This document shows, piece after piece, positions 1 through 64,000 of a stretch of DNA of 64,000 nt. The notes beneath the pieces were generated by a model. It searched no databases. It was not told the DNA's origin and worked only from the letters and a program-made list of their open reading frames with translations. A program made the translations under genes and the position numbers. Origin of the DNA: an uncultured Anaerolineae bacterium. GTDB lineage: Bacteria; Chloroflexota; Anaerolineae; VGOG01. The DNA lies in contig CAYMKL010000014.1 in the NCBI GenBank assembly GCA_964390805.1, positions 706 through 64,705 of the forward strand. Reading direction: 5' to 3'. Positions within the stretch are counted from its first letter, which is position 1. Every line of letters starts with the position of its first letter.

Positions 1-19
1 AGGTCATAGAAGCTGCAAC

Positions 20-48
20 TTGACAATGACCCCATTAGGCAGTACAAT
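20..48 (+). promoter_or_regulatory. sigma70-like promoter for the GT-C/PA14/NHL gene array
   Basis: TTGACA at 20-25, 17-nt spacer, TACAAT at 43-48; first gene ATG at 82 with GAGAGG about 8 nt upstream. Confidence 0.4.
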
Positions 49-81
49 TGTTGAACCTAATTCCCTAGAGAGGTGACACCA

Positions 82-3000
82 ATGCAAGAATCTCCACCTG
101 AGAAAAGCAGTTTCCTTGACACCCCTATTCGGCTTCTTTTCAACGTGAATTGGGAAACCGTTCTCTATCTACTTCTTATCACTGTGGCCATAGTTACCCG
201 CTTCTACGACCTGGGGGCGCGGGCGTTTAGCCACGATGAGAGTTGGCATGGCAATTGGTCCTGGAAGCTGTATGCCGGCCAGGGCTACAAACACGACCCT
301 GCCAGCCACGGCCCCTTTCTCTTTGAAGCCAATGCCCTCATCCACTTGCTCTTTGGCGTGAATAGCTACACGGCCCGCATCGTGCCCGCCCTGTTCGGTG
401 TGATCCTGGTTGCATTGCCCTATCTCTTTCGCAAGTGGCTGGGGCGAACGGGAGCGCTGATTACTTCGCTGCTGTTTCTCATCTCGCCCTCTCTCCTCTT
501 TTACTCCCGCTACATCCGCAACGATATCTACATCGTCGTTTGGACCCTCCTTCTCATCTTCGCCATGCTCAGATACCTGGAGGAACGTAAGAGCTTTCAC
601 CTCTATCTGCTGGTTGTGATCCTGTCCCTCTCCTTTTGCACCAAGGAAGTTACCTATATGAATGGCGCTATCCTCGGTTCCTTCCTGGTGCTACTCTTCT
701 TCGTCCAATGGCTTGGCGATAAGGAGCGTACGATAAAGAGCTTTCCCGCCTTCGAGCTGGCCCTGGTGATGGCTACCTTAGTCTTGCCTCTCCTCTCCGC
801 TTTTCCCGTCAAATTTCTTCTGCGTGCTAATCCCCTGGACTATGGCCAGGCAGGAATCGTTCGCTCCGGCGCAACCTTTCTTGTCCTTCTAGCCATCTCT
901 GCTATTATCGGCATCTGGTGGGATTGGAAGCGATGGCTCATCTCTGCTGGGCTCTTTTACGGCATCTACATCGTCCTTTATACTACCTTCTTCACCAACG
1001 GCCAGGGCTTCGCCACGGGTGTGCTCGGTTCCCTGGGCTATTGGCTGGCCCAACAAGACGTCCATCGCGGCAGCCAACCCTGGTTCTACTATTTTGTCCT
1101 CATGCCCATGTATGAGTTCGTGCCGCTGCTGTTCAGTTTCATGGGGTTGGGGTATTGCGTTGTTAGAAGAAATAGAGACGAGGGAAAGGAAACTCCGTCA
1201 GTCCCCTTTATCCCCTTTCTGATTTACTGGTTGCTCGCCAGCCTGGTTATCTACACCTGGGCCAGTGAGAGGATGCCCTGGCTAGTCGTGCACCCTGTCC
1301 TCCCGATGATGGTCATGACCGGATACTTCATCGGCCGGGTTTTCGAGCGGATTGATTGGCGGCGGACATGGCAAGGCGGTGGGCCGGTCCTGGCTCTTCT
1401 GCTGATCCTCACTCTCTTCGCTGGTTCGGCTCTGGTTACGGCGGGGCCGTTTCAGGGGAGATCGCTGACTCAACTGAGCCGGACTCTACAGTGGCTGTCG
1501 GCTCTGGTGGTAGGCGCGATCCTTGTCTTTGGCGTGGTGCGCTACTGGCGCGGTCTGGGGACCAGGCACAGCTTGCAGGTGGTCTTCGTCACCGTGTTTG
1601 TGCTTCTATGCGTTCTGACCATTCGCTTCAGTGGGATGGCAGCTTACATCAACTACGATACCGCCAAGGAGTTCATCGTCTATGCTCATGGCACTCCTGA
1701 TATTACGCTGACCATGAAAGAGATCGAGGATATCTCGCGGCGCACGGTGGGTGACAAGCAGATCAAAGTGGCCTACGACAACGAATCCACCTGGCCTTTC
1801 GAGTGGTACCTGCAAGAATACTCCAACCTGGCCTATTATGGCGCTCAGCCGTCAAAACAGGCCCTGGACGCACCGATAGTCCTCGTCGGCCCACCCAACG
1901 ATTCCAAGGTCAGGCCCTTCCTGGGCGACAACTACTATTGGTTCAAGCGGCGGATGATCTGGTGGCCTATGGAAGAGTACAAGAACTGGACTCCAAGCAA
2001 GCTCCTTGCTATTTTGCGGGATCCGGCCAAGCGGCGTGAGTGGTGGAACATCCTTTGGTATCGCAAGTACCCTCGCTCCACCAGCGACTGGTATCACAGG
2101 GACGAGTTCTATTTCTGCGTGCGCAAGGACGTAATCAACCAGCTCTGGGACCACGGCGTCGGCCCGGCCCCGATAGAACTGGTGGAGGATCCCTATGAAA
2201 AGGGCAAGCGCGAGGTGCCGGCCTTGCAGATGTGGGGCAGCCAGGGTAAGGGCAATAGTCAGTTCCAAGATCCTCGAGGCATCGCAGTGGACGAGGCGGG
2301 CAACGTCTACGTCGCCGATAGCGGCAACCATCGCATCCAGAAGTTCGACTCGAATGGCAACTTCCTCACTCAATGGGGGAGCCAGGGAAGCGAGACAGGT
2401 CAATTCCAGGAGCCGTGGGGCATTGCCCTGAACGCCGAAGGCCACGTCTACGTAGCTGATACCTGGAGCCACCGCATTCAGAAGTTCGACGACGAGGGGA
2501 AATTCTTGGCACAGTGGGGCGGCTACCGAGCTACTGGTGGCGCTGCGGTCGGCGAAGAGGGCTTCTTCTGGGGGCCGCGCGACATAGCTGTTGACGCGGG
2601 GGGCAACGTGTATGTTACCGATACAGGGAACAAGAGGGTGCAGGTATTCGGGCCCGATGACCAGTTCCTCGACCAATGGGGCGGTGTCGGCGTGGAGGAC
2701 GGCCTTATGGACGAGCCTGTGGGTATCGCCACTGACGAGGAGGGCAACATCTACGTGAACGACACCTGGAATCAGCGAGTGCAGAAGTTCGACCAAGACT
2801 TCAACTTCGTCACCAGTTGGCCGATAACTGGCTGGTACGGCCAGTCGGTGGTCAACAAGCCCTACCTGGCCGCTAGTGGAGGGCGCGTCTACGTCACCGA
2901 TCCTGAGGGCTACCGAGTGCTAGTCTTCGACCAGGATGGCGAATTCGTAGCCACCTTCGGTGAGTACGGCCTCGACAGCAAATCCTTCGCTCTGCCGACC

Positions 3001-3087
3001 GGCATCGCCGTGGATGGGGACGGCAACGTCTACGTGGTAGATTCGGCCAACCATCGAGTGATGAAGTTTGCACCAATTGGCCAATAG
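82..3087 (+). CDS. polytopic membrane protein: GT-C-fold glycosyltransferase-like domain (PMT_2/TIGR03663-like) fused to C-terminal NHL-repeat beta-propeller
   Basis: 1004-aa ORF (GTG 73 or ATG 82); N-terminal about 700 aa multi-TM region shares motifs with ORF 60042-61892 (RIVPALFG, LISPSLLFYSRY); 2230-3084 carries NHL repeats (YVADSGNHRIQKFD, YVADTWSHRIQKFD, YVTDTGNKRVQVF, YVNDTWNQRVQKFD, YVVDSANHRVMKF). Confidence 0.8.
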   Translation: MQESPPEKSSFLDTPIRLLFNVNWETVLYLLLITVAIVTRFYDLGARAFSHDESWHGNWSWKLYAGQGYKHDPASHGPFLFEANALIHLLFGVNSYTARIVPALFGVILVALPYLFRKWLGRTGALITSLLFLISPSLLFYSRYIRNDIYIVVWTLLLIFAMLRYLEERKSFHLYLLVVILSLSFCTKEVTYMNGAILGSFLVLLFFVQWLGDKERTIKSFPAFELALVMATLVLPLLSAFPVKFLLRANPLDYGQAGIVRSGATFLVLLAISAIIGIWWDWKRWLISAGLFYGIYIVLYTTFFTNGQGFATGVLGSLGYWLAQQDVHRGSQPWFYYFVLMPMYEFVPLLFSFMGLGYCVVRRNRDEGKETPSVPFIPFLIYWLLASLVIYTWASERMPWLVVHPVLPMMVMTGYFIGRVFERIDWRRTWQGGGPVLALLLILTLFAGSALVTAGPFQGRSLTQLSRTLQWLSALVVGAILVFGVVRYWRGLGTRHSLQVVFVTVFVLLCVLTIRFSGMAAYINYDTAKEFIVYAHGTPDITLTMKEIEDISRRTVGDKQIKVAYDNESTWPFEWYLQEYSNLAYYGAQPSKQALDAPIVLVGPPNDSKVRPFLGDNYYWFKRRMIWWPMEEYKNWTPSKLLAILRDPAKRREWWNILWYRKYPRSTSDWYHRDEFYFCVRKDVINQLWDHGVGPAPIELVEDPYEKGKREVPALQMWGSQGKGNSQFQDPRGIAVDEAGNVYVADSGNHRIQKFDSNGNFLTQWGSQGSETGQFQEPWGIALNAEGHVYVADTWSHRIQKFDDEGKFLAQWGGYRATGGAAVGEEGFFWGPRDIAVDAGGNVYVTDTGNKRVQVFGPDDQFLDQWGGVGVEDGLMDEPVGIATDEEGNIYVNDTWNQRVQKFDQDFNFVTSWPITGWYGQSVVNKPYLAASGGRVYVTDPEGYRVLVFDQDGEFVATFGEYGLDSKSFALPTGIAVDGDGNVYVVDSANHRVMKFAPIGQ

Positions 3088-3135
3088 CTAATATCCATTA
3101 GCCAGTAAGTGGCTATTGGATATTGGCCGATAACA
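3084..3135. repeat. inverted repeat/hairpin between first and second GT-C genes (TTGGATA heptamer family)
   Basis: GCCAATAGCTAATATCCA ... GCTATTGGATATTGGC inverted arms. Confidence 0.4.
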
Positions 3136-3176
3136 CTGTCATCCACCAGCTATCTGCTATCAGCCATCTGCCAACT

Positions 3177-6100
3177 ATGCGAGAACGACGCAAAATCACC
3201 AATCTAGTACTGACCCTGGCGGCAGTGGGCCTGGGGTTCTTCGCCCAGAGCCGCTTTCGAACGGACGCCATTCGCGATGTCTTGATCCTCTACCTCGTGG
3301 CGGTTGTGCTCCTGGTCTATGCCAACCGCAGTCGAAGCTCAAAGTCCAAAGCTCGAAGCTCAAAGACCGACGCGGAGGACTCCCTGACCCTTCGACAAGC
3401 TCAGGATACCACGACACGGCTGGGGATCTCGACACGCCAGTTGGGCTGGGGCCCTTCGACCATAAGCGGAGCGACGCTCAGGGCAGGCCTGGCGTTGCTG
3501 GCCCTGGCTGGGGTCTGCATGCTTCTCTCGCTGCGTCTCTTCGGGCGTGGTGCTCCCACCACCCGCGCCTGGATCCTCTACCTGGCCAGCATTGCCCTCT
3601 TCGTAGCAGCCTTCTGGGCCATGGAATCCACCCCGAAGCAGTGGAACCTCCGACAACTTCTGTCATTCGACCCTTCGGCTATACTCAGGGCAGGCGGAAT
3701 TAAGACACTGGCTCGACTCTGGCCTCCTAAGATACAGACCGTTATCTTGATAGCGATCCTCATTGTCGCTGCTGTTGTGCGCCTCTACAACCTGGACTCC
3801 CTCCCCTTCGGCGTATGGTATGACGAGGCTGACAATGGCTTATGGGCGATTAGGATCATGGAGGATAGCAGTTATCGTCCCATCTACGTGCAGTCCACGA
3901 ACCTGCCAGCTCATTTCCTTTACCTCGTTGTTCTCTCATTCAAGCTCTTCGGTGTCAATGTATTGGCCATCCGCCTGATCACCGCCGGCTTAGGTGTATT
4001 GACAGTTGTTGCCGTCTATCTTCTGGTCGGGGAGATTCTCGATCATCGCCTGGCGCTTGTGGCGGCCTTCCTCTTGGCGATCTCCCGCTGGGATGTGAAC
4101 TTCAGTCGGTTGGGAATGCACGGAGTGAGCACCCCCCTCTTCACTGCCCTGGCTGCCTATTATCTTATCAAAGCGCTGCGCACCGAGCGGCATCTGGACT
4201 TTGCCTGGGGAGGTGTAGCTTTAGGCCTGGGACTTTGCTTCTATGCTCCTTTCCGTCTCTTCCCCTTTGTCATTGGGCTGTTCCTGGTCCACAAGTCAAT
4301 TGTCGAAAGGGGCTTCGTGAGGCGCTATTATCTGGGCATTCTGGTCTTCGTCTTAGCGGCTCTTCTGGTCTTTGCGCCGGTAGGTCAGTTCGCCTGGCAG
4401 CACCCCAAGACCTTCTTTGATCGCACCAGCGTCACCTCGATATTCAAGGATAAGACTCGCTCCCAGGCCATCGAAGCAGTGCGCCAGAGTGCCAAGCAGC
4501 ATCTCCTGATGTTCAACTATCGCGGAGATCCCAATGGCCGCCACAACCTGCCCGGCAAGCCGATGCTGGACTTTGCCACCTCTGCCCTCTTTGTCCTGGG
4601 TTTGGGCTACAGCCTATCCCGTTGGCGCCAGCCCAAATACTGGCTGCTAGCATTCTGGCTCTTGGTGATGCTGTGCGGGGGGATCCTCTCCCTGGAGTTC
4701 GAGGCTCCCCAATCCCTGCGAGCCATCGGCACCCTGCCCGCGGCCTACGTCCTGGCTTGTGTCCCCCTGTACCTAATCGTCACGGAATGGGATAAGTCAG
4801 TGGGGCGCTGGTCCTGGCTGCCAACTGCTGCCTGCTGCTTGCTGTTAACCCATATCGGCTGGAAGAACATGCACACCTACTTCCAGGTGCAGGCCAAAGA
4901 CTTCGCTGTCTGGAACGCTTTCTCCACCGCCGAGACCCTCACCGCCCGCCGCATGGCCGAAATGGGCCCTGATTACGACTTCCACGTCATTTCCCTCTAT
5001 CATAACCATCCTGTCCTGCGCTTTCTGGCCAGGAACATAACCCAGTACAAGCGCCTGGAGACCAACGCCACGATGCCCCTGCGGGAGAGCGGGGAGCGGG
5101 AGGCGGTGCTCTTCTTTGATCCTGAGAGGCGTCCCCTGTTCCTGGAGGCCAGGCGATACTATCCTGGGGGCACCTTTGAGGAGTTTCAACCTCCCCATGG
5201 CGGCCCCGCTGTGCTATACTCTTGCCAATTGACGCCTGGGCAGATCAAGGACATCCAGGGATTAGTGGGCCGTTATTACCAGGGAAGCGAGGGGGAAGGG
5301 AAGCCCATCCTGGAAAGCAAAGATGCCCAGCTTAGCTTCGACTGGGAAACCGAGCCGCCCTTGCCAGGGCCCTTCAGTGCCCGCTGGGAGGGAATACTCT
5401 ACGTCCCGCGATATGGACCCTATAACCTGGGCTTGGTGGCCCCTGCCGCAGGCCAGGTCTACCTGGATGAGAACGTCCTGCTAGAAGAGCCTGGCGAGGC
5501 CAAGCTTCTCCTGGCCAAAGGCAACCATGCCCTGCGAGTGGAAGCAGAAGACGGGGAAGGACGGGTGGATCTCTACTGGCAGCCACCGGGAGAGCCACCT
5601 AATCCGATTCCTCAACAGTTCCTGTATACCGCCCCGCCGGTGACCAACAACGGCCTCTTGGGCCGCTACTACCGGGGCCTGGATTGGGCGGGAGAGCCAG
5701 CCCTGGAACAGATTGACCCCTCCCTGGCTCTCTATTTTCACGTCACTCTGCTGAGTAGACCCTACACCGTAGAATGGACAGGCAAACTAGAAGCCCCTAC
5801 CGCTGGGAGCTACGGCTTCGGACTGGAGTCCATTGACGATTCCTGGCTCTATGTTGACGGCCAGCCGGTAGTGGAAACCCACGTGCCCAACCAGTACCGT
5901 GAGGGACAGATCAGCCTGACAGCGGGCTGGCACGACATCACCGTGCGTTATGTGGACAGGACCAACCATTCCCACATCAATCTTTATTGGAGACCCCCTG
6001 GCAGCGGGCAGCAGATCATACCCTCAGAACGGCTTCTTCCACCCCAGGGGGCTTACCCTGAACTCGTGGTGCATGCACCGACGGCTCCTCCTGTGCCCGC

Positions 6101-6938
6101 GAAACCCCAGGAGATGGCCTTGGGCCAGCCTGAGGTCTGGGGTGGGCCAGGAACAGACGAGGGGCTGTTCAACGAGCCCCGGGACATCGCCGTTGACAAG
6201 GAGGGGAACGTCTACGTGGCCGATACCGGCAACCGCCGCATCCAGAAGTTCGACAGTCAGGGTGAATTCCTCCTGACCTGGAGCGGCGAGGAGGAGAACT
6301 TCGTCGAGCCTCTGGCTGTGATCGTGACCAGTCAGGGTCAGGTATTCGTCCTCGACTCCGAGCCGGGATGGATCTATCGTTTCACGGCCGACGGCGAGCC
6401 TCTGGGGCGCTTCGGCGGGCCGGAGGCCCAGCTCTTCCATCCTCGGGGAATGGCCATTGATGCTCAGGACAACATCTACATCGCCGACACCGGAGGCTGT
6501 CGCTTAATCAAATACGATGTCCAGGGTAACCGATTGACCCAATTCGGGGAGAAGGGAAGTGGCCCCGGCCAGCTCCTGGAGCCCATTGACGTGGCCATCG
6601 GCCCGGGAGGTGACCTATACGTGACTGACGTGGCCAACCTGCGGATTCAGCACTGGGACTTCTTCGGCCGCTATCAGGGTGAATGGGCCGTCTCCCCGGC
6701 CAGCGCCTACAACGGTCCTCACCTGGCCCTGGCTGCTGACGGCAGCCTCTTCGTCACTACCCCTGAGCAGCACGAAGTGCGGCGCTATTCCCGCGGGGGC
6801 GAGCTTCTGGGCCAATGGGGTGGTCCGGAGCAGTTCCGCATCCCCGTGGGACTCACCGTGGATGAATCGGGCAACCTGTACGTGGCCGATACCTTGAACC
6901 ACCGCGTTCAGAAGCTCGAGAGCAGGACACTTGAGTGA
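3177..6938 (+). CDS. GT-C (ArnT/PMT family 39/83-like) membrane glycosyltransferase-like protein fused to two PA14 domains and C-terminal NHL repeats
   Basis: Open frame from 3123 (TTG inside repeat), ATG 3177 more plausible; YDEADNG acidic GT-C loop motif; PA14-like blocks about 5255-5640 and 5650-6040 (GLVGRYYQG..., GLLGRYYRG...WLYVDGQ); NHL repeats 6125-6935 (YVADTGNRRIQKFD, YVADTLNHRVQKL); stop overlaps next gene. Confidence 0.8.
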   Translation: MRERRKITNLVLTLAAVGLGFFAQSRFRTDAIRDVLILYLVAVVLLVYANRSRSSKSKARSSKTDAEDSLTLRQAQDTTTRLGISTRQLGWGPSTISGATLRAGLALLALAGVCMLLSLRLFGRGAPTTRAWILYLASIALFVAAFWAMESTPKQWNLRQLLSFDPSAILRAGGIKTLARLWPPKIQTVILIAILIVAAVVRLYNLDSLPFGVWYDEADNGLWAIRIMEDSSYRPIYVQSTNLPAHFLYLVVLSFKLFGVNVLAIRLITAGLGVLTVVAVYLLVGEILDHRLALVAAFLLAISRWDVNFSRLGMHGVSTPLFTALAAYYLIKALRTERHLDFAWGGVALGLGLCFYAPFRLFPFVIGLFLVHKSIVERGFVRRYYLGILVFVLAALLVFAPVGQFAWQHPKTFFDRTSVTSIFKDKTRSQAIEAVRQSAKQHLLMFNYRGDPNGRHNLPGKPMLDFATSALFVLGLGYSLSRWRQPKYWLLAFWLLVMLCGGILSLEFEAPQSLRAIGTLPAAYVLACVPLYLIVTEWDKSVGRWSWLPTAACCLLLTHIGWKNMHTYFQVQAKDFAVWNAFSTAETLTARRMAEMGPDYDFHVISLYHNHPVLRFLARNITQYKRLETNATMPLRESGEREAVLFFDPERRPLFLEARRYYPGGTFEEFQPPHGGPAVLYSCQLTPGQIKDIQGLVGRYYQGSEGEGKPILESKDAQLSFDWETEPPLPGPFSARWEGILYVPRYGPYNLGLVAPAAGQVYLDENVLLEEPGEAKLLLAKGNHALRVEAEDGEGRVDLYWQPPGEPPNPIPQQFLYTAPPVTNNGLLGRYYRGLDWAGEPALEQIDPSLALYFHVTLLSRPYTVEWTGKLEAPTAGSYGFGLESIDDSWLYVDGQPVVETHVPNQYREGQISLTAGWHDITVRYVDRTNHSHINLYWRPPGSGQQIIPSERLLPPQGAYPELVVHAPTAPPVPAKPQEMALGQPEVWGGPGTDEGLFNEPRDIAVDKEGNVYVADTGNRRIQKFDSQGEFLLTWSGEEENFVEPLAVIVTSQGQVFVLDSEPGWIYRFTADGEPLGRFGGPEAQLFHPRGMAIDAQDNIYIADTGGCRLIKYDVQGNRLTQFGEKGSGPGQLLEPIDVAIGPGGDLYVTDVANLRIQHWDFFGRYQGEWAVSPASAYNGPHLALAADGSLFVTTPEQHEVRRYSRGGELLGQWGGPEQFRIPVGLTVDESGNLYVADTLNHRVQKLESRTLE
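3331..3370. repeat. heptanucleotide tandem array (CGAAGCT/CAAAGTC) in-frame in N-terminus of ORF2
   Basis: gtcgaagctcaaagtccaaagctcgaagctcaaagaccga encodes RSSKSKARSSKTD. Confidence 0.6.
3383..3408. repeat. PEPVEG/LRQAQD element copy (CCCTTCGACAAGCTCAGGA)
   Basis: cccttcgacaagctcagga encodes LTLRQAQD in ORF2. Confidence 0.6.
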
Positions 6939-6942
6939 AAGA

Positions 6943-9561
6943 ATGAAGCCCCTGCTGCTACTCGCAATTGCATTTGTCCTGGCCCTGTCAGGTCAGCGCT
7001 GGGTGGACCAGCGGATTAACCTGAGCGATGCAGCCATCCTTTACGGCGCAGCTATGGTGCTGGCCGCCTGTGCCTACCGGTCATTGGACAAGCGTCCAAC
7101 CCCTGCTAGAGCACCCGAGACCTCAGCATGGACTCGCGCCTGGCGCAGGCTCACCAACCTGGGTAGCTCCGCAAAGCGGATTCCCGCACAGATGCGCCCC
7201 AGGCTTTCCGGCCTGGCTGCATCGGCAAGGCGGATCTTCTCTGACAGTCGGCCCAGGATTGCTGACCTGGCCGGATCGGCCAAGCGCACCTTCACCGAGA
7301 GTTGGCCCAGGATCGCTACGCTGGCCGGCGCTGTTCTCGTTGGGCTGCTGTCCCTGCGCGACTTCAACCTGGGGCGATCCAACCAGGGTGTGCGCCTCTG
7401 GCTGCTCAGCCTGGCTCTGCTAGTGCTGGCTGCACGTTCGCCCTTTTGGTGGCCCTCATTGGCCTGGCTCCGCTATCTGCGGTCAAAGGCAGCGAGCTTC
7501 CCGACACGGTGGCCTGTCCTCCGAGCCGATGTCACGGCTGCTCTGCACCGGCGGGAGCTGTGGCTATTCGGCCTACTGGTGCTGGCAGCTATCTTCTTCC
7601 GTCTGTGGAACCTGGACGAGGTGCCGCCGGCCCTCCACGACGATTCGGCCATCAATGCTCTCCTCTCTTTGGAGGTACTTCAGGACCGTCCTTATACGCC
7701 GTACATGACGGGCATTGGAGCTGGTCACGAAAGTCTCTTCATCTACCTCATGGCCGGCCTCATGAAGCTGATCGGCCCTACAGTTCTGGCCGTCAAGCTG
7801 GCGGCAGCCTTGGTGGGTCTGGCCACCGTGGTGGCCTTCTATGTCTTCGCTCGATCTCTCTTCAATGATGAGCGTGCCTTCTGGGCAAACTTTCTCCTGG
7901 CCGCAGGCGGCTGGCACATCACCTTCAGCAAGGTGGGCTGGCGGGCTGTCATGGTGCCTCTCTTCGAGGTGCTGGCCTTCTACTTCCTCTGGCGCGGCCT
8001 CAAATCGGCGCGGAAATTGGATTTCGTGTGGGCCGGCCTGGCCGTGGCCATGGGCCTCAACACCTACGAAGGCGGCCGTATTGTTCCTGTCATCGTGGGC
8101 CTCTTCGTTCTCTACAAGCTCGCCACCGAGCGCGGCTTCCTGCGACGCAACTATCAGGGTCTCGCGGTTCTCGCCCTTGCCTTCGCCATGGGCATGATCC
8201 CGCTCGGGATATACATCGTCAAGCATCCCACCGAGTTCGTGGCCCGCAGCCAACAGGTCATGGTTGCCGGGCGAATCCGCGAGGTGGGCAATCTCTCCCC
8301 ATTGTGGGACAACGTCAAAGCAGCACTGCTGCTGTTCAACTACCGGGGCAACGGCAACGATTTCTTCATCAACGAACCACTCATGGACTCGCCCATGTCT
8401 GTGTTCTTCGTGCTGGGCGTGATATATAGTTTGGTCAATTGGCGCAAGCCGGCTCACTTCCTGTTGCTGAGCTGGACTGTTCTGACACTGATGCTGGGCG
8501 TGCTGGCCGTGCCCAATGGCAACCGCTGCATCGGCGCCATCCCACCAGCCTACATGTTCGCCGGCCTTTTCCTGAGCGTATGTTGGGAGCAGTTGACGGC
8601 AATTGCGCGGGTTGCCCTGGGAGAACGCCGCCAATGGTTGCTCGTCGCACTGGCAGTCCCAGTGCTCGTTGTCATCGCACAGGGCACCTATCGCGACTAC
8701 ATTGGGCCTTCACGGCGCCCAATGCATGGCTTCTTCGAAGATGGATTGGCGGCGGGCAAACTCACCAAGTCCTACCTGGACGACTATCACATCTTCCTCG
8801 GTGATCGCTACTACGTGGCCCGAATAGTGCGTTTCATTACCTATCGCTCCGGCGAGTCACCCTCTCAACGCCCCTACAACCTCTTCGACCCTACGGCAGT
8901 GCTTCTCTTCAATCAGTTCCCTCAAGACCGGCCGCTGGCCTTCTTGCTGGAGCCCACTACCCGCAACCGTCAAATCATGGACCTGTTGCAAGATAAGTTT
9001 CCCAGCGCCACCTATGCCAGGCTTATGGACCCCGACAAACCGGGACGAGTGGGATTGCTGGCCCTGACCGTGCCGGGTGAGGCCGACGTCTCAGTCGCAG
9101 GCTACCAGCAGGGCCTTCTGGCGCGTTACTACCGCGGACCGGACTGGAATGGTTCGGTGTTGTATGAGATGGTAGATCCCCTCATCGCCGTTCATTGGCA
9201 CCTACAGATTCCCTCGTTCAGCGTATGGTGGCAGGGAATCATCATTGCCCCCGAGTCTGGCGACTACGTCTTTGAAACGCTGTCCGATGATGGCTCATGG
9301 CTGTACATTGACGGTCAACTGGTGGTAGACAACGGAGGTGTGCACAGCTCACGCCGTGCTTCCAACAGTGTGAACCTGCAAGCTGGCCCGCACGATATTG
9401 ATATAAAGTACTTCCAAGATGGCGGTGGCGCCACCATGGAGGTCTTGTGGCAACCGCCTCGTGGCCCCATGGAATTCCTGCCAGCCCAGGTGCTCTTTCC
9501 GCCAGGTACTGTGGATGTGGCTTCGTTGCCCCCTATCACGCTTCCACCTGTGATGGAGTAG
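6943..9561 (+). CDS. GT-C (ArnT/PMT-like) membrane glycosyltransferase-like protein with one PA14 domain, ended by an in-frame TAG before a residual NHL repeat
   Basis: Frame open from TTG 6931, ATG 6943 likelier; HDDSAIN GT-C loop motif; PA14-like block about 9100-9490 (GLLARYYRGPDWNG...WLYIDGQLVVDN); TAG at 9559-9561. Confidence 0.75.
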   Translation: MKPLLLLAIAFVLALSGQRWVDQRINLSDAAILYGAAMVLAACAYRSLDKRPTPARAPETSAWTRAWRRLTNLGSSAKRIPAQMRPRLSGLAASARRIFSDSRPRIADLAGSAKRTFTESWPRIATLAGAVLVGLLSLRDFNLGRSNQGVRLWLLSLALLVLAARSPFWWPSLAWLRYLRSKAASFPTRWPVLRADVTAALHRRELWLFGLLVLAAIFFRLWNLDEVPPALHDDSAINALLSLEVLQDRPYTPYMTGIGAGHESLFIYLMAGLMKLIGPTVLAVKLAAALVGLATVVAFYVFARSLFNDERAFWANFLLAAGGWHITFSKVGWRAVMVPLFEVLAFYFLWRGLKSARKLDFVWAGLAVAMGLNTYEGGRIVPVIVGLFVLYKLATERGFLRRNYQGLAVLALAFAMGMIPLGIYIVKHPTEFVARSQQVMVAGRIREVGNLSPLWDNVKAALLLFNYRGNGNDFFINEPLMDSPMSVFFVLGVIYSLVNWRKPAHFLLLSWTVLTLMLGVLAVPNGNRCIGAIPPAYMFAGLFLSVCWEQLTAIARVALGERRQWLLVALAVPVLVVIAQGTYRDYIGPSRRPMHGFFEDGLAAGKLTKSYLDDYHIFLGDRYYVARIVRFITYRSGESPSQRPYNLFDPTAVLLFNQFPQDRPLAFLLEPTTRNRQIMDLLQDKFPSATYARLMDPDKPGRVGLLALTVPGEADVSVAGYQQGLLARYYRGPDWNGSVLYEMVDPLIAVHWHLQIPSFSVWWQGIIIAPESGDYVFETLSDDGSWLYIDGQLVVDNGGVHSSRRASNSVNLQAGPHDIDIKYFQDGGGATMEVLWQPPRGPMEFLPAQVLFPPGTVDVASLPPITLPPVME
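7177..7332 (+). repeat. three tandem 54-nt (18-aa) repeats in N-terminal region of ORF3
   Basis: units 7177-7230, 7231-7284, 7285-7332 encode KRIPAQMRPRLSGLAASA / RRIFSDSRPRIADLAGSA / KRTFTESWPRIATLAGAV. Confidence 0.7.
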
Positions 9562-9798
9562 GCGACACCGACGCCAGGGGTGCAGCAACCCGTGGCCCTT
9601 GCCACCCCGCTGCCGGTAGAGACCCCCGTTGGTGAACTGGGCACTGGCCAGTTCATCCTCCAGTGGGGTAACCAGGGTTCCGCTGCGGGGCAGTTTGAGG
9701 AGCCGGCGGAGGTAGCAGTGGATGTGGAGGGCAACGTCTACGTGGCCGACCTGGGCAACAAGCGGGTGCAGAAGTTCGAAAGCAAGAGATTACAATGA
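9562..9798 (+). pseudogene. detached single NHL repeat in frame with ORF3 (truncated tail; ATG at 9580 would give a 72-aa ORF)
   Basis: Same frame as 6931-9561, separated only by TAG; encodes ...QWGNQGSAAGQFEEPAEVAVDVEGNVYVADLGNKRVQKFE; stop overlaps ATG of next gene (ATGA). Confidence 0.4.
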
Positions 9799-12700
9799 AG
9801 GAGCGAGCAACTTTCATTCTTCTTACCCTGGCTCTGGCGCTGGCCTTCACCGCTCAGCATTTCTTCTCCGCGGATAGAACCCATTACCGACAGGCGCTGC
9901 TCGTCTACGGCGTGGCCATCGTGGTGGTCTGGGTCTACGCTTTCTTAGAGGGGCACTGGTCGGGTTCGCTCCGGTCAGAAGAAGGCCAGTCTGCTCCGGC
10001 AGCGACCGACAATGAGCGCATCAATTTCACACCCCTTAGGTTTGCCCTGTTTTTTGCCTCTTTCCTGGCCCTGGCTTTCTCCCTGATGCTTCAACAAAGG
10101 AATAGCGCGTATCTGGGGCAGGTCATCTTCTGGCTGGTTGGCCTGGCCTTCTTGGTAGCCGCTTGCTGGCCTTACAGTACGCTAGGAGTTAGCTATTTCT
10201 GGCGCAAGTTGAAGTCCCACTGGGGCGAAATGTGCCTGGTGGTGCTGATCGTTGCGCTGGGATTCGCCCTGCGGGCCTATGGCCTAGATTCTATCCCTGG
10301 CGGCTTTCACGGTGACGAAGGCGAATGGGCGATGGATGCCGTGGCCATTATGGAGGGTAGATTGGTTCCTCCCTTCGGCACCGGCTGGGACAGGCACCCT
10401 AGCATGTTTTCATACCTGCAGGCCTTCACGATGAAGGTTTTTGGCATGAACGTAACGGGCGTGCGCATGCTCTCGGCCATAGCAGGCACGCTGACCTTGC
10501 TCGGCTTGTATCTGTTGGTCAGGCGGATGTTCGGTAGATGGGCAGCCATGGTGGCTGCTTTCCTGTTGGCGGTCTCCCACTGGCACATCCATTTCAGCCG
10601 CCTGGCCATGAACGACATTGAGGTCCCTTTGCTCACGATGCTGATCGTATACTTCCTGTATCGGGGGGTAGAGTCGCGGCGCCCCCTCGACTACTGCCTG
10701 TCGGGGATGAGCCTGGGACTTTGTTTCTATTTCGGCAACAAGTCGCATCTCCTTCCCCCCTTGATTGTCCTATTGTTCCTCTACCTGGTTATATTTAAGC
10801 GGGGCTTTCTCCGCCATCAGTGGCGCAACATCTTAGTCTTTCTCATTGCTACCCTCCTCACCTTCGCCCCCTTGGGGCTGTTCTATTCCCAGCGCAGATG
10901 GGAGGGCTTTGTGTTTGCCCGCTTGCAGAACCGCTCCATCTTCAACAACCTAGATCGCTTCTACGCAGTGTACGGCACTAAGGAAGTATGGGACGTGTTA
11001 CGCATCCAAACGGAGCGCACGGTGCTCCTTCTCAATTATTACACCGACGCCGGCATCTTCCTAACATTTACCCACGAGCCGCTGCTCGACTACTTCACCG
11101 CCGCAATCTATGTATTGGGCCTGGCCTACAGCCTGTATCATTGGCGGGAGGCGAAGCATGGGCTGCTCCTCTGCTGGTACGGTGTGACCCTCCAGGGCAG
11201 CATACTTTCCATTATTGCCCCGCAGGCCCATCGTATCGTGGGGATGATCCCTGTACCCTTTATCTTCGCTGCCATTGCCATTGAGCGTTTCCGGGGGGAG
11301 TTGGCCAAGGTGGCAAGTTGGCGCAAGGCCATCTACTCGGCCTTGCCCCTGGCCCTGTTCTTGGTCATTGTGGCCTACGTAAACATAGATGCCTACTTCG
11401 TCCGCTACGCCGAGAGGTGGCCCTGGTTGGACATTACGACCATGGCCAAGTACATCCGTGACCTGGGGCAGGATCACGCGATCTATTTCTTTGGGACGCC
11501 CCACACCTATGTCAAGCATGGTACCATACGCTTCATCGCTCACGGCGTAGACGGGGTGGACGTGGCGAACGCGGCCGACGTTGTGCCTGTCCGGCGAGAG
11601 GTTGACCGGAACGTGGCCTTTATATTGATGGGCAGCCATCTCCAGACCCTCTCCTTCATCGAGGCTTATTATCCCGGCGGCGTCTTGCGCAATTTCGAGG
11701 ATGCGAAAGGCAGAAAGCTATTCGCCGCCTATCTGGTTACGCAGCAAGAAGTGGCCAGTAATCAGGGTCTTGTGGCCCGCTACTACCGGGGTGCGGCCTG
11801 GGAGGGGGAGCCAGGGCTAACCAGGGAGGGAGTGGCGGTCTCGTTTGACCAGAGCGAAATCCGGTCCCCACCCTACAGTGTCCGATGGGAGGGCACCATA
11901 CATCTTCCCTCCCAAGGTAGTTACTTAATGGGATTGGACTCGACCCAACCCTCACGTCTGCTCATTGACGGCTCATTGTTGGTGAATAGTTCCGGCGGAC
12001 GACAGGCATCAGAGGCAACTTTGGCCGCTGGGCCTCATGCCATCACGGTGATGGGCATGGCTGCCAGCAGCGAAGACGCCATTGCCCTCTATTGGCGCCC
12101 TCCACACCAGGGTGAGAGAGTGGTTCCTAGCCATGTGCTGACGCCCAGGTCAGAGGCCAACGGCCTGCTGGGGAGTTACTACTCGAACAGCGATTGGGCA
12201 GGCGAGGCGGTTTTGCAGCGCATTGATCCTCTTATTTCCTTCCGATGGTTCCACCAGCCAAAGGCATCCCCCTTCTCCGTTCGCTGGGAGGGCTGGATTC
12301 GTGTGCCGGAGTCGGGCCGCTATACCTTCGAGACCTTCTCCAACGGCGAGGTTTGGCTCTCCATCGGTGGCCAATTGGTTCTCCATGACGATCAGCCGGT
12401 GGTGGAGAGATGGTATAGATCGGAGGCCGATCTGGTGGCTGGCTTGCACAAGCTGGAGCTTCGCTATCGCTATCTGTCTGGTTGGCGGTTGTTGGAACTC
12501 TATTGGACCAGGCCAGATGGGCTGAGGGAGTTGGTTCCAGCCGAGGGTTTCCTACCCAAGAGGGAAATCGTTCTGGCCTCCGGTATGGAGACGCAAGTTC
12601 CAGCGGCTGCAGGCTTGGCCTGGGGAACCCAAGGGGACGCTCCAGGCCAGTTCAATAACCCTCTAGACATCGCCGTTGATGACGAGGGCAACGTGTATGT

Positions 12701-13016
12701 GGCCGATAGCGGCAACCGCCGGGTGCAGGTCTTCGACGCGGCTGGCCGTTTTGTTGCCTACTGGCGAGGCGGCGATGAGAGGTTCGTCAGGCCTTCGGCC
12801 GTGGCTTGGGACGAGAGGGGATATGTCCTGGTGTTGGATTCTGGCACAGGGTGGATTCATCGTTTCACGGTTGATGGGCGTTTCCTGGAAAAGTTTGGTG
12901 GCCCTGCGGCTGGGGTTCTCTGCCCCTGCTGGCTGGCGGTGAATGAGGCTGGTCAGGTCTACGTGCTCGATAGCGGCCACAATCGGGTGCAGGTGTTGGA
13001 GCCGGCGGCCAGATAG
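9795..13016 (+). CDS. GT-C (ArnT/PMT-like) membrane glycosyltransferase-like protein fused to two PA14 domains and NHL repeats
   Basis: 1073 aa; HGDEGEW GT-C loop motif; PA14-like about 11765-12110 (GLVARYYRGAAWEGE) and 12160-12520 (GLLGSYYSNSDWAGE...); NHL repeats 12600-13013 (YVADSGNRRVQVFD, YVLDSGHNRVQVLE). Confidence 0.8.
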   Translation: MKERATFILLTLALALAFTAQHFFSADRTHYRQALLVYGVAIVVVWVYAFLEGHWSGSLRSEEGQSAPAATDNERINFTPLRFALFFASFLALAFSLMLQQRNSAYLGQVIFWLVGLAFLVAACWPYSTLGVSYFWRKLKSHWGEMCLVVLIVALGFALRAYGLDSIPGGFHGDEGEWAMDAVAIMEGRLVPPFGTGWDRHPSMFSYLQAFTMKVFGMNVTGVRMLSAIAGTLTLLGLYLLVRRMFGRWAAMVAAFLLAVSHWHIHFSRLAMNDIEVPLLTMLIVYFLYRGVESRRPLDYCLSGMSLGLCFYFGNKSHLLPPLIVLLFLYLVIFKRGFLRHQWRNILVFLIATLLTFAPLGLFYSQRRWEGFVFARLQNRSIFNNLDRFYAVYGTKEVWDVLRIQTERTVLLLNYYTDAGIFLTFTHEPLLDYFTAAIYVLGLAYSLYHWREAKHGLLLCWYGVTLQGSILSIIAPQAHRIVGMIPVPFIFAAIAIERFRGELAKVASWRKAIYSALPLALFLVIVAYVNIDAYFVRYAERWPWLDITTMAKYIRDLGQDHAIYFFGTPHTYVKHGTIRFIAHGVDGVDVANAADVVPVRREVDRNVAFILMGSHLQTLSFIEAYYPGGVLRNFEDAKGRKLFAAYLVTQQEVASNQGLVARYYRGAAWEGEPGLTREGVAVSFDQSEIRSPPYSVRWEGTIHLPSQGSYLMGLDSTQPSRLLIDGSLLVNSSGGRQASEATLAAGPHAITVMGMAASSEDAIALYWRPPHQGERVVPSHVLTPRSEANGLLGSYYSNSDWAGEAVLQRIDPLISFRWFHQPKASPFSVRWEGWIRVPESGRYTFETFSNGEVWLSIGGQLVLHDDQPVVERWYRSEADLVAGLHKLELRYRYLSGWRLLELYWTRPDGLRELVPAEGFLPKREIVLASGMETQVPAAAGLAWGTQGDAPGQFNNPLDIAVDDEGNVYVADSGNRRVQVFDAAGRFVAYWRGGDERFVRPSAVAWDERGYVLVLDSGTGWIHRFTVDGRFLEKFGGPAAGVLCPCWLAVNEAGQVYVLDSGHNRVQVLEPAAR

Positions 13017-13022
13017 CCAAAC

Positions 13023-13050
13023 TTGAAGAATCTCGCGAGTGTGGTATAAT
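13023..13050 (+). promoter_or_regulatory. sigma70-like promoter with extended -10 upstream of sucC
   Basis: TTGAAG 13023-13028, 16-nt spacer, TGgTATAAT 13042-13050; GAGGAGGAG RBS 13093-13101 then TTG start 13106. Confidence 0.45.
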
Positions 13051-13105
13051 TGGGGCGATCTTGGGTCCTGCCGATGGCGGGGCTTTGTTTTGAGGAGGAG
13101 AACCA

Positions 13106-14254
13106 TTGAAGCTTCAGGAGTATCAGTCCAAGCGCATCTTCGCTCAGCACGGCGTGCCTATCCCGGAGGGTGGAGTAGCTACCACCCCCCAACAGGCACG
13201 AGAGATCTCCGCGCGGCTGGGCAAGCCAGTGGTCGTAAAGGCCCAGGTGCTGGTGGGCGGCCGCGGGAAGGCGGGGGGCATCAAGCTGGCCGCGACGCCC
13301 GAGGAAGCGGAGGCCATCGCTACTCAAATCCTGTCCATGGATTTGAAGGGCTTGCCCGTTAGAAGCGTCCTCGTCGAGGAGGCTTCCGACATTGCCAGCG
13401 AGATCTACCTGGGAGTAGTCATTGACCGCGCTGCCAAGAGGCCGGTGATGATGGCCTCGTCCGAGGGCGGGGTCGAGATCGAGGAGGTGGCCCGCAGGAC
13501 TCCAGAGAAGATCATCAAGACCACTGTTGATCCCTTTCTGGGCTTGCAGGATTACCAGGTTCGAGAAGTGGCCTACGGAATCGGCCTGGGCAGCGACCTG
13601 ATACGGGGCTTCCTGAAAGTGGCCAAAGAGCTATATGCTGCTTTCACGAAGAGCGACGCCTCTCTGGCCGAGATCAATCCGCTGATCGTCACTGGTGACA
13701 GGACGTTGCTGGCCGTGGATGCCAAGATGATTTTGGACGACAACGCCCTCTTCCGCCACCCCGACCTGGCCGAGATGCGCAGCCTGGAAGAGGAGACGCC
13801 AGCGGAGCGCGAGGCGCGGGGCTACGGCATCAGCTACGTCCAACTCGATGGGATCGTTGGCTGTATGGTCAATGGGGCGGGGCTGGCTATGGCCACTATG
13901 GACCTCACCAAGCTACACGGTGGCGCACCGGCCAACTTCCTGGACATTGGCGGTGGGGCCAAAGCCGATAAGGTGGCCGCCGCCCTACGCCTCATCCTCT
14001 CGGACGAAAACGTCCAGGCTGTGCTGTTCAACATCTTCGGCGGCATCACCCGTTGCGACGAGGTAGCCAGGGGCATCCTGACCGCGTTGGAAGAAGTTGG
14101 GACCGATGTGCCCATGGTTGCTCGCCTGGTGGGTACGAATGAGGAGGAAGGCAGGGCAATCCTGGCTGAAGCCGATATGATCACCGCTGCTACTTTGGAG
14201 GAGGCGGCGCAAAAGGCGGTAGCTGCCGCGTCCACCTATGGAGAGCGAACATAA
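13106..14254 (+). CDS. sucC: succinyl-CoA synthetase (ADP-forming) beta subunit
   Basis: 382 aa; [20 protein letters not shown]...[21 protein letters not shown]-grasp N-terminus typical of SucC; TTG start with strong RBS. Confidence 0.92.
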
Positions 14255-14411
14255 CTCCGATTTCACTTTCACATGCACATCATCCCCCGGTGGTACGGCG
14301 ACGGGCTTCGTCTGGCCCGACCACCGGAGGTGAGAAGAACCATGCCCATCAAGGAAGCGGCAGCCAAGACCCGACGCGAGGTATCAGGGAATCAGGAAGA
14401 GGGGGCTGTCA

Positions 14412-15188
14412 ATGAAGGTTGATCTCAATTGTGACATGGGCGAGAGCTTCGGCCGCTATCGAATCGGCGCTGATGAGGCCATGATGCCGTACATCACCTC
14501 GGCCAACATCGCCTGCGGCTACCACGCGGGCGATCCGCTGGTGATGGACAGGACGGTTCGCTTGGCGGCGAAGCATGGGGTAGGAGTCGGCGCCCATCCC
14601 GGTTTCCCTGACCTCATGGGTTTTGGCCGTCGCGCCATGCAGCTCTCGCCTGAGGAGATCGAGAACTGCATCTTGTACCAGGTGGGGGCGTTGGCTGCCT
14701 TCGCCCGCGCCGCCGGTGTGGAATTGGTGCACGTGAAGCCCCACGGCGCTCTGTACAACATGGCGGCCAGAGACATGGAACTGGCCAGGGCCATCGTTCA
14801 TGGCATCGCACGCTTTGGCAAAGAACTCATCGTAGTTTGTCTGGCTGGCTCAACCATGATCGAGGCAGCAGAGGAGGCAGGCCTCCGTGTCGCTCAGGAG
14901 GGCTTCGCTGATCGGGCTTACAACCCGGATGGGACACTGCAATCCAGGAAGGAGCCCGGTTCCGTCATCCACGACCCGCAAGGGGCGGCTGAGCGGGCGG
15001 TGGCCATGGTGCGTGACAAAATAGTTGTCGCTCACACGGGCGAGGAGATACCCATCCACGTGGATACCATCTGCGTCCACGGCGACAGCCCAGGAGCCGT
15101 TCAAATCGCTAAGACCATTCGCGCAGAGCTGAAGGCGGCGGGGATCGAGGTGAAGCCCATGGAGAGTTTCGTCAGGAGGCTGATATGA
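14412..15188 (+). CDS. pxpA: 5-oxoprolinase subunit A (LamB/YcsF family)
   Basis: 258 aa; [14 protein letters not shown]...[13 protein letters not shown]...GAHPGFPD motifs of LamB/YcsF. Confidence 0.88.
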
Positions 15189-15409
15189 AGACCGCGGAAG
15201 TAGTGGCTACAAACGTTAAGACCCTACTGGAAAGCTTCGGTGATCAAGAGCTTGTCGTCATGCCTCTTTCCAGATACAGGGAGATAATAGAGATGATAGA
15301 GGACTTGGAGGATGCCATCGCTGTGAAAAGAGCGATGGAAACTTCAGAAAGGCTTCTCCCCTATGGTGAGGTTAGGGCACGCTTAGTAGCCAAAGGGATT
15401 TTAGAGTGA
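15185..15409 (+). CDS. type II antitoxin, Phd/YefM-like
   Basis: 74 aa, start overlaps pxpA stop (ATGA); [23 protein letters not shown] resembles Phd/YefM; immediately upstream of a RelE/ParE-like ORF with 4-nt overlap. Confidence 0.55.
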
Positions 15410-15675
15410 AATATGAGCTTTTCGTTGATGAGCGCATTGATGACAAACTCCTTCGCTTTCCTCGTGACGTGGTAAGGGGCATAGACAAGGCTCTTCGCGC
15501 TTTGAGAGATGACCCTCGACCGCGAGGCTGTAGAAAGATCAGAAGCACAAAGGATTGCTGGAGAGTTACAGTGCGGAAAGATTACCGCATATTGTACAGA
15601 GTTGATGATGAGGCAAAAGCAATTGAGGTGTATGAAATAACCCGCAAGGAGAAAGATACTTACCGAAGGCGATAG
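15406..15675 (+). CDS. type II toxin, RelE/ParE superfamily
   Basis: 89 aa; ...DDPRPRG..KIRSTKDCWRVTVRKDYRILYRVDDEAKAIEVYEITRKEKDTY matches RelE/ParE fold signature (YRI.Y.vd...i.v..i.hRk). Confidence 0.65.
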   Translation: MKYELFVDERIDDKLLRFPRDVVRGIDKALRALRDDPRPRGCRKIRSTKDCWRVTVRKDYRILYRVDDEAKAIEVYEITRKEKDTYRRR

Positions 15676-15729
15676 CTCATTGATAACCCATCAACTTCGG
15701 GAACTGGTGTTTCAGATCAGGAAGATCGA

Positions 15730-16416
15730 ATGACGTTTCGTGGCAAACTTCGCCTTCTTCTGGCTGGCGACTCGGCTTTGGTGGTCGAGTTCGGCGACGA
15801 GATAAGCCTGGAGGTGAACCGCAAGGTTCACGCCCTCGCTAGTGCCCTGGGGAAAGCTTCTCTCCTCGGCCTGGGGGAAGCCGTTCCCACCTATCGCTCT
15901 CTCCTGGTTCATTACGATCCCCTCCACCTTTCCTGCGACGAGGTCAAGGCTTTTGTCTCGGAGGTCCTCCAAGACTGCGAGGAGAAGCCCTTGCTCGAAC
16001 CCAGGCTGGTCGAGGTCCCGGTTGTCTACGGAGGTGAGTCTGGCCCAGACATGGAGTTCGTGGCCGAGCATAACGGCCTGTCGGTTGAGGAGGTGATAAG
16101 CCTCCACTCCGGTGCCACCTACACCGTTTACATGCTGGGTTTCGCACCTGGCTTCGCCTATCTGGGTGGGATGCCAGAGGCCATCGCCACCCCACGGTTG
16201 GAGACGCCTCACACTCTCGTGCCAGCGGGCTCAGCGGGCATCGCTGGAGAGCAGACGGGCATATACCCTATCGCTACCCCCGGTGGATGGCGTTTGATTG
16301 GCAGGACACCTCTTAAGCTTTTCGATCCGGAGCGCGACCCACCCACCCTGCTGAAAGCGGGGGATACAGTTCGCTTCGTGCCCATATCGGAAGGGGAGGA
16401 GCGAAGTGGCCCTTGA
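15730..16416 (+). CDS. pxpB: 5-oxoprolinase subunit B (KipI / allophanate hydrolase subunit 1 family)
   Basis: 228 aa; ...ALVVEFGDEISLEVNRKVHAL...PTYRSLLVHYDP typical of PxpB/KipI. Confidence 0.85.
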   Translation: MTFRGKLRLLLAGDSALVVEFGDEISLEVNRKVHALASALGKASLLGLGEAVPTYRSLLVHYDPLHLSCDEVKAFVSEVLQDCEEKPLLEPRLVEVPVVYGGESGPDMEFVAEHNGLSVEEVISLHSGATYTVYMLGFAPGFAYLGGMPEAIATPRLETPHTLVPAGSAGIAGEQTGIYPIATPGGWRLIGRTPLKLFDPERDPPTLLKAGDTVRFVPISEGEERSGP

Positions 16417-17374
16417 GGTTCTGGAAGGGGGAATGTTGACCACCGTCCAGGACCTGGGGCGCTACGGCTGCGAACGCTACGGCGTCCCGGTGGCTGGAGC
16501 GATGGACCCTTTCGCCTTGCAGGTGGCCAACGCCCTGGTGGGAAACAGCCCGGACGAGGCGGCTCTGGAGATAACCATCGTTGGTCCGACGCTTCGCGCT
16601 ACCGCGAGCTGCCTGATCGCTGTCACTGGTGCGGATCTGAATCTACGGGTGAACGGACGCCCGCTTCCTTCGTGGATGGCCGTGTTCGTGCGCAGGGGAT
16701 GGATCATCGAGTTCGGCGAACGGAAAAGGGGTTGCTGGGCTTATCTGGCCGTGGCGGGGGGAGTTGACGTGCCTCCCATCATGGGGTCGAAATCCACTTA
16801 CCTGCGGGGCGGCTTTGGCGGATTCCAGGGGCGCACTCTGAGAGAAGGCGATCTCATACCCATAGGCCAGACCGCTTCCCACCTCCCCAGTTTGGCGGGC
16901 AAGGAGTTCCCACCAGATCGAATCCCTGATTACAGTGACACGCCAGAATTACATGTCGTCCTCGGTCCTCAGGACGATTATTTCACCGAGGAGGGGATAG
17001 CGACCTTCCTTTCAAGCAAGTACCAGGTCAGCCCAACCTCGGATCGGATGGGCTATCGCCTCCAGGGAGCTGAGATAGTCCACCAGGGGCGGGCGGACAT
17101 CATCTCCGATGGGATTGCCCTGGGAGCAGTGCAGGTACCGGCTGATAAACAGCCCATCGTCATGATGGCCGACCGCCAGACGACGGGGGGATACCCTAAG
17201 ATCGCCACCGTCATCAGCGCCGACATACCCCTGCTGGCCCAATGCATGCCGGGTGGCAGCGCCGTCACTTTCAAGGCGATGACCGTCGAGGAGGCCCAAG
17301 GCCGCTATCGGGAGATGGTCAGAGCCCTGTTTCAAAATCCAAAATCCAAAGTTCAAATATCTAATACTCAATAG
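16406..17374 (+). CDS. pxpC: 5-oxoprolinase subunit C (KipA / allophanate hydrolase subunit 2 family)
   Basis: 322 aa; GGMLTTVQDLGRYGCERYGVPVAGAMD... typical PxpC; C-terminal FQNPKSKVQISNTQ is encoded by a heptamer array. Confidence 0.85.
   Translation: MALEVLEGGMLTTVQDLGRYGCERYGVPVAGAMDPFALQVANALVGNSPDEAALEITIVGPTLRATASCLIAVTGADLNLRVNGRPLPSWMAVFVRRGWIIEFGERKRGCWAYLAVAGGVDVPPIMGSKSTYLRGGFGGFQGRTLREGDLIPIGQTASHLPSLAGKEFPPDRIPDYSDTPELHVVLGPQDDYFTEEGIATFLSSKYQVSPTSDRMGYRLQGAEIVHQGRADIISDGIALGAVQVPADKQPIVMMADRQTTGGYPKIATVISADIPLLAQCMPGGSAVTFKAMTVEEAQGRYREMVRALFQNPKSKVQISNTQ
17331..17374. repeat. heptanucleotide tandem array (CAAAATC family) supplying the pxpC C-terminus and stop
   Basis: caaaatccaaaatccaaagttcaaatatctaatactcaatag. 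Confidence 0.6.
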
Positions 17375-17395
17375 ACACAGCAGGGGGTTTTCTAC

Positions 17396-18256
17396 ATGAG
17401 CATACTAGTTGATAAAAGCACTCGTCTTTTGGTTCAAGGCATCACCGGTCGCGAGGGGGAGTTTCACACCCGCCAGATGCTGGACTACGGCACCAAGGTG
17501 GTGGCTGGAGTAACGCCGGGCAAGGGTGGCATGGAGGTGGCTGGCGTGCCTGTCTTCAATACAGTCAAGGAAGCTGTTGAGACGACTGGCGCCAACACTT
17601 CCATCATCTATGTGCCATCCCGCTTTACGCCGGACGCCATTTACGAGGCCGCCGACGCGGGCATCCCGCTGATCGTGTGCATCACCGAGGGGATTCCCAC
17701 CCAGGACATGATCAAGGTGAAGGCGTATTTAGACCAGAGGGGAACGTGCCTGATTGGTCCCAACTGCCCCGGTTTGATCACCCCCGGCGAGGCCAAGGTG
17801 GGTATCATGTCCGGCCACATTCACAAGCCGGGGGCAGTAGGAGTGGTCTCCCGCAGTGGCACTCTGACCTACGAAGTGGTCTACGACCTGACCGCGCACG
17901 GTCTGGGCCAGTCCACCTGCGTGGGCATCGGCGGCGACCCCATTCCCGGCTCCGATTTCATAGACGTGCTGTCGCTATTCGAGGAAGACGCGGCCACCGA
18001 AAAAGTGGTGCTCATCGGCGAGATCGGAGGTACGGACGAGGAGCGGGCGGCCGATTTCATAGCCAGCAGAATGACCAAGCCTGTGGTCGCCTTCATCGCT
18101 GGAAGAACCGCCCCGCCGGGCAAACGCATGGGTCACGCTGGGGCCATCATCCAGGGCGGCACGGGCACGGCGGCGGAGAAGATCACGGCTCTGGAAGCGG
18201 TCGGCGTAAAGGTGGCCCGCTACCCCGGCGAGATACCTGGGTTGTTGCTTTCTTGA
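17396..18256 (+). CDS. sucD: succinyl-CoA synthetase alpha subunit
   Basis: 286 aa; [21 protein letters not shown]...[15 protein letters not shown]...SRSGTLTYE CoA-binding and ligase motifs. Confidence 0.92.
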
Positions 18257-18330
18257 CAAAATCATAGGAGGATGTTATACTTTTGCGCCAACAAGATGAG
18301 AACAACATCACGGCTTTCTGAAGGGACAGA

Positions 18331-18367
18331 CAGCGAGTTTGGCGGGGGATGAACTCCGGGGTTCCCC
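18331..18367 (+). terminator. rho-independent terminator candidate after sucD
   Basis: GGCGGGGGA (18331-18339) / TCCCCCGCC (18353-18361) 9-bp stem, 13-nt loop, followed by TTTCTT. Confidence 0.5.
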
Positions 18368-18417
18368 CGCCTTTCTTCGCCCAGTGAGCAGGAAAGGCGT
18401 GGCAACGGGAGGATGAA

Positions 18418-18690
18418 GTGAAGTATTGGCGAAAGCCACTGGACATCGAACAACAGGAGATCCCTCGTGGTCGAATCCACATTTTGAGGGAACGGTGCAA
18501 GGGTTGTGGCTTCTGCGTGGAATATTGCCCACGCCGTGTGCTGGAGGTATCAGAAGAGTTTAACACTAAAGGCTATCACCCGCCTCGCATCAAAGACGAG
18601 GCGGCTTGTGTCAACTGTGGTCTTTGCGAGATGCTCTGCCCTGAGTTTGCCATCTATTTGAATGAAGCGGGGGAGGTGCCGGTACCGTGA
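18418..18690 (+). CDS. korD: 2-oxoacid:ferredoxin oxidoreductase delta subunit (2x[4Fe-4S] ferredoxin)
   Basis: 90 aa; CKGCGFCVEYCP and CVNCGLCEMLCP motifs; GTG start after GGGAGG; overlaps korA start. Confidence 0.8.
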   Translation: MKYWRKPLDIEQQEIPRGRIHILRERCKGCGFCVEYCPRRVLEVSEEFNTKGYHPPRIKDEAACVNCGLCEMLCPEFAIYLNEAGEVPVP

Positions 18691-19847
18691 ACGGAGATGG
18701 GGTTCTGACTGGTGAGTTCTTCATGATGGGCGACATTGCCTGCGCCGAGGGGGCGATCTCCGCCGGTTGCCGTTTCTTTGGCGGCTACCCCATCACTCCG
18801 GCTACGGAAGTTGCCGAACGCATGGCTGCACGGATGCCCCAGGTGGGGGGGACCTATATCCAAATGGAGGATGAGCTGGCCTCCGTGATTGCTGTGCTGG
18901 GAGCTTCGTGGGGCGGGGTCAAAGCCATGACCGCTACTTCTGGCCCCGGTTTCAGTTTGATGATGGAGAACCTGGGCCTGGGGATCATGACCGAGACCCC
19001 TTGTGTGCTGGTTAATGTGCAGCGGGGTGGCCCGTCCACGGGATTGCCCACTCTGGTGGCACAGGGCGACATGATGCAAGCTCGCTGGGGCTCGCACGGC
19101 CCCTATGAGATCATCGCCCTGGCCCCCAGTTCCCCCCAAGAGCTTTTCGATTTGACCATCCGCGCCTTCAACCTCTCTGAGAAATACCGCACCCCGGTGC
19201 TGGTCATGACCGACGCTGAAGTGGGGCACATGACGGAGAAAGTAGTCATTCCCCCGCCAGAGGAGATCGAGACCTTCTCGCGCCGCAAGCCCACTGTTCC
19301 TCCCCATGAATATCTACCCTATAAGGCCGACGACGATCTCGTGCCCCCTATGGCCAACGCTGGCGAAGGCTACCGCTTTCACATAACGGGACTCACCCAC
19401 GACGATCGTGGCTACCCCGGCATGGACGCCAAAACCCAGGAGATATTGATCAATCGCCTGGTCGAGAAGATCAGAAGGAACAAGGACGATATAATTCAAC
19501 TCGAAGAGGATAGGTTAGAGGATGCTGAAGTAGTGGTCTGCTCCTATGGCATCTCCGCTCGCACGGCCCTCTGGCCGGTGGAGTTGGCCCGGCGGGAAGG
19601 CATAAAGGTGGGCACTTTGCGGCTGATTACGGTCTGGCCCTTTCCTGAGGAACAGATCAGGCAGTTGGCCAGGAAGGTGAAGGCTTTCGTTGTGCCAGAG
19701 CTGAACTATGGCCAGATCGTCCTGGAAGTGGAACGTTGCGCTGCTGGTCAGGCTGAGGCGATCCTGGTCCGCCATGCCGGCGGCGACATCCACAAGCCGG
19801 AGAAGGTACTGGAAGCGATCAGGAGGGCAGCAAACGGTGATCAGTAA
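18687..19847 (+). CDS. korA: 2-oxoacid (2-oxoglutarate/pyruvate):ferredoxin oxidoreductase alpha subunit
   Basis: 386 aa; ACAEGAISAGCRFFGGYPITPATE...TATSGPGFSLMMENLG typical KorA/PorA. Confidence 0.88.
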   Translation: MNGDGVLTGEFFMMGDIACAEGAISAGCRFFGGYPITPATEVAERMAARMPQVGGTYIQMEDELASVIAVLGASWGGVKAMTATSGPGFSLMMENLGLGIMTETPCVLVNVQRGGPSTGLPTLVAQGDMMQARWGSHGPYEIIALAPSSPQELFDLTIRAFNLSEKYRTPVLVMTDAEVGHMTEKVVIPPPEEIETFSRRKPTVPPHEYLPYKADDDLVPPMANAGEGYRFHITGLTHDDRGYPGMDAKTQEILINRLVEKIRRNKDDIIQLEEDRLEDAEVVVCSYGISARTALWPVELARREGIKVGTLRLITVWPFPEEQIRQLARKVKAFVVPELNYGQIVLEVERCAAGQAEAILVRHAGGDIHKPEKVLEAIRRAANGDQ

Positions 19848-19857
19848 TCAGTGTTAG
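19837..19857. repeat. heptamer array (ATCAGTG/AGTAATC) at korA 3' end
   Basis: ggtgatcagtaatcagtgtta. Confidence 0.5.
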
Positions 19858-19870
19858 GAGGTGAATAAGA

Positions 19871-20776
19871 ATGGCGAACAAGAGCAACAAACAGGCAATA
19901 ATCTCGAAACCCGAAACTCGAACCCCAAAACTCGAAACCCCAAATCCGAAACCCGACAGTCATCCTATGGACTATCTGCTGCGAGAGGATCGTCTGCCCC
20001 ACATTTGGTGCTCTGGGTGTGGCATCGGCGTGGCTTTGACCTGTTTTATCAAGGCCCTCCAGAAATCGGAGCTGGATTTGGACAAGGTGGCGGTGGTCTC
20101 AGGTATCGGCTGCACGGGGCGGGTGGCTGGCTACGTCAAGCTCGACTCCTTCCACACTACTCACGGGCGAGCGATCCCCTTCGCCACCGGGCTGAAGCTG
20201 GCCAATCCTGAGCTCAAAGTGGTGGTCTTCAGTGGCGACGGCGACCTGATCGCCATCGGCGGCAATCACCTCATACACGCCGCTCGCCGCAACTTAGATG
20301 TGGCCGTCATTTGCGTCAACAACTTCAATTACGGCATGACCGGTGGGCAGGTGGGACCGACCACGCCTCCAGGGGCCAGGACCAGCACTTCGCCCTACGG
20401 CTGCTTCGAGCACCCTTTCAACCTTCCCTACCTGGCTGCGGCTAGCGGAGCGGTGTACGTGGCCCGCTGGACGGCCCTTCACGTACGACGCCTGGAGAAG
20501 TCTATCCTCAATGCACTGCACAAAAGGGGGTTTAGTTTTGTGGAAGTCATCTCCCCTTGTCCCACTTTGTATGGTCGCTGGAACAAACAGCGCACGGGCC
20601 TGGCCCAGATGCAGTATTACCATGACCGGGGTGTCATAAAGCACGGCATTGATCCCAAAGAAGCTGACATTGATCTGCATGGGGAGATCATCGAAGGAGT
20701 GTTTGTGGACATCGAGAAGCCCACTTTTCTCGACTTCTGCAACGCGGCATTAACCAAAGGCATCAGTGATCAGTGA
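19871..20776 (+). CDS. korB: 2-oxoacid:ferredoxin oxidoreductase beta subunit (TPP-binding)
   Basis: 301 aa; WCSGCGIG...GIGCTGR...FSGDGD TPP motif; AGGAGGTG RBS before 19871; first 32 aa are encoded by a heptamer array. Confidence 0.88.
   Translation: MANKSNKQAIISKPETRTPKLETPNPKPDSHPMDYLLREDRLPHIWCSGCGIGVALTCFIKALQKSELDLDKVAVVSGIGCTGRVAGYVKLDSFHTTHGRAIPFATGLKLANPELKVVVFSGDGDLIAIGGNHLIHAARRNLDVAVICVNNFNYGMTGGQVGPTTPPGARTSTSPYGCFEHPFNLPYLAAASGAVYVARWTALHVRRLEKSILNALHKRGFSFVEVISPCPTLYGRWNKQRTGLAQMQYYHDRGVIKHGIDPKEADIDLHGEIIEGVFVDIEKPTFLDFCNAALTKGISDQ
19906..19957. repeat. heptanucleotide tandem array (CGAAACC family) encoding the N-terminal extension of KorB
   Basis: aaacccgaaactcgaaccccaaaactcgaaaccccaaatccgaaacccgac encodes KPETRTPKLETPNPKPD; reverse-complement family at 42030-42066. 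Confidence 0.6.
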
Positions 20777-20818
20777 TTAGTAAACAATGCCCGCTGATTA
20801 CTGATTACTCGTAACTGG
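20761..20818. repeat. inverted heptamer arrays (ATCAGTG ... TGATTAC) forming a hairpin between korB and korC
   Basis: catcagtgatcagtgattagta...ctgattactgattactcgtaactgg. Confidence 0.6.
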
Positions 20819-20834
20819 GCAAACCGGGGGAGTC

Positions 20835-21392
20835 ATGAGTCGAACAGAGATACGCTTAACTGGCTTTGGGGGGCAGGGCATCATTCTCTCAGGTTACATA
20901 ATAGGCAAAGCGGCGGCCATTCACGACAAGAAACAGGCCACTTTCACCCAGAGCTATGGCCCTGAGTCGCGAGGAGGAGCTTGTAGCGCTCAGTTGGTTA
21001 TCTCTGATGAGCACATTAGCTACCCTCATCTCACCGACCCGTCCATCTTAGTCGTGATGTCGCAGGAGGCCTACAACAAGTATGCTCCAACTCTGGGAGA
21101 AAAGGCTCTGCTCATCGTTGACGAGGACCTGGTGGAGATGGGCGAGGTAGCTGGCGATGTGAAGCTGCTCTCGGTCCCGGCTACGCGCCTGGCCGAGGAG
21201 CTGGGGCGGAAGATCGTGGCCAACATCGTCATGCTGGGCTTCTTCGCCGCTGTGACCGACGTGGTCTCCGTAGAGGCCATGCGGGAGGCAGTTCTTACCT
21301 CAGTCCCCAAAGGAACCGAGGAGTTGAACTCGAAGGCTTTTCAGAAGGGGTACGAGTACGGATCAGTGAACAGTAATCAGTGGACAGTCTGA
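20835..21392 (+). CDS. korC: 2-oxoacid:ferredoxin oxidoreductase gamma subunit
   Basis: 185 aa; IRLTGFGGQGIILSGYIIGKAA...QSYGPESRGG typical KorC/PorC. Confidence 0.88.
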   Translation: MSRTEIRLTGFGGQGIILSGYIIGKAAAIHDKKQATFTQSYGPESRGGACSAQLVISDEHISYPHLTDPSILVVMSQEAYNKYAPTLGEKALLIVDEDLVEMGEVAGDVKLLSVPATRLAEELGRKIVANIVMLGFFAAVTDVVSVEAMREAVLTSVPKGTEELNSKAFQKGYEYGSVNSNQWTV

Positions 21393-21420
21393 TTACTGAT
21401 TACTGGTAACTGGTAACTGT
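21361..21420. repeat. inverted heptamer arrays (ATCAGTG/TGATTAC/TGGTAAC) hairpin between korC and downstream gene
   Basis: gatcagtgaacagtaatcagtggacagtctgattactgattactggtaactggtaactg. Confidence 0.6.
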
Positions 21421-21433
21421 CCCGGGAGACACC

Positions 21434-24400
21434 ATGACCAATCCGGTATTGATCTTGGGCGGGAGCATTGGTGGCCTGCAGGCTGCTCTTGATCTAGCCA
21501 ACTCAGGGCTAGAAGTATGCCTGGTAGAGAGATCGCCCTTTCTGTGTCCTGAGCCTGTCGAAGGGCTTGAGGGTGATGTTGCAACGCCCTCGCACCTTCT
21601 GGCAAGCAAGTTCCTGGAGGCAGTTAAACACCCAAACATCCAGGTGTTCACCAATGCTGAGGTGACGCCCCCCCTTCATCCCCCCCAAAGCTGGGGGGGA
21701 AAAGCGGGAGGGCGGGGCGATTTCCAGATCGAGCTGCAGCAGCACCCCCGCTACGTGGACATGGCCAAGTGCACGGCTTGCGGAGAGTGCGTCCCCGTCT
21801 GTCCCGTGACGATACAGCGCCCCAGCGTCGTAGCGCCCCAGCGTCCAAGCGAGCAGCGCGTAGACGCCAAGACGCTTGGACGCTTCGACGCTGATCGACC
21901 CATCTACAAGCCCGATAACGCTGTGCCGAGCATTTTCGCCATCGAAAAGCGCGAGCCAGCGCCCTGCAAAGTAGCCTGCCCAGCCGGCATCCACGTCCAG
22001 GGCTACGTGGCCCTCATCGCCCAGGGCAAATCCGCCGAAGCCCTGGCCCTGATCCGCGAAGCCATCCCCTTCCCAGGCATCTGCGGCCGCGTCTGCCACC
22101 ACCCCTGCGAGGATGCCTGTCGGCGGGCCGAGCACGACCAGCCAATTGCCATCCAATACCTCAAGCGCTTTGTAGCAGATTGGGAAAAGTCCAACCTCCA
22201 ACCCCCAACCTCCAACCTCCAATGTCCAATATCCAATATCCAATATCCAACCAAAGTTGCCATCGTCGGCAGCGGCCCCGCCGGCCTCACTGCCGCCTAC
22301 TTTTTGGCCCGCGATGGCTATCCTGTCACCGTCTTCGAAGCCCTGCCTGTAGCTGGTGGCATGATGGCGGTGGGTATCCCCGCGTATCGCTTGCCCAGAG
22401 ATGTCCTCCAAAGCGAGATCGAGGCCATCAAGGATTTGGGGGTGGAGATCCGCACCAACACCGTCGTCGGCCCGAACGGTGATTTGTCTTTGGATGACCT
22501 CAGAAGGGACTACGATGCCGTGTTCGTGGCGGTGGGCGCTCATGGCAGCCGTAAGTTGAACGTTGAAGGTGAAGATTTAGCCGGCGTGCTTCACGGGGTA
22601 GATTTCCTGCGGGAGGTGAACCTGGACCCTTCGACAGGCTCAGGGCGCGGCCGGGAGGTCACGGTCGGCCAGAAGGTGCTGGTGATCGGTGGAGGCAACG
22701 TAGCCATTGATTCGGCCACGGTAGCCAGGCGATTGGGAGCACAGCAAGTCACCATACTCTACCGTCGTTCCCGCGAGGAGATGCCCGCCAATTCATGGGA
22801 GATCGAGGAGGCTGAAGAAGAGGACGTCGCCTTTCAATTTCTGACGACGCCGACCAGGGTGTTGGGCGAGAATGGACGGGTGACCGGGTTGGAATGTCTG
22901 CACATGGAGCTGGGCGAGCCCGACGAGAGCGGGCGAAGACGGCCCATGCCCCTCCCCGGTTCGGAGTTCGCGGTTGAGGCGGATACGGTTATTGTGGCCA
23001 TTGGCCAGGTGTTGGATATTGGATATTGGATATTGGAGGCCTGCCCTGAGCCTGGCCTAAGGGTTGGAAATTGGATCGTCGCGGATCCTGTGACTCTGCA
23101 GACGAATCTGGAGGGCGTTTTCGCTGGCGGCGATGCGGTGACGGGGCCGGCTACGGTCATCGAGGCCATCGCCGCGGGGAAGCGGGCGGCCGAGTCCATC
23201 GCGCGATACCTTAGGGGCGAAGACCTGGCCACCGGACGCAGGTTGGGGCGGCCTGACATCTCCGGCATCGAGTACTACACCCCACCCGTCGTCGAGCCAG
23301 AAGCCAGGGTGCCAATGCCCAAGCTCTCCTTAGCTGAAAGAGTGGATTTTGCCGAGACCAACCTGGGCTTCAGCGAGAGGGAGGCCATGGCCGAGGCGGA
23401 GCGCTGCCTCTCCTGCGGCGTCTGCTCTGAGTGCCTGGAGTGCGTCAAGGTCTGCGAGCCGGGAGCCATTGACCACAACGCTCAATGGGAGCGCCTGAGC
23501 CTGAACGTGGCGGCGGTGATTCTAGCGGATGGCAGGCAACAGCAGGGTGTGTATTCGATTAAGCCTGGGGACGCGTTAGAAGCCTCCGCTGCCGCTGCCA
23601 AAGTCATGGCCGACCTGGCCGCGTATCGAACATTCCCTCCAGTTCCCTCTTTCCCTTCTCTTTCCGCCCCTTCCAGAATTGGCGTGTTCGTCTGCTGCTG
23701 TGGCAACGAGATCAGCAGCGTCGTGGATGTTGATGTGGTGGTAGGCGAGATTTGCCGTTTGCCCGGCGTGGCTCTCGCTGAGAATGTTCCCTTTGCCTGC
23801 CATGAGGAGGGGACGGCGGCCATCCAGCAGGCCATCGTCGAGGAGGACCTGGATCGGGTGGTGCTGGCTGCCTGCTCTTGCTGCTCCCTCGACCAGGTCT
23901 GCGACAGTTGTACCTACCAGCGGGTGCGCTGCAAACTTCAAACGCTAAACTCTAAACTCCAAACTGGCTTCGAGTTTGTCAACATCCGCGAGCAGTGTGC
24001 CTGGGTGCACGCCGACGAGCCGCATAGAGCCACGGCCAAAGCCAGGAGCATCATCGCCTCTGCCGTAGCCAAGGCGCGTCAGGATGAAGCCAGGGCCAGG
24101 AGCACTGTTTCCCTCGACCAAAGCGTGTTGGTGATCGGGAACGGGATAGCTGGCGCGGTTTGCGCCGACGCACTACAGGCCCAAGGTTTCCAGGTTTTCC
24201 GAAGCGAGCCCCCGCCTCTGACTGTGAGAGGCTCCGTAGGCAACTTCACGGCGATCATGCCTGAATCAGGCGGGGAACGGGAGCTGAGGATCGGTGCCAT
24301 CGTCCTGGCCTCTGAGGGCGAGTTGGATATTGGAAATCCGGGAGTCTTCGCCTACGATCCGGAAGATGGGTGTGATCCGCAGGTCTGGGGTTTGGCCGTT

Positions 24401-24697
24401 GCCTCCAGGGTCGCGGCTTTGCTGAACAGGGGTTGGGCCCTGGTCGAGCCCGTCGTGGCCCAGGTTGATCCTGCCCGATGCCGGGCATGCGGTACCTGCC
24501 AGGAGATCTGTGGGTTCCACGCCGTCAGGGTGCGCGAGAATGGACGGGGTGTCCTGGTAGCTCAGGTGGATGAAGCCGCCTGCCTGGGTTGTGGCACCTG
24601 CGCCGCTCACTGTCCGTCGGGGGCGATCACGGCAGGCTATTCGACGGATAGGCAAATCGAAGCGATGCTAGTTGAGTTGGTAGGTTGTAGGGGGTGA
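21434..24697 (+). CDS. large FAD/FeS oxidoreductase: HdrA-like domains fused to a GltD-like NAD(P)H-binding domain (HdrL/Flox-like)
   Basis: 1087 aa; N-terminal GGSIGGLQAALDLA FAD fold; CTACGECVPVCPV 4Fe-4S; GltD-like block (CKVACPAGIHVQGYV, KVAIVGSGPAGLTAAYFLARDG); second half (IGVFVCCCGNEI...NIREQCAWVH) alignable with hdrA 28017-30638; C-terminal CRACGTCQEIC and CLGCGTCAAHC. Confidence 0.8.
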   Translation: MTNPVLILGGSIGGLQAALDLANSGLEVCLVERSPFLCPEPVEGLEGDVATPSHLLASKFLEAVKHPNIQVFTNAEVTPPLHPPQSWGGKAGGRGDFQIELQQHPRYVDMAKCTACGECVPVCPVTIQRPSVVAPQRPSEQRVDAKTLGRFDADRPIYKPDNAVPSIFAIEKREPAPCKVACPAGIHVQGYVALIAQGKSAEALALIREAIPFPGICGRVCHHPCEDACRRAEHDQPIAIQYLKRFVADWEKSNLQPPTSNLQCPISNIQYPTKVAIVGSGPAGLTAAYFLARDGYPVTVFEALPVAGGMMAVGIPAYRLPRDVLQSEIEAIKDLGVEIRTNTVVGPNGDLSLDDLRRDYDAVFVAVGAHGSRKLNVEGEDLAGVLHGVDFLREVNLDPSTGSGRGREVTVGQKVLVIGGGNVAIDSATVARRLGAQQVTILYRRSREEMPANSWEIEEAEEEDVAFQFLTTPTRVLGENGRVTGLECLHMELGEPDESGRRRPMPLPGSEFAVEADTVIVAIGQVLDIGYWILEACPEPGLRVGNWIVADPVTLQTNLEGVFAGGDAVTGPATVIEAIAAGKRAAESIARYLRGEDLATGRRLGRPDISGIEYYTPPVVEPEARVPMPKLSLAERVDFAETNLGFSEREAMAEAERCLSCGVCSECLECVKVCEPGAIDHNAQWERLSLNVAAVILADGRQQQGVYSIKPGDALEASAAAAKVMADLAAYRTFPPVPSFPSLSAPSRIGVFVCCCGNEISSVVDVDVVVGEICRLPGVALAENVPFACHEEGTAAIQQAIVEEDLDRVVLAACSCCSLDQVCDSCTYQRVRCKLQTLNSKLQTGFEFVNIREQCAWVHADEPHRATAKARSIIASAVAKARQDEARARSTVSLDQSVLVIGNGIAGAVCADALQAQGFQVFRSEPPPLTVRGSVGNFTAIMPESGGERELRIGAIVLASEGELDIGNPGVFAYDPEDGCDPQVWGLAVASRVAALLNRGWALVEPVVAQVDPARCRACGTCQEICGFHAVRVRENGRGVLVAQVDEAACLGCGTCAAHCPSGAITAGYSTDRQIEAMLVELVGCRG
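21549..21566. repeat. PEPVEG/LRQAQD element copy
   Basis: cctgagcctgtcgaaggg encodes PEPVEG. Confidence 0.55.
21667..21718. repeat. C7/G7 palindromic element inserted in-frame
   Basis: cccccccttcatcccccccaaagctgggggggaaaagcgggagggcgggg encodes PPLHPPQSWGGKAGGRG; near-identical copy at 30003-30050. Confidence 0.75.
22189..22250. repeat. heptamer tandem array (CCAACCT/CCAATAT) in-frame
   Basis: ccaacctccaacccccaacctccaacctccaatgtccaatatccaatatccaatatccaa encodes SNLQPPTSNLQCPISNIQYP. Confidence 0.65.
22627..22645. repeat. PEPVEG/LRQAQD element copy
   Basis: cccttcgacaggctcaggg encodes DPSTGSG. Confidence 0.5.
23012..23066. repeat. heptamer array TTGGATA x3 (inverse of 22189-22250) plus partial PEPVEG element
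   Basis: gttggatattggatattggatattggagg ... cctgccctgagcctggcctaagggttgg encodes VLDIGYWILEACPEPGLRVGNW. Confidence 0.6.
23932..23966. repeat. heptamer tandem array (CAAACTC/TAAACTC) in-frame
   Basis: gcaaacttcaaacgctaaactctaaactccaaactgg encodes KLQTLNSKLQT. Confidence 0.55.
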
Positions 24698-24866
24698 GTA
24701 CCATCTCTACCTGGCGGAGGAGCTGGGGTATTTGCAAAACGAAGATGCGAAAAGGCTATCGGCGATCAGCGATGAAGCAGCCAAAACCCTGCAGGGCCTC
24801 ATCAAATGGTTGGAAAAGCAGCTCCGAGCCGGCAAGCTCACCAAAGACGACCTGAAACGGTGAGCC
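24684..24866 (+). pseudogene. C-terminal remnant of a four-helix-bundle protein (23S rRNA IVS protein family), no start codon
   Basis: Frame +1 relative to upstream gene, open only from 24684: YHLYLAEELGYLQNEDAKRLSAISDEAAKTLQGLIKWLEKQL; matches C-terminal consensus (LgYi...ee...l.....ei.kmL.gLIk.L) of that family; bracketed by GGTTGTAGG and CCTACAACC repeats. Confidence 0.3.
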
Positions 24867-24900
24867 TACAACCTACCATCTACAACCTACTACCTGCTCA
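24866..24900. repeat. heptamer array CTACAAC/CTACCAT upstream of mvhD
   Basis: cctacaacctaccatctacaacctactacctgctc. Confidence 0.55.
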
Positions 24901-24911
24901 GTGGAGAAGCA

Positions 24912-25301
24912 ATGGCTGAAACGGAACCACGTGTCGTTGTGTTCACTTGTAACTGGAATGCCTACAGCGCGCTGGAGACGGCCGGCTCTAGGCGATTGGC
25001 TTATCCGGCCAACGTGCGCCCCATCCGGGTGATGTGCCTGGGACGGCTGCATCCGGGCCTCATTCTCAAGGCGTTTGAGTTGGGAGCCGATGGTGTCTTG
25101 CTCCTGGGCTGCCCGCCTGGAGAATGTCACTACGAGTTCGGCAACGAGCGGGTGGAAGAGCTTTTCCAGGAAACCAGCGCCATTGCCCATCTCCTGGGCA
25201 TCAAGGACGAGCGGTTGAAGCTGGATTCGGTGGGAGCAGGGGAAGGTGAGGCCTTCGTTCAGAAAGTGGCGGAGTTCTATCGGCAGGTTGTAGGGTTGTA
25301 G
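24912..25301 (+). CDS. mvhD: MvhD-like hydrogenase/heterodisulfide reductase iron-sulfur subunit D
   Basis: 129 aa; VVFTCNWNAYSALETAG...MCLGRLHPGL...GCPPGECHYEFGN Cys pattern of MvhD. Confidence 0.8.
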   Translation: MAETEPRVVVFTCNWNAYSALETAGSRRLAYPANVRPIRVMCLGRLHPGLILKAFELGADGVLLLGCPPGECHYEFGNERVEELFQETSAIAHLLGIKDERLKLDSVGAGEGEAFVQKVAEFYRQVVGL

Positions 25302-25347
25302 CAAGTAGTTGTAGCTATTTACTACAACCTACCATCTACCTACTGGA
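25285..25347. repeat. inverted heptamer arrays GTTGTAG ... CTACAAC (hairpin) at mvhD 3' end
   Basis: caggttgtagggttgtagcaagtagttgtagctatttactacaacctaccatctacctactgg. Confidence 0.55.
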
Positions 25348-25352
25348 GAACC

Positions 25353-26531
25353 ATGGAAGCCATTAAGCACATCATCAACAACACCAAAGCCTATTATTGC
25401 CTGGAGTGCGGCAAGTGCACTGCGATTTGTCCCATCTCGCGCCGGGAAGCTACCTACTCGCCTCGCCTGACGGTGGAGAGGGCCTTGTGGGGCGAAGGAG
25501 AGGAGCTATTGACCGATGCGCTGCTCTGGTCTTGCCTCACTTGCCAGCAATGCTCGACGCGCTGCCCCTCGGCTGTTCATTACGTGGAGTTCATCCGTGA
25601 CATGCGAGCTTTGGCGCGCGGGGAGGGTGAGGAGGGGCTCTGTTCGCACGGCGAAGCGATCCAGACCTGGATGCGGATGATGGCTTCGCCCGAGTTGAAG
25701 CAAAACCGCTTGGAGTGGCTCGATGAGGATCTAAAGGTTTCTGCCGACTCCGACACCGTCTACTTCGTCGGCTGCCTGCCGTATTACGACGTTCTTTTCA
25801 ACAAGATCGGCGCCCAGGGTGTGGAGATTGCCCAAAGCGCCGTCAGGGTGCTCAACCGATTGGGCATCAAGCCCATCATCTTGGAGAACGAGCGCTGCTG
25901 CGGCCACGACCTTCTGTGGGAGGGCGATGTCGCCAACTTCCGCAATCTGGCCGAACCGAACATCGCGATGCTCCAGGCGACAGGGGCCAAGCGCATCGTC
26001 ACCACCTGCCCCGAGTGCGCTCGCACACTAAAGGTTGACTACCCCGCCCACGTAGGCGACCTGGGGATGGAGGTAGTGCACATTTCACAGCTTCTGGCGG
26101 ATTGGAAGTTTGAAGTTGGAACTTCCCCCCCAAAGCCTGCCCTGAGCAAGGTCGAAGGGTTGGGGGGGATTGAGGGGGGGCTTAAAGTCACCTATCACGA
26201 TCCCTGTCGCCTGGGGCGGCACCTGGGCGTATACGAGGAACCGCGCCAGGTCATGAGTGTCCTGGGCCTGGAGTTGGTAGAGATGGAGCACAGCGGCAAG
26301 AACGCCCTGTGCTGCGGCACCAGTTGTTGGACCAATTGCGGGGCCGTCAACAAGCAGATCCAGGTGGACCGCCTGCGTGAAGCCCAGGCCACCGGTGCCG
26401 AGTTATTGGTTACTGCCTGCGCCAAGTGCCAGATCCATTTCAAATGCGCTCTGGACGATGCAAGAGTCAGTAACGAGATAGGGATTGAGATACGCGATTT
26501 GGTCACTTTGGTGGACGAAGCATTGGCTTAG
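25353..26531 (+). CDS. HdrC-HdrB-like fusion (2x4Fe-4S ferredoxin domain + two CCG cysteine-rich domains)
   Basis: 392 aa; CLECGKCTAICP and CLTCQQCSTRCP; CCGHDLLW and ...CCGTSCW...CAKC CCG-domain motifs. Confidence 0.8.
   Translation: MEAIKHIINNTKAYYCLECGKCTAICPISRREATYSPRLTVERALWGEGEELLTDALLWSCLTCQQCSTRCPSAVHYVEFIRDMRALARGEGEEGLCSHGEAIQTWMRMMASPELKQNRLEWLDEDLKVSADSDTVYFVGCLPYYDVLFNKIGAQGVEIAQSAVRVLNRLGIKPIILENERCCGHDLLWEGDVANFRNLAEPNIAMLQATGAKRIVTTCPECARTLKVDYPAHVGDLGMEVVHISQLLADWKFEVGTSPPKPALSKVEGLGGIEGGLKVTYHDPCRLGRHLGVYEEPRQVMSVLGLELVEMEHSGKNALCCGTSCWTNCGAVNKQIQVDRLREAQATGAELLVTACAKCQIHFKCALDDARVSNEIGIEIRDLVTLVDEALA
26097..26187. repeat. compound repeat: TTGGAAG heptamers + C7/G7 element carrying a nested PEPVEG element
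   Basis: ttggaagtttgaagttggaacttCCCCCCCAAAGcctgccctgagcaaggtcgaagggttGGGGGGGattgagGGGGGGG encodes WKFEVGTSPPKPALSKVEGLGGIEGGLKV in-frame in hdrCB-like gene. Confidence 0.7.
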
Positions 26532-26608
26532 TTTGGAAGTTGGACGTTGGAAGTTGGATGCTGGATGTTGGCCTTCAAATCTCTGACTTCCAACCTCTAA
26601 TCTCCAAC
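26532..26608. repeat. inverted heptamer arrays (TTGGAAG x5 ... TTCCAAC/CTCCAAC) intergenic hairpin
   Basis: ttggaagttggacgttggaagttggatgctggatgttgg...cttccaacctctaatctccaaca. Confidence 0.65.
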
Positions 26609-26620
26609 AAGGAGGAGGAA

Positions 26621-27961
26621 ATGGTTGAGAGAAAGATCGTGGTCATCGGTATGGGCTATGTGGGCATTCCTTGCGCAGTACTCTTGGCCGATGTGCCCGG
26701 CCACCAGGTGATAGGAGTGCAACGTCGCTCCGAGCGCTCCGGATGGAAGATTGATGTCTTGAATCAGGGCAAAAGCCCCTTTGAAGGAGACGAGCCAGGG
26801 CTGGCCGAGCTGATCGCCCGGGTGGTGGAAAAGGGAACGTTCCGAGTGACAGACGACATTTCGGTCTGTAAGGACGCCGACGTCATCTTGATTGACGTGC
26901 AGACGCCGACCGATACCCGCAGGGTCCCTCAATATCGCTCCCTGCGCGAGGTCAGCACCAGCGTAGGCCAGTACATGCAGAAGGGCACTCTGGTGACTAT
27001 TGAATCAACAGTCGCGCCCGGTACGACGCAGAACATCGTGCAGCCCATCCTGGAAGAGACCTCCGGACTGAAAGCGGGTCAGGACTTCTACCTGGCTTTT
27101 TCCTACGAGCGGGTGATGCCGGGCAAGCTTCTGGAATTCATGGTGGATTTCCCTCGCGTGGTGGGGGGCATTGATGCCAAGAGCACGGAGTTGGCAGTGG
27201 AGCTGTACAGCACCATTGTCCGGCAGGAGATCACGGCCACCGACGTCCTCACCGCCGAGCTGGCCAAGACGGTGGAAAACGCCTATCGGGACGTCAACAT
27301 CGCTTTCGCCAACGAAATAGCGCTGATCTGTGAGAGCCTGGGAGTGGACGTCTACGAGATGCGGGGGCTGATCAACGCCCGCCCGGACCGCTACATGCAC
27401 ATTCCAGGAGCCGGCGTGGGCGGACATTGCCTGCCCAAAGACACCTATTTGCTGCGCTTTGGGGTGAAGGAATACGGCTCCCGCGACGTGGACACGGCGA
27501 TGATCACCCTGGCCCGCCGTATCAACGACGCCATGCCGGATCAGATGGCTCGTCTGGTGGAGGAGGCGCTGACTGGGGTAGGCAGGGAGGTCAAGGGATC
27601 GCGGGTGGCCGTCTTGGGGCTCGCCTACCTGGAGGATTCGGACGATGTCCGCAACACCCCGGCTGAACCGCTGATCAATACCTTGCGGGCCAGAGGTGCC
27701 TGGGTCATGGCTCACGATCCCTTTGTCTGGGGCTACCAGGGCAAGGAGCTGACCCGTGATCTGGATGAAGCTCTGCGCGGAGCCGACTGTCTGGCCCTGG
27801 TCACCAAACACCAGATGTACTTTGGGTTGGATCTGGAGCGCGTGAAGGGATTAATGCGCACGCCGGTCATCGTTGATGGACGCAACGTCTTTGACGCAAC
27901 AACGTGCCGGGAAGCGGGGTTTGTTTATCGGGGAATTGGGAAGGGGATGCATGAAACGTGA
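26621..27961 (+). CDS. nucleotide-sugar dehydrogenase (UDP-glucose/GDP-mannose dehydrogenase family; WecC/WbpA-like)
   Basis: Start ATG 26621 after GGAGGAGG RBS (frame open from 26540 inside repeat); KIVVIGMGYVGIPCAVLLA Rossmann; GHCLPKD catalytic-Cys motif. Confidence 0.82.
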   Translation: MVERKIVVIGMGYVGIPCAVLLADVPGHQVIGVQRRSERSGWKIDVLNQGKSPFEGDEPGLAELIARVVEKGTFRVTDDISVCKDADVILIDVQTPTDTRRVPQYRSLREVSTSVGQYMQKGTLVTIESTVAPGTTQNIVQPILEETSGLKAGQDFYLAFSYERVMPGKLLEFMVDFPRVVGGIDAKSTELAVELYSTIVRQEITATDVLTAELAKTVENAYRDVNIAFANEIALICESLGVDVYEMRGLINARPDRYMHIPGAGVGGHCLPKDTYLLRFGVKEYGSRDVDTAMITLARRINDAMPDQMARLVEEALTGVGREVKGSRVAVLGLAYLEDSDDVRNTPAEPLINTLRARGAWVMAHDPFVWGYQGKELTRDLDEALRGADCLALVTKHQMYFGLDLERVKGLMRTPVIVDGRNVFDATTCREAGFVYRGIGKGMHET

Positions 27962-28003
27962 AACGTGAAACGTGAAGCGTGAGGACCACGTTTTACGTTT
28001 TCG
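27954..28003. repeat. inverted heptamer arrays (GAAACGT x4 ... ACGTTTT x2) hairpin between sugar dehydrogenase and hdrA
   Basis: gaaacgtgaaacgtgaaacgtgaagcgtgaggaccacgttttacgttttcg; supplies ET* terminus of upstream gene. Confidence 0.65.
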
Positions 28004-28016
28004 ACGGGAGGTGCAA

Positions 28017-30638
28017 ATGGCTAAGCAAGACCTGCGCATCGGCGTTTTCGTCTGCGACTGTGGGCTCAACATCGCTGGGAGCGTGGACACCGAGGCGGTG
28101 CGGGAGTACGCCGACACGCTGCCCGACGTGGTGGTGGCGGTTGGCAACAAGTACACCTGCGCCGACCCCGGCCAGCAGGAGATCAAGCGCCACGTGGTGG
28201 AACACAGGCTCAACCGGGTGGTGGTGGCCTCTTGTTCGCCCCGCCTGCATGAGCCAACCTTCCGCAACTGCATTCAGGAGGTGGGCCTCAATCCCTATCT
28301 CATGGAAATGGCCAACATTCGGGAGCACTGCTCCTGGGTGCATCTCCACGACAGGCAGGCGGCCACCCGCAAGGCCGAGGACATCGTGCGCGCGGCGGTG
28401 GCGCGGACCCGCTGGCTCCTTCCCCAGATCGAGGAACAGTTGCCCGTGACCGACGCAGTGCTGGTCATCGGCGGGGGTGTGGCTGGCATCCAGGCCTCTC
28501 TCGACCTGGCCGACGCCGGCCATCAGGTCTATCTCGTAGAAAAGGAGCCCTCCATCGGTGGGATCATGGCCAAACTGGACAAGACCTATCCCACTATGGA
28601 CTGTAGTATATGAATACTGGGCCCCAAGATGATGGATGTCGGTCGGCATCCCAAGATCGAACTTTTAGCTTATAGCGAGGTGGAGGACATCTCTGGCTAC
28701 GTGGGCAACTTCAAGATCAGAGTGCGCAGGAAAGCCCGCTACGTGGACGAGAGTGAGTGCACCGCCTGCGGCGACTGCGTCCCGGTCTGCCCGGTGGTCA
28801 AGCCCGACGAGTTCCAGACGGGCCTCTCCAGCCGCCGAGCCGTCTACATCCCCTTCCCCCAGGCTGTGCCTTCTTCGTATATCATCAACATCCAGGAATG
28901 TCTGGGCGATAACCCCATTGCCTGCGGCAAGTGCATGGAGGCTTGCGACAAGAAGTGCATTGATTTCGACATGCAGGATGGGATCGTCGAATTCCAGGCA
29001 GGGACCGTCATCGTAGCTACGGGGATGGAAGCCTACGACCCCACAGAGATGGATGAGTACGGCTATACTCGCTACGAGAACGTCATCACCAGCCTGGAGT
29101 TCGAGCGGCTGATCTCTGCCGGCGGTCCCACCGAAGGCCATTTAGTCCGCCCCACCGATCGGCGGACGCCCCAGCGCATCGGCTTCGTGCAGTGCGTCGG
29201 CTCCCGCTCCCAGGCTCGTACTGAGCCCGGTCGAAGTAATGGGCGGGGCAATCCCTACTGCTCCAACATTTGTTGCATGAACACCGTCAAAGACAGCCTC
29301 CTGCTCAAAGACCACTACCCAGACACCGACATCACCGTTTTCTACATGGACATGCGGGCTTTTGGCAAGGGCTTTGAAGACCTCTACATGCGCTCCAAAG
29401 CGGCGGGGGTCAGGTACATCAGGGGCTTGCCGGGCGAGGTGACGGAGGATGCCGAAACGCGCAACCTGCGGGTCTGGGTGGAGAATACCAGCGCGCGGCG
29501 GCTGGAGGAACACGAGTTGGACATGCTGGTGCTCTCCATCGGCGCCGTGCCCCGCCAAGACAGCGAGGTGGTCAAGCAACTCCTCACCCTCTCCCGCACC
29601 TCCGATGGCTTCTTCATGGAGTCGCATCCCAAGCTGAAGCCAGTGGACGCGCCGACGAAGGGCGTCTTCCTGGCCGGCTGTGCCGAATCGCCCAAGGACA
29701 TCAAAGACTCAGTTACCCAGGCCTCTGCCGCCGCCTCTCGCGCCGAGATCCTGTTGAGTGCTCCCACCATCAAAGTGGAGGCCATCACCGCCGTTGTTGA
29801 CGAAGCGCTGTGCAAGGCCTGCGGACTGTGTGCCCCGGTTTGTCCTTATGGCGCTATCACCTGGGAGAAGAAGCAGACGGCCCACGTGATCTCGGCCGCC
29901 TGTGCTGGGTGCGGCACTTGCGCCGCCGAATGTCAATATGAGGCCATCACCATGCGCCACTTCTCCGACCAGGCCATCTACGCCATGATAGATGCCATGC
30001 TCTCCCCCTTCATCCCCCCCAAAGTTGGGGGGGAAAGAGGGGGGGCGGCCAAGCCGCCCATCGTGGCTTTTGCCTGCAACTGGTGCTCGTATGCGGGAGC
30101 GGACACGGCGGGGGTGGGGCGCATGGAATACCCGCCCAATGCTCGCCTGATCCGCACCATGTGCTCCGGGCGAGTTGATCCTGAGTTTGTGTGGTACGCC
30201 TTCCGGAAAGGAGCGCCAGTGGTGCTGGTCTCCGGCTGTCACTACGCCGATTGCCACTACATCAACGCCAACCGCCAGACCGTGCGCCGTGTTGACGCCT
30301 TGTGGGAGGGCCTGGAGAAGCGGGGTGTGCGTCCTGAGCGCTTGCAGTTGGACTGGGTCAGCGCCGCCGAGGGGCAGAAGTGGGCCAAAGTGATGCAGGA
30401 TCTGGACGAGCTGTGGGCGGGGGTCACAGCCGAGGAAATGGAGCAGACTCGCCAGGCGTTGAAAGAGGCCAAGACGCCCATTCGTGGCTCCCTCGACCGG
30501 CTAAAGAAACCGACGGCGGCCACGATGGTTTGTGTGCGCTGCGGCAACAAGTGGGATGTCACCTACGATCCTGCTGTGGACGAGGAGCGTATGTGCTCGA
30601 AGTGTCGGAGCAACAGCGTGCGGGTGTTGATCGTGTAA
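28017..30638 (+). CDS. hdrA: heterodisulfide reductase subunit A fused to C-terminal MvhD-like domain; predicted selenoprotein (in-frame UGA 28611-28613)
   Basis: ATG 28017 after GGAGGTG (frame open from 27972); 27972-28613 and 28629-30638 share frame, separated only by TGA; readthrough gives FPTMDCSI-U-ILGPKMMDVGRHPKIELL = conserved HdrA motif with Sec at Cys position; downstream 4Fe-4S motifs; C-terminal CNWCSYAG...CSGRVD...GCHYADCHY MvhD domain. Confidence 0.75.
28611..28613 (+). other. predicted selenocysteine (UGA) codon within hdrA
   Basis: TGA aligned to the second Cys of the HdrA DCSxC-ILxPK motif. Confidence 0.6.
28634..28651 (+). promoter_or_regulatory. candidate SECIS-like hairpin downstream of UGA
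   Basis: GGAUG-UCGGUCGG-CAUCC, 5-bp stem, loop contains GGUC; begins 21 nt 3' of UGA. Confidence 0.3.
30003..30050. repeat. C7/G7 palindromic element inserted in-frame in hdrA
   Basis: cccccttcatcccccccaaagttgggggggaaagagggggggcgg encodes PFIPPKVGGERGGAAKP. Confidence 0.75.
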
Positions 30639-30671
30639 TCCAGCAGAGATAGCTGACAATTGATAATAGCG

Positions 30672-30706
30672 AAAGCCCCTCGGTTGTCATTTTACCGAGG
30701 GGCTTT
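30672..30706. terminator. bidirectional rho-independent terminator between convergent hdrA and giant gene A
   Basis: AAAGCCCCTCGG (30672-30683) / CCGAGGGGCTTT (30695-30706) perfect 12-bp stem, 11-nt loop, A/T-rich flanks. Confidence 0.6.
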
Positions 30707-30757
30707 ACACTTGGCAGTCGCGTCAGAAAGAACCTATTCGTTGTGACACTCGAAGGC

Positions 30758-33700
30758 TCACCGCGTACCGATCACCAGCAAATCGAACGGGCCGACCGAG
30801 CGGATGTTCCCGGCCCGGTCCAATGCCTCTACCTGCAAGGTGTACAGGCCAGCCGTCTTCGGCCTGGGCGTGTAGCTCCACGTCGAACCGCCCCGATCCG
30901 CGACGTGCCAGAAGGAGTCACCCTCGGGCGTGTCCAGACGAACGTAGACCTCGCTCACGCCGCCGCCGTCGCTGACCGTGCCGACCAGCACCGGCGGGGG
31001 CGCCGTCTCGGTCGCCTTGTCCGTATCCGTGACCGGCTGGTACGCATCCAGCAGGATTTCGCTGATATGGGTGATGACGGCCACTGCTGGCGGGACGGTG
31101 TCCACCTGATAGGTGCGGCTCAGCGGCACCGTCGAGCGGTTGCCCACCGCGTCGAGGCCGTAGAAGGCGATGGTCTGGTACTCGCCGTCCGCGTCCTGCA
31201 CCGTCGCCGGGGCGTAGGTCCAGGTGCCGGTGGGCGTCGTACCCGGGCGCACGTCCACAGGCCAGCAGGTTGGTTCGTCCGGAGCGACTGAAGTCGCTAC
31301 TACGGTGCTCTGCCGGCCCCTGTTGCTTCCCTTCATCTCCAGCCCTTCGGCCTCGCTCAGGACAAGTGGCAGGTAGATGGTGTAAGGATACCGCCTACGC
31401 GCCGGACTGACGCAGACCTCCAGCCCGCTGGCCTGCCGGTCGTCGTGCACCTGGCCCGTGAAGAGGTGCTCGCCGAGGCCCAGCACCGTGTCAACCAGCG
31501 CCGCGTCCACGTCGGCGTCGAGGGTGACGGTGGGCGGGGTGGTGTCCACGATCAGCGTCAGCCAGTCCGTCCAACTGCTGGTGTGGCCCAAATCGTCGGT
31601 GGCCTGGGCGCGCAGCGCGAACTGGTCGCCGTCGTTGGCTGCACCCACGTCCCAGAGGCACGACCACTGGCCGTCCTCGTGGGTGGCGTCGGGGCAGGCG
31701 ATGGTGACCGGCGAGCCACCTGGCAGTGCCTGCGCTTCCAGCGTGACGATGGGCACGCCAGAGGGGTCGTGGACGATGCCGTGCACGGCGTTGGCGTAGG
31801 GTCGGATATAGGTTGCCGGTGCTGTAATCGTCAGGCTGATGGGCGCGGCGCTGTCCACGTCGTGCTGCACCCAGATCCAGTCGAAGGTGCCATGGGTGCC
31901 ATCGGCGACGCTGGCCATCACCTCGGCCGAATCGTCGTCCAGGTCGCTCTCCACGATGCCGCTGAAGCCGAGGGTGGCCGTGATGCCTGCGCTCACGTCG
32001 CCCAGGCTCAGCACCAGCGTGTCGCTTCCGGCGAAGTGCAGCGCGCCGCGCGCGGTGGCAGTGACGCGTACGTCGGGGGCAACCTCCGTTCCCTCGTTGG
32101 CATAGCGGACGGTGTAGTTGATGACCTGCCCGTCGTGGACAGGTTCGGGGTCAACGTCGACTGGCAGGACCAGGTCCACGATGGAGTCCAGGTCGGCGTC
32201 GAGGAACTGGTCGGGCGTCAGCAGGCTGTACAGGTCGTGCTCCAGGAAGCCCAACTCGACGCCGGGCGGGTCGGCCACGATGTCGACGTGCACGTCGGCG
32301 TCGGTGAACTGGCCCTCGGCAGGGCAGACTCCCGCTCCCAGCGACGCCCACTCGTACTGCTGGGTGAGGGTGAAGTGCTGCGTCGTGAGGACCGGGCCGG
32401 GGGCGTCAATGACGCGCTCGCTGTTGAGAGGGTTCTTGTCCGGCATAGCGGCCCACAGCCGCAGCCCGTCCTCCTCGCTGGCCAGGGCGACCAGGTCGAG
32501 GGACGTAGCCGCCGGGTCGGTGATGCCCAACAGGTCGAACGGCAGGTAGACGTCGGTGTGGGGCAGTAAGTGGGCGGTGCGCTGTCCTGAGCCTGTCGAA
32601 GGATCGAACTCGTAGTATTGGGGTGGGAGAGGTGCGTCCTCGATCCACTCGTCCCCATCCCAGCGCATCAGCGCGACGGCATCGGCGTCCTCTATCCAGA
32701 GCATGTAGTCGGCCTCCAGTTGGCGGCCGTTTTGGGCCGGCAGACCGATGACGGTCACTTCGGCTGAGCTCAGTGCAGGATTGGTCATCGTAGCGGTGTA
32801 GGGGTTGAAGGCCGTCGTCGCGCCACCGGGTGCACCGGTGTCGAAGTAGACGAAGATGTCGCCATCGCCAGCCCAGTCGGCGCCGCCCCAGGCGAGTCGC
32901 AGGGCCTCGTCGTTCCAGGTCAGGTAGAGCTCCTGGACTTCATTGAGGGCCGCGCCGGTGTGAGCGTTGCGCAGCACTTCACGGTTGACGCCGATCTGAG
33001 AGCAGCCGCTATCCATCCAGCCGTGATAGTTGCCCCCACCCCCGGCCCCTCCCCCAACCCTGGGAGAGGGGAGGATGTAGTCAGGCGTGGTAGGCGTGTC
33101 TGCATAGATGGGTCCCAGGGTGTGCCAGCGTTGGTTGCCGTGCACGTCCTGGGCGACGACGTGGGCATAGAGCGCCTGGGCTTCGCCAGCCTGCTGCTCG
33201 TGGTGGCGGTCTGTGGCCAGAGCGTACGTGGTGAGCGCGGCCAGGTCGGGCGTGGGGCTCTCGGTCCAACCGGCGTAGTAACGACCTAGGTCATCGCTGC
33301 TGCTGGCGGTCCACTCGAGGATGAGTGTGGGGCCGAGGACGTCGCGGATGGTATGGCCGGATGTGAGCACCGTGCGCCTGCCCAGGCCGTTGATGTAAGC
33401 CAGCGTAACGGTGACGGGCGCGGGCTTCACCAGGTCCACGGTGACGGTCTCGGTGACCTGCGCGGTGCGCCCGGCCACGTCGGTGGCGCGGGCGGTGACG
33501 ACGTAGGCCACGCCGTCGGGCTCGCTGCCCAGGTTCCAGGTGTAGCGCCAGGCGCCATCGTGGAGGGAAGCGTCGTTCCAGGCGTCCGAAGTGGTTACCT
33601 GTACCCGCTCTACGCCCCCGGTGTCGGTGACGAGGCCGGTGAGGGCCACGCGCCCCAGGGAGAGGCGATGGGTGGTGGTCAGCACGGTTGGCTCGACGGA

Positions 33701-36700
33701 TACCCACGGCGGCTGCGTGTCCACGATGACGGTGTCTGGGCGCGGGTCGGCCTGCACGCGGCCGGCCCAGTCGGAGGCGACAGCCAACAGCGTGTGTGGC
33801 CCCTCATCTGTAAGCGTAAGCGACGGAACCCAGGTGGTGCTCCAGAGCGTGTCGGTGATGGCGCCGTCGGGCCAGGTGGCGGCGTCCAGGAACGCGCCGT
33901 CCACGGTGACGGTGATGGTGTGCAGGGAGTCCACCGCGTAGGCGCCCACGGTCACACTGACGGGCTCGGTGCTGGTCAGCACGCTCTCGTGGGTGGGGGT
34001 GAGGACGGCGGCGTCCAGCAGTGCGTCCTGCTGGGCCAGCGCCAGGAGCAGGGTGCCAGCCGTTTTCGTGGTGCAGCGACCATGGATGTCGCAGGCTGTG
34101 ACCTTGGGGAACGGAGGCGGATCCGGGTGCCCAGGGACGGTGCAGGAGGGCGTCAGTTGGTAGAGCTGCGTGGCGTCGCTGGTCCAGGTGCGCCACCAGT
34201 CCGTGTCGAAGTAGTGACGGTCAGCGGCCTGCACTGAGCAGGGGCCACATTCAAAGCCATCCTCGACCAGATTGAAGTCCTTGGCCCAACAATCATAGGT
34301 GGTCTCGGCACTGGCGCCTGCGCCACGGAGGGTGACAGTGATGGCGACGCGGGGGGCGAGAGTATCAATCTCTCCGCGCCAGTGGTTCCAGGTGGATTGA
34401 TTGTCGTTGCGGTTGTCGAAGACGTCGTTGCCGCGCAGGTCAATCTGGTAGATGCCGTCCAGGTCGGCCGGGATGGGGTGGCTCCAGCTCGAGGTGGTGA
34501 CACCCTTGCCCGACTGGGCCAGTGCGGTATCCTCCCAATCCGGCTCCGTTACAGCGTGCGAAGCTAAGCCATCGGCGGGGGTGAAGGCGATCTCCAGCCC
34601 ATCCAGCCCTATAGCAATGTAGGTGGGGTCCATCACCGCGCCGCTCAGGGTCACTGTCTGAGTGATGGTGGTCGTTGAGGGGTCCGGGTAGGTCAACTCG
34701 GCGACCGGGGCGGTGTGGTCCAGCAGGATGAGGATGCCTGGGTAGTCCTTCTCCGGCGTGCGATTGCCCACCTCGTCGGTGGCGCGGGTGATGAAGACGT
34801 AGTCACCGGTGGGATTGGCCACGGCCTCGGTGTCGTCGTTGAAGATGGGGAGGACGTAGTCAATGGCCCAGGCCCTGCCCTGAGCTTGTCGAAGGGTATC
34901 GCCGTCCAGTGTGGCTTCCTGCCAACCGTCGCCCGATATGACCTCTGCGTCCAGGGGATCAGGGTCGGTCAGGAGCACCTCAACAGACCGGACACCGCTG
35001 CCCGGCTCTGAGCCGGCCATCGGGTCGCTGACGGTGCCATGCAGCGAGACGGTCCAGCGGTTCTGGGCGGTGAGCGTGGCAGTGACGATGGTGAAGTTGA
35101 CGATGTCGGTGTCCAGTTGTGGCGGGGAGCTGTCGAGGATGACGTCGGTGCCGGGGCCGGGTGTCTCGGTGTGGCCGACGACGTCCACGGCGCGGGTGTG
35201 CAGGGTGTGGCGGCCGTCGGCGTACCTGTCCACGCGCCAGCCATAGGCCCAGGATTCGTGGCCTGTGGCCGCCTCCCAGGGGTCGTTGTCTACGCGGACC
35301 TCGACGCGGTCTATGCTGGAGGTGGGGTCGTGGGCGTCGCCGCCGATGATGAGCGTGCCGGTGGCGGAGATGTACTGGCCGTGACTGAGGGAGGTGAGGG
35401 TGGAGGTGGGCCAGTCGGCGTCAATGAGCACGGGGGCGGCCTCGTCCAGGCTGATGTCGCCCAGCCAGGGCAGCACCTCGCGCAGGTAGAGGCGGTGCAG
35501 GAAGATATACCTGAATTGCCCCCACTGCCACCACGGTGCGACATTCGTCGTGACGGCGCAGTTGTGGTCATCACACGCCAGTGACATGCCGCGGGGCACT
35601 AGCTCGGGGTACATGGTTTCGTACGTTCCCCGACCGGAGTACCGGCTCCAATGCACAGCGTACGATTGTCCAGAGGCTCTGACGCTACCATTGGCCGCCA
35701 AAGCCTGATAAGCCACACTGCTGGGGGAGTCCCACCAGTCAGGGCCGTGCTCCCACATCGCTAACCAGCCTTTGTGTTGGGGGTCGTAAGCCACCCGCGG
35801 GTAGTAGAGCTCGCGGTCGCTACCCTTGGTGCCGATGGTGAACGCGCTCCCTACGCTGGAATCCTGCACGAAGTGACCACGTATCTTTTCTCCCTCGTAG
35901 CGGTAGACCACCAGCGCCTTGTCGGTGTTGGGGTCGTAGGCCACCTGGGGCAACTCTTCCATGCTATTTGTGTAGGCGATCTTGCCGCAACTGTCACTGA
36001 CGTAGTGGCCGTTGCCGTCCAGGTAGGCGTACCACACGTCGAAGTCGGCACTGCTGAAGTGATTCTCCCAGACGGCGACGTAGTTGCCTCCGACGTAGGC
36101 CAGATCCACGTAGCGATCCTCTCTGACACCTTGCGCTCCACGGCTATCCAGCCGCTCCTCATGGCTGTCGACGTCGCCGTCGTTGGTCACGATCCGGGTC
36201 TTGATCTCCCAGTCATCGTGCAGCCGCTGCCAGCCGACAAGGAAGTCGGAGCCGTTGGTGGCGACGGAGGGTTCTTGCTCGTGGTCATGGCTCCTGACGA
36301 TGGAGAAGGACGACTTCACCAGTTGCAGATTTGGCCCAACGATGGCGGCGTAGATGTCGAAGTCGTCGGAGTGCTCCTCTGCCCACACCACCAGGCACCG
36401 ACCGTTGTTGGCGCAGGCGATGGCGGGTGGATGGGCGGCCTTGTCATAGTCGCCGTCATCCACGTGTAGGGAGGCACCGTCGAGATTGTCGCCGGCCTGA
36501 TAGACGACGATGCGGCCCGTGACCTCGTTGTCGTCCTCGTCTGTGGAGTCGGCCTCCAGCGCGGCCACCACGTAGTCGCCGCTCCAGCCCGACGCCGGGG
36601 CAATGGCTGAATACCAGGGGTACTTGCCACTGGCTGCCTCTCGATGGCTGTCCTGCCGCGGGTCCCAGGTCCAGGTGGACTCCACACTGCCGGCGTGCAA

Positions 36701-39700
36701 CTGCGAGGTCATCTCGTTGGCGATGTCCACGCTCTGAGAGCCGGCGCCGCCATCCACGACAACGTCGGTGGAGACGGTCTCTGCCTCTCCCTGGAAGAGG
36801 TCGAAGGAGGTGGACAGGTCGGTGGCCTCCAGCACGGACGGGAAGGTGACCGTCAGCCCACCCAGGGCATAGAGTTCCTGGGAGAGGTTGTTGCGCACGG
36901 TGGAGGTGTAGGCGAAGGTCACCCCAGGCGCGACGATCCAGTCCTCGTCGTCGCTCTCAGGATAGATGCCCAACCCGCTGGTGGTGAACGCCTTGGGGTG
37001 GGTCCCCAGGGTGTGCTCAGCTAAGTCGCTCAGACCGTCGCCGTCCTCGTCGGCTATGAACGGGCTAGAGGTGACGTGGGTCTTGAGGTGGTTGGCGGCG
37101 TCGTATTCGAAGTCCCAGCCGTCCAGTTCCTCTTTGTCGCTCAGGCCGTCGCGGTCCGTGTCGCGGTTGTCCGGATTGGTACCCAGGCGCACCTCCTCGC
37201 CATCGGAGAGGCCGTCGTTGTCGCTATCTCTCGACAGGGGGGAGATGTCGGCCCCACCGTTTTTGGCCCCGGCGGCGCGCATCCGCAGCTCGTATTTGTC
37301 GGACAGGCCATCGCCGTCGGAGTCCCACCTGCTGTCGTCGGGGTCGTTGCCGTGGTGGGCGAAGGAGAGCAGGCCATCGCCATCGGCGTCCGCCTGTGGC
37401 CGGAAATCGTCGCCCCAGTTGAGGGCATAGAACTCGTCCAGCGTGGCGGGGAAGACGTCGAACACGACGTGTTGGCCCATGTGTAGTGACAGACTGTCGT
37501 CAAACGTCTGGTCGCTGCACACGAAGCCATGGCTGGTGGTCCAGCACTCGACGCAGGGGATGGCGTAGCCCACGTTGAGGTAAACCGGCATGGTGCGGTT
37601 GACGCCGGCCTGGAGTGGGACGTCGTTGACTGACAGACCGCTTTGCACCCAACCTCGGTACATCGTATTGAACGAATAGGTGTGATCCTCCTCGACGTCC
37701 TGCCAGGCGGAGGACATCTCACCACGGCTGGCAGAGACATCCTGTTCACTTCGGTTCAGTTGGTAGTTGAAAGTGGTAGATCGTAGATTACTCTCAGTGT
37801 ACAAGACCGGCACCCAGCCTGTTACGCGCCAGCCCTCCGGGTCCTGATGGACAATGGTTGTGGTCAGGTTTGTGCTGAGGGCCAACGTGTTGCCTGCCCT
37901 GAGACCTCGTGAGGGATTGCCCAGCGACATATTGAGTTCGCCCATAGTTGCGTCGGACTCGATGGTGGGCTCTACGTGGTAGATGAGACTGGCTATCTTC
38001 TCCGTCAACCAGCCGCTGATGGTCGGCAGACCCAATGCCGCGAGGACGACGTCAATCAGCGACACGATGGCGACGATGATGAGGCCAATCACGGTGAGGG
38101 CGATGATGAACATCACGATGAGCAGGATGGTGGCAGCGATGCTCTGAGCTAGCAGTTGGTTGTACTCGATGCTTCCCGCCTCCATGTCGCTGGCCTGGAC
38201 GAAAAAGGTCACCCAGACGATGATGGCGCCGATGATCAGGCCGATGAGGCCGCCCCATTTGGTGGCGCCGACCCAGGTGTGCGATGCGCACAAGTAGATC
38301 TTCATGGAGGCGAGGAAGCCGAAAGCGGAACTCCTGATCATCTCCACCACCGCCGTGATGTAGCCGATGAGCTTGATAGTGGTCATCAACCCGCCTATGA
38401 GGATGTTCAGCCCAATCTCGACCCACTTGACCCCGTTGAAGTAGGCGGAAACCAGCATAGTAACCAGGGCCACGACGGCGGCCAGGGTCAGGGTGACGGC
38501 GATACCCCGGCCCCAGCCTGAGCCCAGCCACTTCAGCCAGTCGTACTTTTCGGCCAGTGCACTGGGCCACCGCCAGAGCCACTCGACGTAAGCGAGTCTC
38601 GCTAATCCCGCTTTCAGCGACACCTGGCCCAGATACCTCCAGAAGGACTCCACTGAGCGGGGGTTGATTCCCGCCAGAGCCAGCTTGTAAACTGCCTCGA
38701 TGACTTTCTCGATCACTTTACCGCCTGTCTTCAGGGCCTCGGGCTCCTCCAACTGGGCAGCCTGCGATTGCAGCACATCGTCTCCCACCTGGACGATGCT
38801 GTTGACCCCATTGTAGAGCACGAGGTAATACAACTGGATGCCCAGCAACAGGCCGGCCGCCAACTCTTCATCCTCATTGAGAGTGGGATAACGGCGCGCC
38901 AGTTCGCGCCAGTATTCGTCAATCGGGCAGGCTTCCCATGCCCCGCTGCGGTAGCGGTAGGGAGCCCAGTTGATTCCGGCCAATGTTTGTACTGGCACTC
39001 CGTCAGCACCGCTAGGGGGCAGGTCCACGGTGAGCTGGCTGCCGCTCCATTGGACGTTGCTGCCGTGGCCCTGGACGTCCAGGTTGACCACACGGTAGTG
39101 CTCTTCGCGGGCGAACATGAGCGTGGGGGTGATGGGCCCCGACGGCGACCAGTGGGCGGTGAACACATCATTCAGGATAGCCTTGGTGTCGGTCATGGGG
39201 ATGGTGGCCCGTGCCACGTCCAGGTGCTCGTAGGTGTGGATTTCCACGTGCAGGATGTTGGGGATGTTCCAGCGTTGCTCCTCGGTGTACGCGCCGTTGG
39301 TGGTGCGGTTGAAGCGGTTGTAGATTTCGGCCACGGTGACGTCGCGCTGACCATTCTCGTCTGCGTCTTGCCCGGACAGGAAGGTGTAGTCCAGCCCGTT
39401 GGCCAGCACGACGAGGCTGGCGTCGTCGTTGAGGTCATCATCTACCTGCGGGTCTTCGTAGATGAAGGCCACATCTGTGCCATGATCCTCGCGCACGCTC
39501 AGGCCAGTCAGACGCCAGTCATCGTGGTAGGTCTGCACCACGCGCAACTGGTTCTTCTCACTGTACTTCGCGCAGATGCCGTCATCGTACTCCTCGCAGA
39601 CGTCCACCAACGCGTGCACTAGCCAGACCAGCCGCACCTGCTGGGCATTGCCCCAACCCCCCTCGGTCCCCCCAGGTAGGGGGGAGGATGGCCGGTAGAG

Positions 39701-41695
39701 CATCTTGCCATAGAAAGCGACGTGCGCGTCGCCTTTGTCATCGGTGACCAACTGCAACGGCACGTAGGCCGCCTTCTCGTAGGGATGCCGTTTATCCCCG
39801 CCGTCAGCCTCCAAATCCTGGACGGAGATGCCGTAGCGAGTCAGCTCGTCCTGGGACGGCAGGTTGGTGGGAGAGCCGATGATGCGGATCTCCAGCATCG
39901 GCACCAGCTTCATGTCGCCGTTGTCGTTGGGCGAGACTGAGGTGTTGGGGTCGAGATCGTGGAAGGTCACTCCATCGGCGTCCTGTACCTGACCCCGCTT
40001 GTCGTCCTTGGGCCAATCGAGCACGTTGAAGGCATACCACAGGCGGTCGGGGTTGGTAGGGCGCAGTTGGAACTCGACGTAGGTGGCCTTGCCTTCCTCC
40101 AGGTCATCTACTTTCAGAGAGAGAGGATTGCTGCCGCTGAAAGTGGCGCTGCTCTGGTGGGGCGAGAGGTCGAGGTTGTCGGGTACGCCGTCGCCGTCGT
40201 TGTCGCGGTCAAAGAGATCGGGCGTGCCATCGTTGTCGGTGTCCCAGGTGGTTTGCGTGCTGCCGGGGAGGTTCCACTCCTGTCCGTCGCCGATGCCGTC
40301 TCTGTTGGTGTCCTTCTCCAGCGGGTCGGTGTACCAGGTCTGGCCGTCGTAGTCGAAGCCAACGACCTCGCTGTAGTCGGACACGCCGTCGCCGTCGGAG
40401 TCCCCGTAGGCGGGATTGGTGCCCAACTGTGCTTCCTGGTAGTCGGTGAGACCATCATTGTCGGCATCAGTGCCATCGTCGTCAGATTGCGGACTGTTCG
40501 ATTGCGGATTGATTCCGAATTCCGAATTCCGAATTCCGAAATCACGAGGGTTGGCGTGGGGGTTGATGGTTGGGTGGGACTGGAGGTCACGCAGAGTGCG
40601 CGCCATGTCGCTCTCCTGCTGGCGCTGTTCCTGCTCCTGGACGCGGGCTGCCTGGCGGTGGCCGAAGCTCGCTGCCTGTAGTTGTTGCAGGAACGGGCCG
40701 CAGACCATCGAGGCGATGAGGGCCACCGCCAGTGCCACGTACAGTTTCTTCGAGCGGCTGTGGGTGGCCATCACGACGACCAGCGCCAGCGTGCCGGCGA
40801 GAAACGTCGCCTGCTGGGGCGCACGAGGTGGCACGGTCAGGAGACCGGCGACAACAGCCAGGGCAGAGCGGGTTTGTGCGCGGGCCACCCTGTCACCGAA
40901 GTCGGAGAAATCGACGGTGACGTCCGCCTCGATCTGGTGGTCGTCGGGGCGTGGGGGGAACTGCAGGTGGATGATCTGGCGCAGCGGCAGGCCATCCTCG
41001 CCAACCCACAGCTCGCCCTCGCCCGCCATTCCTGCGTACTGGCGGGGCAGGTCCAGGCTCACGCCCGGCGGGAGCTCGCCCGTCTCGGTCAGGTGCTGCT
41101 GGAGTTGGTCGCGCAGGTAGGCGGCGAAGCCCGGCCCGTTGATCTCGAAGGTGTAGCGGGTAAAGGTGACCTCTCCAGCCCCCCCTCGGTCCCCCCCAAC
41201 TCTGGGGGGGAGGGTACGAGTCTCGGTGCCCTGATTGATGGCGTCCCGCGCGGCTGCCAGGTAGGCCAGGAAGTCGCCTTCGGGGGCGAAGAGGCCAGTG
41301 AAGTCGTTGACCTCCTGCCAGGGTTCGGCGCCCTGACGGGCGAAGGCGCGGTCGCCCTCGACGCGCACCTCGACGCCGCTTTCGGCGTTCAGCACGCTGC
41401 CGCCCTGGGACCAGAGGGTGAGGCGCATCGTCTGGTCAGGCAGGTTGGTCTGCCCCTCAATGCGCAGCGCGTCGCGTTTGCTCTGCCGCCCGACGTTGGT
41501 GACAGTGGGCAGCGGGACAGTGGTTTGCACGACGTCGGCGGCGAAGCGGTAGGAGCCGGCCTCGCGGGCACGCTGCCAGGCCGCCTCGATACTGCCTTGC
41601 TCGTCCGAAGACGCGATAGCGGGGTAGATGAGCGTCGCCAGGATGAGTACACCCAGGATACCCCACAGAAGATTGAGAGAACGTAGCCTTTTCAT
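30758..41695 (-). CDS. giant (3645 aa) membrane-anchored surface protein A: N-terminal signal anchor + conserved domain, TSP type-3-like Ca-binding repeats, internal multi-TM block, beta-propeller-like and Ig-like ectodomains
   Basis: Uninterrupted 10.9-kb ORF; ATG 41695 with AAAGGAGG 8 nt upstream; N-terminal 330 aa paralogous to giant B (AGSYRFAAD..., GELWVGEDGLPLRQI); DxDxDG repeats at about 40130-40500 and 37080-37400; hydrophobic block about 38000-38570 (about 8 predicted TM); C-terminal repeated ..ATD..GN.. Ig-like modules. Confidence 0.85.
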   Translation of the reverse strand: MKRLRSLNLLWGILGVLILATLIYPAIASSDEQGSIEAAWQRAREAGSYRFAADVVQTTVPLPTVTNVGRQSKRDALRIEGQTNLPDQTMRLTLWSQGGSVLNAESGVEVRVEGDRAFARQGAEPWQEVNDFTGLFAPEGDFLAYLAAARDAINQGTETRTLPPRVGGDRGGAGEVTFTRYTFEINGPGFAAYLRDQLQQHLTETGELPPGVSLDLPRQYAGMAGEGELWVGEDGLPLRQIIHLQFPPRPDDHQIEADVTVDFSDFGDRVARAQTRSALAVVAGLLTVPPRAPQQATFLAGTLALVVVMATHSRSKKLYVALAVALIASMVCGPFLQQLQAASFGHRQAARVQEQEQRQQESDMARTLRDLQSHPTINPHANPRDFGIRNSEFGINPQSNSPQSDDDGTDADNDGLTDYQEAQLGTNPAYGDSDGDGVSDYSEVVGFDYDGQTWYTDPLEKDTNRDGIGDGQEWNLPGSTQTTWDTDNDGTPDLFDRDNDGDGVPDNLDLSPHQSSATFSGSNPLSLKVDDLEEGKATYVEFQLRPTNPDRLWYAFNVLDWPKDDKRGQVQDADGVTFHDLDPNTSVSPNDNGDMKLVPMLEIRIIGSPTNLPSQDELTRYGISVQDLEADGGDKRHPYEKAAYVPLQLVTDDKGDAHVAFYGKMLYRPSSPLPGGTEGGWGNAQQVRLVWLVHALVDVCEEYDDGICAKYSEKNQLRVVQTYHDDWRLTGLSVREDHGTDVAFIYEDPQVDDDLNDDASLVVLANGLDYTFLSGQDADENGQRDVTVAEIYNRFNRTTNGAYTEEQRWNIPNILHVEIHTYEHLDVARATIPMTDTKAILNDVFTAHWSPSGPITPTLMFAREEHYRVVNLDVQGHGSNVQWSGSQLTVDLPPSGADGVPVQTLAGINWAPYRYRSGAWEACPIDEYWRELARRYPTLNEDEELAAGLLLGIQLYYLVLYNGVNSIVQVGDDVLQSQAAQLEEPEALKTGGKVIEKVIEAVYKLALAGINPRSVESFWRYLGQVSLKAGLARLAYVEWLWRWPSALAEKYDWLKWLGSGWGRGIAVTLTLAAVVALVTMLVSAYFNGVKWVEIGLNILIGGLMTTIKLIGYITAVVEMIRSSAFGFLASMKIYLCASHTWVGATKWGGLIGLIIGAIIVWVTFFVQASDMEAGSIEYNQLLAQSIAATILLIVMFIIALTVIGLIIVAIVSLIDVVLAALGLPTISGWLTEKIASLIYHVEPTIESDATMGELNMSLGNPSRGLRAGNTLALSTNLTTTIVHQDPEGWRVTGWVPVLYTESNLRSTTFNYQLNRSEQDVSASRGEMSSAWQDVEEDHTYSFNTMYRGWVQSGLSVNDVPLQAGVNRTMPVYLNVGYAIPCVECWTTSHGFVCSDQTFDDSLSLHMGQHVVFDVFPATLDEFYALNWGDDFRPQADADGDGLLSFAHHGNDPDDSRWDSDGDGLSDKYELRMRAAGAKNGGADISPLSRDSDNDGLSDGEEVRLGTNPDNRDTDRDGLSDKEELDGWDFEYDAANHLKTHVTSSPFIADEDGDGLSDLAEHTLGTHPKAFTTSGLGIYPESDDEDWIVAPGVTFAYTSTVRNNLSQELYALGGLTVTFPSVLEATDLSTSFDLFQGEAETVSTDVVVDGGAGSQSVDIANEMTSQLHAGSVESTWTWDPRQDSHREAASGKYPWYSAIAPASGWSGDYVVAALEADSTDEDDNEVTGRIVVYQAGDNLDGASLHVDDGDYDKAAHPPAIACANNGRCLVVWAEEHSDDFDIYAAIVGPNLQLVKSSFSIVRSHDHEQEPSVATNGSDFLVGWQRLHDDWEIKTRIVTNDGDVDSHEERLDSRGAQGVREDRYVDLAYVGGNYVAVWENHFSSADFDVWYAYLDGNGHYVSDSCGKIAYTNSMEELPQVAYDPNTDKALVVYRYEGEKIRGHFVQDSSVGSAFTIGTKGSDRELYYPRVAYDPQHKGWLAMWEHGPDWWDSPSSVAYQALAANGSVRASGQSYAVHWSRYSGRGTYETMYPELVPRGMSLACDDHNCAVTTNVAPWWQWGQFRYIFLHRLYLREVLPWLGDISLDEAAPVLIDADWPTSTLTSLSHGQYISATGTLIIGGDAHDPTSSIDRVEVRVDNDPWEAATGHESWAYGWRVDRYADGRHTLHTRAVDVVGHTETPGPGTDVILDSSPPQLDTDIVNFTIVTATLTAQNRWTVSLHGTVSDPMAGSEPGSGVRSVEVLLTDPDPLDAEVISGDGWQEATLDGDTLRQAQGRAWAIDYVLPIFNDDTEAVANPTGDYVFITRATDEVGNRTPEKDYPGILILLDHTAPVAELTYPDPSTTTITQTVTLSGAVMDPTYIAIGLDGLEIAFTPADGLASHAVTEPDWEDTALAQSGKGVTTSSWSHPIPADLDGIYQIDLRGNDVFDNRNDNQSTWNHWRGEIDTLAPRVAITVTLRGAGASAETTYDCWAKDFNLVEDGFECGPCSVQAADRHYFDTDWWRTWTSDATQLYQLTPSCTVPGHPDPPPFPKVTACDIHGRCTTKTAGTLLLALAQQDALLDAAVLTPTHESVLTSTEPVSVTVGAYAVDSLHTITVTVDGAFLDAATWPDGAITDTLWSTTWVPSLTLTDEGPHTLLAVASDWAGRVQADPRPDTVIVDTQPPWVSVEPTVLTTTHRLSLGRVALTGLVTDTGGVERVQVTTSDAWNDASLHDGAWRYTWNLGSEPDGVAYVVTARATDVAGRTAQVTETVTVDLVKPAPVTVTLAYINGLGRRTVLTSGHTIRDVLGPTLILEWTASSSDDLGRYYAGWTESPTPDLAALTTYALATDRHHEQQAGEAQALYAHVVAQDVHGNQRWHTLGPIYADTPTTPDYILPSPRVGGGAGGGGNYHGWMDSGCSQIGVNREVLRNAHTGAALNEVQELYLTWNDEALRLAWGGADWAGDGDIFVYFDTGAPGGATTAFNPYTATMTNPALSSAEVTVIGLPAQNGRQLEADYMLWIEDADAVALMRWDGDEWIEDAPLPPQYYEFDPSTGSGQRTAHLLPHTDVYLPFDLLGITDPAATSLDLVALASEEDGLRLWAAMPDKNPLNSERVIDAPGPVLTTQHFTLTQQYEWASLGAGVCPAEGQFTDADVHVDIVADPPGVELGFLEHDLYSLLTPDQFLDADLDSIVDLVLPVDVDPEPVHDGQVINYTVRYANEGTEVAPDVRVTATARGALHFAGSDTLVLSLGDVSAGITATLGFSGIVESDLDDDSAEVMASVADGTHGTFDWIWVQHDVDSAAPISLTITAPATYIRPYANAVHGIVHDPSGVPIVTLEAQALPGGSPVTIACPDATHEDGQWSCLWDVGAANDGDQFALRAQATDDLGHTSSWTDWLTLIVDTTPPTVTLDADVDAALVDTVLGLGEHLFTGQVHDDRQASGLEVCVSPARRRYPYTIYLPLVLSEAEGLEMKGSNRGRQSTVVATSVAPDEPTCWPVDVRPGTTPTGTWTYAPATVQDADGEYQTIAFYGLDAVGNRSTVPLSRTYQVDTVPPAVAVITHISEILLDAYQPVTDTDKATETAPPPVLVGTVSDGGGVSEVYVRLDTPEGDSFWHVADRGGSTWSYTPRPKTAGLYTLQVEALDRAGNIRSVGPFDLLVIGTR
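31343..31369. repeat. PEPVEG/LRQAQD element copy
   Basis: cccttcggcctcgctcaggacaagtgg. Confidence 0.5.
32585..32603. repeat. PEPVEG/LRQAQD element copy
   Basis: tcctgagcctgtcgaagga. Confidence 0.5.
33034..33075. repeat. diverged C-run/G-run palindromic element in-frame in giant A
   Basis: cccccacccccggcccctcccccaaccctgggagaggggagg encodes (minus strand) PSPRVGGGAGGGGN. Confidence 0.5.
34874..34896. repeat. PEPVEG/LRQAQD element copy
   Basis: cctgccctgagcttgtcgaaggg. Confidence 0.5.
38000..38570 (-). other. internal polytopic transmembrane block of giant protein A (about 8 hydrophobic helices)
   Basis: WLKWLGSGWGRGIAVTLTLAAVVALVTMLV...IGLIIVAIVSLIDVVLAALGLPTISGW; flanked on both sides by DxDxDG repeats. 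Confidence 0.6.
39651..39687. repeat. C7/G7 palindromic element in-frame in giant A
   Basis: ccccaacccccctcggtccccccaggtaggggggagg encodes (minus) LPGGTEGGWG. Confidence 0.65.
40483..40542. repeat. heptamer tandem arrays (GATTGCG; AATTCCG x4) in-frame in giant A
   Basis: gattgcggactgttcgattgcggattgattccgaattccgaattccgaattccgaaatcac encodes (minus) DFGIRNSEFGINPQSNSPQS. Confidence 0.6.
41178..41214. repeat. C7/G7 palindromic element in-frame in giant A N-terminal domain
   Basis: agccccccctcggtcccccccaactctgggggggaggg encodes (minus) PPRVGGDRGGAG. Confidence 0.7.
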
Positions 41696-41862
41696 TATCT
41701 TTGCCTCCTTTTGTGTTGTGCTTGCTCTGTTTTTCTGGCCCTCCTAATGCCACAACATCTTGGTCTTGCAAGCTCCGTCTTGCTGTGTCAACGAATACCA
41801 AGCGAACAGACGAATGATCAGCTTCAGACATCTTCTGCTGGGGCAGACACGCCCCACACTTA

Positions 41863-44800
41863 TTAGCTCTTCAGCACCAACGGCAACCAGAAGCGAGACA
41901 CAACCATGTGGACTACTACTGTCGGTCCAGTGAGCTCTGCGTTGCCCGCCCTATCCCCACTGCGGGCCCGGATGAAGTACTCCACTTGATCCTCAGGCAG
42001 GGTGCCAGCGAAGGCCCACAGTGTGGCTGTTTCGGGTTTCGGGTTCTGGGTTTCGGGTTGAGGTGTTGGGGACTGCGACCTCTCCGCCAGCAACTTCTCG
42101 GCTCCATCCGCCAGCACCGCGTTGCGCCAGGTGAGGCCGCCGTCCAGGCTGACTTCGACGCGGTCCACACCTACCCCGTCCTCGCTCCAGCCCCAGACGA
42201 GGACCTGTGTCACATCAGGCTCTAGCCAGGTGCCGTCGGCCGGGTGGGCGATGGTGGTCGTTGGGGCCACCGCGTCCACGATGACTTCCACGGGCACTGA
42301 AGGCTCGCCCACGTTGCCCGCCGCGTCTATCGCGCGGACGCGCAGGGTGTAGGTGATGCCTTCCTCGCCAGCCGGCAGCCACCAGCGCCAGGTCCACGTG
42401 TACGTACCATCCGCTTGTCGCACCGGCTGGTCCACCACACCCCACGGGCCGCCGTCGAGTTGGATCTCCACGGCGTTCAGCGCACCGTTGGCCGGGAAGG
42501 AGTCAAAGGCCCGGCCAGCGATCTCTAGTGCCCGACCGCCTACCAGCGTCGGACTGACAGCCGGCTGCTCAATGGCCGCTTGCGGCCCAACCGCATCTAC
42601 CAGCATCTCAGTGCCTGCGACTGGCCCGACGTTGCCCAGCACGTCCCAGGCCCGCGCCCAGACCCACACGGTCTCGACGCCTTCGGGTACGTCCACCTTC
42701 CCGGTCCAGAAGAGCGTGCCATGGGCCGTCTGCCAATCCGCTGATGCGGGGGCCTCGCTTACGGTGACGGCTACCTCTACTCGCGCCGCGCTGGCCCCCT
42801 GGCCTGGCGGCACGGTGCCCAGCACCGTCACCCAGCCGGGCCGAACGGCGTCCTCGCCGCTGGGATCGGTCAGTTCCACGCGCAGGCCCTCGGCGTCCAC
42901 CGCGTGGCTCAGGGTGACCAAGTTGTCGCTGGGGCTGGCGTCGGGCCACGTGGTGTGCAGCGTGGCCGTCGTGGTCACAGCGCCACCTGCCGTCAGGGCG
43001 TCCACCACCTGGGCTTCCACAGTGAGCGACCGCCATTCGCCGCTGGGCAGGTCGCCGAACTGCCAGGCCCAGATAGCGCTGCCGGGGCCACAGCTCTCGC
43101 ACGCGCCGTCGCCCTCCGCGCTGAAGTAGGCCAGGCCGGGCGAGGCCTCCAGGGTCAGTCGCGCGTCCTCTGCCGCCTGCAGGCCGGAGCTCCCCAGTCG
43201 GACCTCGTAGGTGATGACGCTCCCCTGGCCCAGATGCACGGCCGGCGGCTGCAGGCTCGACACCACGAGCCAGGTATGGTCGGCCACGGGCTGACCAGCG
43301 CTGGGCATCACCTGAGGTCCCAACTCGGGCCAGGTGTAGGCATCGGTCCACGGACCGGCCAGCGGGTTGGTGGCCGGGAAGACGGCCCAGGCAGCCCCAC
43401 CATCCTCCGGCACGGCGAAGGCCATGAATCCCAGGCCCACCGGCTGCCCCAGCGCTGCCAGTGGGATGCGCACCTCCGTCCCACCCAGGCTGCTGTGGGC
43501 GTATTCGACGCTCGCGTCCTCCACCGCCACCCAGGTGCTTCCATTCCAGGCCAGGAAGCTCGCCACGTCGTGCTCGTCCACGGTGAAGGCGTATTCGGCG
43601 TGGAAGGGGAGAGTATGACCCGCCACATCGGTGGCGCCGCCAGCGCCGGTGTCGAACAGGAACCAGGCCTCCCCATCCAGGCTCCAGATGCCGCCCTGCC
43701 AGCCCAGGAAGAGGTCATCGGCGTCCCACTGGGTGTAGAGCTGGGCTGTCTGGCCGGCGGTGCGCACGTCTTCGTCCAGCAGGTGGAACTCCGGCAGCCA
43801 CTCGCCGTGAGGGATGTCCACCACCCCGTCCACAACCACTATGCTCGTGCCGCCACTCAAGCCCAGGCCGGCGTCGGAGACGTGCCAGGGGCCATAGTGG
43901 CGGATGAGCCAGTTGCTGGCATTGTCGGCTGCCCTCAGGTGGAAGTACCAGTCGCCGGGGGAATCGAAACTGCCGCTGAAGCTGGTGCCCGCTGCTGGTG
44001 CTGTGGGCACGGTGTTGGTGATCTGATCCAGGGCCACGAACGTGCCCGCGATGCCGCTGCCGTCAGTGGCCGCGTTCCAGGTGGCCTGCAGCGACGCGCC
44101 CACGCCGGTATGCGTGCCCTCCTCCAGGTTGAACGTCACCGGTGTCAGTCCGCCGGGCAGGACGTTGTCCACCGTGAGGGCGATCCGCTGCTGTGTCGTC
44201 AGCCCGCCCCGGTCGGTGGCCTCCACCGCCAGGTGCCAGGTCTGCCCATCCAGCCTGGGCACGTCCCAGGTGGCAGACCAAGTGCCGCCGTCTTGAGAAG
44301 CTTCGCGCCAGGAGGCGGTGTTGTCTGGACTGAAGCGGACTGCCGTTACCCCTGAGGTGGCGTCGGTGGCCGTGCCGGTGACGGTGATGCGACCCGTGGT
44401 AGTGATCACGCTGCCGCCAGTCGGGCCGGTGAAGGAGGCTACAGGCGATGTCGCGTCTACGATGATGCGTACCGGATCGGTCACGTACTCTGCACCGTCG
44501 GTATCCCTTACACTGGCGGTGGCGTTGTGAGCGCCATCCTCCCATCTGCTGAGAACGACGAAGTCGCGCGCGTAGGCCCAGTGGAAACGGTGAGGGTTGC
44601 CATCGGGAGCGATACACGATCCCGTGGTCGCAGTGCGCACGCATATCTGGGCGATGCCTTGCGAGGCAACGGCCGTACCCTCAATGGGGGGGAGGCTTTC
44701 TGTGGAGATATCGCCGTCGGCGTAGTTCTCAACGATGTTGCCCAGGTCTGGTACAGAGACAGCGATCGTGCGCTCCTGGCCGTAATCCACGTTGCCCAGC

Positions 44801-47800
44801 CAGTCCACCGCCTGGGGGCGGACGGTCTTGCTAGCAGGAATGTATCGCCAGAAAGCGTCTGAATCATAGCCTGCTGTGGCGTAGAGCGCACCATTCAGCC
44901 AGGCAAAGCCGCCTTCGTCGAACCCACCAGGAGTCGCTGCCAGGCTCTCCCAGGCGTCGGTATGCAGGTCGTAGCGGTAGAGGGCCGATGTCGACCTACT
45001 GCCACGCAGAGCGTATATGAAGCGCGCTCCATCCCACGCCAGACCCCCGTCCCAGATGTTGTCCGGAGCGTCAGCCAGGCGCGTCCAGGTATCAGTGGCC
45101 GGACTGTAGCGATAGAAGGCAGCGGAGCCATATCCAGGGAAGGCATAAACGGCGTCAGTGGCCCAGGTCATGGCACCACCCCACGTCACTGCTTGAGGAA
45201 TGTCGGCCTTCTTCTCCCAATAGTTGCTGGCGATGTCGAAGCGGTAGAAGTCCTTTCTGTCCTGGCGGGTGGTCATGTCCACACCGACGATCAGGTAAAG
45301 AGACCCGACGCCATCGCCAGCCAGAGCGGCGCCCCCGTAGGGCGCGGTGGGGACATTGGCGCGCCACAGCCATTCGTCGTTCAACGGGTCGTAGCGATAG
45401 AAACTCTCATTGCCTCCCGGTGTTGCATACAGATAGCCATCGCCGCCAGCGGTTAGGCCGGCTCCCCAACCGGTAGCTCCTGGGAAGTCGGTCTTCTGCT
45501 GCCAGGTGTCGGACTGCGGGTCATAGACAAAAAGATTCTTGGGATACCGCAGCAAAGCCATCGCCCAGATACGGCCGTCCCACCCTGCAATGCGGCTGCC
45601 CTTGGTCAGATAGGATGGTGTTCTGGCCAACTCTTGCCAGCCCATCTCCACGGCCGAGATAGCTGCCGACCAAATCTCCGATCCAGGGTGATACGTCGCC
45701 GGCAGCGGGGCTCCGTTCACGTCGAAAGCCACGCTCTGTACCCCGGCCAATGTATCGGTCACACAAGCCGTCAGCACCAGCGAGGGGGCGGTGACTTCTG
45801 TCGCCGTCGGCTCCCAGGTGATCTGCGACGGCGTGCGGTCTACCAACAACAGATCGTCCCAGCGCCAGAAGTGACGAGAGTGATAGCGCGATTGGCCGTC
45901 CCAGTGCTGGCCGCGCAGTGCGAAGAGTCCGCCCTGTCCCCACGCCAGGGAACCACCCTCCCAGATAGTTTCTGGGGCATTGGGCATGGTCTCCCAGCGA
46001 CCTGTCGGGATGTGGTAGCGGTAGAAATGCCCGCTAGCATTGCCAGCAAAGGCATAGAGATAGTCGCCGCTATCACATTCCCCTGACCCAATGCAGGCCC
46101 AGGCCAGTGCGCCGCCCCAACCGACGATGCTGGGAAGGCCAACCAGCACGTCCCAGACATCCCGTGCCGGGTCGTAGCGCCAGAAGCCGGAGGTGTAACC
46201 GCCACGCAGGGCGTAGATGGTCACGCCATTGCTTGTCCGATGAACCGCCAGCGCGATACCTTCCCGGCCCGCAGGGGCCGGCGCGTCGGCCAGTCGCTCC
46301 CAACCTCTGGCTGGAGCATAGCGGTGGAAGGCTTTGCTCTGCTGTGAGTTCAGGGCGTAAAGCGTTCCCAACCCGTCGCTGGCGAGGGCAGCAGCCGTGC
46401 CGATAGCGCTCGGAGAAGAAGCAACGGATTGCCAGGTGTCGGTAGCGATGTTGTAGCGCCACAACTGATCACTGGCCAGCAGGTAGATGCCGCCGTCTTC
46501 GGCTGGGGCCAGACCTTCACCCAGCCGGACATCAGTTGGCGTCTCGGCAAGAGCCTGCCAGCCTCCTGCCGATGGGCCTTGCCAGGCGGCCCTCACCGGG
46601 AAGCTGAAGAAACCACGCCTGCCTTCCCCAATGGTAACGTAGACCCGGTCGCCTACCACAACCATACGCCCGCCGTCGCCCACTGCCTGGGGCACATCGG
46701 GCAACGTGCGCCAGCGCCCCGCTGTCCACGCCACCGGGTCGGAGGCCTCGTTGCCCACGTTGTCCGTGCCACGAGCGTAGGTGCGAAGCAGGCCCTCTGT
46801 TGGCTCAACGACGTTAGCTTGCCACGTGCCTCCGGACGCAGTGGCCTGTTGCCACGTGACTGGGAGCGTGGCAGTCAACGGCTGGGTCGGGTCGTGCACT
46901 TGCCCCAGGCCAACCTCGACCTGGGCGACCCCCGTATCGGCCACGGCGCAGGAGGAGCCGACTGAACCGAAGAAGAGCCCGGCCCGGCCGCCCACAGCAG
47001 GAATGAGCAGGTCGGGCGAGGCGTCGCAGTTGGCGTCGCCGGAGCAGGGTGAAAGGGCTGGCGAGCTTGACCCGTTGGTCCAGGTGGCGTCGGCGCCGGA
47101 GAGGGGGGGCCAGCCGCCAGTGCGACCGTGCAGCAACCAGGCCCTGCTGCCTTCGCCGGCTACCAGGAAGTCGTCCAGACTATCGCTATTCACGTCTCCT
47201 GCAGGTCCGACAGCGGAACCTGCTCGGTCACCGCTCCCGCCCGTCAGGGTAGCGTCGGCGTCGGAGGTGAAGAGGGTGTAAGGCCAGGGTTGTCGTCCCT
47301 TGAAGAGGAACACCCGGCCGGCGTCGTTGTTGTAACCCGGCTCGCCCACCAGGAAGTCGTCCAGGCCATCGCCGTCCACGTCGCCCACGCCGGCCACGGC
47401 CGCGCCGGTGCGCAGGGCAGGATCAGGCACCGAGTGCGCCACGGAGACATGGGTTGACGCTGCCAGTGTGCGATCCTGGCGGCCTTGGAAGAGGAACACG
47501 GTGCCCGAGTCCAAATCAGCGACAGCGAAGTCGTCCAGGCCATCACCATTGATGTCGCCCAGGCCAGCCAGCCGGACGTTCGCGATGCTCGGAGCGTAGA
47601 TACGCCAAAAGTCGGGCTTACGGTCGCCACGGGCGGCATAGAGGTAGCCATCAAGCCAGGCCAGGGCGCCCCCTTCATGAACGACTTCCGGCACAGTTGG
47701 CAATGCCTCCCAGGTGTTGGTTTGCAGGTCATAACGGTAGGAGTGCGACTTCGCCTGACCGCGCAGTGCGTAGATATACCGACCTCTATTCCACGCCAGG

Positions 47801-50800
47801 GACCCGCCGCTGCCGATGCTGCCTGGCGCATTCGCAAGGCGCGTCCAGGTGTTCTCCACCGGGTCGTAGCGGTAAAGGGCGTTGGAATCTTTGCCTGGGA
47901 AGGCGTAGAGAGCGCCAGCAGCCCAGGTCAGGGCGCCGCCCCTTTGAACCGGCTGGGGGATCTCATGGAGTGACGTCCAGCTATTGATAGCGATGTCGTA
48001 GCGACAGAAGCCTTGCTGCCCATTGCCGGCAAGCAGGTAGAGATGGCCGGCGCCATCAGCAGCCAGGGCAGCGCCTTCGCCGGGCACGATGAGAGTGTTC
48101 GCCCGTCTGTCCCAGGTGTCCGTGGATACGCTGTAACGGTAAAAACCCAACCAACCGCCCAAGGTAGCGTAGATATAGCCATCGCCGCCCGCAGCCAGAG
48201 TGCCACCCAAAGTCACATACTTACCCGGAGGCAGGTTAGTCGTCTCCTCCCAGGCATTGCGCTGGGGGTCATATACGAAGAACCCGACACTTTGGCTGCC
48301 CTCCGTGGCCCAGATGCGACCATCCCAGGCGGCGATGCGGCCGCCCCAACCCGTTCCTTCCGGCGCGCTGGCCTGCACCTGCCAACTGGGGGCCTGAGCT
48401 GGCATCGTCAAGGACGCGGGCTGCAGGCTCAATCCGGCATCCCCCAGGGCCAGGTAGGCTGTGCCGCTAGTCGCGACGAGCAGGTCATCCATCCCGTCGC
48501 CGTTGACGTCGCCTGCTAATGCGGCACGGGTGGCTTGGTCGGCGAACAACACCGCCTCGGCAGCATTGGGGGCGAGGCGGCCCGGCCAGCCGCGATCGTG
48601 GCCCAGGAAGACGCGCACGCCCTTCTCGCTGCCCACCACCAATTCGTCGTAGCCGTCGCCGTTGAGGTCACCTGCATCCAGGTCCATAATCTCGCCGGAG
48701 AAGGGGCCGGCGGTTACATCGGCCGCCGCCAGGTTCAACTCTGGCGGCCAGCCGCCTGGCCGCCCGAAGAGCACGTGCACCGTGCTTGCCTGGACGTTGG
48801 ATATGGCCAGGTCGTCCAGATCGTCGCCGTTGAAGTCGCCCCAGGTGTTCAGGGTCAGCGCTCCGTCGCCGGTCGCCGGCTTCAGCCACACCGTGGCGTC
48901 GCCGGAGGCGTTCAGGGCGCCTTGTAGCGGCTTGGGCTGGGGCAGTGCGCCGAAGGGAGCCAACTCGTCAGCCGTCAGTTGCAGGGCTATCGGGTTGGTG
49001 CCCGTGACAGCAATGCCAGGTGCCTCGATCAAAGTGACCTGGGGTGGCGTGTTGTCCACAGTGACGTGCACCGCCGTCTGGCCGGTCTCCACGTTGCCAG
49101 CGCCATCGCGCGCCGTAGCCGCCAGGTCGAAGCGGCCATTGGGCCGCCCAGTGGGCAAGCGCAGGGTCGTCTGCCAGGCCGTCGCGTCTCCGCCGGGGTT
49201 GTCCAGGACGGCGTCTTGTCTGGGGCGAACGGGGCTGACCCGCACCTGGGCCACGCCGCTCAAGTTGTCCTGGGACTGACCGGTGACAGCCAGCGTGCGG
49301 TAGCCGTTGGCGCCGATGGGCACGGTGGTCTGGCTGCCGTCCGCTGGGCTCTGGATCGCGCTTTGGGGCGGGGTCTGGTCCACGACCACATGCACCTCAG
49401 GGCCAGGGGTTTCGCGGTGGCCGGGGACGTCGGGGAAGACGTCGCTGGCCTGGGAGCGCAGGGTGTAGGGGCCGTCTGGCGGCAGTTCCCAAGTGTAGGC
49501 CCAGCTCTCCCGGCCGCTGGCCAGCCGCCATTGCTGGTCGTGGTTCACGTCTAGCTCGACCTTGCCCATCTGGCTGGTGGGGTCGCGAGCTTCGCCGGCT
49601 ACCACCACGTGGCCGCCGGTGAGGAAGTCGCCCTCGGCGGGATAGAGGATGGTGGATTCGGGGGCGTCGCCGTCCACTTTGTAGACGAAGCGGTCGGCCA
49701 TAGTGCGTGGGTCTCCCTCCCAGGTGTATTCGACGATGCCGGTGGTGGTGAGTACCGTGGTAGCTGTGGGGGAGATGACGTTGGCGGCAACTACGAAGGT
49801 AACCCACTCTCCTGGGTCCACCCCGCTGTAAATCGTCAGCCGCCGCCCCAGGGTGCCGTCAGGACACTGTGGGTTACGCTCGTAAATGCGATAGTGCACG
49901 TCGTGAACGCTGGTCAAATGCTGGAACAAGTCCAGGTAATCTATGGTAACGAGGTCTCCCATGCAGATGATCACGTCGGGGGCAATGGTCGCGGGACTGA
50001 AGTTGAGGGCGGAGACGGTCACGCTCATGGGCGAACCGGCGGCGAGCACGGTATCGGGTGTGGGCTGGGGACTGACGATGACGGTCAGGCCAGACACGAA
50101 GGCGCGTGGGTTGGTGTTCAGCGCATACTCCTGATTATCGGTGAGACCGTCGCTGTCGGGGTCGGCGTTGTTGGGCAACGGCCAGGCCTGGGCAGGATCG
50201 AAGTGGCCTCCGAAGTCCATCTCCCAGCCACCCTGGAGCTCCGGCGTGCCGCCGGACGGGTGCACCACCCGCACCAGGTCTTTTTCGTCGCTCAGGCCGT
50301 CGGCGTCGGTATCGGCCCAGTCGGGGCGGATGTTCCACTTGAGCTCCTCGGCATCGGTGAGGGTGTCGCCGTCGGCGTCGGCGCGAACCGGATCCACGCC
50401 CAGCTTGTAGCGCTGCTGAATCTCGTAGCTGTCCAGCAGGCCGTCGCCGTCGCTGTCTGCGCATCTCCAACTGGTCTTGCTCTTTCCCTGAACTTGGTCG
50501 CAGGCATAGTCGTCTTCTTGAGTGTCGGGCACGCCATCGGCGTCCTTATCGTAGTTGTGCAACGAGGGCCACTCCCACAGCCCGTCCAGGGTCTCAGGGA
50601 ACACATCCACGTACATGTCGGAGAGGTCTTCTTCCTTGCTTTCTGCTTGGCCTTCGGTCTGTTCTGTCTCACAGAAGATGCCCCAGTAGTTCAAGGGGGA
50701 GCGCCAGCAGTGGCGGAAGGCGAAGCTGTAGCCCATGTCCAATCCAAACTTGAGGGGCAGGTTGATGGTTGGATCGGGCAAGGTGTAGTGGCCTTCCAGT

Positions 50801-53800
50801 GGATTGGTGCAAACCCGCCGCTCCGGATCGCCGTCCTCCTGGCAGGTCTCGCTGCCCCGCCAAAGTCCCACGGTGACAGTGACCGGCGCAGCGACGTGGG
50901 CGTCAGCCCACACCTTGCTGCGGGCCACGTCATCCGCGCTGCCGTCTTCGGTGGCCACCACGTAGCCGCGGAAAGCGCCAGCAAGGATGAAACGATTGCC
51001 CTTGGTGAAGCCGGCCTGGGCGTCGGCCAGTTTGGCGTTGGCGTCGTCGAAGAAGACGCTGTCCTCGTCTGGCATGGTCGCCAGCAGCTTGACCTCCAGC
51101 ACCAGGTTGCCTAAGAACTCCGCCACCTTGCTCTCCAGGTCGTAGCCGAACCAACTGGCGATCCAGAAGATCAACTGGATGATGAAGACGATGATCAGCC
51201 CCACCACGGTGAGCCCCAACACGAAGAAGATAATGGCCAGGATGGTGGCTCCGATGGCCATCTGCAGCGCCAGCCACCACTGCATGTTGGTGATGCCAGG
51301 CTGGCTGGTGATCTCGTAGAACATGTACCAGATCAGGGCAATCTGGATGACCAGCACGATGATGCCGGCCCACATCTTGGCGTTCTTCAGTCCCCACTCC
51401 AGACGTGTCCAACTGCCCTGACTGGTACCGGCCCACTTGATGGCTCGGTAGACGCTTACGGTCTCCTTGGCCACGTTGGCCGCTTTGGTGACTTCGACCA
51501 GGAACTTGATCTCATCGGAGATGGCCTTGGTGGCAATGAGCACAGTCAGGATGAAGATAGCCGCCATCAGGACCATCTGAGTGACCCTCATGTTGCTCTT
51601 GGCCCACTTGAGGGTGTCCCACCAGCCCCAGCCAGCCCTCGTCTCGGCGGTGAGGTATTTGCCAAGCAGCTTGGGCAGCTTGTCCAGCGTGGCCGGCCCT
51701 GCGATTTTCAGGGCCTTGAAGACCATTCCGGTGGGGTCATCGGGATATTCGAGGTCGTGGCTGTCTATCTTCACCGCCGCCTGGATGCCCTGGGAGGCAA
51801 CCAGCCAGAAGAGCTTCGTGGCCTGGAATTGCGAGCTACTGATCTGCCCTTCGGGAATCTCGTCGGTCTCGACCACGAAAGGGCCAAAGCGCTGTTCCAC
51901 GCTCTGCAGCACTTCCTTGACGCTCATCAACTTCCAGCCACCGGCATCGTACTGGTATTGGCTGATCTGCAGGGCGCGGATGACCATGATGGGCGCGTCG
52001 CCCAGGTTGACTACCAGGCCGCTGTATTGCTGGCTGAAATCCTCCAGGCCCAGCTCCCCGCCCTGGTGTTCCGTGGCGTGGAGCAGGAAGGCGGTGTCTG
52101 CCTGGGCGAAGTGGGTGTCCAGCAGCTCGTTGGTCATGGTCATGGTGAGGCTCGCCACGGCTTCGTCGGCGTGCTCGAAGTCGTCACAGATGCTGACCAC
52201 AGGGGTTGGGATGAAGAAGGTCTGCGTGATGGGGTATGAGGTCGGATTGCGGAATCGCTCCACGACTTCGTCCAGGCGGTCGGGTCTGCGGTTTTCGCCT
52301 GTCTCCGACGCACGCCAGGGAGGAGTCTCCAGGAAGCTTTTCTCCAGGCCGAAGAACAGGGCGGCCAGGTCTCCCTCGTCATCGCGGTCGGGGGTGGCGA
52401 AGACCGCTGTCTCCATGCCGGCCTCTTTGCTGACGTGGGCACCGGTGACTGCGAACTGGTCGGTGTACACGTGCAGCGGGGTTTGGGCGGTCTCGATTCG
52501 ACAGTTGGTTTTGTCGTCCTCGTCGCAGACTTGGGTGTCCACCCTGGCCTGGATAACCCACACCAGTTCTACCTGTAGCTCGATGGCTCCACCTGGAGGT
52601 ACGTCAGCGCCGGAAAAGGCGGCGCGGCTGTGGAAAGCGGCCGGGTAGCCGCCAGCATCCACCAAAGTCAGCGGGACGTAGAGGGTATCCTTGCCTGTAT
52701 CAGGGTCGTGCTGCAAGGCGATGCCGTACTGGGTGGCCTGCATGGGGGCCACGTTGCTCTCCATGCGCAGCATGGGGATCAGGGTGAGGTCGTCGGTGCT
52801 CTGGTCCAGGTCGCGCATCTGGCCCCTGTCGTCGTCGGGCCAATCGAGGGTCTTGAGGGTGTAACGCAGGTGGTCGGCGTTGGTGGGGCGTAGCTCGAGA
52901 TCAACGTAGATGGGGCCCTGGTGACCGCTGGGGTTGACGGTCAGCGGCAGTGAGGTTGTGCCAAACTCCGTTTGGCCTGCGCCAGATAGAGCGCGGAAGG
53001 GGGAGACGTCCACCTCATCGGGTACGCCGTCGCCGTCGTTGTCGTCGTCCCACAGGTCGGGCACGCCGTCCAGGTCGGTATCGAAGCGTTGGTCGAGAGG
53101 ACGGGTGAGAGGGTTGGGACCACCCGCTTGGCCGATGGGGTAAGCCCACTCAAGGTTGTCCTTCAGGGAGTCGCGGTTGGTGTCGGGGTCCAGGGGGCTG
53201 GTGGCCCAGTGCTTCCCATTGTAGTCGAAGCCTTCCACTTCTAGTGTGTCGGTGATCAGGTCGAAGTCGCTGTCCACTGTGTCGGTGAAGGTGCCCAGGA
53301 CCATTTCGTAGGCATCGCTGAGACCGTCCCTGTCATAGTCCTGGCCGTCGTATTTGAGCGCTAGCTCCTCGTAGTAGGCGGTGATGCCCAACTGGTCGCG
53401 CCAGGTAGCGGCCTGGGCGTCCAGCCGCGCCGCTTCTGGCGAACCAGGCGGAGCCGCGCCAGGGGTTGCCGCCAGGTCCAGGCCCTTCAGCAGGTCTTGC
53501 AGGGATGACGGCTCCTGGGGGGATGGCTCATCAGGAAGTGGCTCATCGGTGGGTGGTGCCGCTTCGGCAATAGACGGGCCGTAGCGGGCTTTGAAGCGGG
53601 CCAGCTTCCAGCCCGGTATGAAGGGCTGGATCAGCATGGCGATGATAACAAGGATAGCAACGCTGGCATAGACGCCGGGGCGCTGGCGGTAGGTCAGCAA
53701 CATCGCTAGGCTGACCAAAGCCACCAGGAAAATCAATCTTTTCAGGAAACCGGGTTCGTAGTCAGGCACGGAACGAAGTGAAGTGCCGTTGGACGCCACT

Positions 53801-54630
53801 CCGCTGGCGCTACGTGGCTTAGTACGAGCGGCGGCTTCACGCAACCCGAAGTCGGAGAAGTCGGTCACGATGCGGGCCTCAGTGGCGTAGTCTTCGCTGG
53901 CGTCGGGCAGGGTCAGCTCCAGGATCTGCCGCCGGGGCAGGCCGTCGGGTCCGATCCACAGCTCGCCCTGGCCGCTCAGGGTCTTCAAGGATGCTGGCGG
54001 TTGCAGGCGGGCGCCCTGAGGAAGGTCGGCTGCTACCTGCTCTTCCAGGCGACGCCGCACGTGCTCGGCGAAAGCGGGTCCGTCCAGGATGAAAGCCAGG
54101 CGGTCGTAACGCACGCCACCTGCCTCCACGACCGTTAGCTCGCCCACCTCGCGGGCCGCCTCCAGGTAGGCCAGGTAGTCGCCAGTGGGTGCGGCAATGC
54201 CCGCCGGGTCATCCATGCGCTGGCGCTTGCCGTCCATGGTCACCCACGTCTCGGCGCCGATGCGTTCGACCTCGATGGGCGTTAGCTCGGCACCGGGGGG
54301 CGCCAGGACGGGCAGCAGGCGTAGGTAACTGTAATCGGGCAGGCGCACCTGTCCCTCGGCCCGCAGGGCCACGTGCTCGTCGCTGCGACCGACGTTGTAG
54401 ATGGTCGGTTTGGGGATTAGCGTCTGCTCGATGTCAGCAGTGAAGGCGTAGCTACCGGCCTTCTGAGCCTGTTTCCAGGCATCGTGCAACTGGGCAGCGG
54501 GGTCGGGGGGTGAGGTGGCAGTGGCCAGTCCGGCCATGGTGATGACGAGGAGTAGTGCACCAAGCAGCAGGGAGCCCAGCACGAGCCAGATGCGGCGGGA
54601 ACAGGACGTGAACGTATCCAATGCCTTCAT
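41863..54630 (-). CDS. giant (about 4255 aa) membrane-anchored surface protein B, paralog of A: TSP3-like repeats, internal multi-TM block, FG-GAP repeats, three Kelch-type beta-propellers, Ig-like modules
   Basis: Uninterrupted 12.8-kb ORF (GTG 54648; ATG 54630 with AAGGAG 7 nt upstream preferred); N-terminus MKALDTF...LLLGALLLVITMAGLATA hydrophobic anchor; AGSYAFTADIEQT / GELWIGPDGLPRRQI shared with A; DxDxDG repeats about 52980-53070 and 50080-50560; TM block about 51090-51610; FG-GAP (DFNGDDLDDLAIS, DLNGDGYDELVVG); Kelch blades (FYRYSVSTDTW, LYRYDPVENTW). Confidence 0.85.
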   Translation of the reverse strand: MKALDTFTSCSRRIWLVLGSLLLGALLLVITMAGLATATSPPDPAAQLHDAWKQAQKAGSYAFTADIEQTLIPKPTIYNVGRSDEHVALRAEGQVRLPDYSYLRLLPVLAPPGAELTPIEVERIGAETWVTMDGKRQRMDDPAGIAAPTGDYLAYLEAAREVGELTVVEAGGVRYDRLAFILDGPAFAEHVRRRLEEQVAADLPQGARLQPPASLKTLSGQGELWIGPDGLPRRQILELTLPDASEDYATEARIVTDFSDFGLREAAARTKPRSASGVASNGTSLRSVPDYEPGFLKRLIFLVALVSLAMLLTYRQRPGVYASVAILVIIAMLIQPFIPGWKLARFKARYGPSIAEAAPPTDEPLPDEPSPQEPSSLQDLLKGLDLAATPGAAPPGSPEAARLDAQAATWRDQLGITAYYEELALKYDGQDYDRDGLSDAYEMVLGTFTDTVDSDFDLITDTLEVEGFDYNGKHWATSPLDPDTNRDSLKDNLEWAYPIGQAGGPNPLTRPLDQRFDTDLDGVPDLWDDDNDGDGVPDEVDVSPFRALSGAGQTEFGTTSLPLTVNPSGHQGPIYVDLELRPTNADHLRYTLKTLDWPDDDRGQMRDLDQSTDDLTLIPMLRMESNVAPMQATQYGIALQHDPDTGKDTLYVPLTLVDAGGYPAAFHSRAAFSGADVPPGGAIELQVELVWVIQARVDTQVCDEDDKTNCRIETAQTPLHVYTDQFAVTGAHVSKEAGMETAVFATPDRDDEGDLAALFFGLEKSFLETPPWRASETGENRRPDRLDEVVERFRNPTSYPITQTFFIPTPVVSICDDFEHADEAVASLTMTMTNELLDTHFAQADTAFLLHATEHQGGELGLEDFSQQYSGLVVNLGDAPIMVIRALQISQYQYDAGGWKLMSVKEVLQSVEQRFGPFVVETDEIPEGQISSSQFQATKLFWLVASQGIQAAVKIDSHDLEYPDDPTGMVFKALKIAGPATLDKLPKLLGKYLTAETRAGWGWWDTLKWAKSNMRVTQMVLMAAIFILTVLIATKAISDEIKFLVEVTKAANVAKETVSVYRAIKWAGTSQGSWTRLEWGLKNAKMWAGIIVLVIQIALIWYMFYEITSQPGITNMQWWLALQMAIGATILAIIFFVLGLTVVGLIIVFIIQLIFWIASWFGYDLESKVAEFLGNLVLEVKLLATMPDEDSVFFDDANAKLADAQAGFTKGNRFILAGAFRGYVVATEDGSADDVARSKVWADAHVAAPVTVTVGLWRGSETCQEDGDPERRVCTNPLEGHYTLPDPTINLPLKFGLDMGYSFAFRHCWRSPLNYWGIFCETEQTEGQAESKEEDLSDMYVDVFPETLDGLWEWPSLHNYDKDADGVPDTQEDDYACDQVQGKSKTSWRCADSDGDGLLDSYEIQQRYKLGVDPVRADADGDTLTDAEELKWNIRPDWADTDADGLSDEKDLVRVVHPSGGTPELQGGWEMDFGGHFDPAQAWPLPNNADPDSDGLTDNQEYALNTNPRAFVSGLTVIVSPQPTPDTVLAAGSPMSVTVSALNFSPATIAPDVIICMGDLVTIDYLDLFQHLTSVHDVHYRIYERNPQCPDGTLGRRLTIYSGVDPGEWVTFVVAANVISPTATTVLTTTGIVEYTWEGDPRTMADRFVYKVDGDAPESTILYPAEGDFLTGGHVVVAGEARDPTSQMGKVELDVNHDQQWRLASGRESWAYTWELPPDGPYTLRSQASDVFPDVPGHRETPGPEVHVVVDQTPPQSAIQSPADGSQTTVPIGANGYRTLAVTGQSQDNLSGVAQVRVSPVRPRQDAVLDNPGGDATAWQTTLRLPTGRPNGRFDLAATARDGAGNVETGQTAVHVTVDNTPPQVTLIEAPGIAVTGTNPIALQLTADELAPFGALPQPKPLQGALNASGDATVWLKPATGDGALTLNTWGDFNGDDLDDLAISNVQASTVHVLFGRPGGWPPELNLAAADVTAGPFSGEIMDLDAGDLNGDGYDELVVGSEKGVRVFLGHDRGWPGRLAPNAAEAVLFADQATRAALAGDVNGDGMDDLLVATSGTAYLALGDAGLSLQPASLTMPAQAPSWQVQASAPEGTGWGGRIAAWDGRIWATEGSQSVGFFVYDPQRNAWEETTNLPPGKYVTLGGTLAAGGDGYIYATLGGWLGFYRYSVSTDTWDRRANTLIVPGEGAALAADGAGHLYLLAGNGQQGFCRYDIAINSWTSLHEIPQPVQRGGALTWAAGALYAFPGKDSNALYRYDPVENTWTRLANAPGSIGSGGSLAWNRGRYIYALRGQAKSHSYRYDLQTNTWEALPTVPEVVHEGGALAWLDGYLYAARGDRKPDFWRIYAPSIANVRLAGLGDINGDGLDDFAVADLDSGTVFLFQGRQDRTLAASTHVSVAHSVPDPALRTGAAVAGVGDVDGDGLDDFLVGEPGYNNDAGRVFLFKGRQPWPYTLFTSDADATLTGGSGDRAGSAVGPAGDVNSDSLDDFLVAGEGSRAWLLHGRTGGWPPLSGADATWTNGSSSPALSPCSGDANCDASPDLLIPAVGGRAGLFFGSVGSSCAVADTGVAQVEVGLGQVHDPTQPLTATLPVTWQQATASGGTWQANVVEPTEGLLRTYARGTDNVGNEASDPVAWTAGRWRTLPDVPQAVGDGGRMVVVGDRVYVTIGEGRRGFFSFPVRAAWQGPSAGGWQALAETPTDVRLGEGLAPAEDGGIYLLASDQLWRYNIATDTWQSVASSPSAIGTAAALASDGLGTLYALNSQQSKAFHRYAPARGWERLADAPAPAGREGIALAVHRTSNGVTIYALRGGYTSGFWRYDPARDVWDVLVGLPSIVGWGGALAWACIGSGECDSGDYLYAFAGNASGHFYRYHIPTGRWETMPNAPETIWEGGSLAWGQGGLFALRGQHWDGQSRYHSRHFWRWDDLLLVDRTPSQITWEPTATEVTAPSLVLTACVTDTLAGVQSVAFDVNGAPLPATYHPGSEIWSAAISAVEMGWQELARTPSYLTKGSRIAGWDGRIWAMALLRYPKNLFVYDPQSDTWQQKTDFPGATGWGAGLTAGGDGYLYATPGGNESFYRYDPLNDEWLWRANVPTAPYGGAALAGDGVGSLYLIVGVDMTTRQDRKDFYRFDIASNYWEKKADIPQAVTWGGAMTWATDAVYAFPGYGSAAFYRYSPATDTWTRLADAPDNIWDGGLAWDGARFIYALRGSRSTSALYRYDLHTDAWESLAATPGGFDEGGFAWLNGALYATAGYDSDAFWRYIPASKTVRPQAVDWLGNVDYGQERTIAVSVPDLGNIVENYADGDISTESLPPIEGTAVASQGIAQICVRTATTGSCIAPDGNPHRFHWAYARDFVVLSRWEDGAHNATASVRDTDGAEYVTDPVRIIVDATSPVASFTGPTGGSVITTTGRITVTGTATDATSGVTAVRFSPDNTASWREASQDGGTWSATWDVPRLDGQTWHLAVEATDRGGLTTQQRIALTVDNVLPGGLTPVTFNLEEGTHTGVGASLQATWNAATDGSGIAGTFVALDQITNTVPTAPAAGTSFSGSFDSPGDWYFHLRAADNASNWLIRHYGPWHVSDAGLGLSGGTSIVVVDGVVDIPHGEWLPEFHLLDEDVRTAGQTAQLYTQWDADDLFLGWQGGIWSLDGEAWFLFDTGAGGATDVAGHTLPFHAEYAFTVDEHDVASFLAWNGSTWVAVEDASVEYAHSSLGGTEVRIPLAALGQPVGLGFMAFAVPEDGGAAWAVFPATNPLAGPWTDAYTWPELGPQVMPSAGQPVADHTWLVVSSLQPPAVHLGQGSVITYEVRLGSSGLQAAEDARLTLEASPGLAYFSAEGDGACESCGPGSAIWAWQFGDLPSGEWRSLTVEAQVVDALTAGGAVTTTATLHTTWPDASPSDNLVTLSHAVDAEGLRVELTDPSGEDAVRPGWVTVLGTVPPGQGASAARVEVAVTVSEAPASADWQTAHGTLFWTGKVDVPEGVETVWVWARAWDVLGNVGPVAGTEMLVDAVGPQAAIEQPAVSPTLVGGRALEIAGRAFDSFPANGALNAVEIQLDGGPWGVVDQPVRQADGTYTWTWRWWLPAGEEGITYTLRVRAIDAAGNVGEPSVPVEVIVDAVAPTTTIAHPADGTWLEPDVTQVLVWGWSEDGVGVDRVEVSLDGGLTWRNAVLADGAEKLLAERSQSPTPQPETQNPKPETATLWAFAGTLPEDQVEYFIRARSGDRAGNAELTGPTVVVHMVVSRFWLPLVLKS
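42030..42066. repeat. heptamer tandem array (GTTTCGG family) in-frame near C-terminus of giant B
   Basis: gtttcgggtttcgggttctgggtttcgggttgagg encodes (minus) PQPETQNPKPET; reverse complement of KorB N-terminal array family. Confidence 0.6.
51090..51610 (-). other. internal polytopic transmembrane block of giant protein B
   Basis: MRVTQMVLMAAIFILTVLIATKAI...GLTVVGLIIVFIIQLIFWIASWFGY; flanked by DxDxDG repeats. Confidence 0.6.
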
Positions 54631-54650
54631 GGTAAACTCCTTTCGCACTC

Positions 54651-55286
54651 CTATTTCCCCGCTAAGACATGCTCCAACCGCAATTCAGCCCCCGGGGGGA
54701 TACCGTAGCTCTGCGGCGAGCGGTGGCCAGCCAACTCCGTGTCTTCCCACCACAGGCGGAGCTCGCTGGCTGGAAGGCCAGTCTTGGCCGCCAGGTCGGC
54801 CAGAAGTCGGTCCAGCGTGGCATCGGGCGCCACTTCCACAGCCAGCGTCTGGCCATCGGGTGTGTGGATGGTCAGTGACAACCCGGTAACGACGGAACCT
54901 GCAATCTCACTCCCCTGGCCCCAGGGGTGGAGGAGCATCCCTCCCACCACCAGGACCACGGCCGCTACCGCCAGCGCTGACGCCGCCTGTACAGGTGTCA
55001 CCGAGGTCGAGAGCCACTCGATCAGTCGCTGCCAGAGGGAGAAGCGGGCCAGCGGTACAGGCAATCGCAGCGTCCGGCCAAGGAGCGCTGGCCGTTCCTG
55101 GGGGGCCACGATCTCGACCTGGACGCCAGGCGGCAGTTCGACACCCAGACGGGCTAGGGTGCCGGCTGGATCGAGCCGGAGCTGCTGCGCCAGGCCGGGG
55201 TCCGTCCGGGCCCGCCGGACGATGGTTCCAATCCTGGCCACCATCTCAGTGTTTCCTTCAGTCCGGTCTGGTGATTGGTACATCAT
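54651..55286 (-). CDS. small membrane protein: NHLP-like N-terminal domain, one TM helix, C-terminal ubiquitin-like (beta-grasp) domain; translationally coupled to giant gene B
   Basis: 211 aa; DPGLAQQLRLDPAGTLARLGVELPPGVQVEIV resembles NHLP/Nif11-type leader domains; ASALAVAAVVLVVGGMLL TM; LTIHTPDGQTLAVEVAPDATLDRLLADLAAKTGLPASELRLWWEDTELAGHRSPQSYGIPPGAELRLE aligns to ubiquitin/YukD pattern; stop TAG 20 nt before giant B ATG. Confidence 0.55.
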   Translation of the reverse strand: MMYQSPDRTEGNTEMVARIGTIVRRARTDPGLAQQLRLDPAGTLARLGVELPPGVQVEIVAPQERPALLGRTLRLPVPLARFSLWQRLIEWLSTSVTPVQAASALAVAAVVLVVGGMLLHPWGQGSEIAGSVVTGLSLTIHTPDGQTLAVEVAPDATLDRLLADLAAKTGLPASELRLWWEDTELAGHRSPQSYGIPPGAELRLEHVLAGK

Positions 55287-55295
55287 GATATCTAC

Positions 55296-55304
55296 ATTAT
55301 ACCA
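55296..55304 (-). promoter_or_regulatory. extended -10 (TGgTATAAT) 9 nt upstream of the small ORF start, possible leaderless transcript
   Basis: minus-strand aatggtataatgtagatatcATGATG. Confidence 0.3.
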
Positions 55305-55435
55305 TTGAGAGCTTGTGGAGGGCTTAAGGCGCGGGGGGCATATCTTCAGGATTGCTTTAGATCTGTCGTGGGGATAAGTTCTTCTGATGCGGGAAGCGTG
55401 AGGCGTGAACTGATCCTCCCGTTTTGCGTTTCACG

Positions 55436-57607
55436 TTATTGCCGACGCTCAAAGCAGTAGCCCAGGCCGGGTTCGGTCTGGATAAACTCCGGATGAGCCG
55501 GGTCCGGCTCGATCTTGCGGCGCAGGTTGTGGATGTGCGGCCAAAGGAGATGCACGTCCTCTTGCGCGGCGTCGCCCCATACCTCGCGTAAGAGCTCACG
55601 GTAGGTGACGATGCGGCCAGGTCGGTACACTAAGACCTTCAGGAGTTCAAACTCGGTCGGTGTGAGGCGCACCTCTTGACCGCTTAGCGTCACCCGTTGC
55701 CGGGCGAGGTCAACGAGCAAGGGACCAGCGATCAGACAGCGATCTGGTCCCGGTCCGGCCGGCGGCTGGGCTCGGCGGAGGCAAGCCCAAACTCGCGAGA
55801 CCAGTTCCTCGGGGTCAGGCAACCCAGTCATGACGTCGTCCGCGCCAGCATCGAGGAGGCCGGCCGCCGCGTGGCGCGCTCTGACATCAGTGATGACCAG
55901 AACGGGCACATCCGACAACTGGCGTACCTGGCGACACACCTCCTCGGCTGGACCGACCGGCCACTGCCCCTGCAACATCACCACGTCGGCTGGTCGCTCT
56001 GCCAGCCAGTCGTACACGTCGGCGCCGTCGGGCAGGCGGTGGACACGGAACTTGGCTTCTTCCAGCGTGTTCTGAACGAAGCGACCCACAGCCGCGTCGG
56101 TGCAGGCAACCAGTGCCAAGTTGCCGGGAGGGAGCAGCGCCGGTTGGTAATCCGCGATCCGCCTGACCAGACGCGGGCTGGCTATCAGGCGTCCCATCGC
56201 CCAGCCCAGATAGCGCCCAAACCCTGCCAGGGCCTCCAGGTCAGCAGAACTGTACGGCGCAGCGCTGGTCTTAGTGCCCAGAGCCAGGACGCCGGTCAGT
56301 CGCGGGCCGTCTCGGAGCGGCACGTAGAGTAGCGGGAAGAATGGGAGTAGACCAGCCGCGTGCAGGTCGGCCGGCGCGTCGTTGGCGTGGCAGGGCGTAG
56401 TCAAGTCGGCCCAGTCACTGGAGGGGAATGGCGGGTCAGGTGACATCCAGCGCTCACCGCTCCGCAGCAAGAAATGGCCCTCGCGGATGACGGTCACGGC
56501 GCTGTGGAGCAGCCCCATCTCGGCCAGGCAATCCGCCGTCCAGTCCAGTAGCTCCCCTACGTCGGCCAGCGACGGCAGGGCCTGGCTCAGTCGGAGGATC
56601 AATGCCTCCTGGCGCAGCGGTTGGGGGAACATCCAGCGCAACACCCGGCTGTGCAGAAGGGTGCCCAGCGGGTAGAGCAGAGCCGCCAGGGTCAGCACCA
56701 GCAGCCACTGGGCCTGCCGTTCCCAGGCGGCGCCGGCTGGCAGCCGCGAGCCGAGCCAGCTCAGGGCGGCCAGCCCAACGCCGTAGATGAGGGCGATGGT
56801 CGCTGTCATCAGAGCGCTGGTCACGGTGCGGTGGATGACTACGTCAATGTCGAGGAGCCGATAGCGAAAGATGGCAACCAGGCAGGCAACGGGGACAGCC
56901 AGCATAGGCAGGAGGGTGAGTTCCTCGGGCAGGAGCGGTACGCCTTCAAGGGCGCGGGGGATGGCCACCAGCACCAGATAGGGTGTCAGCCCGACGCCCA
57001 GTCCCCAGAGGAGCCAGCGAAGCTGGTATCGCTCTGTCGGGCTCTGCGTGCGGCGATACTGATAGACGAAGGCGACGATGGCCAGGCTGCAGTAGACGGC
57101 GATGAGGAAATGGGCCACCCGGTCGGCTGGATCGGGGCCCAGGGTCTCAAAGGCTACCAGGAAGGCCGCTGGGACGAGTGTGTGGAGGGCGACGGGGAAC
57201 CAACGGTGGCGGAGGGCGAGGGCGGGGCGGGGGAAGCTGAGGGCAGTGTGCAAGGCCAAGCTGCCGGCCAGCCAGAAGGCGACGTCCTCGATCCGCCGGC
57301 CAACCTGCCACATCGGTGATCGGCGTGGCCAGAGGTCGAGGGCGGCTGTAGTCGCCAGCTCAGCGCTGATGACCAGGAAGGCCAGGAAAAACAAGCGCGG
57401 CGCCGGCTCGTCGAGCGGCCGCAGGGCCAGGACGAAGGCCAAGCCGAGGAAGGCCACCGCCGCCAATAGGTAGGGCCCCGTAGCGGCAATGGTTCTCAGG
57501 CTGAGTTGATAGGCCAGGCCCCCCAGCGCCAGAGTGGTGTAGCCAGCTACACCACCAAGAGCCATCCACGGCCATCTGGAAGCGGTTTGAGGTCGCAGCT
57601 TGTGCAT
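55436..57607 (-). CDS. membrane-bound OmpR-family transcriptional regulator: N-terminal 7TM-type sensor domain, GAF-like domain, atypical (pseudo) receiver, winged-helix DNA-binding domain
   Basis: 723 aa; about 330-aa polytopic N-terminus; GVLALGTKTSAAPYSSADLEALAGFGRYLGW GAF-like; REC-like block where phospho-Asp, and Lys are replaced (DVVMLQGQWP, MTGLPD); C-terminal VRLTPTEFELLKVL...GLGYCFE trans_reg_C. Confidence 0.78.
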   Translation of the reverse strand: MHKLRPQTASRWPWMALGGVAGYTTLALGGLAYQLSLRTIAATGPYLLAAVAFLGLAFVLALRPLDEPAPRLFFLAFLVISAELATTAALDLWPRRSPMWQVGRRIEDVAFWLAGSLALHTALSFPRPALALRHRWFPVALHTLVPAAFLVAFETLGPDPADRVAHFLIAVYCSLAIVAFVYQYRRTQSPTERYQLRWLLWGLGVGLTPYLVLVAIPRALEGVPLLPEELTLLPMLAVPVACLVAIFRYRLLDIDVVIHRTVTSALMTATIALIYGVGLAALSWLGSRLPAGAAWERQAQWLLVLTLAALLYPLGTLLHSRVLRWMFPQPLRQEALILRLSQALPSLADVGELLDWTADCLAEMGLLHSAVTVIREGHFLLRSGERWMSPDPPFPSSDWADLTTPCHANDAPADLHAAGLLPFFPLLYVPLRDGPRLTGVLALGTKTSAAPYSSADLEALAGFGRYLGWAMGRLIASPRLVRRIADYQPALLPPGNLALVACTDAAVGRFVQNTLEEAKFRVHRLPDGADVYDWLAERPADVVMLQGQWPVGPAEEVCRQVRQLSDVPVLVITDVRARHAAAGLLDAGADDVMTGLPDPEELVSRVWACLRRAQPPAGPGPDRCLIAGPLLVDLARQRVTLSGQEVRLTPTEFELLKVLVYRPGRIVTYRELLREVWGDAAQEDVHLLWPHIHNLRRKIEPDPAHPEFIQTEPGLGYCFERRQ

Positions 57608-57732
57608 GGCTCACGTTCCCGTCAAGCATGTACCAAACTCGCGCACATTGCTCCTCAACGAGGGCTACTGGTGGGGGAGGCTGTCACTCCCGTAGCGAGT
57701 GTTGCCAGGCGGCCACAACTGCCCAAGTTGGA

Positions 57733-58389
57733 TCAGTCATCACTAGCTCTGAGCAGGGCCAGATGCTGCAGCGCGATGATGGTCTTGGCATCGCAGATCT
57801 CGCCGCTTGCTATCATATCCATAGCCTCATCGAAGGGAACCTCCACGACTTGAGTGTCCTCCCCCTCTGTCACGACGCCGCCGCCTTTGCCAATGCGTTG
57901 GCCATGATCCACCTCGCCCAGGAACAGATGAACACCCTCCGAGGTGCCGCCGGGGCTGGGATAGATGGTGGCGATGAGTTGCAGTTCACCCTTGACCTCG
58001 TAGCCGGCTTCCTCCAGCAGTTCCTTGTTGGCCACTTCCTTGACGGTCCGGCCCTCATCCACAACACCGGCCACAATCTCCAGAAGCCAAGCCCCTCTGG
58101 CACCATCACCCTCACGCTCATGGGGGGCAAGCCGGGCGTAGATGGGGTAGCGAAATTGGCGGACCAGGATCACAGCATCGTCCTGGGGATTATACAGCAG
58201 CACGCCCACGGAGTCACCGCGCTCGAAGTTGATGCGGGTGACAGGCTCACTCATCCGGCCGTCGAAGCGGCGATACTGGAGCGTGGCGCGGATAACTCGA
58301 AATAACTTGCCGAACGAGTAGTCCTCGACCTGGTCAAGGATCTTCACCCTCAGACTGGCATCATCTGGTCGAGGTGAATCTGAGAACAT
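57733..58389 (-). CDS. NUDIX hydrolase (ADP-ribose pyrophosphatase-like)
   Basis: 218 aa; Nudix box GVVDEGRTVKEVANKELLEEAGY. Confidence 0.82.
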   Translation of the reverse strand: MFSDSPRPDDASLRVKILDQVEDYSFGKLFRVIRATLQYRRFDGRMSEPVTRINFERGDSVGVLLYNPQDDAVILVRQFRYPIYARLAPHEREGDGARGAWLLEIVAGVVDEGRTVKEVANKELLEEAGYEVKGELQLIATIYPSPGGTSEGVHLFLGEVDHGQRIGKGGGVVTEGEDTQVVEVPFDEAMDMIASGEICDAKTIIALQHLALLRASDD

Positions 58390-58409
58390 AGGCGTTTCCT
58401 CTTCTCTTT

Positions 58410-59090
58410 CTACAGCGCATCATCAACCCACGTGATCTTTGCATCAGGCAGATTCTTCGCCCGCCAGGAAAGACACCGCTCGGCCAGCCGGCGGGCATGC
58501 TCGTAATAGTCGGGCTCGTTTCGACGGCGACTCTCGTAATCCACATACGGTTCTAGTTTGACCCAGGCTTTGACAATCATTGGGTTCATCCACGGCATAA
58601 TCATCTCTTCGGGGATCCAGCCGGCCTGGGTAAGGAACGCTACCCGGTCCAGCGAGTTCAAGGTCCGCTTCACAAACGCCTGCCCCTCCGGCGTCAGAGA
58701 GCGTATGCCTTCTTGGGCATCATCTGGCAGGTCTTGGAAGATCCAGCGCCGGGCTTCGATGTTCTCGGGCGAGTTCAACTCATTGAACAGCCGATCAGCC
58801 ACCTCCATATATCGGCTGCTGGCAACCTCAGACAATTCACGGTAGGCGACGAAGCCGGCACCGAGTACGCCTGCTGCGGCCACAGCCGTTGATAGCGCCT
58901 CGGTCATCGCCCAGAAGTCGACTGAGATCCCCACACTTCGTAAGAAAACCCACAGCGAGAACAAACCAAGAAGCCAGAAAAAAAAGCCAATCACTGTGCT
59001 CGCAACAATGACGATCAGCGTCAAGCGTCCTGACCAGTTAGCGCTCATTGATTGAGTCCTCCTCGTTGGGCAGGTAGCAAGCGAGGACAA
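58410..59090 (-). CDS. hypothetical membrane protein
   Basis: 226 aa; two N-terminal hydrophobic helices (LTLIVIVASTVIGFFFWLLGLFSLWVFL), no recognised family. Confidence 0.5.
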   Translation of the reverse strand: MSSLATCPTRRTQSMSANWSGRLTLIVIVASTVIGFFFWLLGLFSLWVFLRSVGISVDFWAMTEALSTAVAAAGVLGAGFVAYRELSEVASSRYMEVADRLFNELNSPENIEARRWIFQDLPDDAQEGIRSLTPEGQAFVKRTLNSLDRVAFLTQAGWIPEEMIMPWMNPMIVKAWVKLEPYVDYESRRRNEPDYYEHARRLAERCLSWRAKNLPDAKITWVDDAL

Positions 59091-59180
59091 GCCTCGCCCG
59101 CTACCAGAAAACCATGCGCAGTAGGGCCACTTTCACAATCGTCACCTTGAGTGAGAAGAAGCCACCTCGGACAGGGTGGA

Positions 59181-59206
59181 GAACACGGATCCCTTCGACA
59201 AGCTCA
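59181..59206. repeat. PEPVEG/LRQAQD element copy, intergenic
   Basis: cccttcgacaagctcaggacaagtgg. Confidence 0.6.
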
Positions 59207-59348
59207 GGACAAGTGGCGGGATTAACGGATCAGATAATTGCTACTGAAGAGCAATCCGCAAATCCTGCGCATCCGTGTTCTAAACCCGCGACAGCCTCAG
59301 CAGACCTCGCATTAACCGCCCGAAGTGCCCCACTCTTCGTCCCCCTCT

Positions 59349-59960
59349 TTACTGTGTTGCGGGGTCTTTCCCTGGCTCTGGCTTGGACAGCAGAGTTTCA
59401 GCCACTTGTTTGAGCTTCAGCACCGCCTGCTCTGAGAACATGCCCACCAGGGCACCCAGCCCCGCGAAGCCAAAGGGACTGGTTTGCTCGATCGTCGCCT
59501 CGGTTGAGAAGAACCCACCTCGGATGACGAAATAGAAAACAAGCCCCAGGGTTGAGCCGACGAAGGGCAACAGGATGTACATCACCAACCAGCTAAACAC
59601 CAGTTCCCGGTTGCCAATATACCGGTAGAGCGACCGAAGCGCATGCACCATGCTGCCCAGGGCGCCAGCCATCGCCACGATGAAGATCAAGCGCACCTCA
59701 TCCGAAACTGAAAGCGTACAGAAGAGGAAGATTACTGTCGAGAAAGTCGGAGCCGACCCCTCGACTGGAGGTGTGGGAGGCCAGAACTGCACCAGGCCGT
59801 ACAGCAGCAGCATGGAAGCCAGGATGAGATAGGCTGTGATCAAGACAATCCCAACGGGGGGTACGAGGCTTGCTCCCACGCCAGTACGCCTCGACTTAAC
59901 GGTTTCTTTTACCTCTTCTTTCACCTCTGCTTCTGTCGCCGTGTTAAGTTCCTCAGTCAT
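59349..59960 (-). CDS. hypothetical polytopic membrane protein
   Basis: 203 aa; 4-5 hydrophobic helices; Glu/Lys-rich N-terminus. Confidence 0.5.
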   Translation of the reverse strand: MTEELNTATEAEVKEEVKETVKSRRTGVGASLVPPVGIVLITAYLILASMLLLYGLVQFWPPTPPVEGSAPTFSTVIFLFCTLSVSDEVRLIFIVAMAGALGSMVHALRSLYRYIGNRELVFSWLVMYILLPFVGSTLGLVFYFVIRGGFFSTEATIEQTSPFGFAGLGALVGMFSEQAVLKLKQVAETLLSKPEPGKDPATQ

Positions 59961-60041
59961 TTTTCTTTCTCCTTTCGTTGTTGTTGGTGTGGGGGCGCCA
60001 ACCCGCCACGAACGGTGGAGCCAGAATGTTTAGTTCATATT

Positions 60042-61892
60042 CTACTCCTTTGCCTGCAGCGGCTCTTGCTTCACCCACAGGATCAAGTTATCGGTTTGCA
60101 CCGGCGTTGAGGCTCGGCGGTAGAACAGCCAACGCATCAGGTTGGACCCTGAGAGGCCCTGGGGATTCCAAGAGGACGCCAGCGCAAAATCCTGCCCGCT
60201 GTACTGGGCCCCCAGGGTCGGTTCCTGCTGGCCAGCCGGAGCGATGACCACCGGAGTATCTATGGAAGAGCTGAGCTGGGCGACGAAACTGACGTTTTCG
60301 AAATCGCGCAGGTACCAGGCCAAAGCAGGCCCCGCGCCCTGATGCACCGTCATAGGAATAGCACTGGGCTTGCCTTCTCTGCTGGACACAACTTCCAGGG
60401 TCTCCAGCAAATCGAAGATGCCACGGGAGGTTGGAGAAGCAACCATGATCTCGCGGGGGTCACTGACCCGCCGATAGTTCAAGTAACAACTGACGCTCAC
60501 GGTCAGGGTAATCAGAACGAGCAACAAGACCAGCCCTCCCGCCCGCAAGGCTGGCCTTGGGCCGAAGGAGATCCAACTAAGAACGAGCAAGCCCAGCAAA
60601 ACGAAACCGCCAGCCAGAGCCAGATACAGATAATCGCGACGGCCGGAAGTAACATGAGCCCCCAACTGCAGACCCAGATGCACGACGACAGCGCACGCCA
60701 CCGCCGCGAACAAACCTTCCTGCACCCAGGAAGCTTTCGCCGCCAGCTCTTCGAGCAGACGACCGATGAACGCGCCCGCCAGCAAAGCCAATGGCAACAC
60801 AATCAGCAAGACATCGCCCGGCCCCCGTCCGCCAGCCACGACGTAGATCAATAACGCCATCGCCGACCAATAGGCCAGGAAAAGGGAGAAGAGATCGCGT
60901 CGCCTCAGCAGATAGACCACCGCCGCCAGGCCGAAGACGAGGATCAGCGGCTCGTAGATGAGCAGCAACTGGAGATGGTAGTACCACGGCTGCCCTGTCC
61001 TGAGCGTCGCTCCGCTTACGGTCGAAGGGCCCCCAACCTGCGGTTGGAAAGCGGACAGCCAACCAGAGAACAGGTCTATGCCGTCCTGCAAGCCCGACAG
61101 GTGAAGCAAGAAGCCGGTGCAAACCAGTACGAAGATAAGGATGAGCCAGGCTGCGCAATCCCTCAGCAAGCCTGCTTGCCATAGGCCGTTTTGCCCACGC
61201 GCTGCCTGCCAGGCGGCGGAAAACCTCGCGTCGGAAATCCGCTGCCAGTACTCGCTGGAACCTGAGAATCTGTTGGCCAGAGCGAGCACCAGCCCGAAGG
61301 TGACGACGGTGAAGAGAAAGGTGTAGGTCCCTGCGCCCGCGCTCAAGGCCAGGCCCAGGGCCGCTGTCACCAGGTATAGATACTTCGACTGTCTCTGATC
61401 GAGGTAGCCGAACAGCCCCCAGGTCATGGCCAGAGCGCAGGCCGCGACGATGACCTCTCCCCCCAGATAACGGGAGAAGAAGAGGACCGAGGGTGAGAGC
61501 GCCAGGAGGAGCGAGGCCGCCAGAGCGCCCATCCGCCCCAGGCGTTGGCGCAGGAAGTAAGGCCCAATCGCCAGCAACGCTCCGCCGAGGGCCGGCACCA
61601 GCCGGGCCAGAAAGTCGTTGGCCCCGAACAGAGCAAAGAGGAACATGTTGCTGGTGAAGAGGATAGGGCTGGATTGTGCCAGGGCCGAATCCTGGGGCAA
61701 TCCTTGCGCCGAACGCCAGGCCGCCAATGCCTGGGCCGCTTCGCCCGCTTGCATGGGCCGACCGTCCAGCTTGTAGAGCCGCAGGCCCACTGCAATCAGA
61801 GCGACGATGAAATAGAGCGCCAACTCCACCGTCAGTGACGACGGCTTGGCAGTTTGTCTCGTTCGTTCTCTAGTACGTTTCGCTACAGTCAT
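60042..61892 (-). CDS. GT-C-fold glycosyltransferase-like polytopic membrane protein (PMT_2/TIGR03663-like), paralog of N-terminal domain of gene 82-3087
   Basis: 616 aa; FLARLVPALGGALLAIGPYFLRQRLGRMGALAASLLLALSPSVLFFSRYL parallels ORF1 TARIVPALFGVILVALPYLFRKWLGRTGALITSLLFLISPSLLFYSRYI. Confidence 0.72.
   Translation of the reverse strand: MTVAKRTRERTRQTAKPSSLTVELALYFIVALIAVGLRLYKLDGRPMQAGEAAQALAAWRSAQGLPQDSALAQSSPILFTSNMFLFALFGANDFLARLVPALGGALLAIGPYFLRQRLGRMGALAASLLLALSPSVLFFSRYLGGEVIVAACALAMTWGLFGYLDQRQSKYLYLVTAALGLALSAGAGTYTFLFTVVTFGLVLALANRFSGSSEYWQRISDARFSAAWQAARGQNGLWQAGLLRDCAAWLILIFVLVCTGFLLHLSGLQDGIDLFSGWLSAFQPQVGGPSTVSGATLRTGQPWYYHLQLLLIYEPLILVFGLAAVVYLLRRRDLFSLFLAYWSAMALLIYVVAGGRGPGDVLLIVLPLALLAGAFIGRLLEELAAKASWVQEGLFAAVACAVVVHLGLQLGAHVTSGRRDYLYLALAGGFVLLGLLVLSWISFGPRPALRAGGLVLLLVLITLTVSVSCYLNYRRVSDPREIMVASPTSRGIFDLLETLEVVSSREGKPSAIPMTVHQGAGPALAWYLRDFENVSFVAQLSSSIDTPVVIAPAGQQEPTLGAQYSGQDFALASSWNPQGLSGSNLMRWLFYRRASTPVQTDNLILWVKQEPLQAKE
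60990..61029. repeat. extended PEPVEG/LRQAQD element copy in-frame
   Basis: ctgccctgtcctgagcgtcgctccgcttacggtcgaaggg. Confidence 0.5.
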
Positions 61893-61919
61893 CCCCTCAT
61901 TCCTTCCTTAGGCCCCGCT

Positions 61920-61960
61920 ACTCGTTGCCTCGTTCCTCATTGCCTCGTCCCTCATCCCCT
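61920..61960. repeat. heptamer tandem array (CTCGTTG/CCTCATT) intergenic
   Basis: ctcgttgcctcgttcctcattgcctcgtccctcatccccta. Confidence 0.55.
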
Positions 61961-63990
61961 ACGGCCGCCGTTCATAGATGACCACGTTCCCCTGCTGGAA
62001 CGCCACATCCATGAAGCGCTCGAACTTGGCCAGGGCGGCCGGGCTATACTTGCCTCGCTCCAGGGAGCCCACGTAGACATAGGTTATATCATACTTTTCC
62101 AATAGCGTCAAGACGTGCTGGGTATCCAGGCTGTTGTAGATAGCATTTATGTCAGGCTCGCGGCGGCCCGGCTCCTCATAGCTTCCTCGCCACTGTAACT
62201 CGTGGCCGCCCCAACCCAGCAGCGTGGGCAGCCCCGTGCGGCTGGATACGCGCGCGTACTCGGTGAAGGAGCCGCCCGTGACCTCCAAAATGACCGACGT
62301 GTCCAGCACGTGTTGGTTGAGCCACTCGACGGCGGCGTACTCGTCGGGGGAATATTGGCGCACGTAGGCCAGGCCGTCCAAGGTTGGTTGGTGGGCAAAG
62401 CCGCCGGCCTTGTCGAATCCCGCAGCCAGCGGGTAGACCATGCCCATGGCGAAAAGCACCGCGAAGCCCGCCAGGAACAATAGCCGCCCCAATCCCCCCG
62501 CCCTTTCGATGATGTAGTACACGCCATAGGCACTGGCCAGGGCCAGCAGCACCCAGGCCTGATAGTAGAACTTGAACACGGTGTTCATGCGAGTGCCGAA
62601 GGTATCCCGCAAGTACACGAACTCTACGCCGAGGGTAAGCACCAGGCCAGTGAAAATTATGAGCATCACGAACAGCGTGCTCGGCTCGGCAATTCTCCCC
62701 GCGTCCAAAGCTGCTCTAAGGGGATTGTGTGCAACCGCGGTTGCCTCCCGCTTTTGGCCTGGATCCGGCGCTTGTCTTGAACTCTGTCGAAGGGATCCAG
62801 GCTGAGCAGAATTCGATCCGCTGATTCGCAATCCTCCCCACAGCAAAGCAACAATCCAGGCGATCAGCAGGGCCAGGAAGAGCCAGGTGCAGGGGTTGCC
62901 AAGCCGGACGGTGATGAACATCTTGAACAACGAGGGCAAATCGGCCCCGCCGATCTGCTGGCGGATCCTCTCGTTCTCCAGAATGCTTCGCAGAAAGGCC
63001 TGCCCCGGGGCGGTGAGCATGAGCAGAGTGATTGAGCCCAGGACGGCCAGAGGTGGCAGAAGAATGGTCCAAAACAGAGCGTTCAAGCCGCTACTCACCA
63101 GCCTCTTGCTCTCAACCTCAGCCCTCAACCGTCTCGTCACCAGCGCTCCGAAAGCGATGATCACAAACAAGAACGGCCCGAAGAAGATCAGGTACTGGTG
63201 CAACCTGGTGGGATTGAAAACGTGGGGTAGGATACCCCCGGCCTGTGACTGGAAGCCAACGTAGAAGGGCAGATAGAGAACACCCCCCAGAAGTCCCAAG
63301 CCAACGACCGTGTAAGCCACGTCTCTCACCAAAGCCCAGTTTACTTTGCCATAATGTCCGTAGCGGTGCAACCCGTAGGCCATCGCCACCACGAACAGGT
63401 AGATGGGAAAGTCCCAGGTGTTGAGGAAGCCGAGGCTGCCCAGGCAGAGGGCGTAGATGATTGGATGTTGGAGGGTGGAGGTTGGAAGTTGGAAGTTGGA
63501 GATTAGAGATTGGATATTGGAGATTGGAAGTTTGTTTTTTGATTTTTGATTTTTGATTTTGGATTTTGGGACCTCTTGCCTAAGTACATTCAGCGCCAGA
63601 GCTAGTGCCAGCAGCACAAAAGGCAATGCCAGAACGTGGGGGTGCATGTCGCCTAGCATGAAGCTGAAGAAGGGGAACTCGTCAATGACCTCCATGGTGT
63701 TGCCCAGCAGGTCCTTGTCGTGGATGACGCGGGAGGCGCGCCACCACCACCATCCGCCGCCAAGATCAAACCACCGCCCGGTGACCCGCCCATTGCTCAC
63801 CAGCTCTTTTATGTCAAGCCAATTCCAGAAACCGGCTGAGCCGAGCCCCTTGGCGTGGAGCACCTCCAAGATCCCCTCCAGATTGCCGAGGACGGCGACG
63901 AATACAGGGCCGAGCAGGGGAACGAGGTAACGAATCAACGAGTCACCGAGTCTCCCCTGCTCCCCTGCCCCCTTGCTCCCCTGCTCCTGT
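61959..63990 (-). CDS. DUF2298 / TIGR03662 (Chlor_Arch_YYY)-like large polytopic membrane protein; 5' end probably beyond window edge
   Basis: Frame remains open to position 63990 (TTG at 63938 is the only candidate start inside window); many TM helices; the TIGR03662/TIGR03663 pair is a known co-occurring set in Chloroflexi/archaea. Confidence 0.65.
62770..62793. repeat. PEPVEG/LRQAQD element copy in-frame
   Basis: cttgtcttgaactctgtcgaaggg. Confidence 0.5.
63461..63570. repeat. long compound heptamer array (TTGGAAG/TTGGAGA/TTTTTGA) in-frame in DUF2298-like gene
   Basis: ttggatgttggagggtggaggttggaagttggaagttggagattagagattggatattggagattggaagtttgttttttgatttttgatttttgattttggattttggg encodes (minus) KSKIKNQKSKNKLPISNIQSLISNFQLPTSTLQHP. 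Confidence 0.7.
63949..63982. repeat. octamer tandem array (CCCCTGCT) at window edge
   Basis: ctcccctgctcccctgcccccttgctcccctgctcc. Confidence 0.5.
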
Positions 63991-64000
63991 AAGCGAAGCG

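Follow-up and report, generated by a model that had tools for sequence, protein, structure and literature searches.

A four-gene operon of GT-C membrane proteins with predicted PA14 and NHL ectodomains in an Anaerolineae bacterium

Four consecutive genes (O1 to O4) in a 64,000-nucleotide stretch of DNA (the window) form a real operon in an Anaerolineae (Chloroflexota) bacterium, and each encodes a GT-C membrane domain. The operon combines two kinds of gene: O1, which is conserved class-wide, and a fast-changing set of three old paralogs, O2 to O4. Judging from their sequences, the products are likely to be enzymes that act outside the membrane, drawing on polyprenyl-phosphate sugars to decorate an envelope glycan or a surface protein. 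The original prediction described a 4-fold tandem expansion of this architecture as uncharacterized; in agreement with this, we found no experimental study of PA14/NHL-fused GT-C proteins in the searchable literature. The sole trace was an appendix table placing DUF2298 beside a PMT2/PA14 gene in another Chloroflexi genome.

Organization of the operon

The four open reading frames lie consecutively on the forward strand, as predicted, at 73 or 82 to 3087, 3123 or 3177 to 6938, 6931 or 6943 to 9561, and 9795 to 13016 (Table 1). For O2, the ATG at 3177 is the more likely start, and the public gene call begins there. The sigma-70 promoter proposed upstream of O1 proved to be near-consensus. A separate promoter precedes sucC, which begins at 13106, and marks the downstream boundary of the operon. 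The junctions had been described as overlapping or abutting, which fails for O3 and O4: 233 nt lie between them, containing a relic of O3 whose TGA overlaps the O4 ATG.

A misassembled repeat, raised in the original prediction as a possible source of the array, was ruled out. The only DNA repeats in the array were the NHL units (60 to 75% identity) and the PA14 N-terminal motifs, and contigs with 100% identity were recovered from two other sequencing runs of the same strain. Rfam and tRNA scans of the 64-kb window gave no matches. The window also encodes two giant surface-type Ig/Kelch proteins at 30758 to 54648.

Table 1. Coordinates of the operon, its parts, and the far-end genes in the window
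Feature	Position (nt)	Strand	Evidence or detail
Sigma-70-type promoter 5' of O1, TTGACA-N17-TACAAT	20..48	+	11 of 12 consensus positions matched
O1: TIGR03663 (Agl23-like) GT-C (membrane domain, aa 24-520), alpha/beta domain (aa 539-690), six-blade NHL propeller, no PA14	82..3087	+	Profile scores
O1 D52-E53	235..240	+	Loop motif SHDES
O1 NHL propeller, aa 715-1001	2224..3084	+	Six blades
O2: four-helix N-terminal extension, ArnT/PMT-like GT-C, two PA14, about six-blade NHL	3123..6938	+	Pfam, collinearity with O4
O2 D234-E235	3822..3827	+	Motif WYDEADNG
O2 PA14 domains	about 5259..5627 and 5646..6029	+
O2 NHL region	about 6129..6926	+	About six blades by length and collinearity with the O1 propeller
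O3: N-terminal extension, GT-C, one PA14, truncated by stop codon	6931..9561	+	PMT_2 38.8 bits, PA14 69.9 bits
O3 D237-D238	7639..7644	+	Motif LHDDSAIN
O3 PA14 domain	about 9112..9510	+
In-frame TAG ending O3, CAG-to-TAG nonsense mutation	9559..9561	+	CAG at the same codon in L006, L008, and L045
O3 C-terminal relic: linker and one NHL blade in the O3 frame	9562..9798	+	Frame translation, ORF list, L006/L008 ortholog alignment, gene calls
O4: N-terminal extension (four-helix, aa 1-125), GT-C core (aa 143-541), alpha/beta domain (aa 545-655), two PA14, three-blade NHL	9795..13016	+	Pfam, AF2 model
O4 D174-E175	10314..10319	+	Motif HGDEGEW
O4 PA14 domains	about 11766..12104 and 12156..12545	+
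O4 NHL half-propeller	about 12627..13004	+	Three blades
sucC promoter, TTGAAG-N16-TATAAT with TG extension	13023..13050	+	10 of 12 consensus positions matched
Second TIGR03663 gene, no ectodomain	60042..61892	-	TIGR03663 176.6 bits
TIGR03662/DUF2298 (Chlor_Arch_YYY) gene, runs past window end	61959..64000	-	TIGR03662 344 bits, Pfam DUF2298 221.7 bits

Two families of GT-C protein in one operon

The GT-C membrane domain that had been predicted was detected in all four proteins, with PMT_2 (PF13231) scores of 43.5 (O1), 61.5 (O2), 38.8 (O3), and 83.5 bits (O4) against a gathering score of 26.1. The acidic first-loop motif was located as described in O2, O3, and O4 and reads SHDES in O1. PA14 (PF07691; cutoff, 24 bits) is absent from O1 and occurs twice in O2 (83.1 bits in two stretches), once in O3 (69.9 bits in one stretch), and twice in O4 (107.3 bits in two stretches), within the predicted range of zero to two; five copies of its N-terminal motif are visible in the DNA. 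For NHL (PF01436), one to six repeats had been expected in each protein. This holds for O1 (six), O2 (about six, by length and by collinearity with the O1 propeller, with which the region aligns over 282 aa), and O4 (three), and fails for O3, where the single repeat lies after the stop codon. The four-helix N-terminal extension (GtrA-like families included) and the alpha/beta domain after the last helix had no Pfam match even at an E value of 10.

The expected TIGR03663/PMT_2-like character of O1 was borne out, with 298.8 bits on TIGR03663 (cutoff, 126.25), a family that NCBI names "flippase activity-associated protein Agl23." Its hallmark is an invariant DE dipeptide, an HGP tripeptide, and two Arg residues near the N terminus. 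The O1 family carries all of these: R40, R47, H51, D52, H76, and G77 are invariant across 37 O1-family sequences, and conservation reaches at least 90% at E53 and P78. A PDB sequence search with the O1 membrane domain returned no match even at an E value of 10; the O1 model resembles solved GT-C structures. Since O2 (48.2 bits), O3 (40.8 bits), and O4 (35.3 bits) score below the TIGR03663 cutoff, they are not members of that family. The ArnT equivalog NF009784 (GT83; at least 567 bits) had no match in O1 to O4 and gave only 22.8 bits with the second TIGR03663 gene at the far end of the window.

The four genes had been presented as tandem paralogs. This stands for O2 to O4, which share 29 to 33% identity (O2 and O4 are collinear, with 33% identity over 1,033 aa) and are true paralogs that separated long ago, within an ArnT/PMT-like GT-C family to which PA14 and NHL have been fused. 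It does not extend to O1 as a close paralog. The O1 membrane domain aligned to O2 and O4 across a stretch of only some 185 aa (25 to 27% identity), had no BLAST match in O3, and found its best match in the far-end TIGR03663 gene, which shares 27% identity with O1 across about 600 aa. Homology between the O1 and O4 families was seen only at the profile level (hhalign, 98.8%; 18% identity), where the acidic motifs align. Instead of a 4-fold expansion of one architecture, the array consists of one TIGR03663-NHL gene and three paralogs of a different GT-C family.

In 40 O4-family sequences, D174 was invariant and E175 was at least 90% conserved. The AF2 model of O4 (pLDDT, 87) was compared with solved structures by Foldseek, and its predicted folds matched the tandem PA14 of RsgI3 (E value, 1e-16), AglB (1e-10), ArnT (9e-9), EmbA/B/C (4e-7 to 1e-5), and Pizza3 (TM score, 0.80). 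The three NHL blades are retained in full-length O4 orthologs, and they cannot close into a propeller alone. By analogy with designed propellers, such partial propellers may need the pairing of two enzymes to complete a ring, an idea that we put forward tentatively, jointly with the cassette proposal below.

Loss of the propeller in O3

O3 orthologs in three related loci (L006, L008, and L045) are 1,129 to 1,137 aa long, share 80 to 82% identity with it over aa 4 to 876, and continue into a full NHL region. Compared with them, the relic after the TAG has a deletion of about 185 aa, that is, most of the NHL region past the first blade; gene callers annotate it as a 68- to 72-aa ORF from the GTG at 9580. 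This alignment shows that a nonsense mutation and a deletion have removed the propeller of O3, with the transferase-type and PA14 parts intact. The dN/dS of O3 was 0.26, and that of the 79-codon relic was 0.40, with just 47 codons aligned, a number insufficient for interpretation.

Recoding or readthrough of the TAG was rejected because TAG is an ordinary stop codon, ending 9 of the 25 genes in the window, and the orthologs have CAG at this codon. A sequencing error is unlikely, as the TAG is also present in the two other runs, though these are from the same strain.

Predicted topology and proposed function

The PA14 and NHL domains lie after the last membrane helix. Topology was derived from GT-C homology and charge bias (positive-inside rule). 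The short loops of O4 hold 11 K/R in 58 aa assigned to the cytoplasm versus 6 in 85 aa outside, and those of O1 hold 12 in 61 aa versus 10 in 142 aa; therefore, the N terminus is placed inside and the C terminus outside. The original description of PA14 and NHL as ectodomains is consistent with this topology, in which they are predicted to be external rather than cytoplasmic.

The donor, the acceptor, the catalytic activity, and the PA14 and NHL roles that we infer would fit together as follows. Enzymes encoded elsewhere would make polyprenyl-phosphate-linked sugars in the cytoplasm, and these would be flipped to the outer membrane face, possibly with the help of TIGR03663 proteins. The invariant Asp-Glu pair in the first outer loop would catalyze sugar transfer, with an envelope polysaccharide or a surface protein as the acceptor. 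PA14 and NHL would hold this acceptor, much like carbohydrate-binding modules in EmbA/B/C and AftD or MIR in PMT. We know of no established sugar-binding role for NHL propellers, so we can only guess that NHL helps to hold the acceptor. The paralogs would differ in the sugar that they add or in the acceptor that they act on, and as the cassette turned over, the surface glycan would diversify.

Turnover between O1 and sucC

Related loci were surveyed on the basis of an O1-family alignment. O1 relatives were present in at least 596 species genomes, and all 80 loci listed belonged to Chloroflexota. The order in relatives is a large DUF2298 protein, DUF2298/TIGR03662, TIGR03663, O1, then zero to four PA14 genes, and then sucC. 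In many related loci, DUF2298 genes are found upstream of O1, and a TIGR03663 gene like the far-end one lies directly upstream in 43 of 63; orthologs of the far-end gene adjoining O1 in L006, L008, L012, and L045 are 76 to 79% identical to it. Here, the pair sits about 47 kb away on the other strand, at the far end of the window as predicted, with both genes above their cutoffs (300.25 bits for TIGR03662); the TIGR03662/DUF2298 gene has no stop codon up to 63998. Compared with the order in relatives, a rearrangement has separated the DUF2298/TIGR03663 pair from O1 in this genome.

PA14 genes follow O1 in 12 of 61 loci and do not follow it in the remaining 49. Orthologs of O2 with 75 to 83% identity occur in L005, L006, L008, and L045. 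In L003 and L012, O1 is 80 to 84% identical, yet the PA14 genes are only 31 to 43% identical to O2 to O4. These comparisons show that the stretch inserted between O1 and sucC, O2 to O4, is a variable cassette. The architecture is not rare: of the best 150 clusters (50% identity), at least 68 are collinear from GT-C into PA14, at least 32 of which continue into NHL, and databases already assign automatic names to GT-C-PA14 fusion proteins. Neither a GT2 polyprenyl-phosphate sugar synthase nor a candidate acceptor gene was found beside the cluster in any locus examined.

It is conceivable, though we would not call it probable, that the interval between O1 and sucC is an Anaerolineae surface-glycan diversification cassette resembling an O-antigen locus. 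Lectin-fused GT-C genes would then be swapped, duplicated, and eroded among close relatives, and an envelope polymer built by the class-wide DUF2298/TIGR03663/O1 core would be re-decorated from outside. The pairing of O4-type half-propellers shares this tentative standing.

Alternative explanations

O1 and the second TIGR03663 gene might encode flippases or scramblases like archaeal Agl23, supplying donor on the outer face to O2 to O4 or other GT-C enzymes, which we consider possible but rather unlikely. Purified Haloarcula Agl23 reportedly translocates M5GN2-PP-Dol in liposomes and is considered to be a flippase for hexose-P-dolichol, the only report of flippase activity in TIGR03663 being for this archaeal protein (PMC11182771). 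The original reading of the array as lipid-linked-sugar transferases must be qualified for O1, since the only studied family member is described as a flippase, not a transferase. The high TIGR03663 score of O1, the NCBI family name, and the constant presence of O1 beside optional PA14 transferases point the same way. However, the O1 family retains, in its first outer loop, an invariant catalytic-type motif (H-D-E-S) along with H-G-P, and its highly conserved external six-blade propeller would be needless for a simple flippase. Moreover, O1 cannot exist only to feed PA14 transferases, because these are missing after O1 in 49 of 61 loci.

A comparably doubtful alternative is PMT-like protein O-glycosylation of secreted or surface proteins, such as the giant Ig/Kelch proteins, with NHL binding the protein substrate. 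PMT (PF02366) scores above threshold in O1 (52 bits) and O4 (31.8 bits), the Asp-Glu pair is of the PMT style, NHL propellers are classic protein and RNA binders, and the two giant surface-type proteins (30758 to 54648) could be substrates. Against this, PA14 is chiefly carbohydrate-binding, and among solved structures it is closest to the polysaccharide-sensing domain of RsgI3; in the predicted fold matches, ArnT, STT3, and ALG12 equal or surpass Pmt4. In addition, no substrate gene shows conserved linkage: the giant genes lie 18 to 40 kb away, and none were seen in the loci of relatives.

It is very improbable that the ectodomains are external polysaccharide sensors, as in RsgI or PknD, on proteins that signal and do not catalyze. 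The tandem PA14 and the NHL match the RsgI3 (E value, 1e-16) and PknD sensor domains, respectively, and an ECF sigma factor gene and a LiaF-like gene lie close by in a distant locus (L004), but this sigma-factor link was seen in one locus only, and the membrane part of the proteins is a complete GT-C fold that bears an invariant catalytic-type motif and comes with no cytoplasmic signaling domain. That the paralogs are decaying functionless duplicates or an assembly artifact is just as improbable and already largely refuted for O1, O2, and O4: the O3 lesion and the variable copy number among relatives would fit decay, but dN/dS is 0.18 to 0.27 in all four genes, including O3, full-length orthologs with conserved catalytic residues exist in several genomes, and the repeat content and the identical sequence in two other runs argue against an artifact.

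Implications

The Chloroflexota envelope is poorly understood, and O1 and its DUF2298/TIGR03663 neighbors are among the most widely conserved membrane-protein clusters seen. The TIGR03662/TIGR03663 pair was flagged long ago as common to Chloroflexi and Archaea, with unknown function. If the PA14/NHL-GT-C genes do decorate an envelope glycan, their turnover would offer a way to study how the surface varies between Anaerolineae strains; in sludge and sediments, where Anaerolineae are abundant, such variation could matter under phage or predator pressure. PA14 and NHL would also join the known acceptor-binding modules of GT-C enzymes. O1-type genes were found in MAGs of genera or species with cultured members (Caldilinea aerophila, Bellilinea, Leptolinea, and Anaerolinea); thus, should isolates carry the cluster, experiments may be within reach.

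Comparison with known systems

By analogy, the array appears to vary a known theme in which a GT-C domain carries external modules, as in Emb/AftD and PMT-MIR. In mycobacterial EmbA, EmbB, EmbC, and AftD, the GT-C domain is likewise followed by external lectin-like modules, and the Emb genes are also tandem paralogs. The carbohydrate-binding modules of Emb and AftD hold the growing polysaccharide acceptor. Here, the modules are PA14 and NHL instead of CBM type, the similarity is only at the fold level (11 to 14% identity), and the host belongs to Chloroflexota. Compared with ArnT (GT83) and PMT (GT39), O2 to O4 add the four-helix N-terminal extension; PA14 and NHL are absent from ArnT and PMT, and the MIR domain of eukaryotic PMTs is missing from the array proteins.

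O1 and the far-end gene resemble the archaeal Agl23 family in passing the TIGR03663 cutoff and in their TIGR03662 partner, which lies in the window here and beside O1 in relatives. Unlike archaeal Agl23, O1 carries about 480 aa of additional sequence, comprising an alpha/beta domain and a six-blade NHL propeller, and since O1 is bacterial, its lipid carrier is presumably not dolichol. Structurally, the O4 ectodomain with its PA14 pair is matched best by the extracellular tandem PA14 of RsgI3 (PDB 6QE7; 25% identity). RsgI3 is a single-pass signaling anti-sigma factor, whereas the pair here sits on a transferase-type membrane domain of about 15 helices. The NHL sensor domain of PknD is likewise a bacterial extracytoplasmic propeller, carried by a kinase there and by a GT-C protein here. 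The designed Pizza3 and Pizza6 propellers were derived from PknD, and the three blades of O4 match the three-blade Pizza3. Pizza3 reportedly dimerizes into a six-blade ring; if O4-type proteins do pair, they would be its natural counterpart.

Gene array and its boundaries

The gene array is real and goes beyond chance. In the ORF listing of the window, positions 73 to 13016 are filled by four plus-strand ORFs, here called O1 to O4. The near-consensus promoter and the other features discussed below are collected in the table. A second good promoter precedes sucC, and the end of the array was therefore placed there. The likely starts of O1 (ATG at 82) and O2 (ATG at 3177) agree with public gene calls, and O3 starts at 6931 or 6943. 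Repeats at the DNA level are confined to NHL units (60 to 75% identity) and the N-terminal motif of PA14, which occurs in five copies, and the region is 100% identical in contigs from two other sequencing runs; thus, misassembly was excluded. Between the promoter and the start codon of sucC, a 10-bp stem-loop is followed by a T-run; this element may be a leader or attenuator.

Features of the window
Feature	Position	Strand	Remark
Near-consensus promoter, TTGACA-N17-TACAAT	20-48	+	11/12 consensus positions
Three tandem repeats in O3	about 7150-7335	+	aa about 75-135
In-frame TAG of O3	9559-9561	+	
Three-blade NHL half-propeller, O4 C-terminal end	12627-13004	+	aa 945-1070
Second good promoter	13023-13050	+	precedes sucC
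Stem-loop and T-run	13063-13085	+	between sucC promoter and sucC start codon
5-oxoprolinase genes pxpA/B/C	14412-17374	+	between sucC (13106-14254) and sucD (17396-18256)
Giant ORF, 3645 aa	30758-41695	-	
Giant ORF, 4261 aa	41863-54648	-	adjoins 3645-aa ORF
211-aa protein	54651-55286	-	C-terminal ubiquitin-like domain (PF00240, 33 bits)
723-aa regulator	55436-57607	-	GAF, receiver, and OmpR-type DNA-binding domains after long, unassigned N-terminal region
TIGR03663 gene	60042-61892	-	
TIGR03662/DUF2298 gene	61959-64000	-	leaves window end; first ~200 residues beyond window

Relationships, domains, and inferred topology

The original prediction described the four genes as tandem paralogs. This holds for O2, O3, and O4, which are collinear along their entire length at 29 to 33% identity, but not for O1: with O2 and O4, its membrane domain shares an alignable stretch of only about 185 residues (25 to 27% identity), and with O3 it gave no BLAST match. 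O1 is a member of TIGR03663 (298.8 bits; cut-off, 126.25), and O2 to O4 are nonmembers, scoring 35 to 48 bits against the same cut-off. Within the window, the best match of O1 is the far-end TIGR03663 gene, at 27% identity over about 600 aa. In a profile-profile comparison, the O1 and O4 families aligned with 98.8% probability and 18% identity, their DE motifs in register, which shows homology at the superfamily level only. The NHL modules are more alike than the membrane domains, with 36 to 41% identity to each other.

In Pfam searches, PMT_2 scored above its gathering threshold in all four proteins, and PMT did so in O1 and O4. Two PA14 copies were detected in O2, one in O3, two in O4, and none in O1, and NHL repeats were detected in O1, O2, and O4. 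The acidic first-loop motifs quoted in the original prediction are present in the protein sequences. AlphaFold models of O1 and O4, made with homolog alignments, are confident, with pLDDT values of 85 and 87, respectively. The O4 model, with a four-helix N-terminal extension and an 11-helix GT-C core, matches AglB (E = 1e-10) and ArnT (E = 9e-9; TM, 0.55), with further matches to STT3, PglB, EmbA/B/C, ALG12, and Pmt4; the O1 model has about 15 helices. The PA14 pair of O4 matches the RsgI3 sensor (E = 1e-16).

For topology, the first loop of O1 and O4 was set outside, as in all GT-C enzymes. On the model helices, Lys and Arg then make up about 19 to 20% of the short cytoplasmic loops versus about 7% of the outer loops, from which the alpha/beta domain, PA14, and NHL are inferred to lie outside the cell.

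The three NHL blades of O4 match the designed protein Pizza3 (TM, 0.80). Full-length O4 orthologs (74 to 79% identity) keep this half-propeller, in which a Cys-Pro-Cys motif is conserved; this conservation suggests that two molecules may pair.

Domain loss in O3

The NHL repeat credited to O3 proved to be a single blade behind an in-frame TAG. Past this codon, the frame runs on to 9798 through a linker and the one blade, and the TGA closing this relic overlaps the O4 ATG. Orthologs from three related genomes (L006, L008, and L045) are 80 to 82% identical over O3 residues 4 to 876, extend into a full NHL region (1129 to 1137 aa), and all three carry CAG at the TAG codon. As a stop codon, TAG is nothing unusual here: it closes 9 of the 25 genes of the window. 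O3 was thus hit by a C-to-T nonsense mutation plus a deletion of about 185 aa, which took away most of the NHL region past the first blade. The gene retains intact GT-C and PA14 parts, in which purifying selection is still seen (dN/dS of 0.26, with 0.18 to 0.20 for the other genes and 0.13 for sucC). By eye, a unit of about 18 aa with the pattern L-[AG]-x-S-A-[KR]-R ... P-R-[IL] was also seen three times in tandem in the long basic cytoplasmic loop of the O3 N-terminal extension.

A conserved core and a variable cassette

Full-length O1-type proteins (TIGR03663 plus NHL, about 1000 to 1150 aa) fall into well over 100 clusters with 46 to 87% identity; their database names are "TIGR03663 family" and "flippase activity-associated protein Agl23." When one genome per species was scanned, at least 596 relatives turned up; the 80 listed among them are all from Chloroflexota, mostly Anaerolineae. 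Gene order was analyzed by classifying ORFs at these 80 loci and seven loci fetched earlier. The usual order is a large DUF2298 protein, a DUF2298 protein of about 860 aa, a TIGR03663 protein of about 600 aa, and O1; sucC often comes next. In 43 of 63 loci, the 600-aa gene immediately precedes O1. In the window, the DUF2298/TIGR03663 pair lies about 47 kb away on the opposite strand, so the cluster has been split by a rearrangement. One related genome carries three tandem O1-type genes (L035, 5531 to 14041), and at several loci (e.g., L004, 1 to 3985) an upstream protein of 1300 to 2250 aa combines PMT_2 with DUF2298.

Only 12 of 61 loci have PA14-bearing GT-C genes after O1; where present, such genes number one to four per locus across all loci examined. 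In some relatives, O2, O3, or O4 has orthologs at 75 to 83% identity, in differing combinations: O2 and O4 in L005, and O2 and O3 in L006, L008, and L045. In L003 and L012, O1 is 84% and 80% identical, and the PA14 genes are only 31 to 43% identical to any of O2 to O4. The PA14 genes are thus a variable cassette between conserved flanks. The presumed rarity of the architecture was not borne out: of the best 150 representatives (50% identity), at least 68 show collinearity from GT-C into PA14, which in at least 32 of them runs on into NHL, and the architecture is thus common in metagenomes.

Other genes of the window

The two giant ORFs contain bacterial Ig-like, TSP3, Kelch, FG-GAP, and DUF11 domains, and their products are thus probably cell-surface proteins, which could be glycosylation substrates. 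A distance of 3 nt separates the stop codon of the 211-aa gene from the 4261-aa gene start; the N terminus of the 211-aa protein is weakly NHLP-leader-like, below threshold. At the sucC-sucD site, relatives have a small HIT-family gene in place of pxpA/B/C.

Proposed function and comparison with known systems

The searchable literature yielded no experiments on GT-C enzymes fused to PA14 or NHL, or on bacterial TIGR03662/TIGR03663. The single TIGR03663 protein studied so far, Agl23 of Haloarcula hispanica, is described as a putative hexose-P-dolichol flippase; after purification, it reportedly translocated M5GN2-PP-Dol in liposomes (PMC11182771).

Most likely, O2 to O4 would transfer sugars from polyprenyl phosphate, on the outer side of the membrane, to an envelope polysaccharide or a surface protein, with PA14, and perhaps NHL, holding the acceptor. 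A PMT-like reading makes this acceptor a protein, and an Emb-like reading makes it a polysaccharide. O1 and the DUF2298/TIGR03663 core would contribute a conserved step to this pathway, by either transferring sugar or supplying the lipid-linked donor. Neither a pure sensor role nor an array of pseudogenes is likely because the catalytic-type motif is invariant and because of the dN/dS values. The original interpretation stands in outline but is wrong on O1 paralogy, the O3 NHL repeat, and rarity. Of the new points, three are the most useful: a core cluster found class-wide, a PA14 cassette that varies between O1 and sucC, and domain loss caught as a snapshot in O3. Acceptor-binding modules outside the membrane are well known among GT-C enzymes: EmbA/B/C and AftD bear carbohydrate-binding modules, and PMTs bear MIR domains.

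Follow-up and report, generated by a model that had tools for sequence, protein, structure and literature searches.

Positions 24681-24895 of the 64,000-nt stretch of Anaerolineae DNA analysed here (the window) form, as the new result of this analysis shows, an inverted-heptamer stem around a decayed Avd/S23p-like four-helix-bundle (4HB) gene. The stop codon of the upstream HdrA-like gene lies within its 5' arm (24681-24697), and the enclosed segment (24699-24863) is a truncated remnant of a 4HB gene that is intact in relatives. The remnant aligns with the C-terminal end of both TIGR02436 (positions 70-108 of 109) and PF05635, though it stays below the model cut-offs. At this junction loci L085 and L086 have an intact gene, and the last 55 residues of its product share 98% identity with the remnant. 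A decayed 4HB gene within such a stem ties the other junction hairpins of the window to the architecture of the 23S rRNA intervening sequence (IVS), the known example of a stem around a 4HB gene. We consider it probable that the heptamer arrays of this DNA are best read as STRR-like, IVS-like stem elements, most of them without an ORF.

Period 7 accounts for 23 of the 56 rows returned by TRF, and there are 9 exact period-7 runs with 2.5 copies or more, compared with 0.1 expected from dinucleotide shuffles, ~90-fold above chance, whereas at periods 5, 6 and 8-15 there are 0-2 exact runs at the same threshold. Both results bear out the pervasive heptamer arrays described in an earlier note on this DNA. 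The arrays are also present in independent assemblies, since the Logan contigs of each of two SRA runs match the window across them at 100% identity, base for base; the contigs of both runs stop at the TTGGATA array near 23028-23047. Exact period-7 runs cluster in the window's close relatives, with none in most of ~130 other loci, and the heptamer arrays are restricted to a single lineage of Anaerolineae (Chloroflexota). Their main sites are intercistronic spacers, and they are also found in genes, where they insert in-frame peptides into variable loops of the protein (Table 1). The units had been called locus-specific, but the same few families (TTGGANN, ATCAGTG, AAACGTG, GGTTGTAG and CGAAACC) recur at several window loci and, in related species, at further loci.

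Table 1. Heptamer and octamer arrays, junction hairpins (J) and the decayed 4HB element of the window.
Feature	Coordinates	Strand	Details
J0 hairpin	3076..3131	+	CCAATAG/CTAATAT.. vs ..TGGCTAT/TGGATAT inverted; between two PMT/NHL genes; upstream stop in 5' arm
GCTATCT x4 direct array	3149..3176	+	directly upstream of probable start ATG 3177
AAGCTCA x4.4, in-gene	3335..3365	+	PMT_2 protein loop (..SRSSKSKARSSKT..)
Degenerate CAAAATC array, ~6 units	17333..17374	+	codes last 13 residues and stop of PxpC
Two ATCAGTG-family units	19838..19857	+	provide KorA C-terminus (GDQ, stop)
CGAAACC x7.4	19905..19956	+	codes KorB N-terminal extension
J2 hairpin (KorB/KorC)	20761..20811	+	ATCAGTG x3, loop, CTGATTA x2; KorB stop in 5' arm
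J3 hairpin (KorC/HdrA-like)	21361..21420	+	ATCAGTG family
Inverted octamer arrays, in-gene	21815..21893	+	CAGCGCCC.. / GACGCTTC..; ~22-aa insertion, HdrA/GltD-like protein
TCCAACC/TCCAATA x9, in-gene	22190..22252	+	63 nt, 21 codons; linker Fer4_20-Pyr_redox_2
TTGGATA, in-gene	23012..23077	+	variable loop; split by nested mini-element GCCTGCCCTGAGC..AAGGG, ~23038-23063
AAACTCT x3.7, in-gene	23940..23965	+	variable loop
Decayed IVS-like element	24681..24895	+	5' arm GGTAGGTTGTAG, 24681-24697; 3' arm CCTACAA x4.4, 24865-24895
J5 hairpin (MvhD/HdrBC-like)	25285..25347	+	GGTTGTAG / CTACAAC
TTGGAAG x2.9, in-gene	26102..26170	+	then nested palindromes, C7..G7 around GCCTGCCCTGAGC..GTCGAAGGG
J6 hairpin (HdrBC-like/UDP-glucose dehydrogenase, UGDH)	26532..26608	+	TTGGAAG family
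J7 hairpin (UGDH/next gene)	27952..28003	+	GAAACGT x4 / ACGTTTT x2; stop in 5' arm
In-gene array, coding strand TCGGAAT	40512..40540	-	3645-aa Ig-domain protein, ..DFGIRNSEFGI..
GTTTCGG x4.4	42029..42059	-	inside 4261-aa ORF coordinates, near 3' end
Single-arm 7/8-nt array	61921..61955	-	spacer after DUF2298 gene
109-nt in-gene composite	63461..63569	-	coding strand CAAAAAT then TCCAAnn; ~36-aa insertion, DUF2298 membrane protein
Inverted octamer arrays	63912..63987	-	window end

In intercistronic spacers, inverted array pairs form hairpins of 14-26 bp; the stop codon of the upstream gene is inside or beside the 5' arm, and 2-15 nt past the 3' arm comes the ribosome-binding site of the next gene. 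All five hairpins proposed earlier fold as claimed, by direct reading and by folding, with free energies of -21.9 to -31.9 kcal/mol and z values, relative to shuffled sequence, of -3.2 to -5.4. Another hairpin, J0 (folded as 3070-3135), has -28.5 kcal/mol and z -7.1. Among species at 86-93% amino-acid identity the same junctions are empty, filled or differently filled. J6 is kept in L003 and L088, is missing in L087 and L084-86, and has other elements in its place in L009 and L090, while J7 is represented by stems of 12-40 bp or by none (L092, L156) and both J2 and J3 are empty in L006. Of the 8 junction regions of the window that were folded, 5 are more stable as the sense strand (for J2, -22.7 sense versus -14.1 antisense), and an ungapped count over four hairpins gave 10 G-U versus 1 A-C. 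Clade-wide, the strand bias is not significant (45 G-U versus 33 A-C, p = 0.21; free-energy difference, p = 0.06), and it is absent in stems around 4HB genes (21 versus 20). Since the bias is weak and fails outside the window, it does not establish maintenance at the RNA level.

Arrays also form gene ends, and sequence reading upheld those given earlier for KorA (..GDQ), KorB (..GISDQ), KorC (..SNQWTV), PxpC (..FQNPKSKVQISNTQ) and UGDH (..GMHET), each directly before the stop. The KorB N-terminal 32 aa do carry the CGAAACC array, which belongs to the same family at this site in L003 and L009, and a strong Shine-Dalgarno sequence lies upstream of ATG 19871 of this gene. ORFs 26540 and 27972 really begin at ATG 26621 and ATG 28017, and their longer N-termini are spurious, as had been suspected. 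Inside genes the arrays keep the reading frame; of the three peptides cited in support, LDIGYWILE is exact, whereas the other two only approximate the real sequences, ..SNLQCPISNIQYPT.. and ..DFGIRNSEFGI... The in-gene arrays coincide exactly with linkers that are variable in all homologues, and orthologues differ in unit and copy number at three in-gene sites. The insertion coded at 21815-21893 is missing in L003 and L085, and at the 23940-23965 site the L009 orthologue has 118 nt of AAACGTG/C (KRETSNV x6). The array at 22190-22252 has a higher-order period of 21. Single in-gene arrays require no stem model; whole in-frame stems also occur within coding sequence (window 21815-21893; L003 14382-14472).

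The association of heptamers with 4HB genes crosses phyla. Nearly all of ~26 4HB genes examined, from Chloroflexota, Bipolaricaulota, Cyanobacteriota, Gemmatimonadota, Bacteroidota and one Azospirillum 23S rRNA IVS (a sample from one query, biased to that query's relatives and to cyanobacterial plasmids), have flanking tandem arrays with units of 7 nt or, in some cases, 8 nt; the arrays are usually inverted. In a scored set of 42 flanks of 22 4HB genes, period 7 was the top lag in most, and 24 flanks (57%) scored at least 9 at this period compared with 6 of 1218 control flanks (0.5%); the same score was reached by 2 of the 42 at period 8 and by none at periods 5, 6, 9 or 10. Upstream and downstream flanks pair at 15 of 20 genes in stems of 17-37 bp (z >7). 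At Pseudanabaena L178 the flanking arrays are direct, not inverted, and two or three loci have weak stems. The sole 7/8-nt array in 49 kb of Picosynechococcus sits 18 nt from the 4HB gene, the three strongest octamer arrays in 45 kb of Gemmatirosa all lie <150 nt from it, and in 35 kb of Azospirillum the array detector found no array away from it. The Azospirillum copy is within the LSU rRNA gene (Rfam) and is thus a classical IVS, whose stem arms show a 7/14-nt periodicity by eye. A prediction also held for the closest solved homologue, X. campestris XCC0516 (PDB 2GSC), which adjoins a GGGAATC x4 array (Rehm et al. supplementary table, PMC4692102).

Unit families link the window's junction hairpins to such genes. 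GGTTGTAG/CTACAAC is common to the arms of the 24681-24895 element, to J5 and to L186 (4HB protein 65% identical), and ATCAGTG is found at J2, at J3 and around the L087 4HB gene; at the J3 site, between KorC and HdrA, relatives L189 and L192 have a 4HB gene. TTGGAAG or AAACGTG arms were present at none of the examined 4HB genes, and a 4HB trace occurs in only one of the window's ~8 stems. 4HB genes could merely insert into, or survive in, hairpin loops already present. The earlier note had missed the gene remnant at the 24681-24895 junction.

We infer that the arrays are a lineage-specific heptanucleotide family that belongs with cyanobacterial STRRs and Xanthomonas GGGAATC repeats. In this Anaerolineae genome it may have colonised nearly every permissive site, whether spacers between cistrons, the ends of genes or variable loops of proteins. 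Slippage in 7-nt steps would expand, contract and homogenise the arrays, and in genes only frame-keeping changes would survive, which would give the 21-nt higher-order period. The ATCAGTG, GAAACGT and GTTGTAG units, with a stop in every frame, would be excluded from coding DNA and would overwrite the ends of upstream genes. Inverted pairs would be stem-loop elements with an architecture like that of the stems enclosing Avd/S23p-like 4HB genes, 24681-24895 being one putative ORF-bearing element, now decayed, and the remaining junction hairpins presumptive ORF-less versions. As to the mode of spread, the ORF-less hairpins may descend from, or serve as targets of, the 4HB-bearing form. The hairpins are probably part of the kor-hdr operon mRNA, where RNase III, if they behave like IVS stems, might cleave them and so divide the transcript into segments; they would be selfish or near-neutral passengers, not required regulators.

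Alternatively, the arrays could be plain simple-sequence repeats, seeded and grown by heptamer-biased replication slippage, for which Mrazek is said to have a polymerase-footprint idea, with the inverted pairs and 4HB neighbours incidental; this is possible but unlikely. Heptamer over-representation is known in many bacteria and ascribed to slippage (PMC4692102), copy number and unit turnover vary between orthologous sites, many arrays are unpaired and inside genes, and L156 has a possible single proto-unit, GAAACGG, at the otherwise empty J7 site. However, slippage yields direct repeats, whereas the junction stems (z -3 to -7) consist of complementary arrays separated by a few bases, the arrays flanking 4HB genes (57% versus 0.5% of flanks) stand in sequence otherwise without strong arrays of that period, and orthologous 4HB genes retain the unit family down to 65% protein identity. 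We regard it as improbable that the hairpins are selected intercistronic regulators which, like E. coli REP, shield upstream mRNA from 3' exonucleases or tune the relative expression or translation termination of cistrons. Their regular layout (stop codon in the 5' arm, stem, ribosome-binding site) and the sense-strand preference at the window's junctions would suit such a role, as would the J7 stem, which occurs in most relatives even with a different unit family, but the emptiness of J6, J7, J2 and J3 in close relatives, the whole in-frame stems in coding sequence and the non-significant clade-wide strand bias argue against it.

A role in termination or attenuation, which the earlier note had raised and which stable stems at gene ends might suggest, is very unlikely. 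The hairpins lie between co-directional genes of one cluster downstream of a single conserved promoter (TTGACA-17-TATACT, 18253-18281), no junction hairpin has a T-tract or was picked up by the terminator scan, whereas an ordinary GC-rich stem of unique sequence with T-runs (30672-30706), a canonical, bidirectional terminator, closes the cluster; we conclude on these grounds that the hairpins are not terminators. There is even less reason to see phase-variation (contingency) loci, in which heptamer copy changes switch genes on or off as in E. coli K1 neuO. A 7-nt unit does shift the frame unless copies change in threes, and arrays are found at the 5' ends of KorB (window) and UGDH (relatives), but the genes serve housekeeping energy metabolism, the arrays are imperfect (73-90% matches) and mostly intergenic or mid-protein, and the contigs of two independent runs are identical across them. 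That same agreement makes an assembly or sequencing artefact barely conceivable: arrays do break short-read contigs, but homologous arrays occur in >10 independently assembled relatives and long ORFs stay open through the in-gene arrays.

The likeness to cyanobacterial STRRs that had been pointed out for the window is supported. STRRs, the short tandemly repeated repetitive sequences that Mazel et al. 1990 reportedly described in heterocystous cyanobacteria, likewise consist of heptanucleotides in tandem, with several types of unit, scattered through the non-coding DNA of one lineage; to our knowledge, no ORF-carrying element has been reported to include them. On Calothrix, Nostoc and Anabaena plasmids, heptamer arrays flank 4HB genes as in the window's lineage. 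The units differ (CCCCAGT, TTGGTCA and CAACAGT versus TTGGANN, ATCAGTG and AAACGTG), as do the hosts, heterocystous cyanobacteria in the one case and Chloroflexota with 61% G+C in the other. Mini-palindromes nested in heptamer arrays, such as GCCTGCCCTGAGC..AAGGG at 23038-23063, recall the small dispersed repeats (SDR) of Nostoc reportedly described by Elhai et al. 2008; an element related to it is found in L089 and L147, and a C7..G7 element in L009. Sequence and host differ from those of the SDR.

Like REP/REPIN, the window's hairpins are short dispersed extragenic palindromes, many per genome and intercistronic, and the 4HB gene is flanked by inverted repeat arrays as the RAYT gene is by inverted REP copies, the pattern that gave rise to the RAYT hypothesis. 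REP is one conserved palindrome, however, whereas the arms here are tandem arrays of several unit families, and the associated gene encodes not a Y1 transposase (no RAYT was found among the ORFs scanned) but an Avd-like four-helix bundle, for which we know of no catalytic activity.

In the 23S rRNA IVSs of Coxiella and Leptospira, as in the window element, a long inverted-repeat stem encloses a sense-oriented PF05635 4HB ORF. The Coxiella IVS has 2-3 tandem GACAGAT heptamers upstream of its S23p ORF (Warrier et al. 2016, PMC4990558); their copy number differs between strains, the first of them is where RNase III cleaves, and deletions are eroding the ORF (PMC4990558). Such decay and the existence of ORF-less versions are shared with the window's elements, but most of the latter lack an ORF, unlike S23p-ORF IVSs, and they lie in mRNA spacers and coding loops rather than in 23S helices 25 or 45. 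RNase III excision has been demonstrated for IVSs, whereas for the window's elements it would be a prediction by analogy.

The Xanthomonas GGGAATC and Nostoc GGGGA(C/T)T repeats are, like the window's, tandem heptamers strongly over-represented compared with other periods and mostly intergenic, occupying the same intergenic sites in related species with variable length and sequence (PMC4692102). Xanthomonas genomes have 70-75 convergent inverted pairs each, capable of forming stem-loops (Rehm et al. 2015, PMC4692102). Their single G-rich unit family, interpreted as G-quadruplex-forming (PMC4692102), contrasts with at least 6 mostly non-G-rich families in the window, from a different phylum, and many in-frame coding insertions set the window's lineage apart from both. 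The link to 4HB genes was not remarked in Rehm et al. 2015 (PMC4692102); with it, three repeat phenomena that have long lacked an explanation may prove to be a single kind of element.

Period-7 repeats made up 23 of the 56 rows that Tandem Repeats Finder (TRF) returned for the window, and head-to-tail copies were confirmed both by TRF and by direct reading of the sequence, in agreement with the earlier note, which had described heptamer tandem arrays as abundant. When exact runs of 2.5 copies or more are counted, period 7 has 9, compared with 0.1 expected from dinucleotide-preserving shuffles, and periods 5, 6 and 8–15 have 0–2, the chance level; period 7 is specifically over-represented in the window, and likewise in relatives. 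By manual assignment, the arrays occupy ~10 sites in spacers totalling a few kb and ~9 sites in ~60 kb of coding DNA, a spacer density roughly 25-fold above the coding density, i.e. they are mainly intergenic. The arrays are also present in an independent assembly, as Logan contigs built from two SRA runs match window positions 10835-23047, 20236-23047 and 23028-26151 with 100% identity, which rules out an assembly artefact. The contigs of both runs stop at the TTGGATA array near 23028-23047, indicating that the repeats break short-read assemblies and are not produced by them. For a comparison of array length between strains, the only other contigs with the same proteins are 100% identical to the window across the arrays.

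Inverted arrays were read directly at every junction where they had been reported, and folding of these junctions gave −21.9 to −31.9 kcal/mol, with z-scores of −3.2 to −5.4 against shuffles. The stems are 14–26 bp long; the upstream stop codon typically lies inside the 5′ arm or 1–3 nt ahead of it, and 2–15 nt separate the 3′ arm from the start of the ribosome-binding site. The array-encoded gene ends that had been proposed are present in KorA (GDQ), KorB (GISDQ), KorC (SNQWTV), PxpC (..KSKVQISNTQ) and UDP-glucose dehydrogenase (UGDH, ..HET), each followed by a stop. In ATCAGTG, GAAACGT and GTTGTAG arrays every frame meets a stop within three copies, so that these units 'write' gene ends and are missing from coding DNA.

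In-gene arrays are built of the stop-free units TCCAACC, TTGGATA, AAACTCT, CGAAACC and TCGGAAT. In the HdrA/GltD-like protein they encode residues 253-273, 527-535 and 836-844, which are variable linkers in every homologue and are occupied by other heptamer arrays in close relatives; one such linker array, in the comparison locus L009, spans 118 nt and encodes KRETSNV six times. In TRF, the arrays in coding DNA have a higher-order period of 21 nt, the pattern anticipated where slippage is tolerated only in frame, and the claim that they keep the reading frame stands. Whole inverted pairs also occur in frame within genes, both in the window and in L003. Two in-gene arrays have mutually complementary sequences in three loci (the window, L003 and L009), most simply because TTGGANN is the commonest family; no complementarity was seen in L004, L005 and L006, and long-range pairing was rejected. 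A G-quadruplex reading, after Rehm et al. (PMC4692102), was set aside since most window units lack G-runs.

The units had been regarded as locus-specific, yet a comparison of the window with twelve related loci shows a small set of dominant families that turn up again at unrelated loci: AAACGTG/AAACGTC/AAAACGT, TTGGAAG/TTGGAGG/TTGGATA/TTGGAGA, GATCAGT/AATCAGT and AAATCCG/AAACCCG. Most of 80 KorB-homologue and 80 UGDH-homologue loci contain no exact period-7 run; among these loci the runs are concentrated in the close relatives of the window, and beyond them occur in Bipolaricaulota, in one GC-rich MAG and as scattered single runs. Orthologous junctions vary widely between species of 86–93% protein identity. 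The TTGGAAG stem of junction hairpin J6 is shared with L003/L088, and the site is empty in L087, carries an N-terminal in-gene array instead in L084-86 and holds a 300-nt composite in L009. At J7, most relatives have a 12–40 bp stem, L009 has another unit family, and L092 and L156 are empty. Such presence and absence is more in keeping with dispensable, rapidly evolving elements than with fixed regulators. We conclude that this is a lineage-specific heptamer repeat family that forms stems at gene junctions and turns over rapidly between species.

The best-matching genomes are MAGs of uncultured Anaerolineae (Chloroflexota), whose KorB proteins are 85–91% identical. The lineage is present, for example, in the samples behind SRR8146443 and SRR24302423. 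The array-dense part of the window, at 17–28 kb, is a co-directional energy-metabolism cluster that encodes succinyl-CoA-ligase-like and ferredoxin proteins, KorA, KorB and KorC, a 1087-aa HdrA/GltD-like flavoprotein, MvhD with an HdrB/C-like protein, and UGDH. Its near-consensus promoter is kept in relatives; promoter and leader are conserved in L003, L004, L005, L006 and L009, and the leader, which has no Rfam match, may be an attenuator or riboswitch-like. At gathering threshold, Rfam gave no match and no rRNA in the whole window, which also contains no tRNAs. A role of the heptamer hairpins in termination or attenuation, as previously suggested, is not borne out: they lack a T-tract, a terminator scan of the window picks up none of them, and they are intra-operon elements. 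The intrinsic terminator class was rejected accordingly, the terminator-like site being the unique-sequence stem at the cluster end. Two giant ORFs follow on the reverse strand, then a protein with a ubiquitin-like domain and a GAF/receiver/Trans_reg_C regulator.

Features of the window and of comparison loci (L numbers; relatives or other organisms). Positions are those of the window unless a locus is named; 4HB, Avd/S23p-like four-helix-bundle gene.
Feature	Position	Context	Units, arms or content
J2 hairpin	20761-20811	KorB/KorC	ATCAGTG
J3 hairpin	21361-21420	KorC/HdrA-like	ATCAGTG
J5 hairpin	25285-25347	MvhD/HdrBC-like	GGTTGTAG
J6 hairpin	26532-26608	HdrBC-like/UGDH	TTGGAAG
J7 hairpin	27952-28003	UGDH/next gene	
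Extra hairpin	3070-3135		−28.5 kcal/mol, z −7.1 against shuffles
Decayed 4HB element	24681-24895	HdrA/MvhD	arms 24681-24697 and 24865-24895; remnant 24699-24863
In-gene inverted pair	21815-21893	in frame	octamer arms
In-gene inverted pair	L003 14382-14472	in frame	
Complementary in-gene arrays	22190-22252; 23012-23037		
Promoter	18253-18281		TTGACA-17-TATACT (with TG)
Promoter and leader	18253-18417	upstream of ferredoxin-korABC	GC hairpin GGCGGGGGATGAACTCCGGGGTTCCCCCGCC, T-rich tail
Terminator-like site	30672-30706	cluster end	GC-rich stem, A- and T-runs on its flanks
Giant ORF	30758-41695(-)		3645 aa; bacterial Ig-like and TSP3 domains
Giant ORF	41863-54648(-)		4261 aa
Ubiquitin-like domain protein	54651-55286		211 aa
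Mini-palindrome	21668-21711; 30004-30043; 41180-41215; 26122-26170 (longer loop)	coding regions	CCCCC(C)TTCATCCCCCCCA-N2-4-TGGGGGGGAAA..; encodes ..PPLHPPQSWGGKAGG..
Second mini-element	3476-3488(-); 3683-3695(-); 23039-23051; 26135-26147		GCCTGCCCTGAGC..(G)GTCGAAGGG
~100-nt element	L003 about 10905-11000; L009 about 16660-16760	different junctions	CACTGGCGTTTTT..GTAGTGACGACTTCAGTCGT..AAAGC.ACT.AAGT.GC.ACTAC
9-nt arrays, inverted and single	L184 (Gemmatirosa plasmid) 403-471; 3323-3349; 9235-9261		CACGGAGGA / TCCTCCGTG
4HB, L164 (metagenome)		between enoyl-CoA hydratase and dehydrogenase genes	AGCAGGC / CTGCCTG
4HB, L168 (metagenome)		pheS - 4HB - pheT	AGAGGCC.. / CTCTTGC..
4HB, L169 (metagenome)		tldD - 4HB - pmbA	GGTCTAA x5, downstream only
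4HB, L188 (metagenome)			GAGCAGG / CTGCCTG
4HB, L189 and L192 (metagenome)		KorC/HdrA junction, site of J3	GCAGCAA / TTGCTGC
4HB, L186 (metagenome)		HdrA/MvhD junction; protein 65% identical	GGTTGTAG / CTACAAC, as in window
4HB, Calothrix plasmid			GGGTGTA / CTACACC
4HB, Nostoc edaphicum plasmid			GTAGGGA / TCCCTAC
4HB, Anabaena 90 plasmid		cas6 - 4HB - cas4	GGTGACA / CTGTCAC
4HB, Picosynechococcus plasmid		cas10 - 4HB - cmr3	period 7-8 arrays
4HB, N. punctiforme plasmid			GTCAGGA x5
4HB, Pseudanabaena plasmid			direct copies, 14 and 10
4HB, Leptolyngbya plasmid			weak period-8 signal, under detection threshold
4HB, Gemmatirosa plasmid			octamers GGGCAGGA / CTCCTGCC
4HB, Riemerella plasmid			AAACCTT..

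The 214-nt spacer between HdrA and MvhD encodes the peptide YHLYLAEELGYLQNEDAKRLSAISDEAAKTLQGLIKWLEKQLRAGKLTKDDLKR followed by a stop, which matches two models in their C-terminal parts, TIGR02436 'four helix bundle protein' over positions 70-108 of 109 and PF05635 '23S rRNA-intervening sequence protein', in both cases below the curated cut-off. This truncated 4HB remnant lies in sense orientation in the loop of a stem. Both arms are kept and are paired in the predicted fold of 24675-24900, whose outer stem joins GGTAGGTTGTAG.. to ..CTACAACCTACC. At the same junction, L085/L086 carry an intact 132-aa 4HB gene between (TTGGTAGGTTGTAG)x2 and (CTACAACCTACCAT)x2, and the gene is intact in L186 as well. 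The remnant, the intact gene and the two retained arms indicate that the junction is a stem whose loop contains an ORF that is decaying by deletion. The other seven junction stems of the window contain no 4HB gene.

Every other 4HB homologue in the loci already collected has heptamer arrays on its flanks, and a tblastn search against 72,556 plasmids returned 29 matching records, mostly from Nostocales and other cyanobacteria. When 42 flanks of 22 genes were scored, counting an array at a score of at least 9, a period-7 array was found on 24 and a period-8 array on 2, and periods 5, 6, 9 or 10 came out on top on none; among control gene-end flanks (1.35 Mb), 6/1218 (0.5%) reach this score at period 7. 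Upstream and downstream flanks form stems of 17–37 bp (z above 7) in 15 of 20 genes. The sole 7/8-nt array in 49 kb of Picosynechococcus sits 18 nt from the 4HB gene, and of the octamer arrays in 45 kb of Gemmatirosa the three strongest are no more than 150 nt from its 4HB gene. Short-period inverted arrays are strongly associated with Avd/S23p-like 4HB genes across phyla. The Azospirillum lipoferum copy lies within the LSU rRNA gene (Rfam RF02541) and is a textbook 23S rRNA intervening sequence (IVS); its arms, CAGAGGA CGGATGA CAGAGGA CGGAGGA.. and ..CCGTCCT CTGTCTT CTGTCAT CCGTCTT, show a degenerate 7/14-nt periodicity by eye that is below the array-detector threshold.

The 4HB genes nearly always share the orientation of the operon in which they lie. 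On cyanobacterial plasmids (L175, L176, L178), free-standing copies occur within CRISPR-Cas operons; other copies lie within pheS-pheT and tldD-pmbA, and the Xanthomonas copy is downstream of bccP. The 9-nt arrays of L184, whose genome has 73% G+C, form a further short-period family, distinct from the octamers beside the L184 4HB gene. A MAG labelled Methanobacteriota (L045, 66% G+C) has dense GC-rich heptamer/octamer arrays (AAGGGGC, CAGGGTG and complements), and no 4HB gene was found in the 20.8 kb searched.

Smaller repeats also occur. The core CCCCCCA-N0-8-TGGGGGG of the mini-palindrome was observed 3 times against 0.01 expected, and its peptide recurs within a heptamer array in the L009 orthologue. 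One copy of the second mini-element interrupts the TTGGATA array 23012-23077, another occupies the loop of a C7/G7 palindrome beside a TTGGAAG array, and a relative, CTGAGCCTGGTCGAAG, interrupts an AAATCCG array in L089/L147. The second mini-element resembles the small dispersed repeats that are nested in heptamer arrays in Nostoc. The ~100-nt element, which looks like a MITE, lies inside a heptamer hairpin in L009. A dispersed hairpin of L009 with the conserved loop ..GGGAATCAGGCATCTCCTCATTTCCTGATTCCC.. and arms of mixed 7- and 8-nt periods occurs at at least four junctions within 20 kb (SucD/Fer4, KorB/KorC, KorC/HdrA and HdrBC/UGDH); GGGAATC, noted with it, is also the Xanthomonas unit.

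Of the eight window junction regions folded, five are more stable as the sense strand, by 4–9 kcal/mol relative to the antisense strand, and an unbiased ungapped count over four window hairpins gave 10 G-U versus 1 A-C. Across the clade, 26 distinct oriented hairpins gave 45 G-U versus 33 A-C (p = 0.21), with p = 0.06 for the sense/antisense energy difference. Clear in the window, not significant across the clade and absent around 4HB genes, the G-U bias was rejected as proof of RNA-level selection. The heptamer stems may act at the RNA level; by analogy with IVS stems, they would be RNase III substrates in operon mRNA.

STRRs (short tandemly repeated repetitive sequences, of cyanobacteria) and 23S IVSs were both described in 1990, and 'four helix bundle protein' genes, which are related to Avd, the accessory protein of DGRs, number in the thousands as free-standing copies. 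To our knowledge, heptamer repeats, 23S IVSs and free-standing 4HB genes have each been unexplained for decades. ORF-less stems probably belong to the same element class as 4HB-bearing stems, given the shared insertion sites, the visible path of ORF decay and the shared unit families (GGTTGTAG; ATCAGTG, also around the L087 4HB gene). The 4HB genes might instead merely lodge in pre-existing hairpin loops. The unit family is retained around orthologous 4HB genes down to 65% protein identity, which argues for long co-inheritance without settling the direction of causality. Going further, we tentatively advance a generalization that we regard as possible but rather doubtful: stems built of 7-8-nt arrays would have Avd/S23p-like 4HB proteins as their dedicated partner across bacterial phyla, and these proteins would bind, process or mobilize the stems in a RAYT/REP-like manner. 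STRRs, Xanthomonas GGGAATC repeats, the window hairpins and 23S IVSs would then form one class, its autonomous form carrying a 4HB gene in the loop and its ORF-less copies being vastly more numerous. If there is indeed one element class, all three components become experimentally approachable. Heptamer repeats also affect how metagenome-assembled genomes of Chloroflexota and cyanobacteria are annotated: they break short-read assemblies, create false N-terminal extensions, alter C-termini and insert repeat peptides into enzymes.

The REP/REPIN-RAYT system has an associated Y1 (IS200/IS605-like) RAYT gene flanked by the repeats; no Y1 RAYT gene was found among the 28 window ORFs, a part of the total, scanned with Pfam. 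Phase-variable contingency loci are perfect tracts in surface or modification genes, with lengths that differ among members of a population; this class was rejected, as the window tracts are imperfect, the contigs from two runs identical and the genes metabolic. The likeness to STRRs drawn in the earlier note holds for the heptameric SSR/STRR type (tandem units, period-7 excess, mainly intergenic location) but not for STRRs sensu stricto, which, in Mazel's description of 1990, reportedly consist of CCCCAGT, TTGGTCA or CAACAGT in heterocystous cyanobacteria; the window units differ from these and the host is of an Anaerolineae MAG lineage. Among CC-licensed PMC and bioRxiv papers, nothing relevant was found on STRR or heptamer repeats in Chloroflexi, and none of those listed for PF05635 and its synonyms concerned heptamer repeats by title or abstract opening. 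In the literature found there, the pattern of heptamers with an IVS ORF was noticed for Coxiella alone and not generalized.

The closest solved structure to the 4HB protein is XCC0516 of X. campestris (2GSC, E = 4.6e-24). A GGGAATC array at this gene, which we had predicted beforehand, was borne out by the supplementary table of Rehm et al., in which the four units of repeat #15 lie 6 nt from bccP (XCC0517) and overlap the XCC0516 start codon (PMC4692102). In the Coxiella 23S IVS described by Warrier et al., two or three tandem GACAGAT heptamers, variable between strains, lie upstream of the S23p ORF, the terminal stem is 28 bp long, RNase III cuts at the first GACAGAT repeat, excision has been shown and the ORF decays by deletion (PMC4990558). 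Unlike IVS-type elements, those of the window lie between protein-coding genes and not in helix 25 or 45 of 23S rRNA, a site that is occupied in the Azospirillum comparison locus, the window itself being devoid of rRNA. Like them, the sequence at 24675-24900 is predicted to form a long stem from terminal inverted repeats.

Follow-up and report, generated by a model that had tools for sequence, protein, structure and literature searches.

A dispersed 24-nucleotide sequence as a probable very small insertion module in an Anaerolineae bacterium

A short sequence dispersed through 64 kb of DNA from an uncultured Anaerolineae bacterium (the whole stretch is called the window here) is probably a very small non-coding insertion module of 24 nt, accompanied by a 36-nt derivative. 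Among known mobile DNA elements, it seems to be one of the smallest. Comparison with solved structures, orthologues of 72–84% identity and syntenic contigs revealed clean 24-nt or 36-nt insertions. Judged from these alignments, every comparable copy within a coding sequence is an insertion relative to its homologues, each insertion measures 24 or 36 nt wherever the boundaries can be read, and copies are gained and lost at the pace of species and strain divergence. The analysis covered the 64-kb window and about 100 kb of sequence from relatives.

The repeated unit and its reading frames

The short unit measures 24 nt and has the form CCTGY-CCTGAGC-N3-4-TCGAAGGG, i.e., a lead of 5–6 nt (CCTGY), CCTGAGC, 3–4 variable bases and TCGAAGGG. 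The only likeness between its two termini is the CC...GG at the ends. In the 36-nt long form, 12 additional bases are placed at the centre of the short unit. The core CCTGAGCCTGTCGAAGGG was found six times in the window at up to three mismatches, against 0.08 expected from shuffled sequences, while a structural scan (CCTGAGC, then 4–5 or 16–18 nt, then CGAAGGG, with at most one mismatch) returned 13 matches, against 0.3 in Markov shuffles (Table 1). A preliminary description of this DNA had listed 11 copies, and a member of the family is present at all 11 sites; the one placed at 60990 is a 36-nt long form, and the one at 62770 is degenerate. The remaining two copies, one long and one short, are new. 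The copies at 23040, 26136 and 31343 are 5-nt centre variants, and those at 59191 and 31343 share a longer 5' extension, GCCACTTGT.

Table 1. The 13 copies of the element in the window, with strand, context and reading
Copy	Position	Strand	Context
Short, 24 nt (TGGTATCCTGAGCTTGTCGAAGGG)	3388..3411	-	PMT_2/PA14/NHL gene 3123-6938, antisense TLRQAQD
Long, 36 nt (CCTGCCCTGAGCGTCGCTCCGCTTATGGTCGAAGGG)	3452..3487	-	Reads GPSTISGATLRA; gene 3123-6938; absent from the earlier list
Short, 24 nt (CCTGCCCTGAGTATAGCCGAAGGG)	3671..3694	-	Within a 16-aa (48-nt) insertion; absent from the earlier list
Short, site 1	21542..21565	+	Fer4_20/Pyr_redox_2 gene 21434-24697, reads CPEPVEG
Short, site 2 (+ strand CCCTTCGACAGGCTCAGGGCGCGG)	22627..22650	-	Exact 24-nt insertion, reads DPSTGSGR
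Short, site 3 (CCTGCCCTGAGCCTGGCCTAAGGG)	23040..23063	+	Between units of a TTGGANN heptamer array, reads ACPEPGLR
Short (CCTGCCCTGAGCAAGGTCGAAGGG)	26136..26159	+	C7/G7 palindrome loop, HdrD-like CCG gene 25353-26531, ALSKVEG
Short (CTTGTCCTGAGCGAGGCCGAAGGG)	31343..31366	-	Giant Ig-like surface protein gene 30758-41695(-), sense
Short, one mismatch (...GAAGGA)	32580..32603	+	Giant gene 30758-41695(-), antisense, PSTGSG
Short	34873..34896	+	Giant gene 30758-41695(-), antisense, TLRQAQG
Short (ACTTGTCCTGAGCTTGTCGAAGGG)	59191..59214	-	Sole intergenic copy
Long, 36 nt	60994..61029	+	Agl23-like/TIGR03663 gene 60042-61892(-), reads GPSTVSGATLRT
Degenerate (CTTGTCTTGAACTCTGTCGAAGGG), flanks CCTGGATCC/GGATCCAGG	62771..62794	+	37-aa lineage-specific insertion, DUF2298 gene

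Twelve of the 13 copies lie inside open reading frames with Pfam-supported domains, in agreement with the earlier statement that they are mostly in-frame in coding sequences. Since the window is about 95% coding, this proportion is what random placement would give: genes are not avoided, but neither are they preferred. Relative to transcription, four copies are sense and eight antisense; together they occupy five frames across both strands, and none stands in the one frame that contains a stop. The readings PEPVEG, LRQAQD/G and PSTGSG had been given correctly, and ALSKVEG, VLSEAEG and PSTxSGATLR can be added to them.

The preliminary description had also considered that the peptides might be conserved parts of ancient protein domains. 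This reading, or its variant of chance or low-complexity matches, draws on the recurrence of the peptides and has practically no probability. Identical DNA is read in five frames and on two strands, the copies interrupt unrelated domains, the inserted stretches are missing from solved homologues and from most orthologues, and the 13 matches exceed the expectation of 0.3; the reading is refuted on these grounds.

Presence and absence at orthologous sites

The insertions are patchy, being present in some lineages and missing from others, with carriers scattered on NJ trees. Three sites within a single gene illustrate this pattern. Site 1 (21542) is occupied in the window and in the comparison sequences L125 and L123, and it is empty in L121, L122, L124 and about 20 orthologues. 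Site 2 (22627) corresponds to an 8-aa gap at the matching point of the PDB homologues 9bov_A and 9n5u_A; the copy is missing from L121, L123 and L125, short in L122 and of the 36-nt form in L124. At site 3 (23040), L121, L122 and L124 have a 24-nt gap, and a copy is found in L125 and in L123, where a different count of heptamer units shifts it into another frame.

The remaining genes behave similarly. The 12-aa insertion in gene 60042-61892 is missing from 51 of 54 aligned homologues, and three of the 54 carry the 24-nt form (GPSTMLRT) at the 60994 site. Gene 3123-6938 has insertions of 12, 16 and about 10 aa relative to an 82%-identical orthologue (L247:15020-18697), from which the stretch at copy 3388 is missing and against which copy 3452 is an exact 12-aa insertion between RQLGW and GLALLALAG. 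The reciprocal case also occurs, as the relative carries an 8-aa insertion of its own, PSTSSGHR. In the DUF2298 gene, the insertion relative to homologues is 37 aa long and holds the degenerate copy 62771. At the finest scale, L248 and L249 are 98.8% identical and differ at the element by one 24-nt indel; the state in L249 resembles a secondary deletion of 24 nt whose boundaries have shifted, and several of the presence/absence patterns would fit either gain or precise loss. Other short indels (21-nt heptamer indels, 30-nt C7/G7 indels and further in-frame repeat insertions) occur in the same genes.

The sequence at 26125-26168 consists of CCCCCCCAAAG, the 24-mer and TTGGGGGGG, i.e., a C7/G7 palindrome split by exactly 24 nt. 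The uninterrupted palindrome CCCCCCCAAAGTTGGGGGGG is found at 30014-30033, and it is intact also at 21680-21699, which upholds the relative insertion order that the preliminary description had drawn from this nested copy. In L123, a second 24-mer is nested at the centre of the site 1 copy, and insertion of one 24-mer into another is seen there in two cases at CCTGAGCYT^GTCGAAGGG, one for either relative orientation. The target settings are the centres of other copies, a palindrome loop and the gaps between heptamer repeat units. Junction ambiguity amounts to 4, 2, 1, 2, 1 and 1 nt, so that there is no fixed target duplication; no common target sequence and no specific target tetranucleotide were seen at the readable junctions. 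The mobile-repeat origin claimed earlier is supported at the DNA level, with copies in several frames and on both strands, and with orthologues and solved homologues lacking them at the same positions.

The same junctions bear on another explanation, a somewhat improbable one, by which the copies are by-products of replication or repair without dedicated machinery. At stalled forks or breaks, template switching or microhomology-mediated patching would copy a short stretch out of one of the many elements already present, and selection would keep in-frame products only. Junction microhomology of 1–4 nt without fixed duplication agrees with such a route, as do the slippage- or hairpin-prone sites (heptamer arrays, palindrome loops, the element's own centre), the other short repeat indels of the same genes, and the quasi-palindrome GAGCG-T-CGCTC inside the 36-nt long form, which is typical of fold-back synthesis. 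No mobilising gene, including any transposase or RAYT, was found in the 64-kb window, and no recurrent neighbour gene family or transposase stood beside 120 genomic occurrences of the motif, which also suits this route and counts against the insertion-module reading. However, unguided switching should vary in length and register, whereas all measurable short events are 24 nt in one register, and the sharing of an 18-nt core among many phyla and viruses is left unaccounted for.

Wider occurrence and known repeat families

At least 15 phyla carry the 18-nt core with family-like flanks, as do plasmids of cultured strains and viral contigs. Hosts of the core include Bacteroidota, Cyanobacteria, Actinomycetota, Pseudomonadota, CPR groups, Acidobacteriota, Planctomycetota, NC10 and Nitrospirota, among others, and the flanks in these phyla are non-random. 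Mis-binned contigs are an unlikely source of the cross-phylum matches, since the motif is present in complete plasmids and genomes of isolates. Such a distribution implies either horizontal spread or a widely shared trans-acting factor, and we infer from occurrence only that the sequence may also be mobile outside Chloroflexota. It follows that the motif, which had been taken to support the phylum inference, does not do so; the assignment to Chloroflexota and Anaerolineae is right, but it is given by the source names of protein homologues instead.

With a folding energy of -1.9 kcal/mol (z -0.46), the solo 24-mer is no more stable than shuffled sequence and thus offers little structure for recognition by an enzyme. 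The paired arrangement of other phyla is different, as half of the occurrences there have an inverted partner within 150 nt, and these pairs fold strongly (-23 kcal/mol, z -4.8). Rfam gave no matches in the window at gathering thresholds, and at five element-rich loci, with permissive thresholds, it gave only sub-threshold generic hairpin (miRNA-model) matches. No paper quoting the element sequence was found.

It is unlikely that the element is of REP/REPIN type and owes its movement to a single-strand transposase, RAYT-like and of the HUH (IS200/IS605-type) kind, whose gene lies elsewhere in the genome. REPs are likewise short, high-copy and non-coding and cause no target duplication (PMC3116915, PMC3733652), and the inverted pairs of other phyla form long hairpins. 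Flanking stems are also in excess, numbering 13 where 3.8 are expected. REPs may also sit inside small palindromes, as reported for Thermomicrobium roseum of the Chloroflexi (PMC3733652). Against this, the CYTGY class to which the window copies belong has an inverted partner in none of 25 cases, and the orientation of copies is mixed within one replication arm. REP/REPINs are extragenic imperfect palindromes with a stable stem-loop and a GTAG or CGTC end tag, whereas here 12 of 13 copies are intragenic, the solo unit has no stable stem, the aligned copies lack the tag, and no specific target tetranucleotide marks the junctions. A cognate RAYT flanked by repeats also belongs to REP/REPIN systems; no linked one was seen in the window, and no neighbour family recurred at the 120 loci. 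REP sequences, moreover, normally differ between species, while the core described here is common to phyla.

Less probable still is a DNA or RNA site selected by the host and kept for its usefulness rather than its mobility, e.g., a site bound by a nucleoid or topology protein, or a signal for RNA processing or termination. The conservation of the core across phyla would be in line with such a site, and the paired form resembles REP-like hairpins for which these roles have been proposed (PMC3733652). The window copies, however, are intragenic and stand both sense and antisense to transcription, close relatives do without them, and no Rfam family matches them even at permissive thresholds.

The labels MITE and REP, suggested earlier for comparison, do not fit an element that lacks terminal inverted repeats, target duplication and a stable hairpin and is not extragenic. 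Bacterial MITEs have terminal inverted repeats, fixed target-site duplications and lengths of 70–300+ bp; the element resembles them in being non-autonomous, dispersed and sometimes fused in-frame to ORFs (PMC10969869), but it has no such termini, duplication or size. Rickettsia palindromic elements share its in-frame insertion into unrelated housekeeping genes and its translation as extra peptides tolerated by the fold, but they are palindromic, about 100–150 bp long and confined to Rickettsia (PMC10969869), while the element is 24 or 36 nt, has no significant palindrome and occupies another host range.

By analogy, the closest known kind is the small dispersed repeats (SDR1–8) of heterocyst-forming cyanobacteria, a likeness judged from described features rather than from the SDR1–8 consensus sequences. 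SDRs, as Elhai et al. are said to have described them in 2008 (Genome Res 18:1484), measure 21–27 nt, nest, insert into tandem heptamer repeats and occasionally lie in genes. The element falls in the same size class, and its nesting and its insertion between heptamer units are features of the same sort. Three further papers present SDRs as dispersed, non-coding and judged mobile by presence/absence at orthologous loci, all of which holds for the element, and report that SDR5 inserts precisely into the short palindrome HIP1, as the element does into the C7/G7 palindrome and its own centre (PMC5861425, PMC4390886, PMC3116915). SDRs are reported as restricted to Nostocaceae, whereas the host here is a member of Chloroflexota and the core recurs in many phyla and viral contigs (PMC5861425, PMC4390886, PMC3116915). 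A further difference is that the solo unit here has no significant hairpin.

A possible mechanism and its significance

A module this small cannot encode anything, so its copying or movement would have to occur in trans. The data point, weakly, to one mechanism as the most likely: a machinery or repair pathway would place a defined donor of 24 nt in DNA that passes through a single-stranded, extruded or stalled state, such as hairpin loops or slippage-prone arrays. The target sequence would not matter for insertion, which would rely on junction microhomology of 1–4 nt. Since insertions of 24 and 36 nt add whole codons, copies may persist inside genes. With five of six short-form frames free of stops and insertions in loops tolerated, selection would merely filter the sites at which copies survive, and the encoded peptides probably have no function of their own.

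A broader version is put forward more tentatively. The 24-mer might be one of a set of pan-prokaryotic "nano" mobile modules, spread over at least 15 phyla and viruses and moved by an unrecognised, widespread trans-acting system. Insertion without target duplication would then take place into hairpin loops, tandem heptamers, other copies and ORFs, and the candidate would be a pathway of repair or integration that draws on a defined 24-nt DNA or RNA donor. On this view, cyanobacterial SDRs would be one lineage-specific face of a single phenomenon, and the paired REP-like "PFALSLSKG / FDKLRANG" hairpins of Proteobacteria another.

If a 24-nt sequence is truly mobile, it is much shorter than the sequences whose two ends known transposases recognise, and some other insertion chemistry or a templated repair route must exist. 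To our knowledge, the mechanism of SDR movement has been an open question since 2008. The same behaviour in an unrelated phylum, together with a core common to phyla and viral contigs, makes this question testable, and it raises the further question of which gene families covary with the number of copies. In housekeeping enzymes, the modules give rise to indels of 8 and 12 aa, and their translations presumably also appear as spurious "hypothetical proteins" with PEPVEG, LRQAQ or FDKLR peptides. Taxonomic inference can be led astray by them, as it was in the preliminary description, and they are natural experiments on the protein loops that tolerate insertion.

The element and its setting in the window

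Aligned in a common orientation, the copies define a 24-nt unit that reads CCTGY-CCTGAGC-(3-4 variable bases)-TCGAAGGG. In the window, its core CCTGAGCCTGTCGAAGGG occurs six times at no more than three mismatches, against 0.08 expected. A structural scan (CCTGAGC followed 4-5 or 16-18 nt later by CGAAGGG, with at most one mismatch) returned 13 matches compared to 0.3 in shuffled sequence, which excludes a chance origin; it replaced a looser regular expression that gave 31 matches over a background of 22. A family member is read at each of the 11 sites listed in the preliminary description, and additional copies are present at 3452-3487 and 3671-3694. Two window copies (3452 and 60994) have a 36-nt long form, characterized by a conserved central addition of 12 nt (CCTGAGC-GTCGCTCCGCTTAYG-GTCGAAGGG). 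L124, a relative's contig syntenic around the oxidoreductase gene, has a long form of 35-36 nt where the window has the short copy at 22627. The solo 24-mer can form a stem of only 4 bp and folds as its shuffles do (-1.9 kcal/mol, z -0.46).

It was previously noted that the copies lie mostly in frame within coding sequences, and 12 of the 13 are indeed located in ORFs with clear domains (see table), four in sense and eight in antisense orientation. Since about 95% of the window is coding, intragenic copies mean only that genes escape avoidance. The short consensus is stop-free in five of six frames (PALSLSKG, CPELVEG, TLRQAQGR, PFDKLRA, and PSTSSGQ), with TGA in the sixth; intragenic copies use several frames, and none uses the one that contains the stop. 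The encoded peptides do not constitute a protein motif, as they come from many frames and many unrelated genes and are dispensable. The longest stop-free stretch, a coding proxy confounded by GC-rich DNA, was applied only for contrasting subclasses.

Coordinates of copy-bearing genes, neighboring repeats, and nested copies
Feature	Description	Coordinates
Copy-bearing gene	PMT_2/PA14/NHL protein	3123-6938
Copy-bearing gene	Fer4_20/Pyr_redox_2/Fer4 oxidoreductase	21434-24697
Copy-bearing gene	HdrD-like CCG protein	
Copy-bearing gene	Ig-like surface protein, 3645 aa	30758-41695
Copy-bearing gene	Agl23-like TIGR03663 protein	60042-61892
Copy-bearing gene	DUF2298 protein	
Heptamer arrays	Tandem 7-nt units	22190-22252, 23012-23037, 26102-26121, 26533-26571, 27952-27982, 40512-40540, 42029-42059, 63461-63569, others
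C7/G7 palindrome	Copies	21680-21699, 30014-30033, 41191-41210, 39657-39684
C7/G7 palindrome	Split copy	26125-26168
Nested 24-mers	One opposite, one same orientation	L123:10100-10170 and L123:15454-15495

Other small repeats share this DNA. Many tandem arrays of 7-nt units occur in the window (TCCAAYC, TTGGATA, TTGGAAG, TGAAACG, ATTCCGA, TTGGAGG, and others) and resemble the STRR heptamer repeats of filamentous cyanobacteria. Several of them are intragenic and translated, e.g., as SNLQPPTSNLQ or LDIGYWILE; orthologues differ by steps of 21 nt (3 x 7), and the heptamer at a given place differs among relatives. A second tiny family is a 20-nt palindrome, CCCCCCCAAAG(C/T)TGGGGGGG, at times with a further C7 block ahead, which is found in frame within genes (PPxxPP...GG peptides) and shows 30-nt presence/absence differences among relatives. 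At 21815-21892, the window has a 66-nt in-frame insertion that codes for RPSVVAPQRPSEQRVDAKTLGRFDAD and is composed of repeats of 8 nt, CAGCGCCC plus GACGCTTC in inverted orientation; close orthologues have it in only about half of cases.

A 211-aa ORF on the minus strand (54651-55286), with a ubiquitin-family domain at its C-terminus (PF00240, E 5e-8), sits immediately downstream of a pair of giant genes for surface proteins (Ig-like, Kelch, FG-GAP, and DUF11), at 30758-41695 and 41863-54648. Gene order in window regions 1-13016 and 60042-64000 differs from that of the relative GCA_030611885.1 (L247): there, DUF2298 and Agl23-like genes directly adjoin the PMT/PA14/NHL glycosyltransferase-like genes, while in the window they are about 50 kb apart and on opposite strands.

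Insertions, junctions, and turnover

Wherever an intragenic copy could be compared with homologues, it proved to be an insertion. The solved structures 9bov_A and 9n5u_A have a gap of 8 residues precisely at the copy at 22627. Among oxidoreductase orthologues of 72-79% identity, each of the three copies of this gene (sites 1, 2, and 3, at 21542, 22627, and 23040) is found in a few and missing from about 20. When the DNA was aligned with five syntenic contigs, the gap measured exactly 24 nt at both 22627-22650 and 23040-23063, and 21-24 nt at 21542-21565. The Agl23-like gene of the window contains a 12-aa insertion, GPSTVSGATLRT, which is missing from 51 of 54 aligned homologues; three of the 54 have an 8-aa form, GPSTMLRT, in its place. 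Relative to its 82% identical orthologue in GCA_030611885.1, the PMT_2/PA14/NHL gene has insertions of 12 aa (clean), 16 aa, and about 10 aa at three copies, and that orthologue has its own 8-aa insertion, PSTSSGHR, at another place. The degenerate copy of the DUF2298 gene sits within a lineage-specific 37-aa insertion. Because orthologous insertions recur in independent assemblies, the element is not an assembly artefact.

Some copies have entered other repeats. In L123, another of the syntenic contigs, a second 24-mer of opposite orientation sits at the center of the site 1 copy (CCTGAGCTT^GTCGAAGGG), and at another locus a 24-mer of the same orientation is nested at the equivalent central position. 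The nesting of one window copy inside a C7/G7 element, proposed in the preliminary description, was borne out: exactly one 24-mer, at 26136-26159, splits CCCCCCCAAAG from TTGGGGGGG, which stand uninterrupted at 30014-30033. The site 3 element separates intact heptamers of a TTGGANN array, and its reading frame varies among orthologues with the number of upstream heptamers (ACPEP... or KPVLGVAEG), which argues that the peptide is irrelevant. Among the matches listed, a heptamer array lies near the motif in 3 of 269 occurrences, compared to 1 of 960 random positions; thus, the association is confined to some lineages, namely the window's clade, a Chloroflexaceae MAG, and a Leptolyngbyaceae MAG.

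At the six best-defined events, junction ambiguity amounts to 4, 2, 1, 2, 1, and 1 nt, and neither a common target sequence nor a fixed duplication was seen. A core of 18-19 nt with a 5-6 bp target duplication is ruled out by flanks that lack duplication, and insertion of circularly permuted units by the single register that fits every event, given this ambiguity. Unguided template switching is a candidate source of such insertions that accounts for both the junctions and the types of target, but it leaves the uniform unit and the shared core unaccounted for.

Turnover can be followed among close relatives. L248 and L249, Logan contigs from different sequencing runs, share 98.8% identity over 1821 nt of the Agl23-like gene and differ at the element by one 24-nt presence/absence. 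The boundaries in L249, about 4 nt off the canonical ends, suggest a secondary 24-nt deletion rather than a pristine empty site, so this contig is no exception to the single register. In simple neighbor-joining distance trees, whose internal branches are short, carriers of the Agl23-like copy fall into two clades with an empty member in each, and carriers of sites 1, 2, and 3 in the oxidoreductase are mutually incongruent. Such scatter needs several gains and/or precise losses, and the element seems to undergo both.

Occurrence elsewhere and comparison with known repeats

In a genome collection that represents each species by a single genome, CCTGAGCYTGTCGAAGGG was matched at no fewer than 120 loci, against a chance expectation of a few tens collection-wide (our own calculation); viral contigs likewise contain at least 120 loci with the motif. 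Among the matches listed, about 20 named bacterial groups appear in the titles of 80 loci, and carriers include cultured Microbacterium, Microlunatus, Sphingopyxis, and Desertihabitans. Spread over so many groups and viral contigs, the motif is no marker of Chloroflexi, for which it had earlier been taken as support; the phylum call is based instead on how protein homologues are named (Anaerolineae, Anaerolineales, and Chloroflexota). The material analyzed comprised the 64-kb window and about 100 kb of relatives, and occurrence elsewhere suggests that the motif may be mobile outside the window's clade as well.

The flanks of the listed genomic occurrences are clearly non-random: a GTTCGC-like lead is present in 40 of 117 classifiable ones, an inverted partner lies within 150 nt in half, and flanking stems that pair perfectly over 6 bp or more number 13 versus 3.8 expected. 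Again among the matches listed, 36 of 64 members of the GTTCGC class have an inverted partner, compared to none of 25 in the CYTGY-lead class, to which the window's copies belong. Complete plasmids also carry unannotated paired forms; Sphingobium has them at as many as 18 places on a replicon, with 15-18 copies per megaplasmid in one strain, and Novosphingobium, Moraxella, and Comamonas are among the further carriers. In some loci of other organisms, the core is densely clustered or repeated in tandem: the viral contig L165 (5100-5215 and 9256-9315, five core copies of alternating orientation), L118, L009 (three tandem 24-nt units), and L044 (stacked CCTGAGC...TCGAAGGG halves).

A RAYT-type single-strand transposase would account for these paired forms and for the lack of duplication, but it is a poor fit for an element with weak structure and neither a tag nor a target motif. 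No transposase or reverse transcriptase was found in the 64-kb window, and all-against-all ORF clustering of the 240 motif-carrying loci listed gave no recurrent neighbor family at genomic loci, the top clusters coming from related viral contigs of a single family. The MITE and REP classes, with which comparison had been proposed, do not accommodate the element: it has neither the terminal inverted repeats and target duplication of a MITE nor the stable hairpin and GTAG or CGTC tag of a classical REP, and its copies are intragenic. Rfam gave zero matches in the window at gathering thresholds and only sub-threshold miRNA-like hairpin matches in five element-rich loci at permissive E-values. An origin from tRNA or 5S rRNA was rejected, the resemblance being loose and the models without a match.

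For the small dispersed repeats (SDR) of cyanobacteria, units of 21-27 nt, nesting, and an association with heptamers have reportedly been described. Judged by behavior, those of Nostocaceae (Elhai et al. 2008) are the closest known kind, whereas the restriction to Nostocaceae does not apply to our element. According to papers citing Elhai et al. 2008, SDR5 enters the HIP1 palindrome precisely, and the citing passages in the literature searched contain no extension of SDRs to further phyla. Rickettsia palindromic elements, which are five times larger, likewise lie in frame within genes (PMC10969869). In a full-text search, the element's peptides and DNA strings were quoted in no searchable paper.

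A possible route of insertion

DNA gains, and at times loses, a defined unit of 24 nt (or 36 nt); the unit lands in either orientation, at places capable of hairpins or slippage and without a fixed duplication. We favor a route in which a defined short donor would enter transiently single-stranded or stalled DNA via short microhomology, the 24-nt unit being presumably supplied in trans. A dedicated, horizontally spread factor would be the best account, as it explains both why the unit length is uniform and why the core is shared across phyla. Survival within genes would be a filter that passes insertions made of a whole number of codons, read in frames free of stops, and placed in loops that tolerate them.
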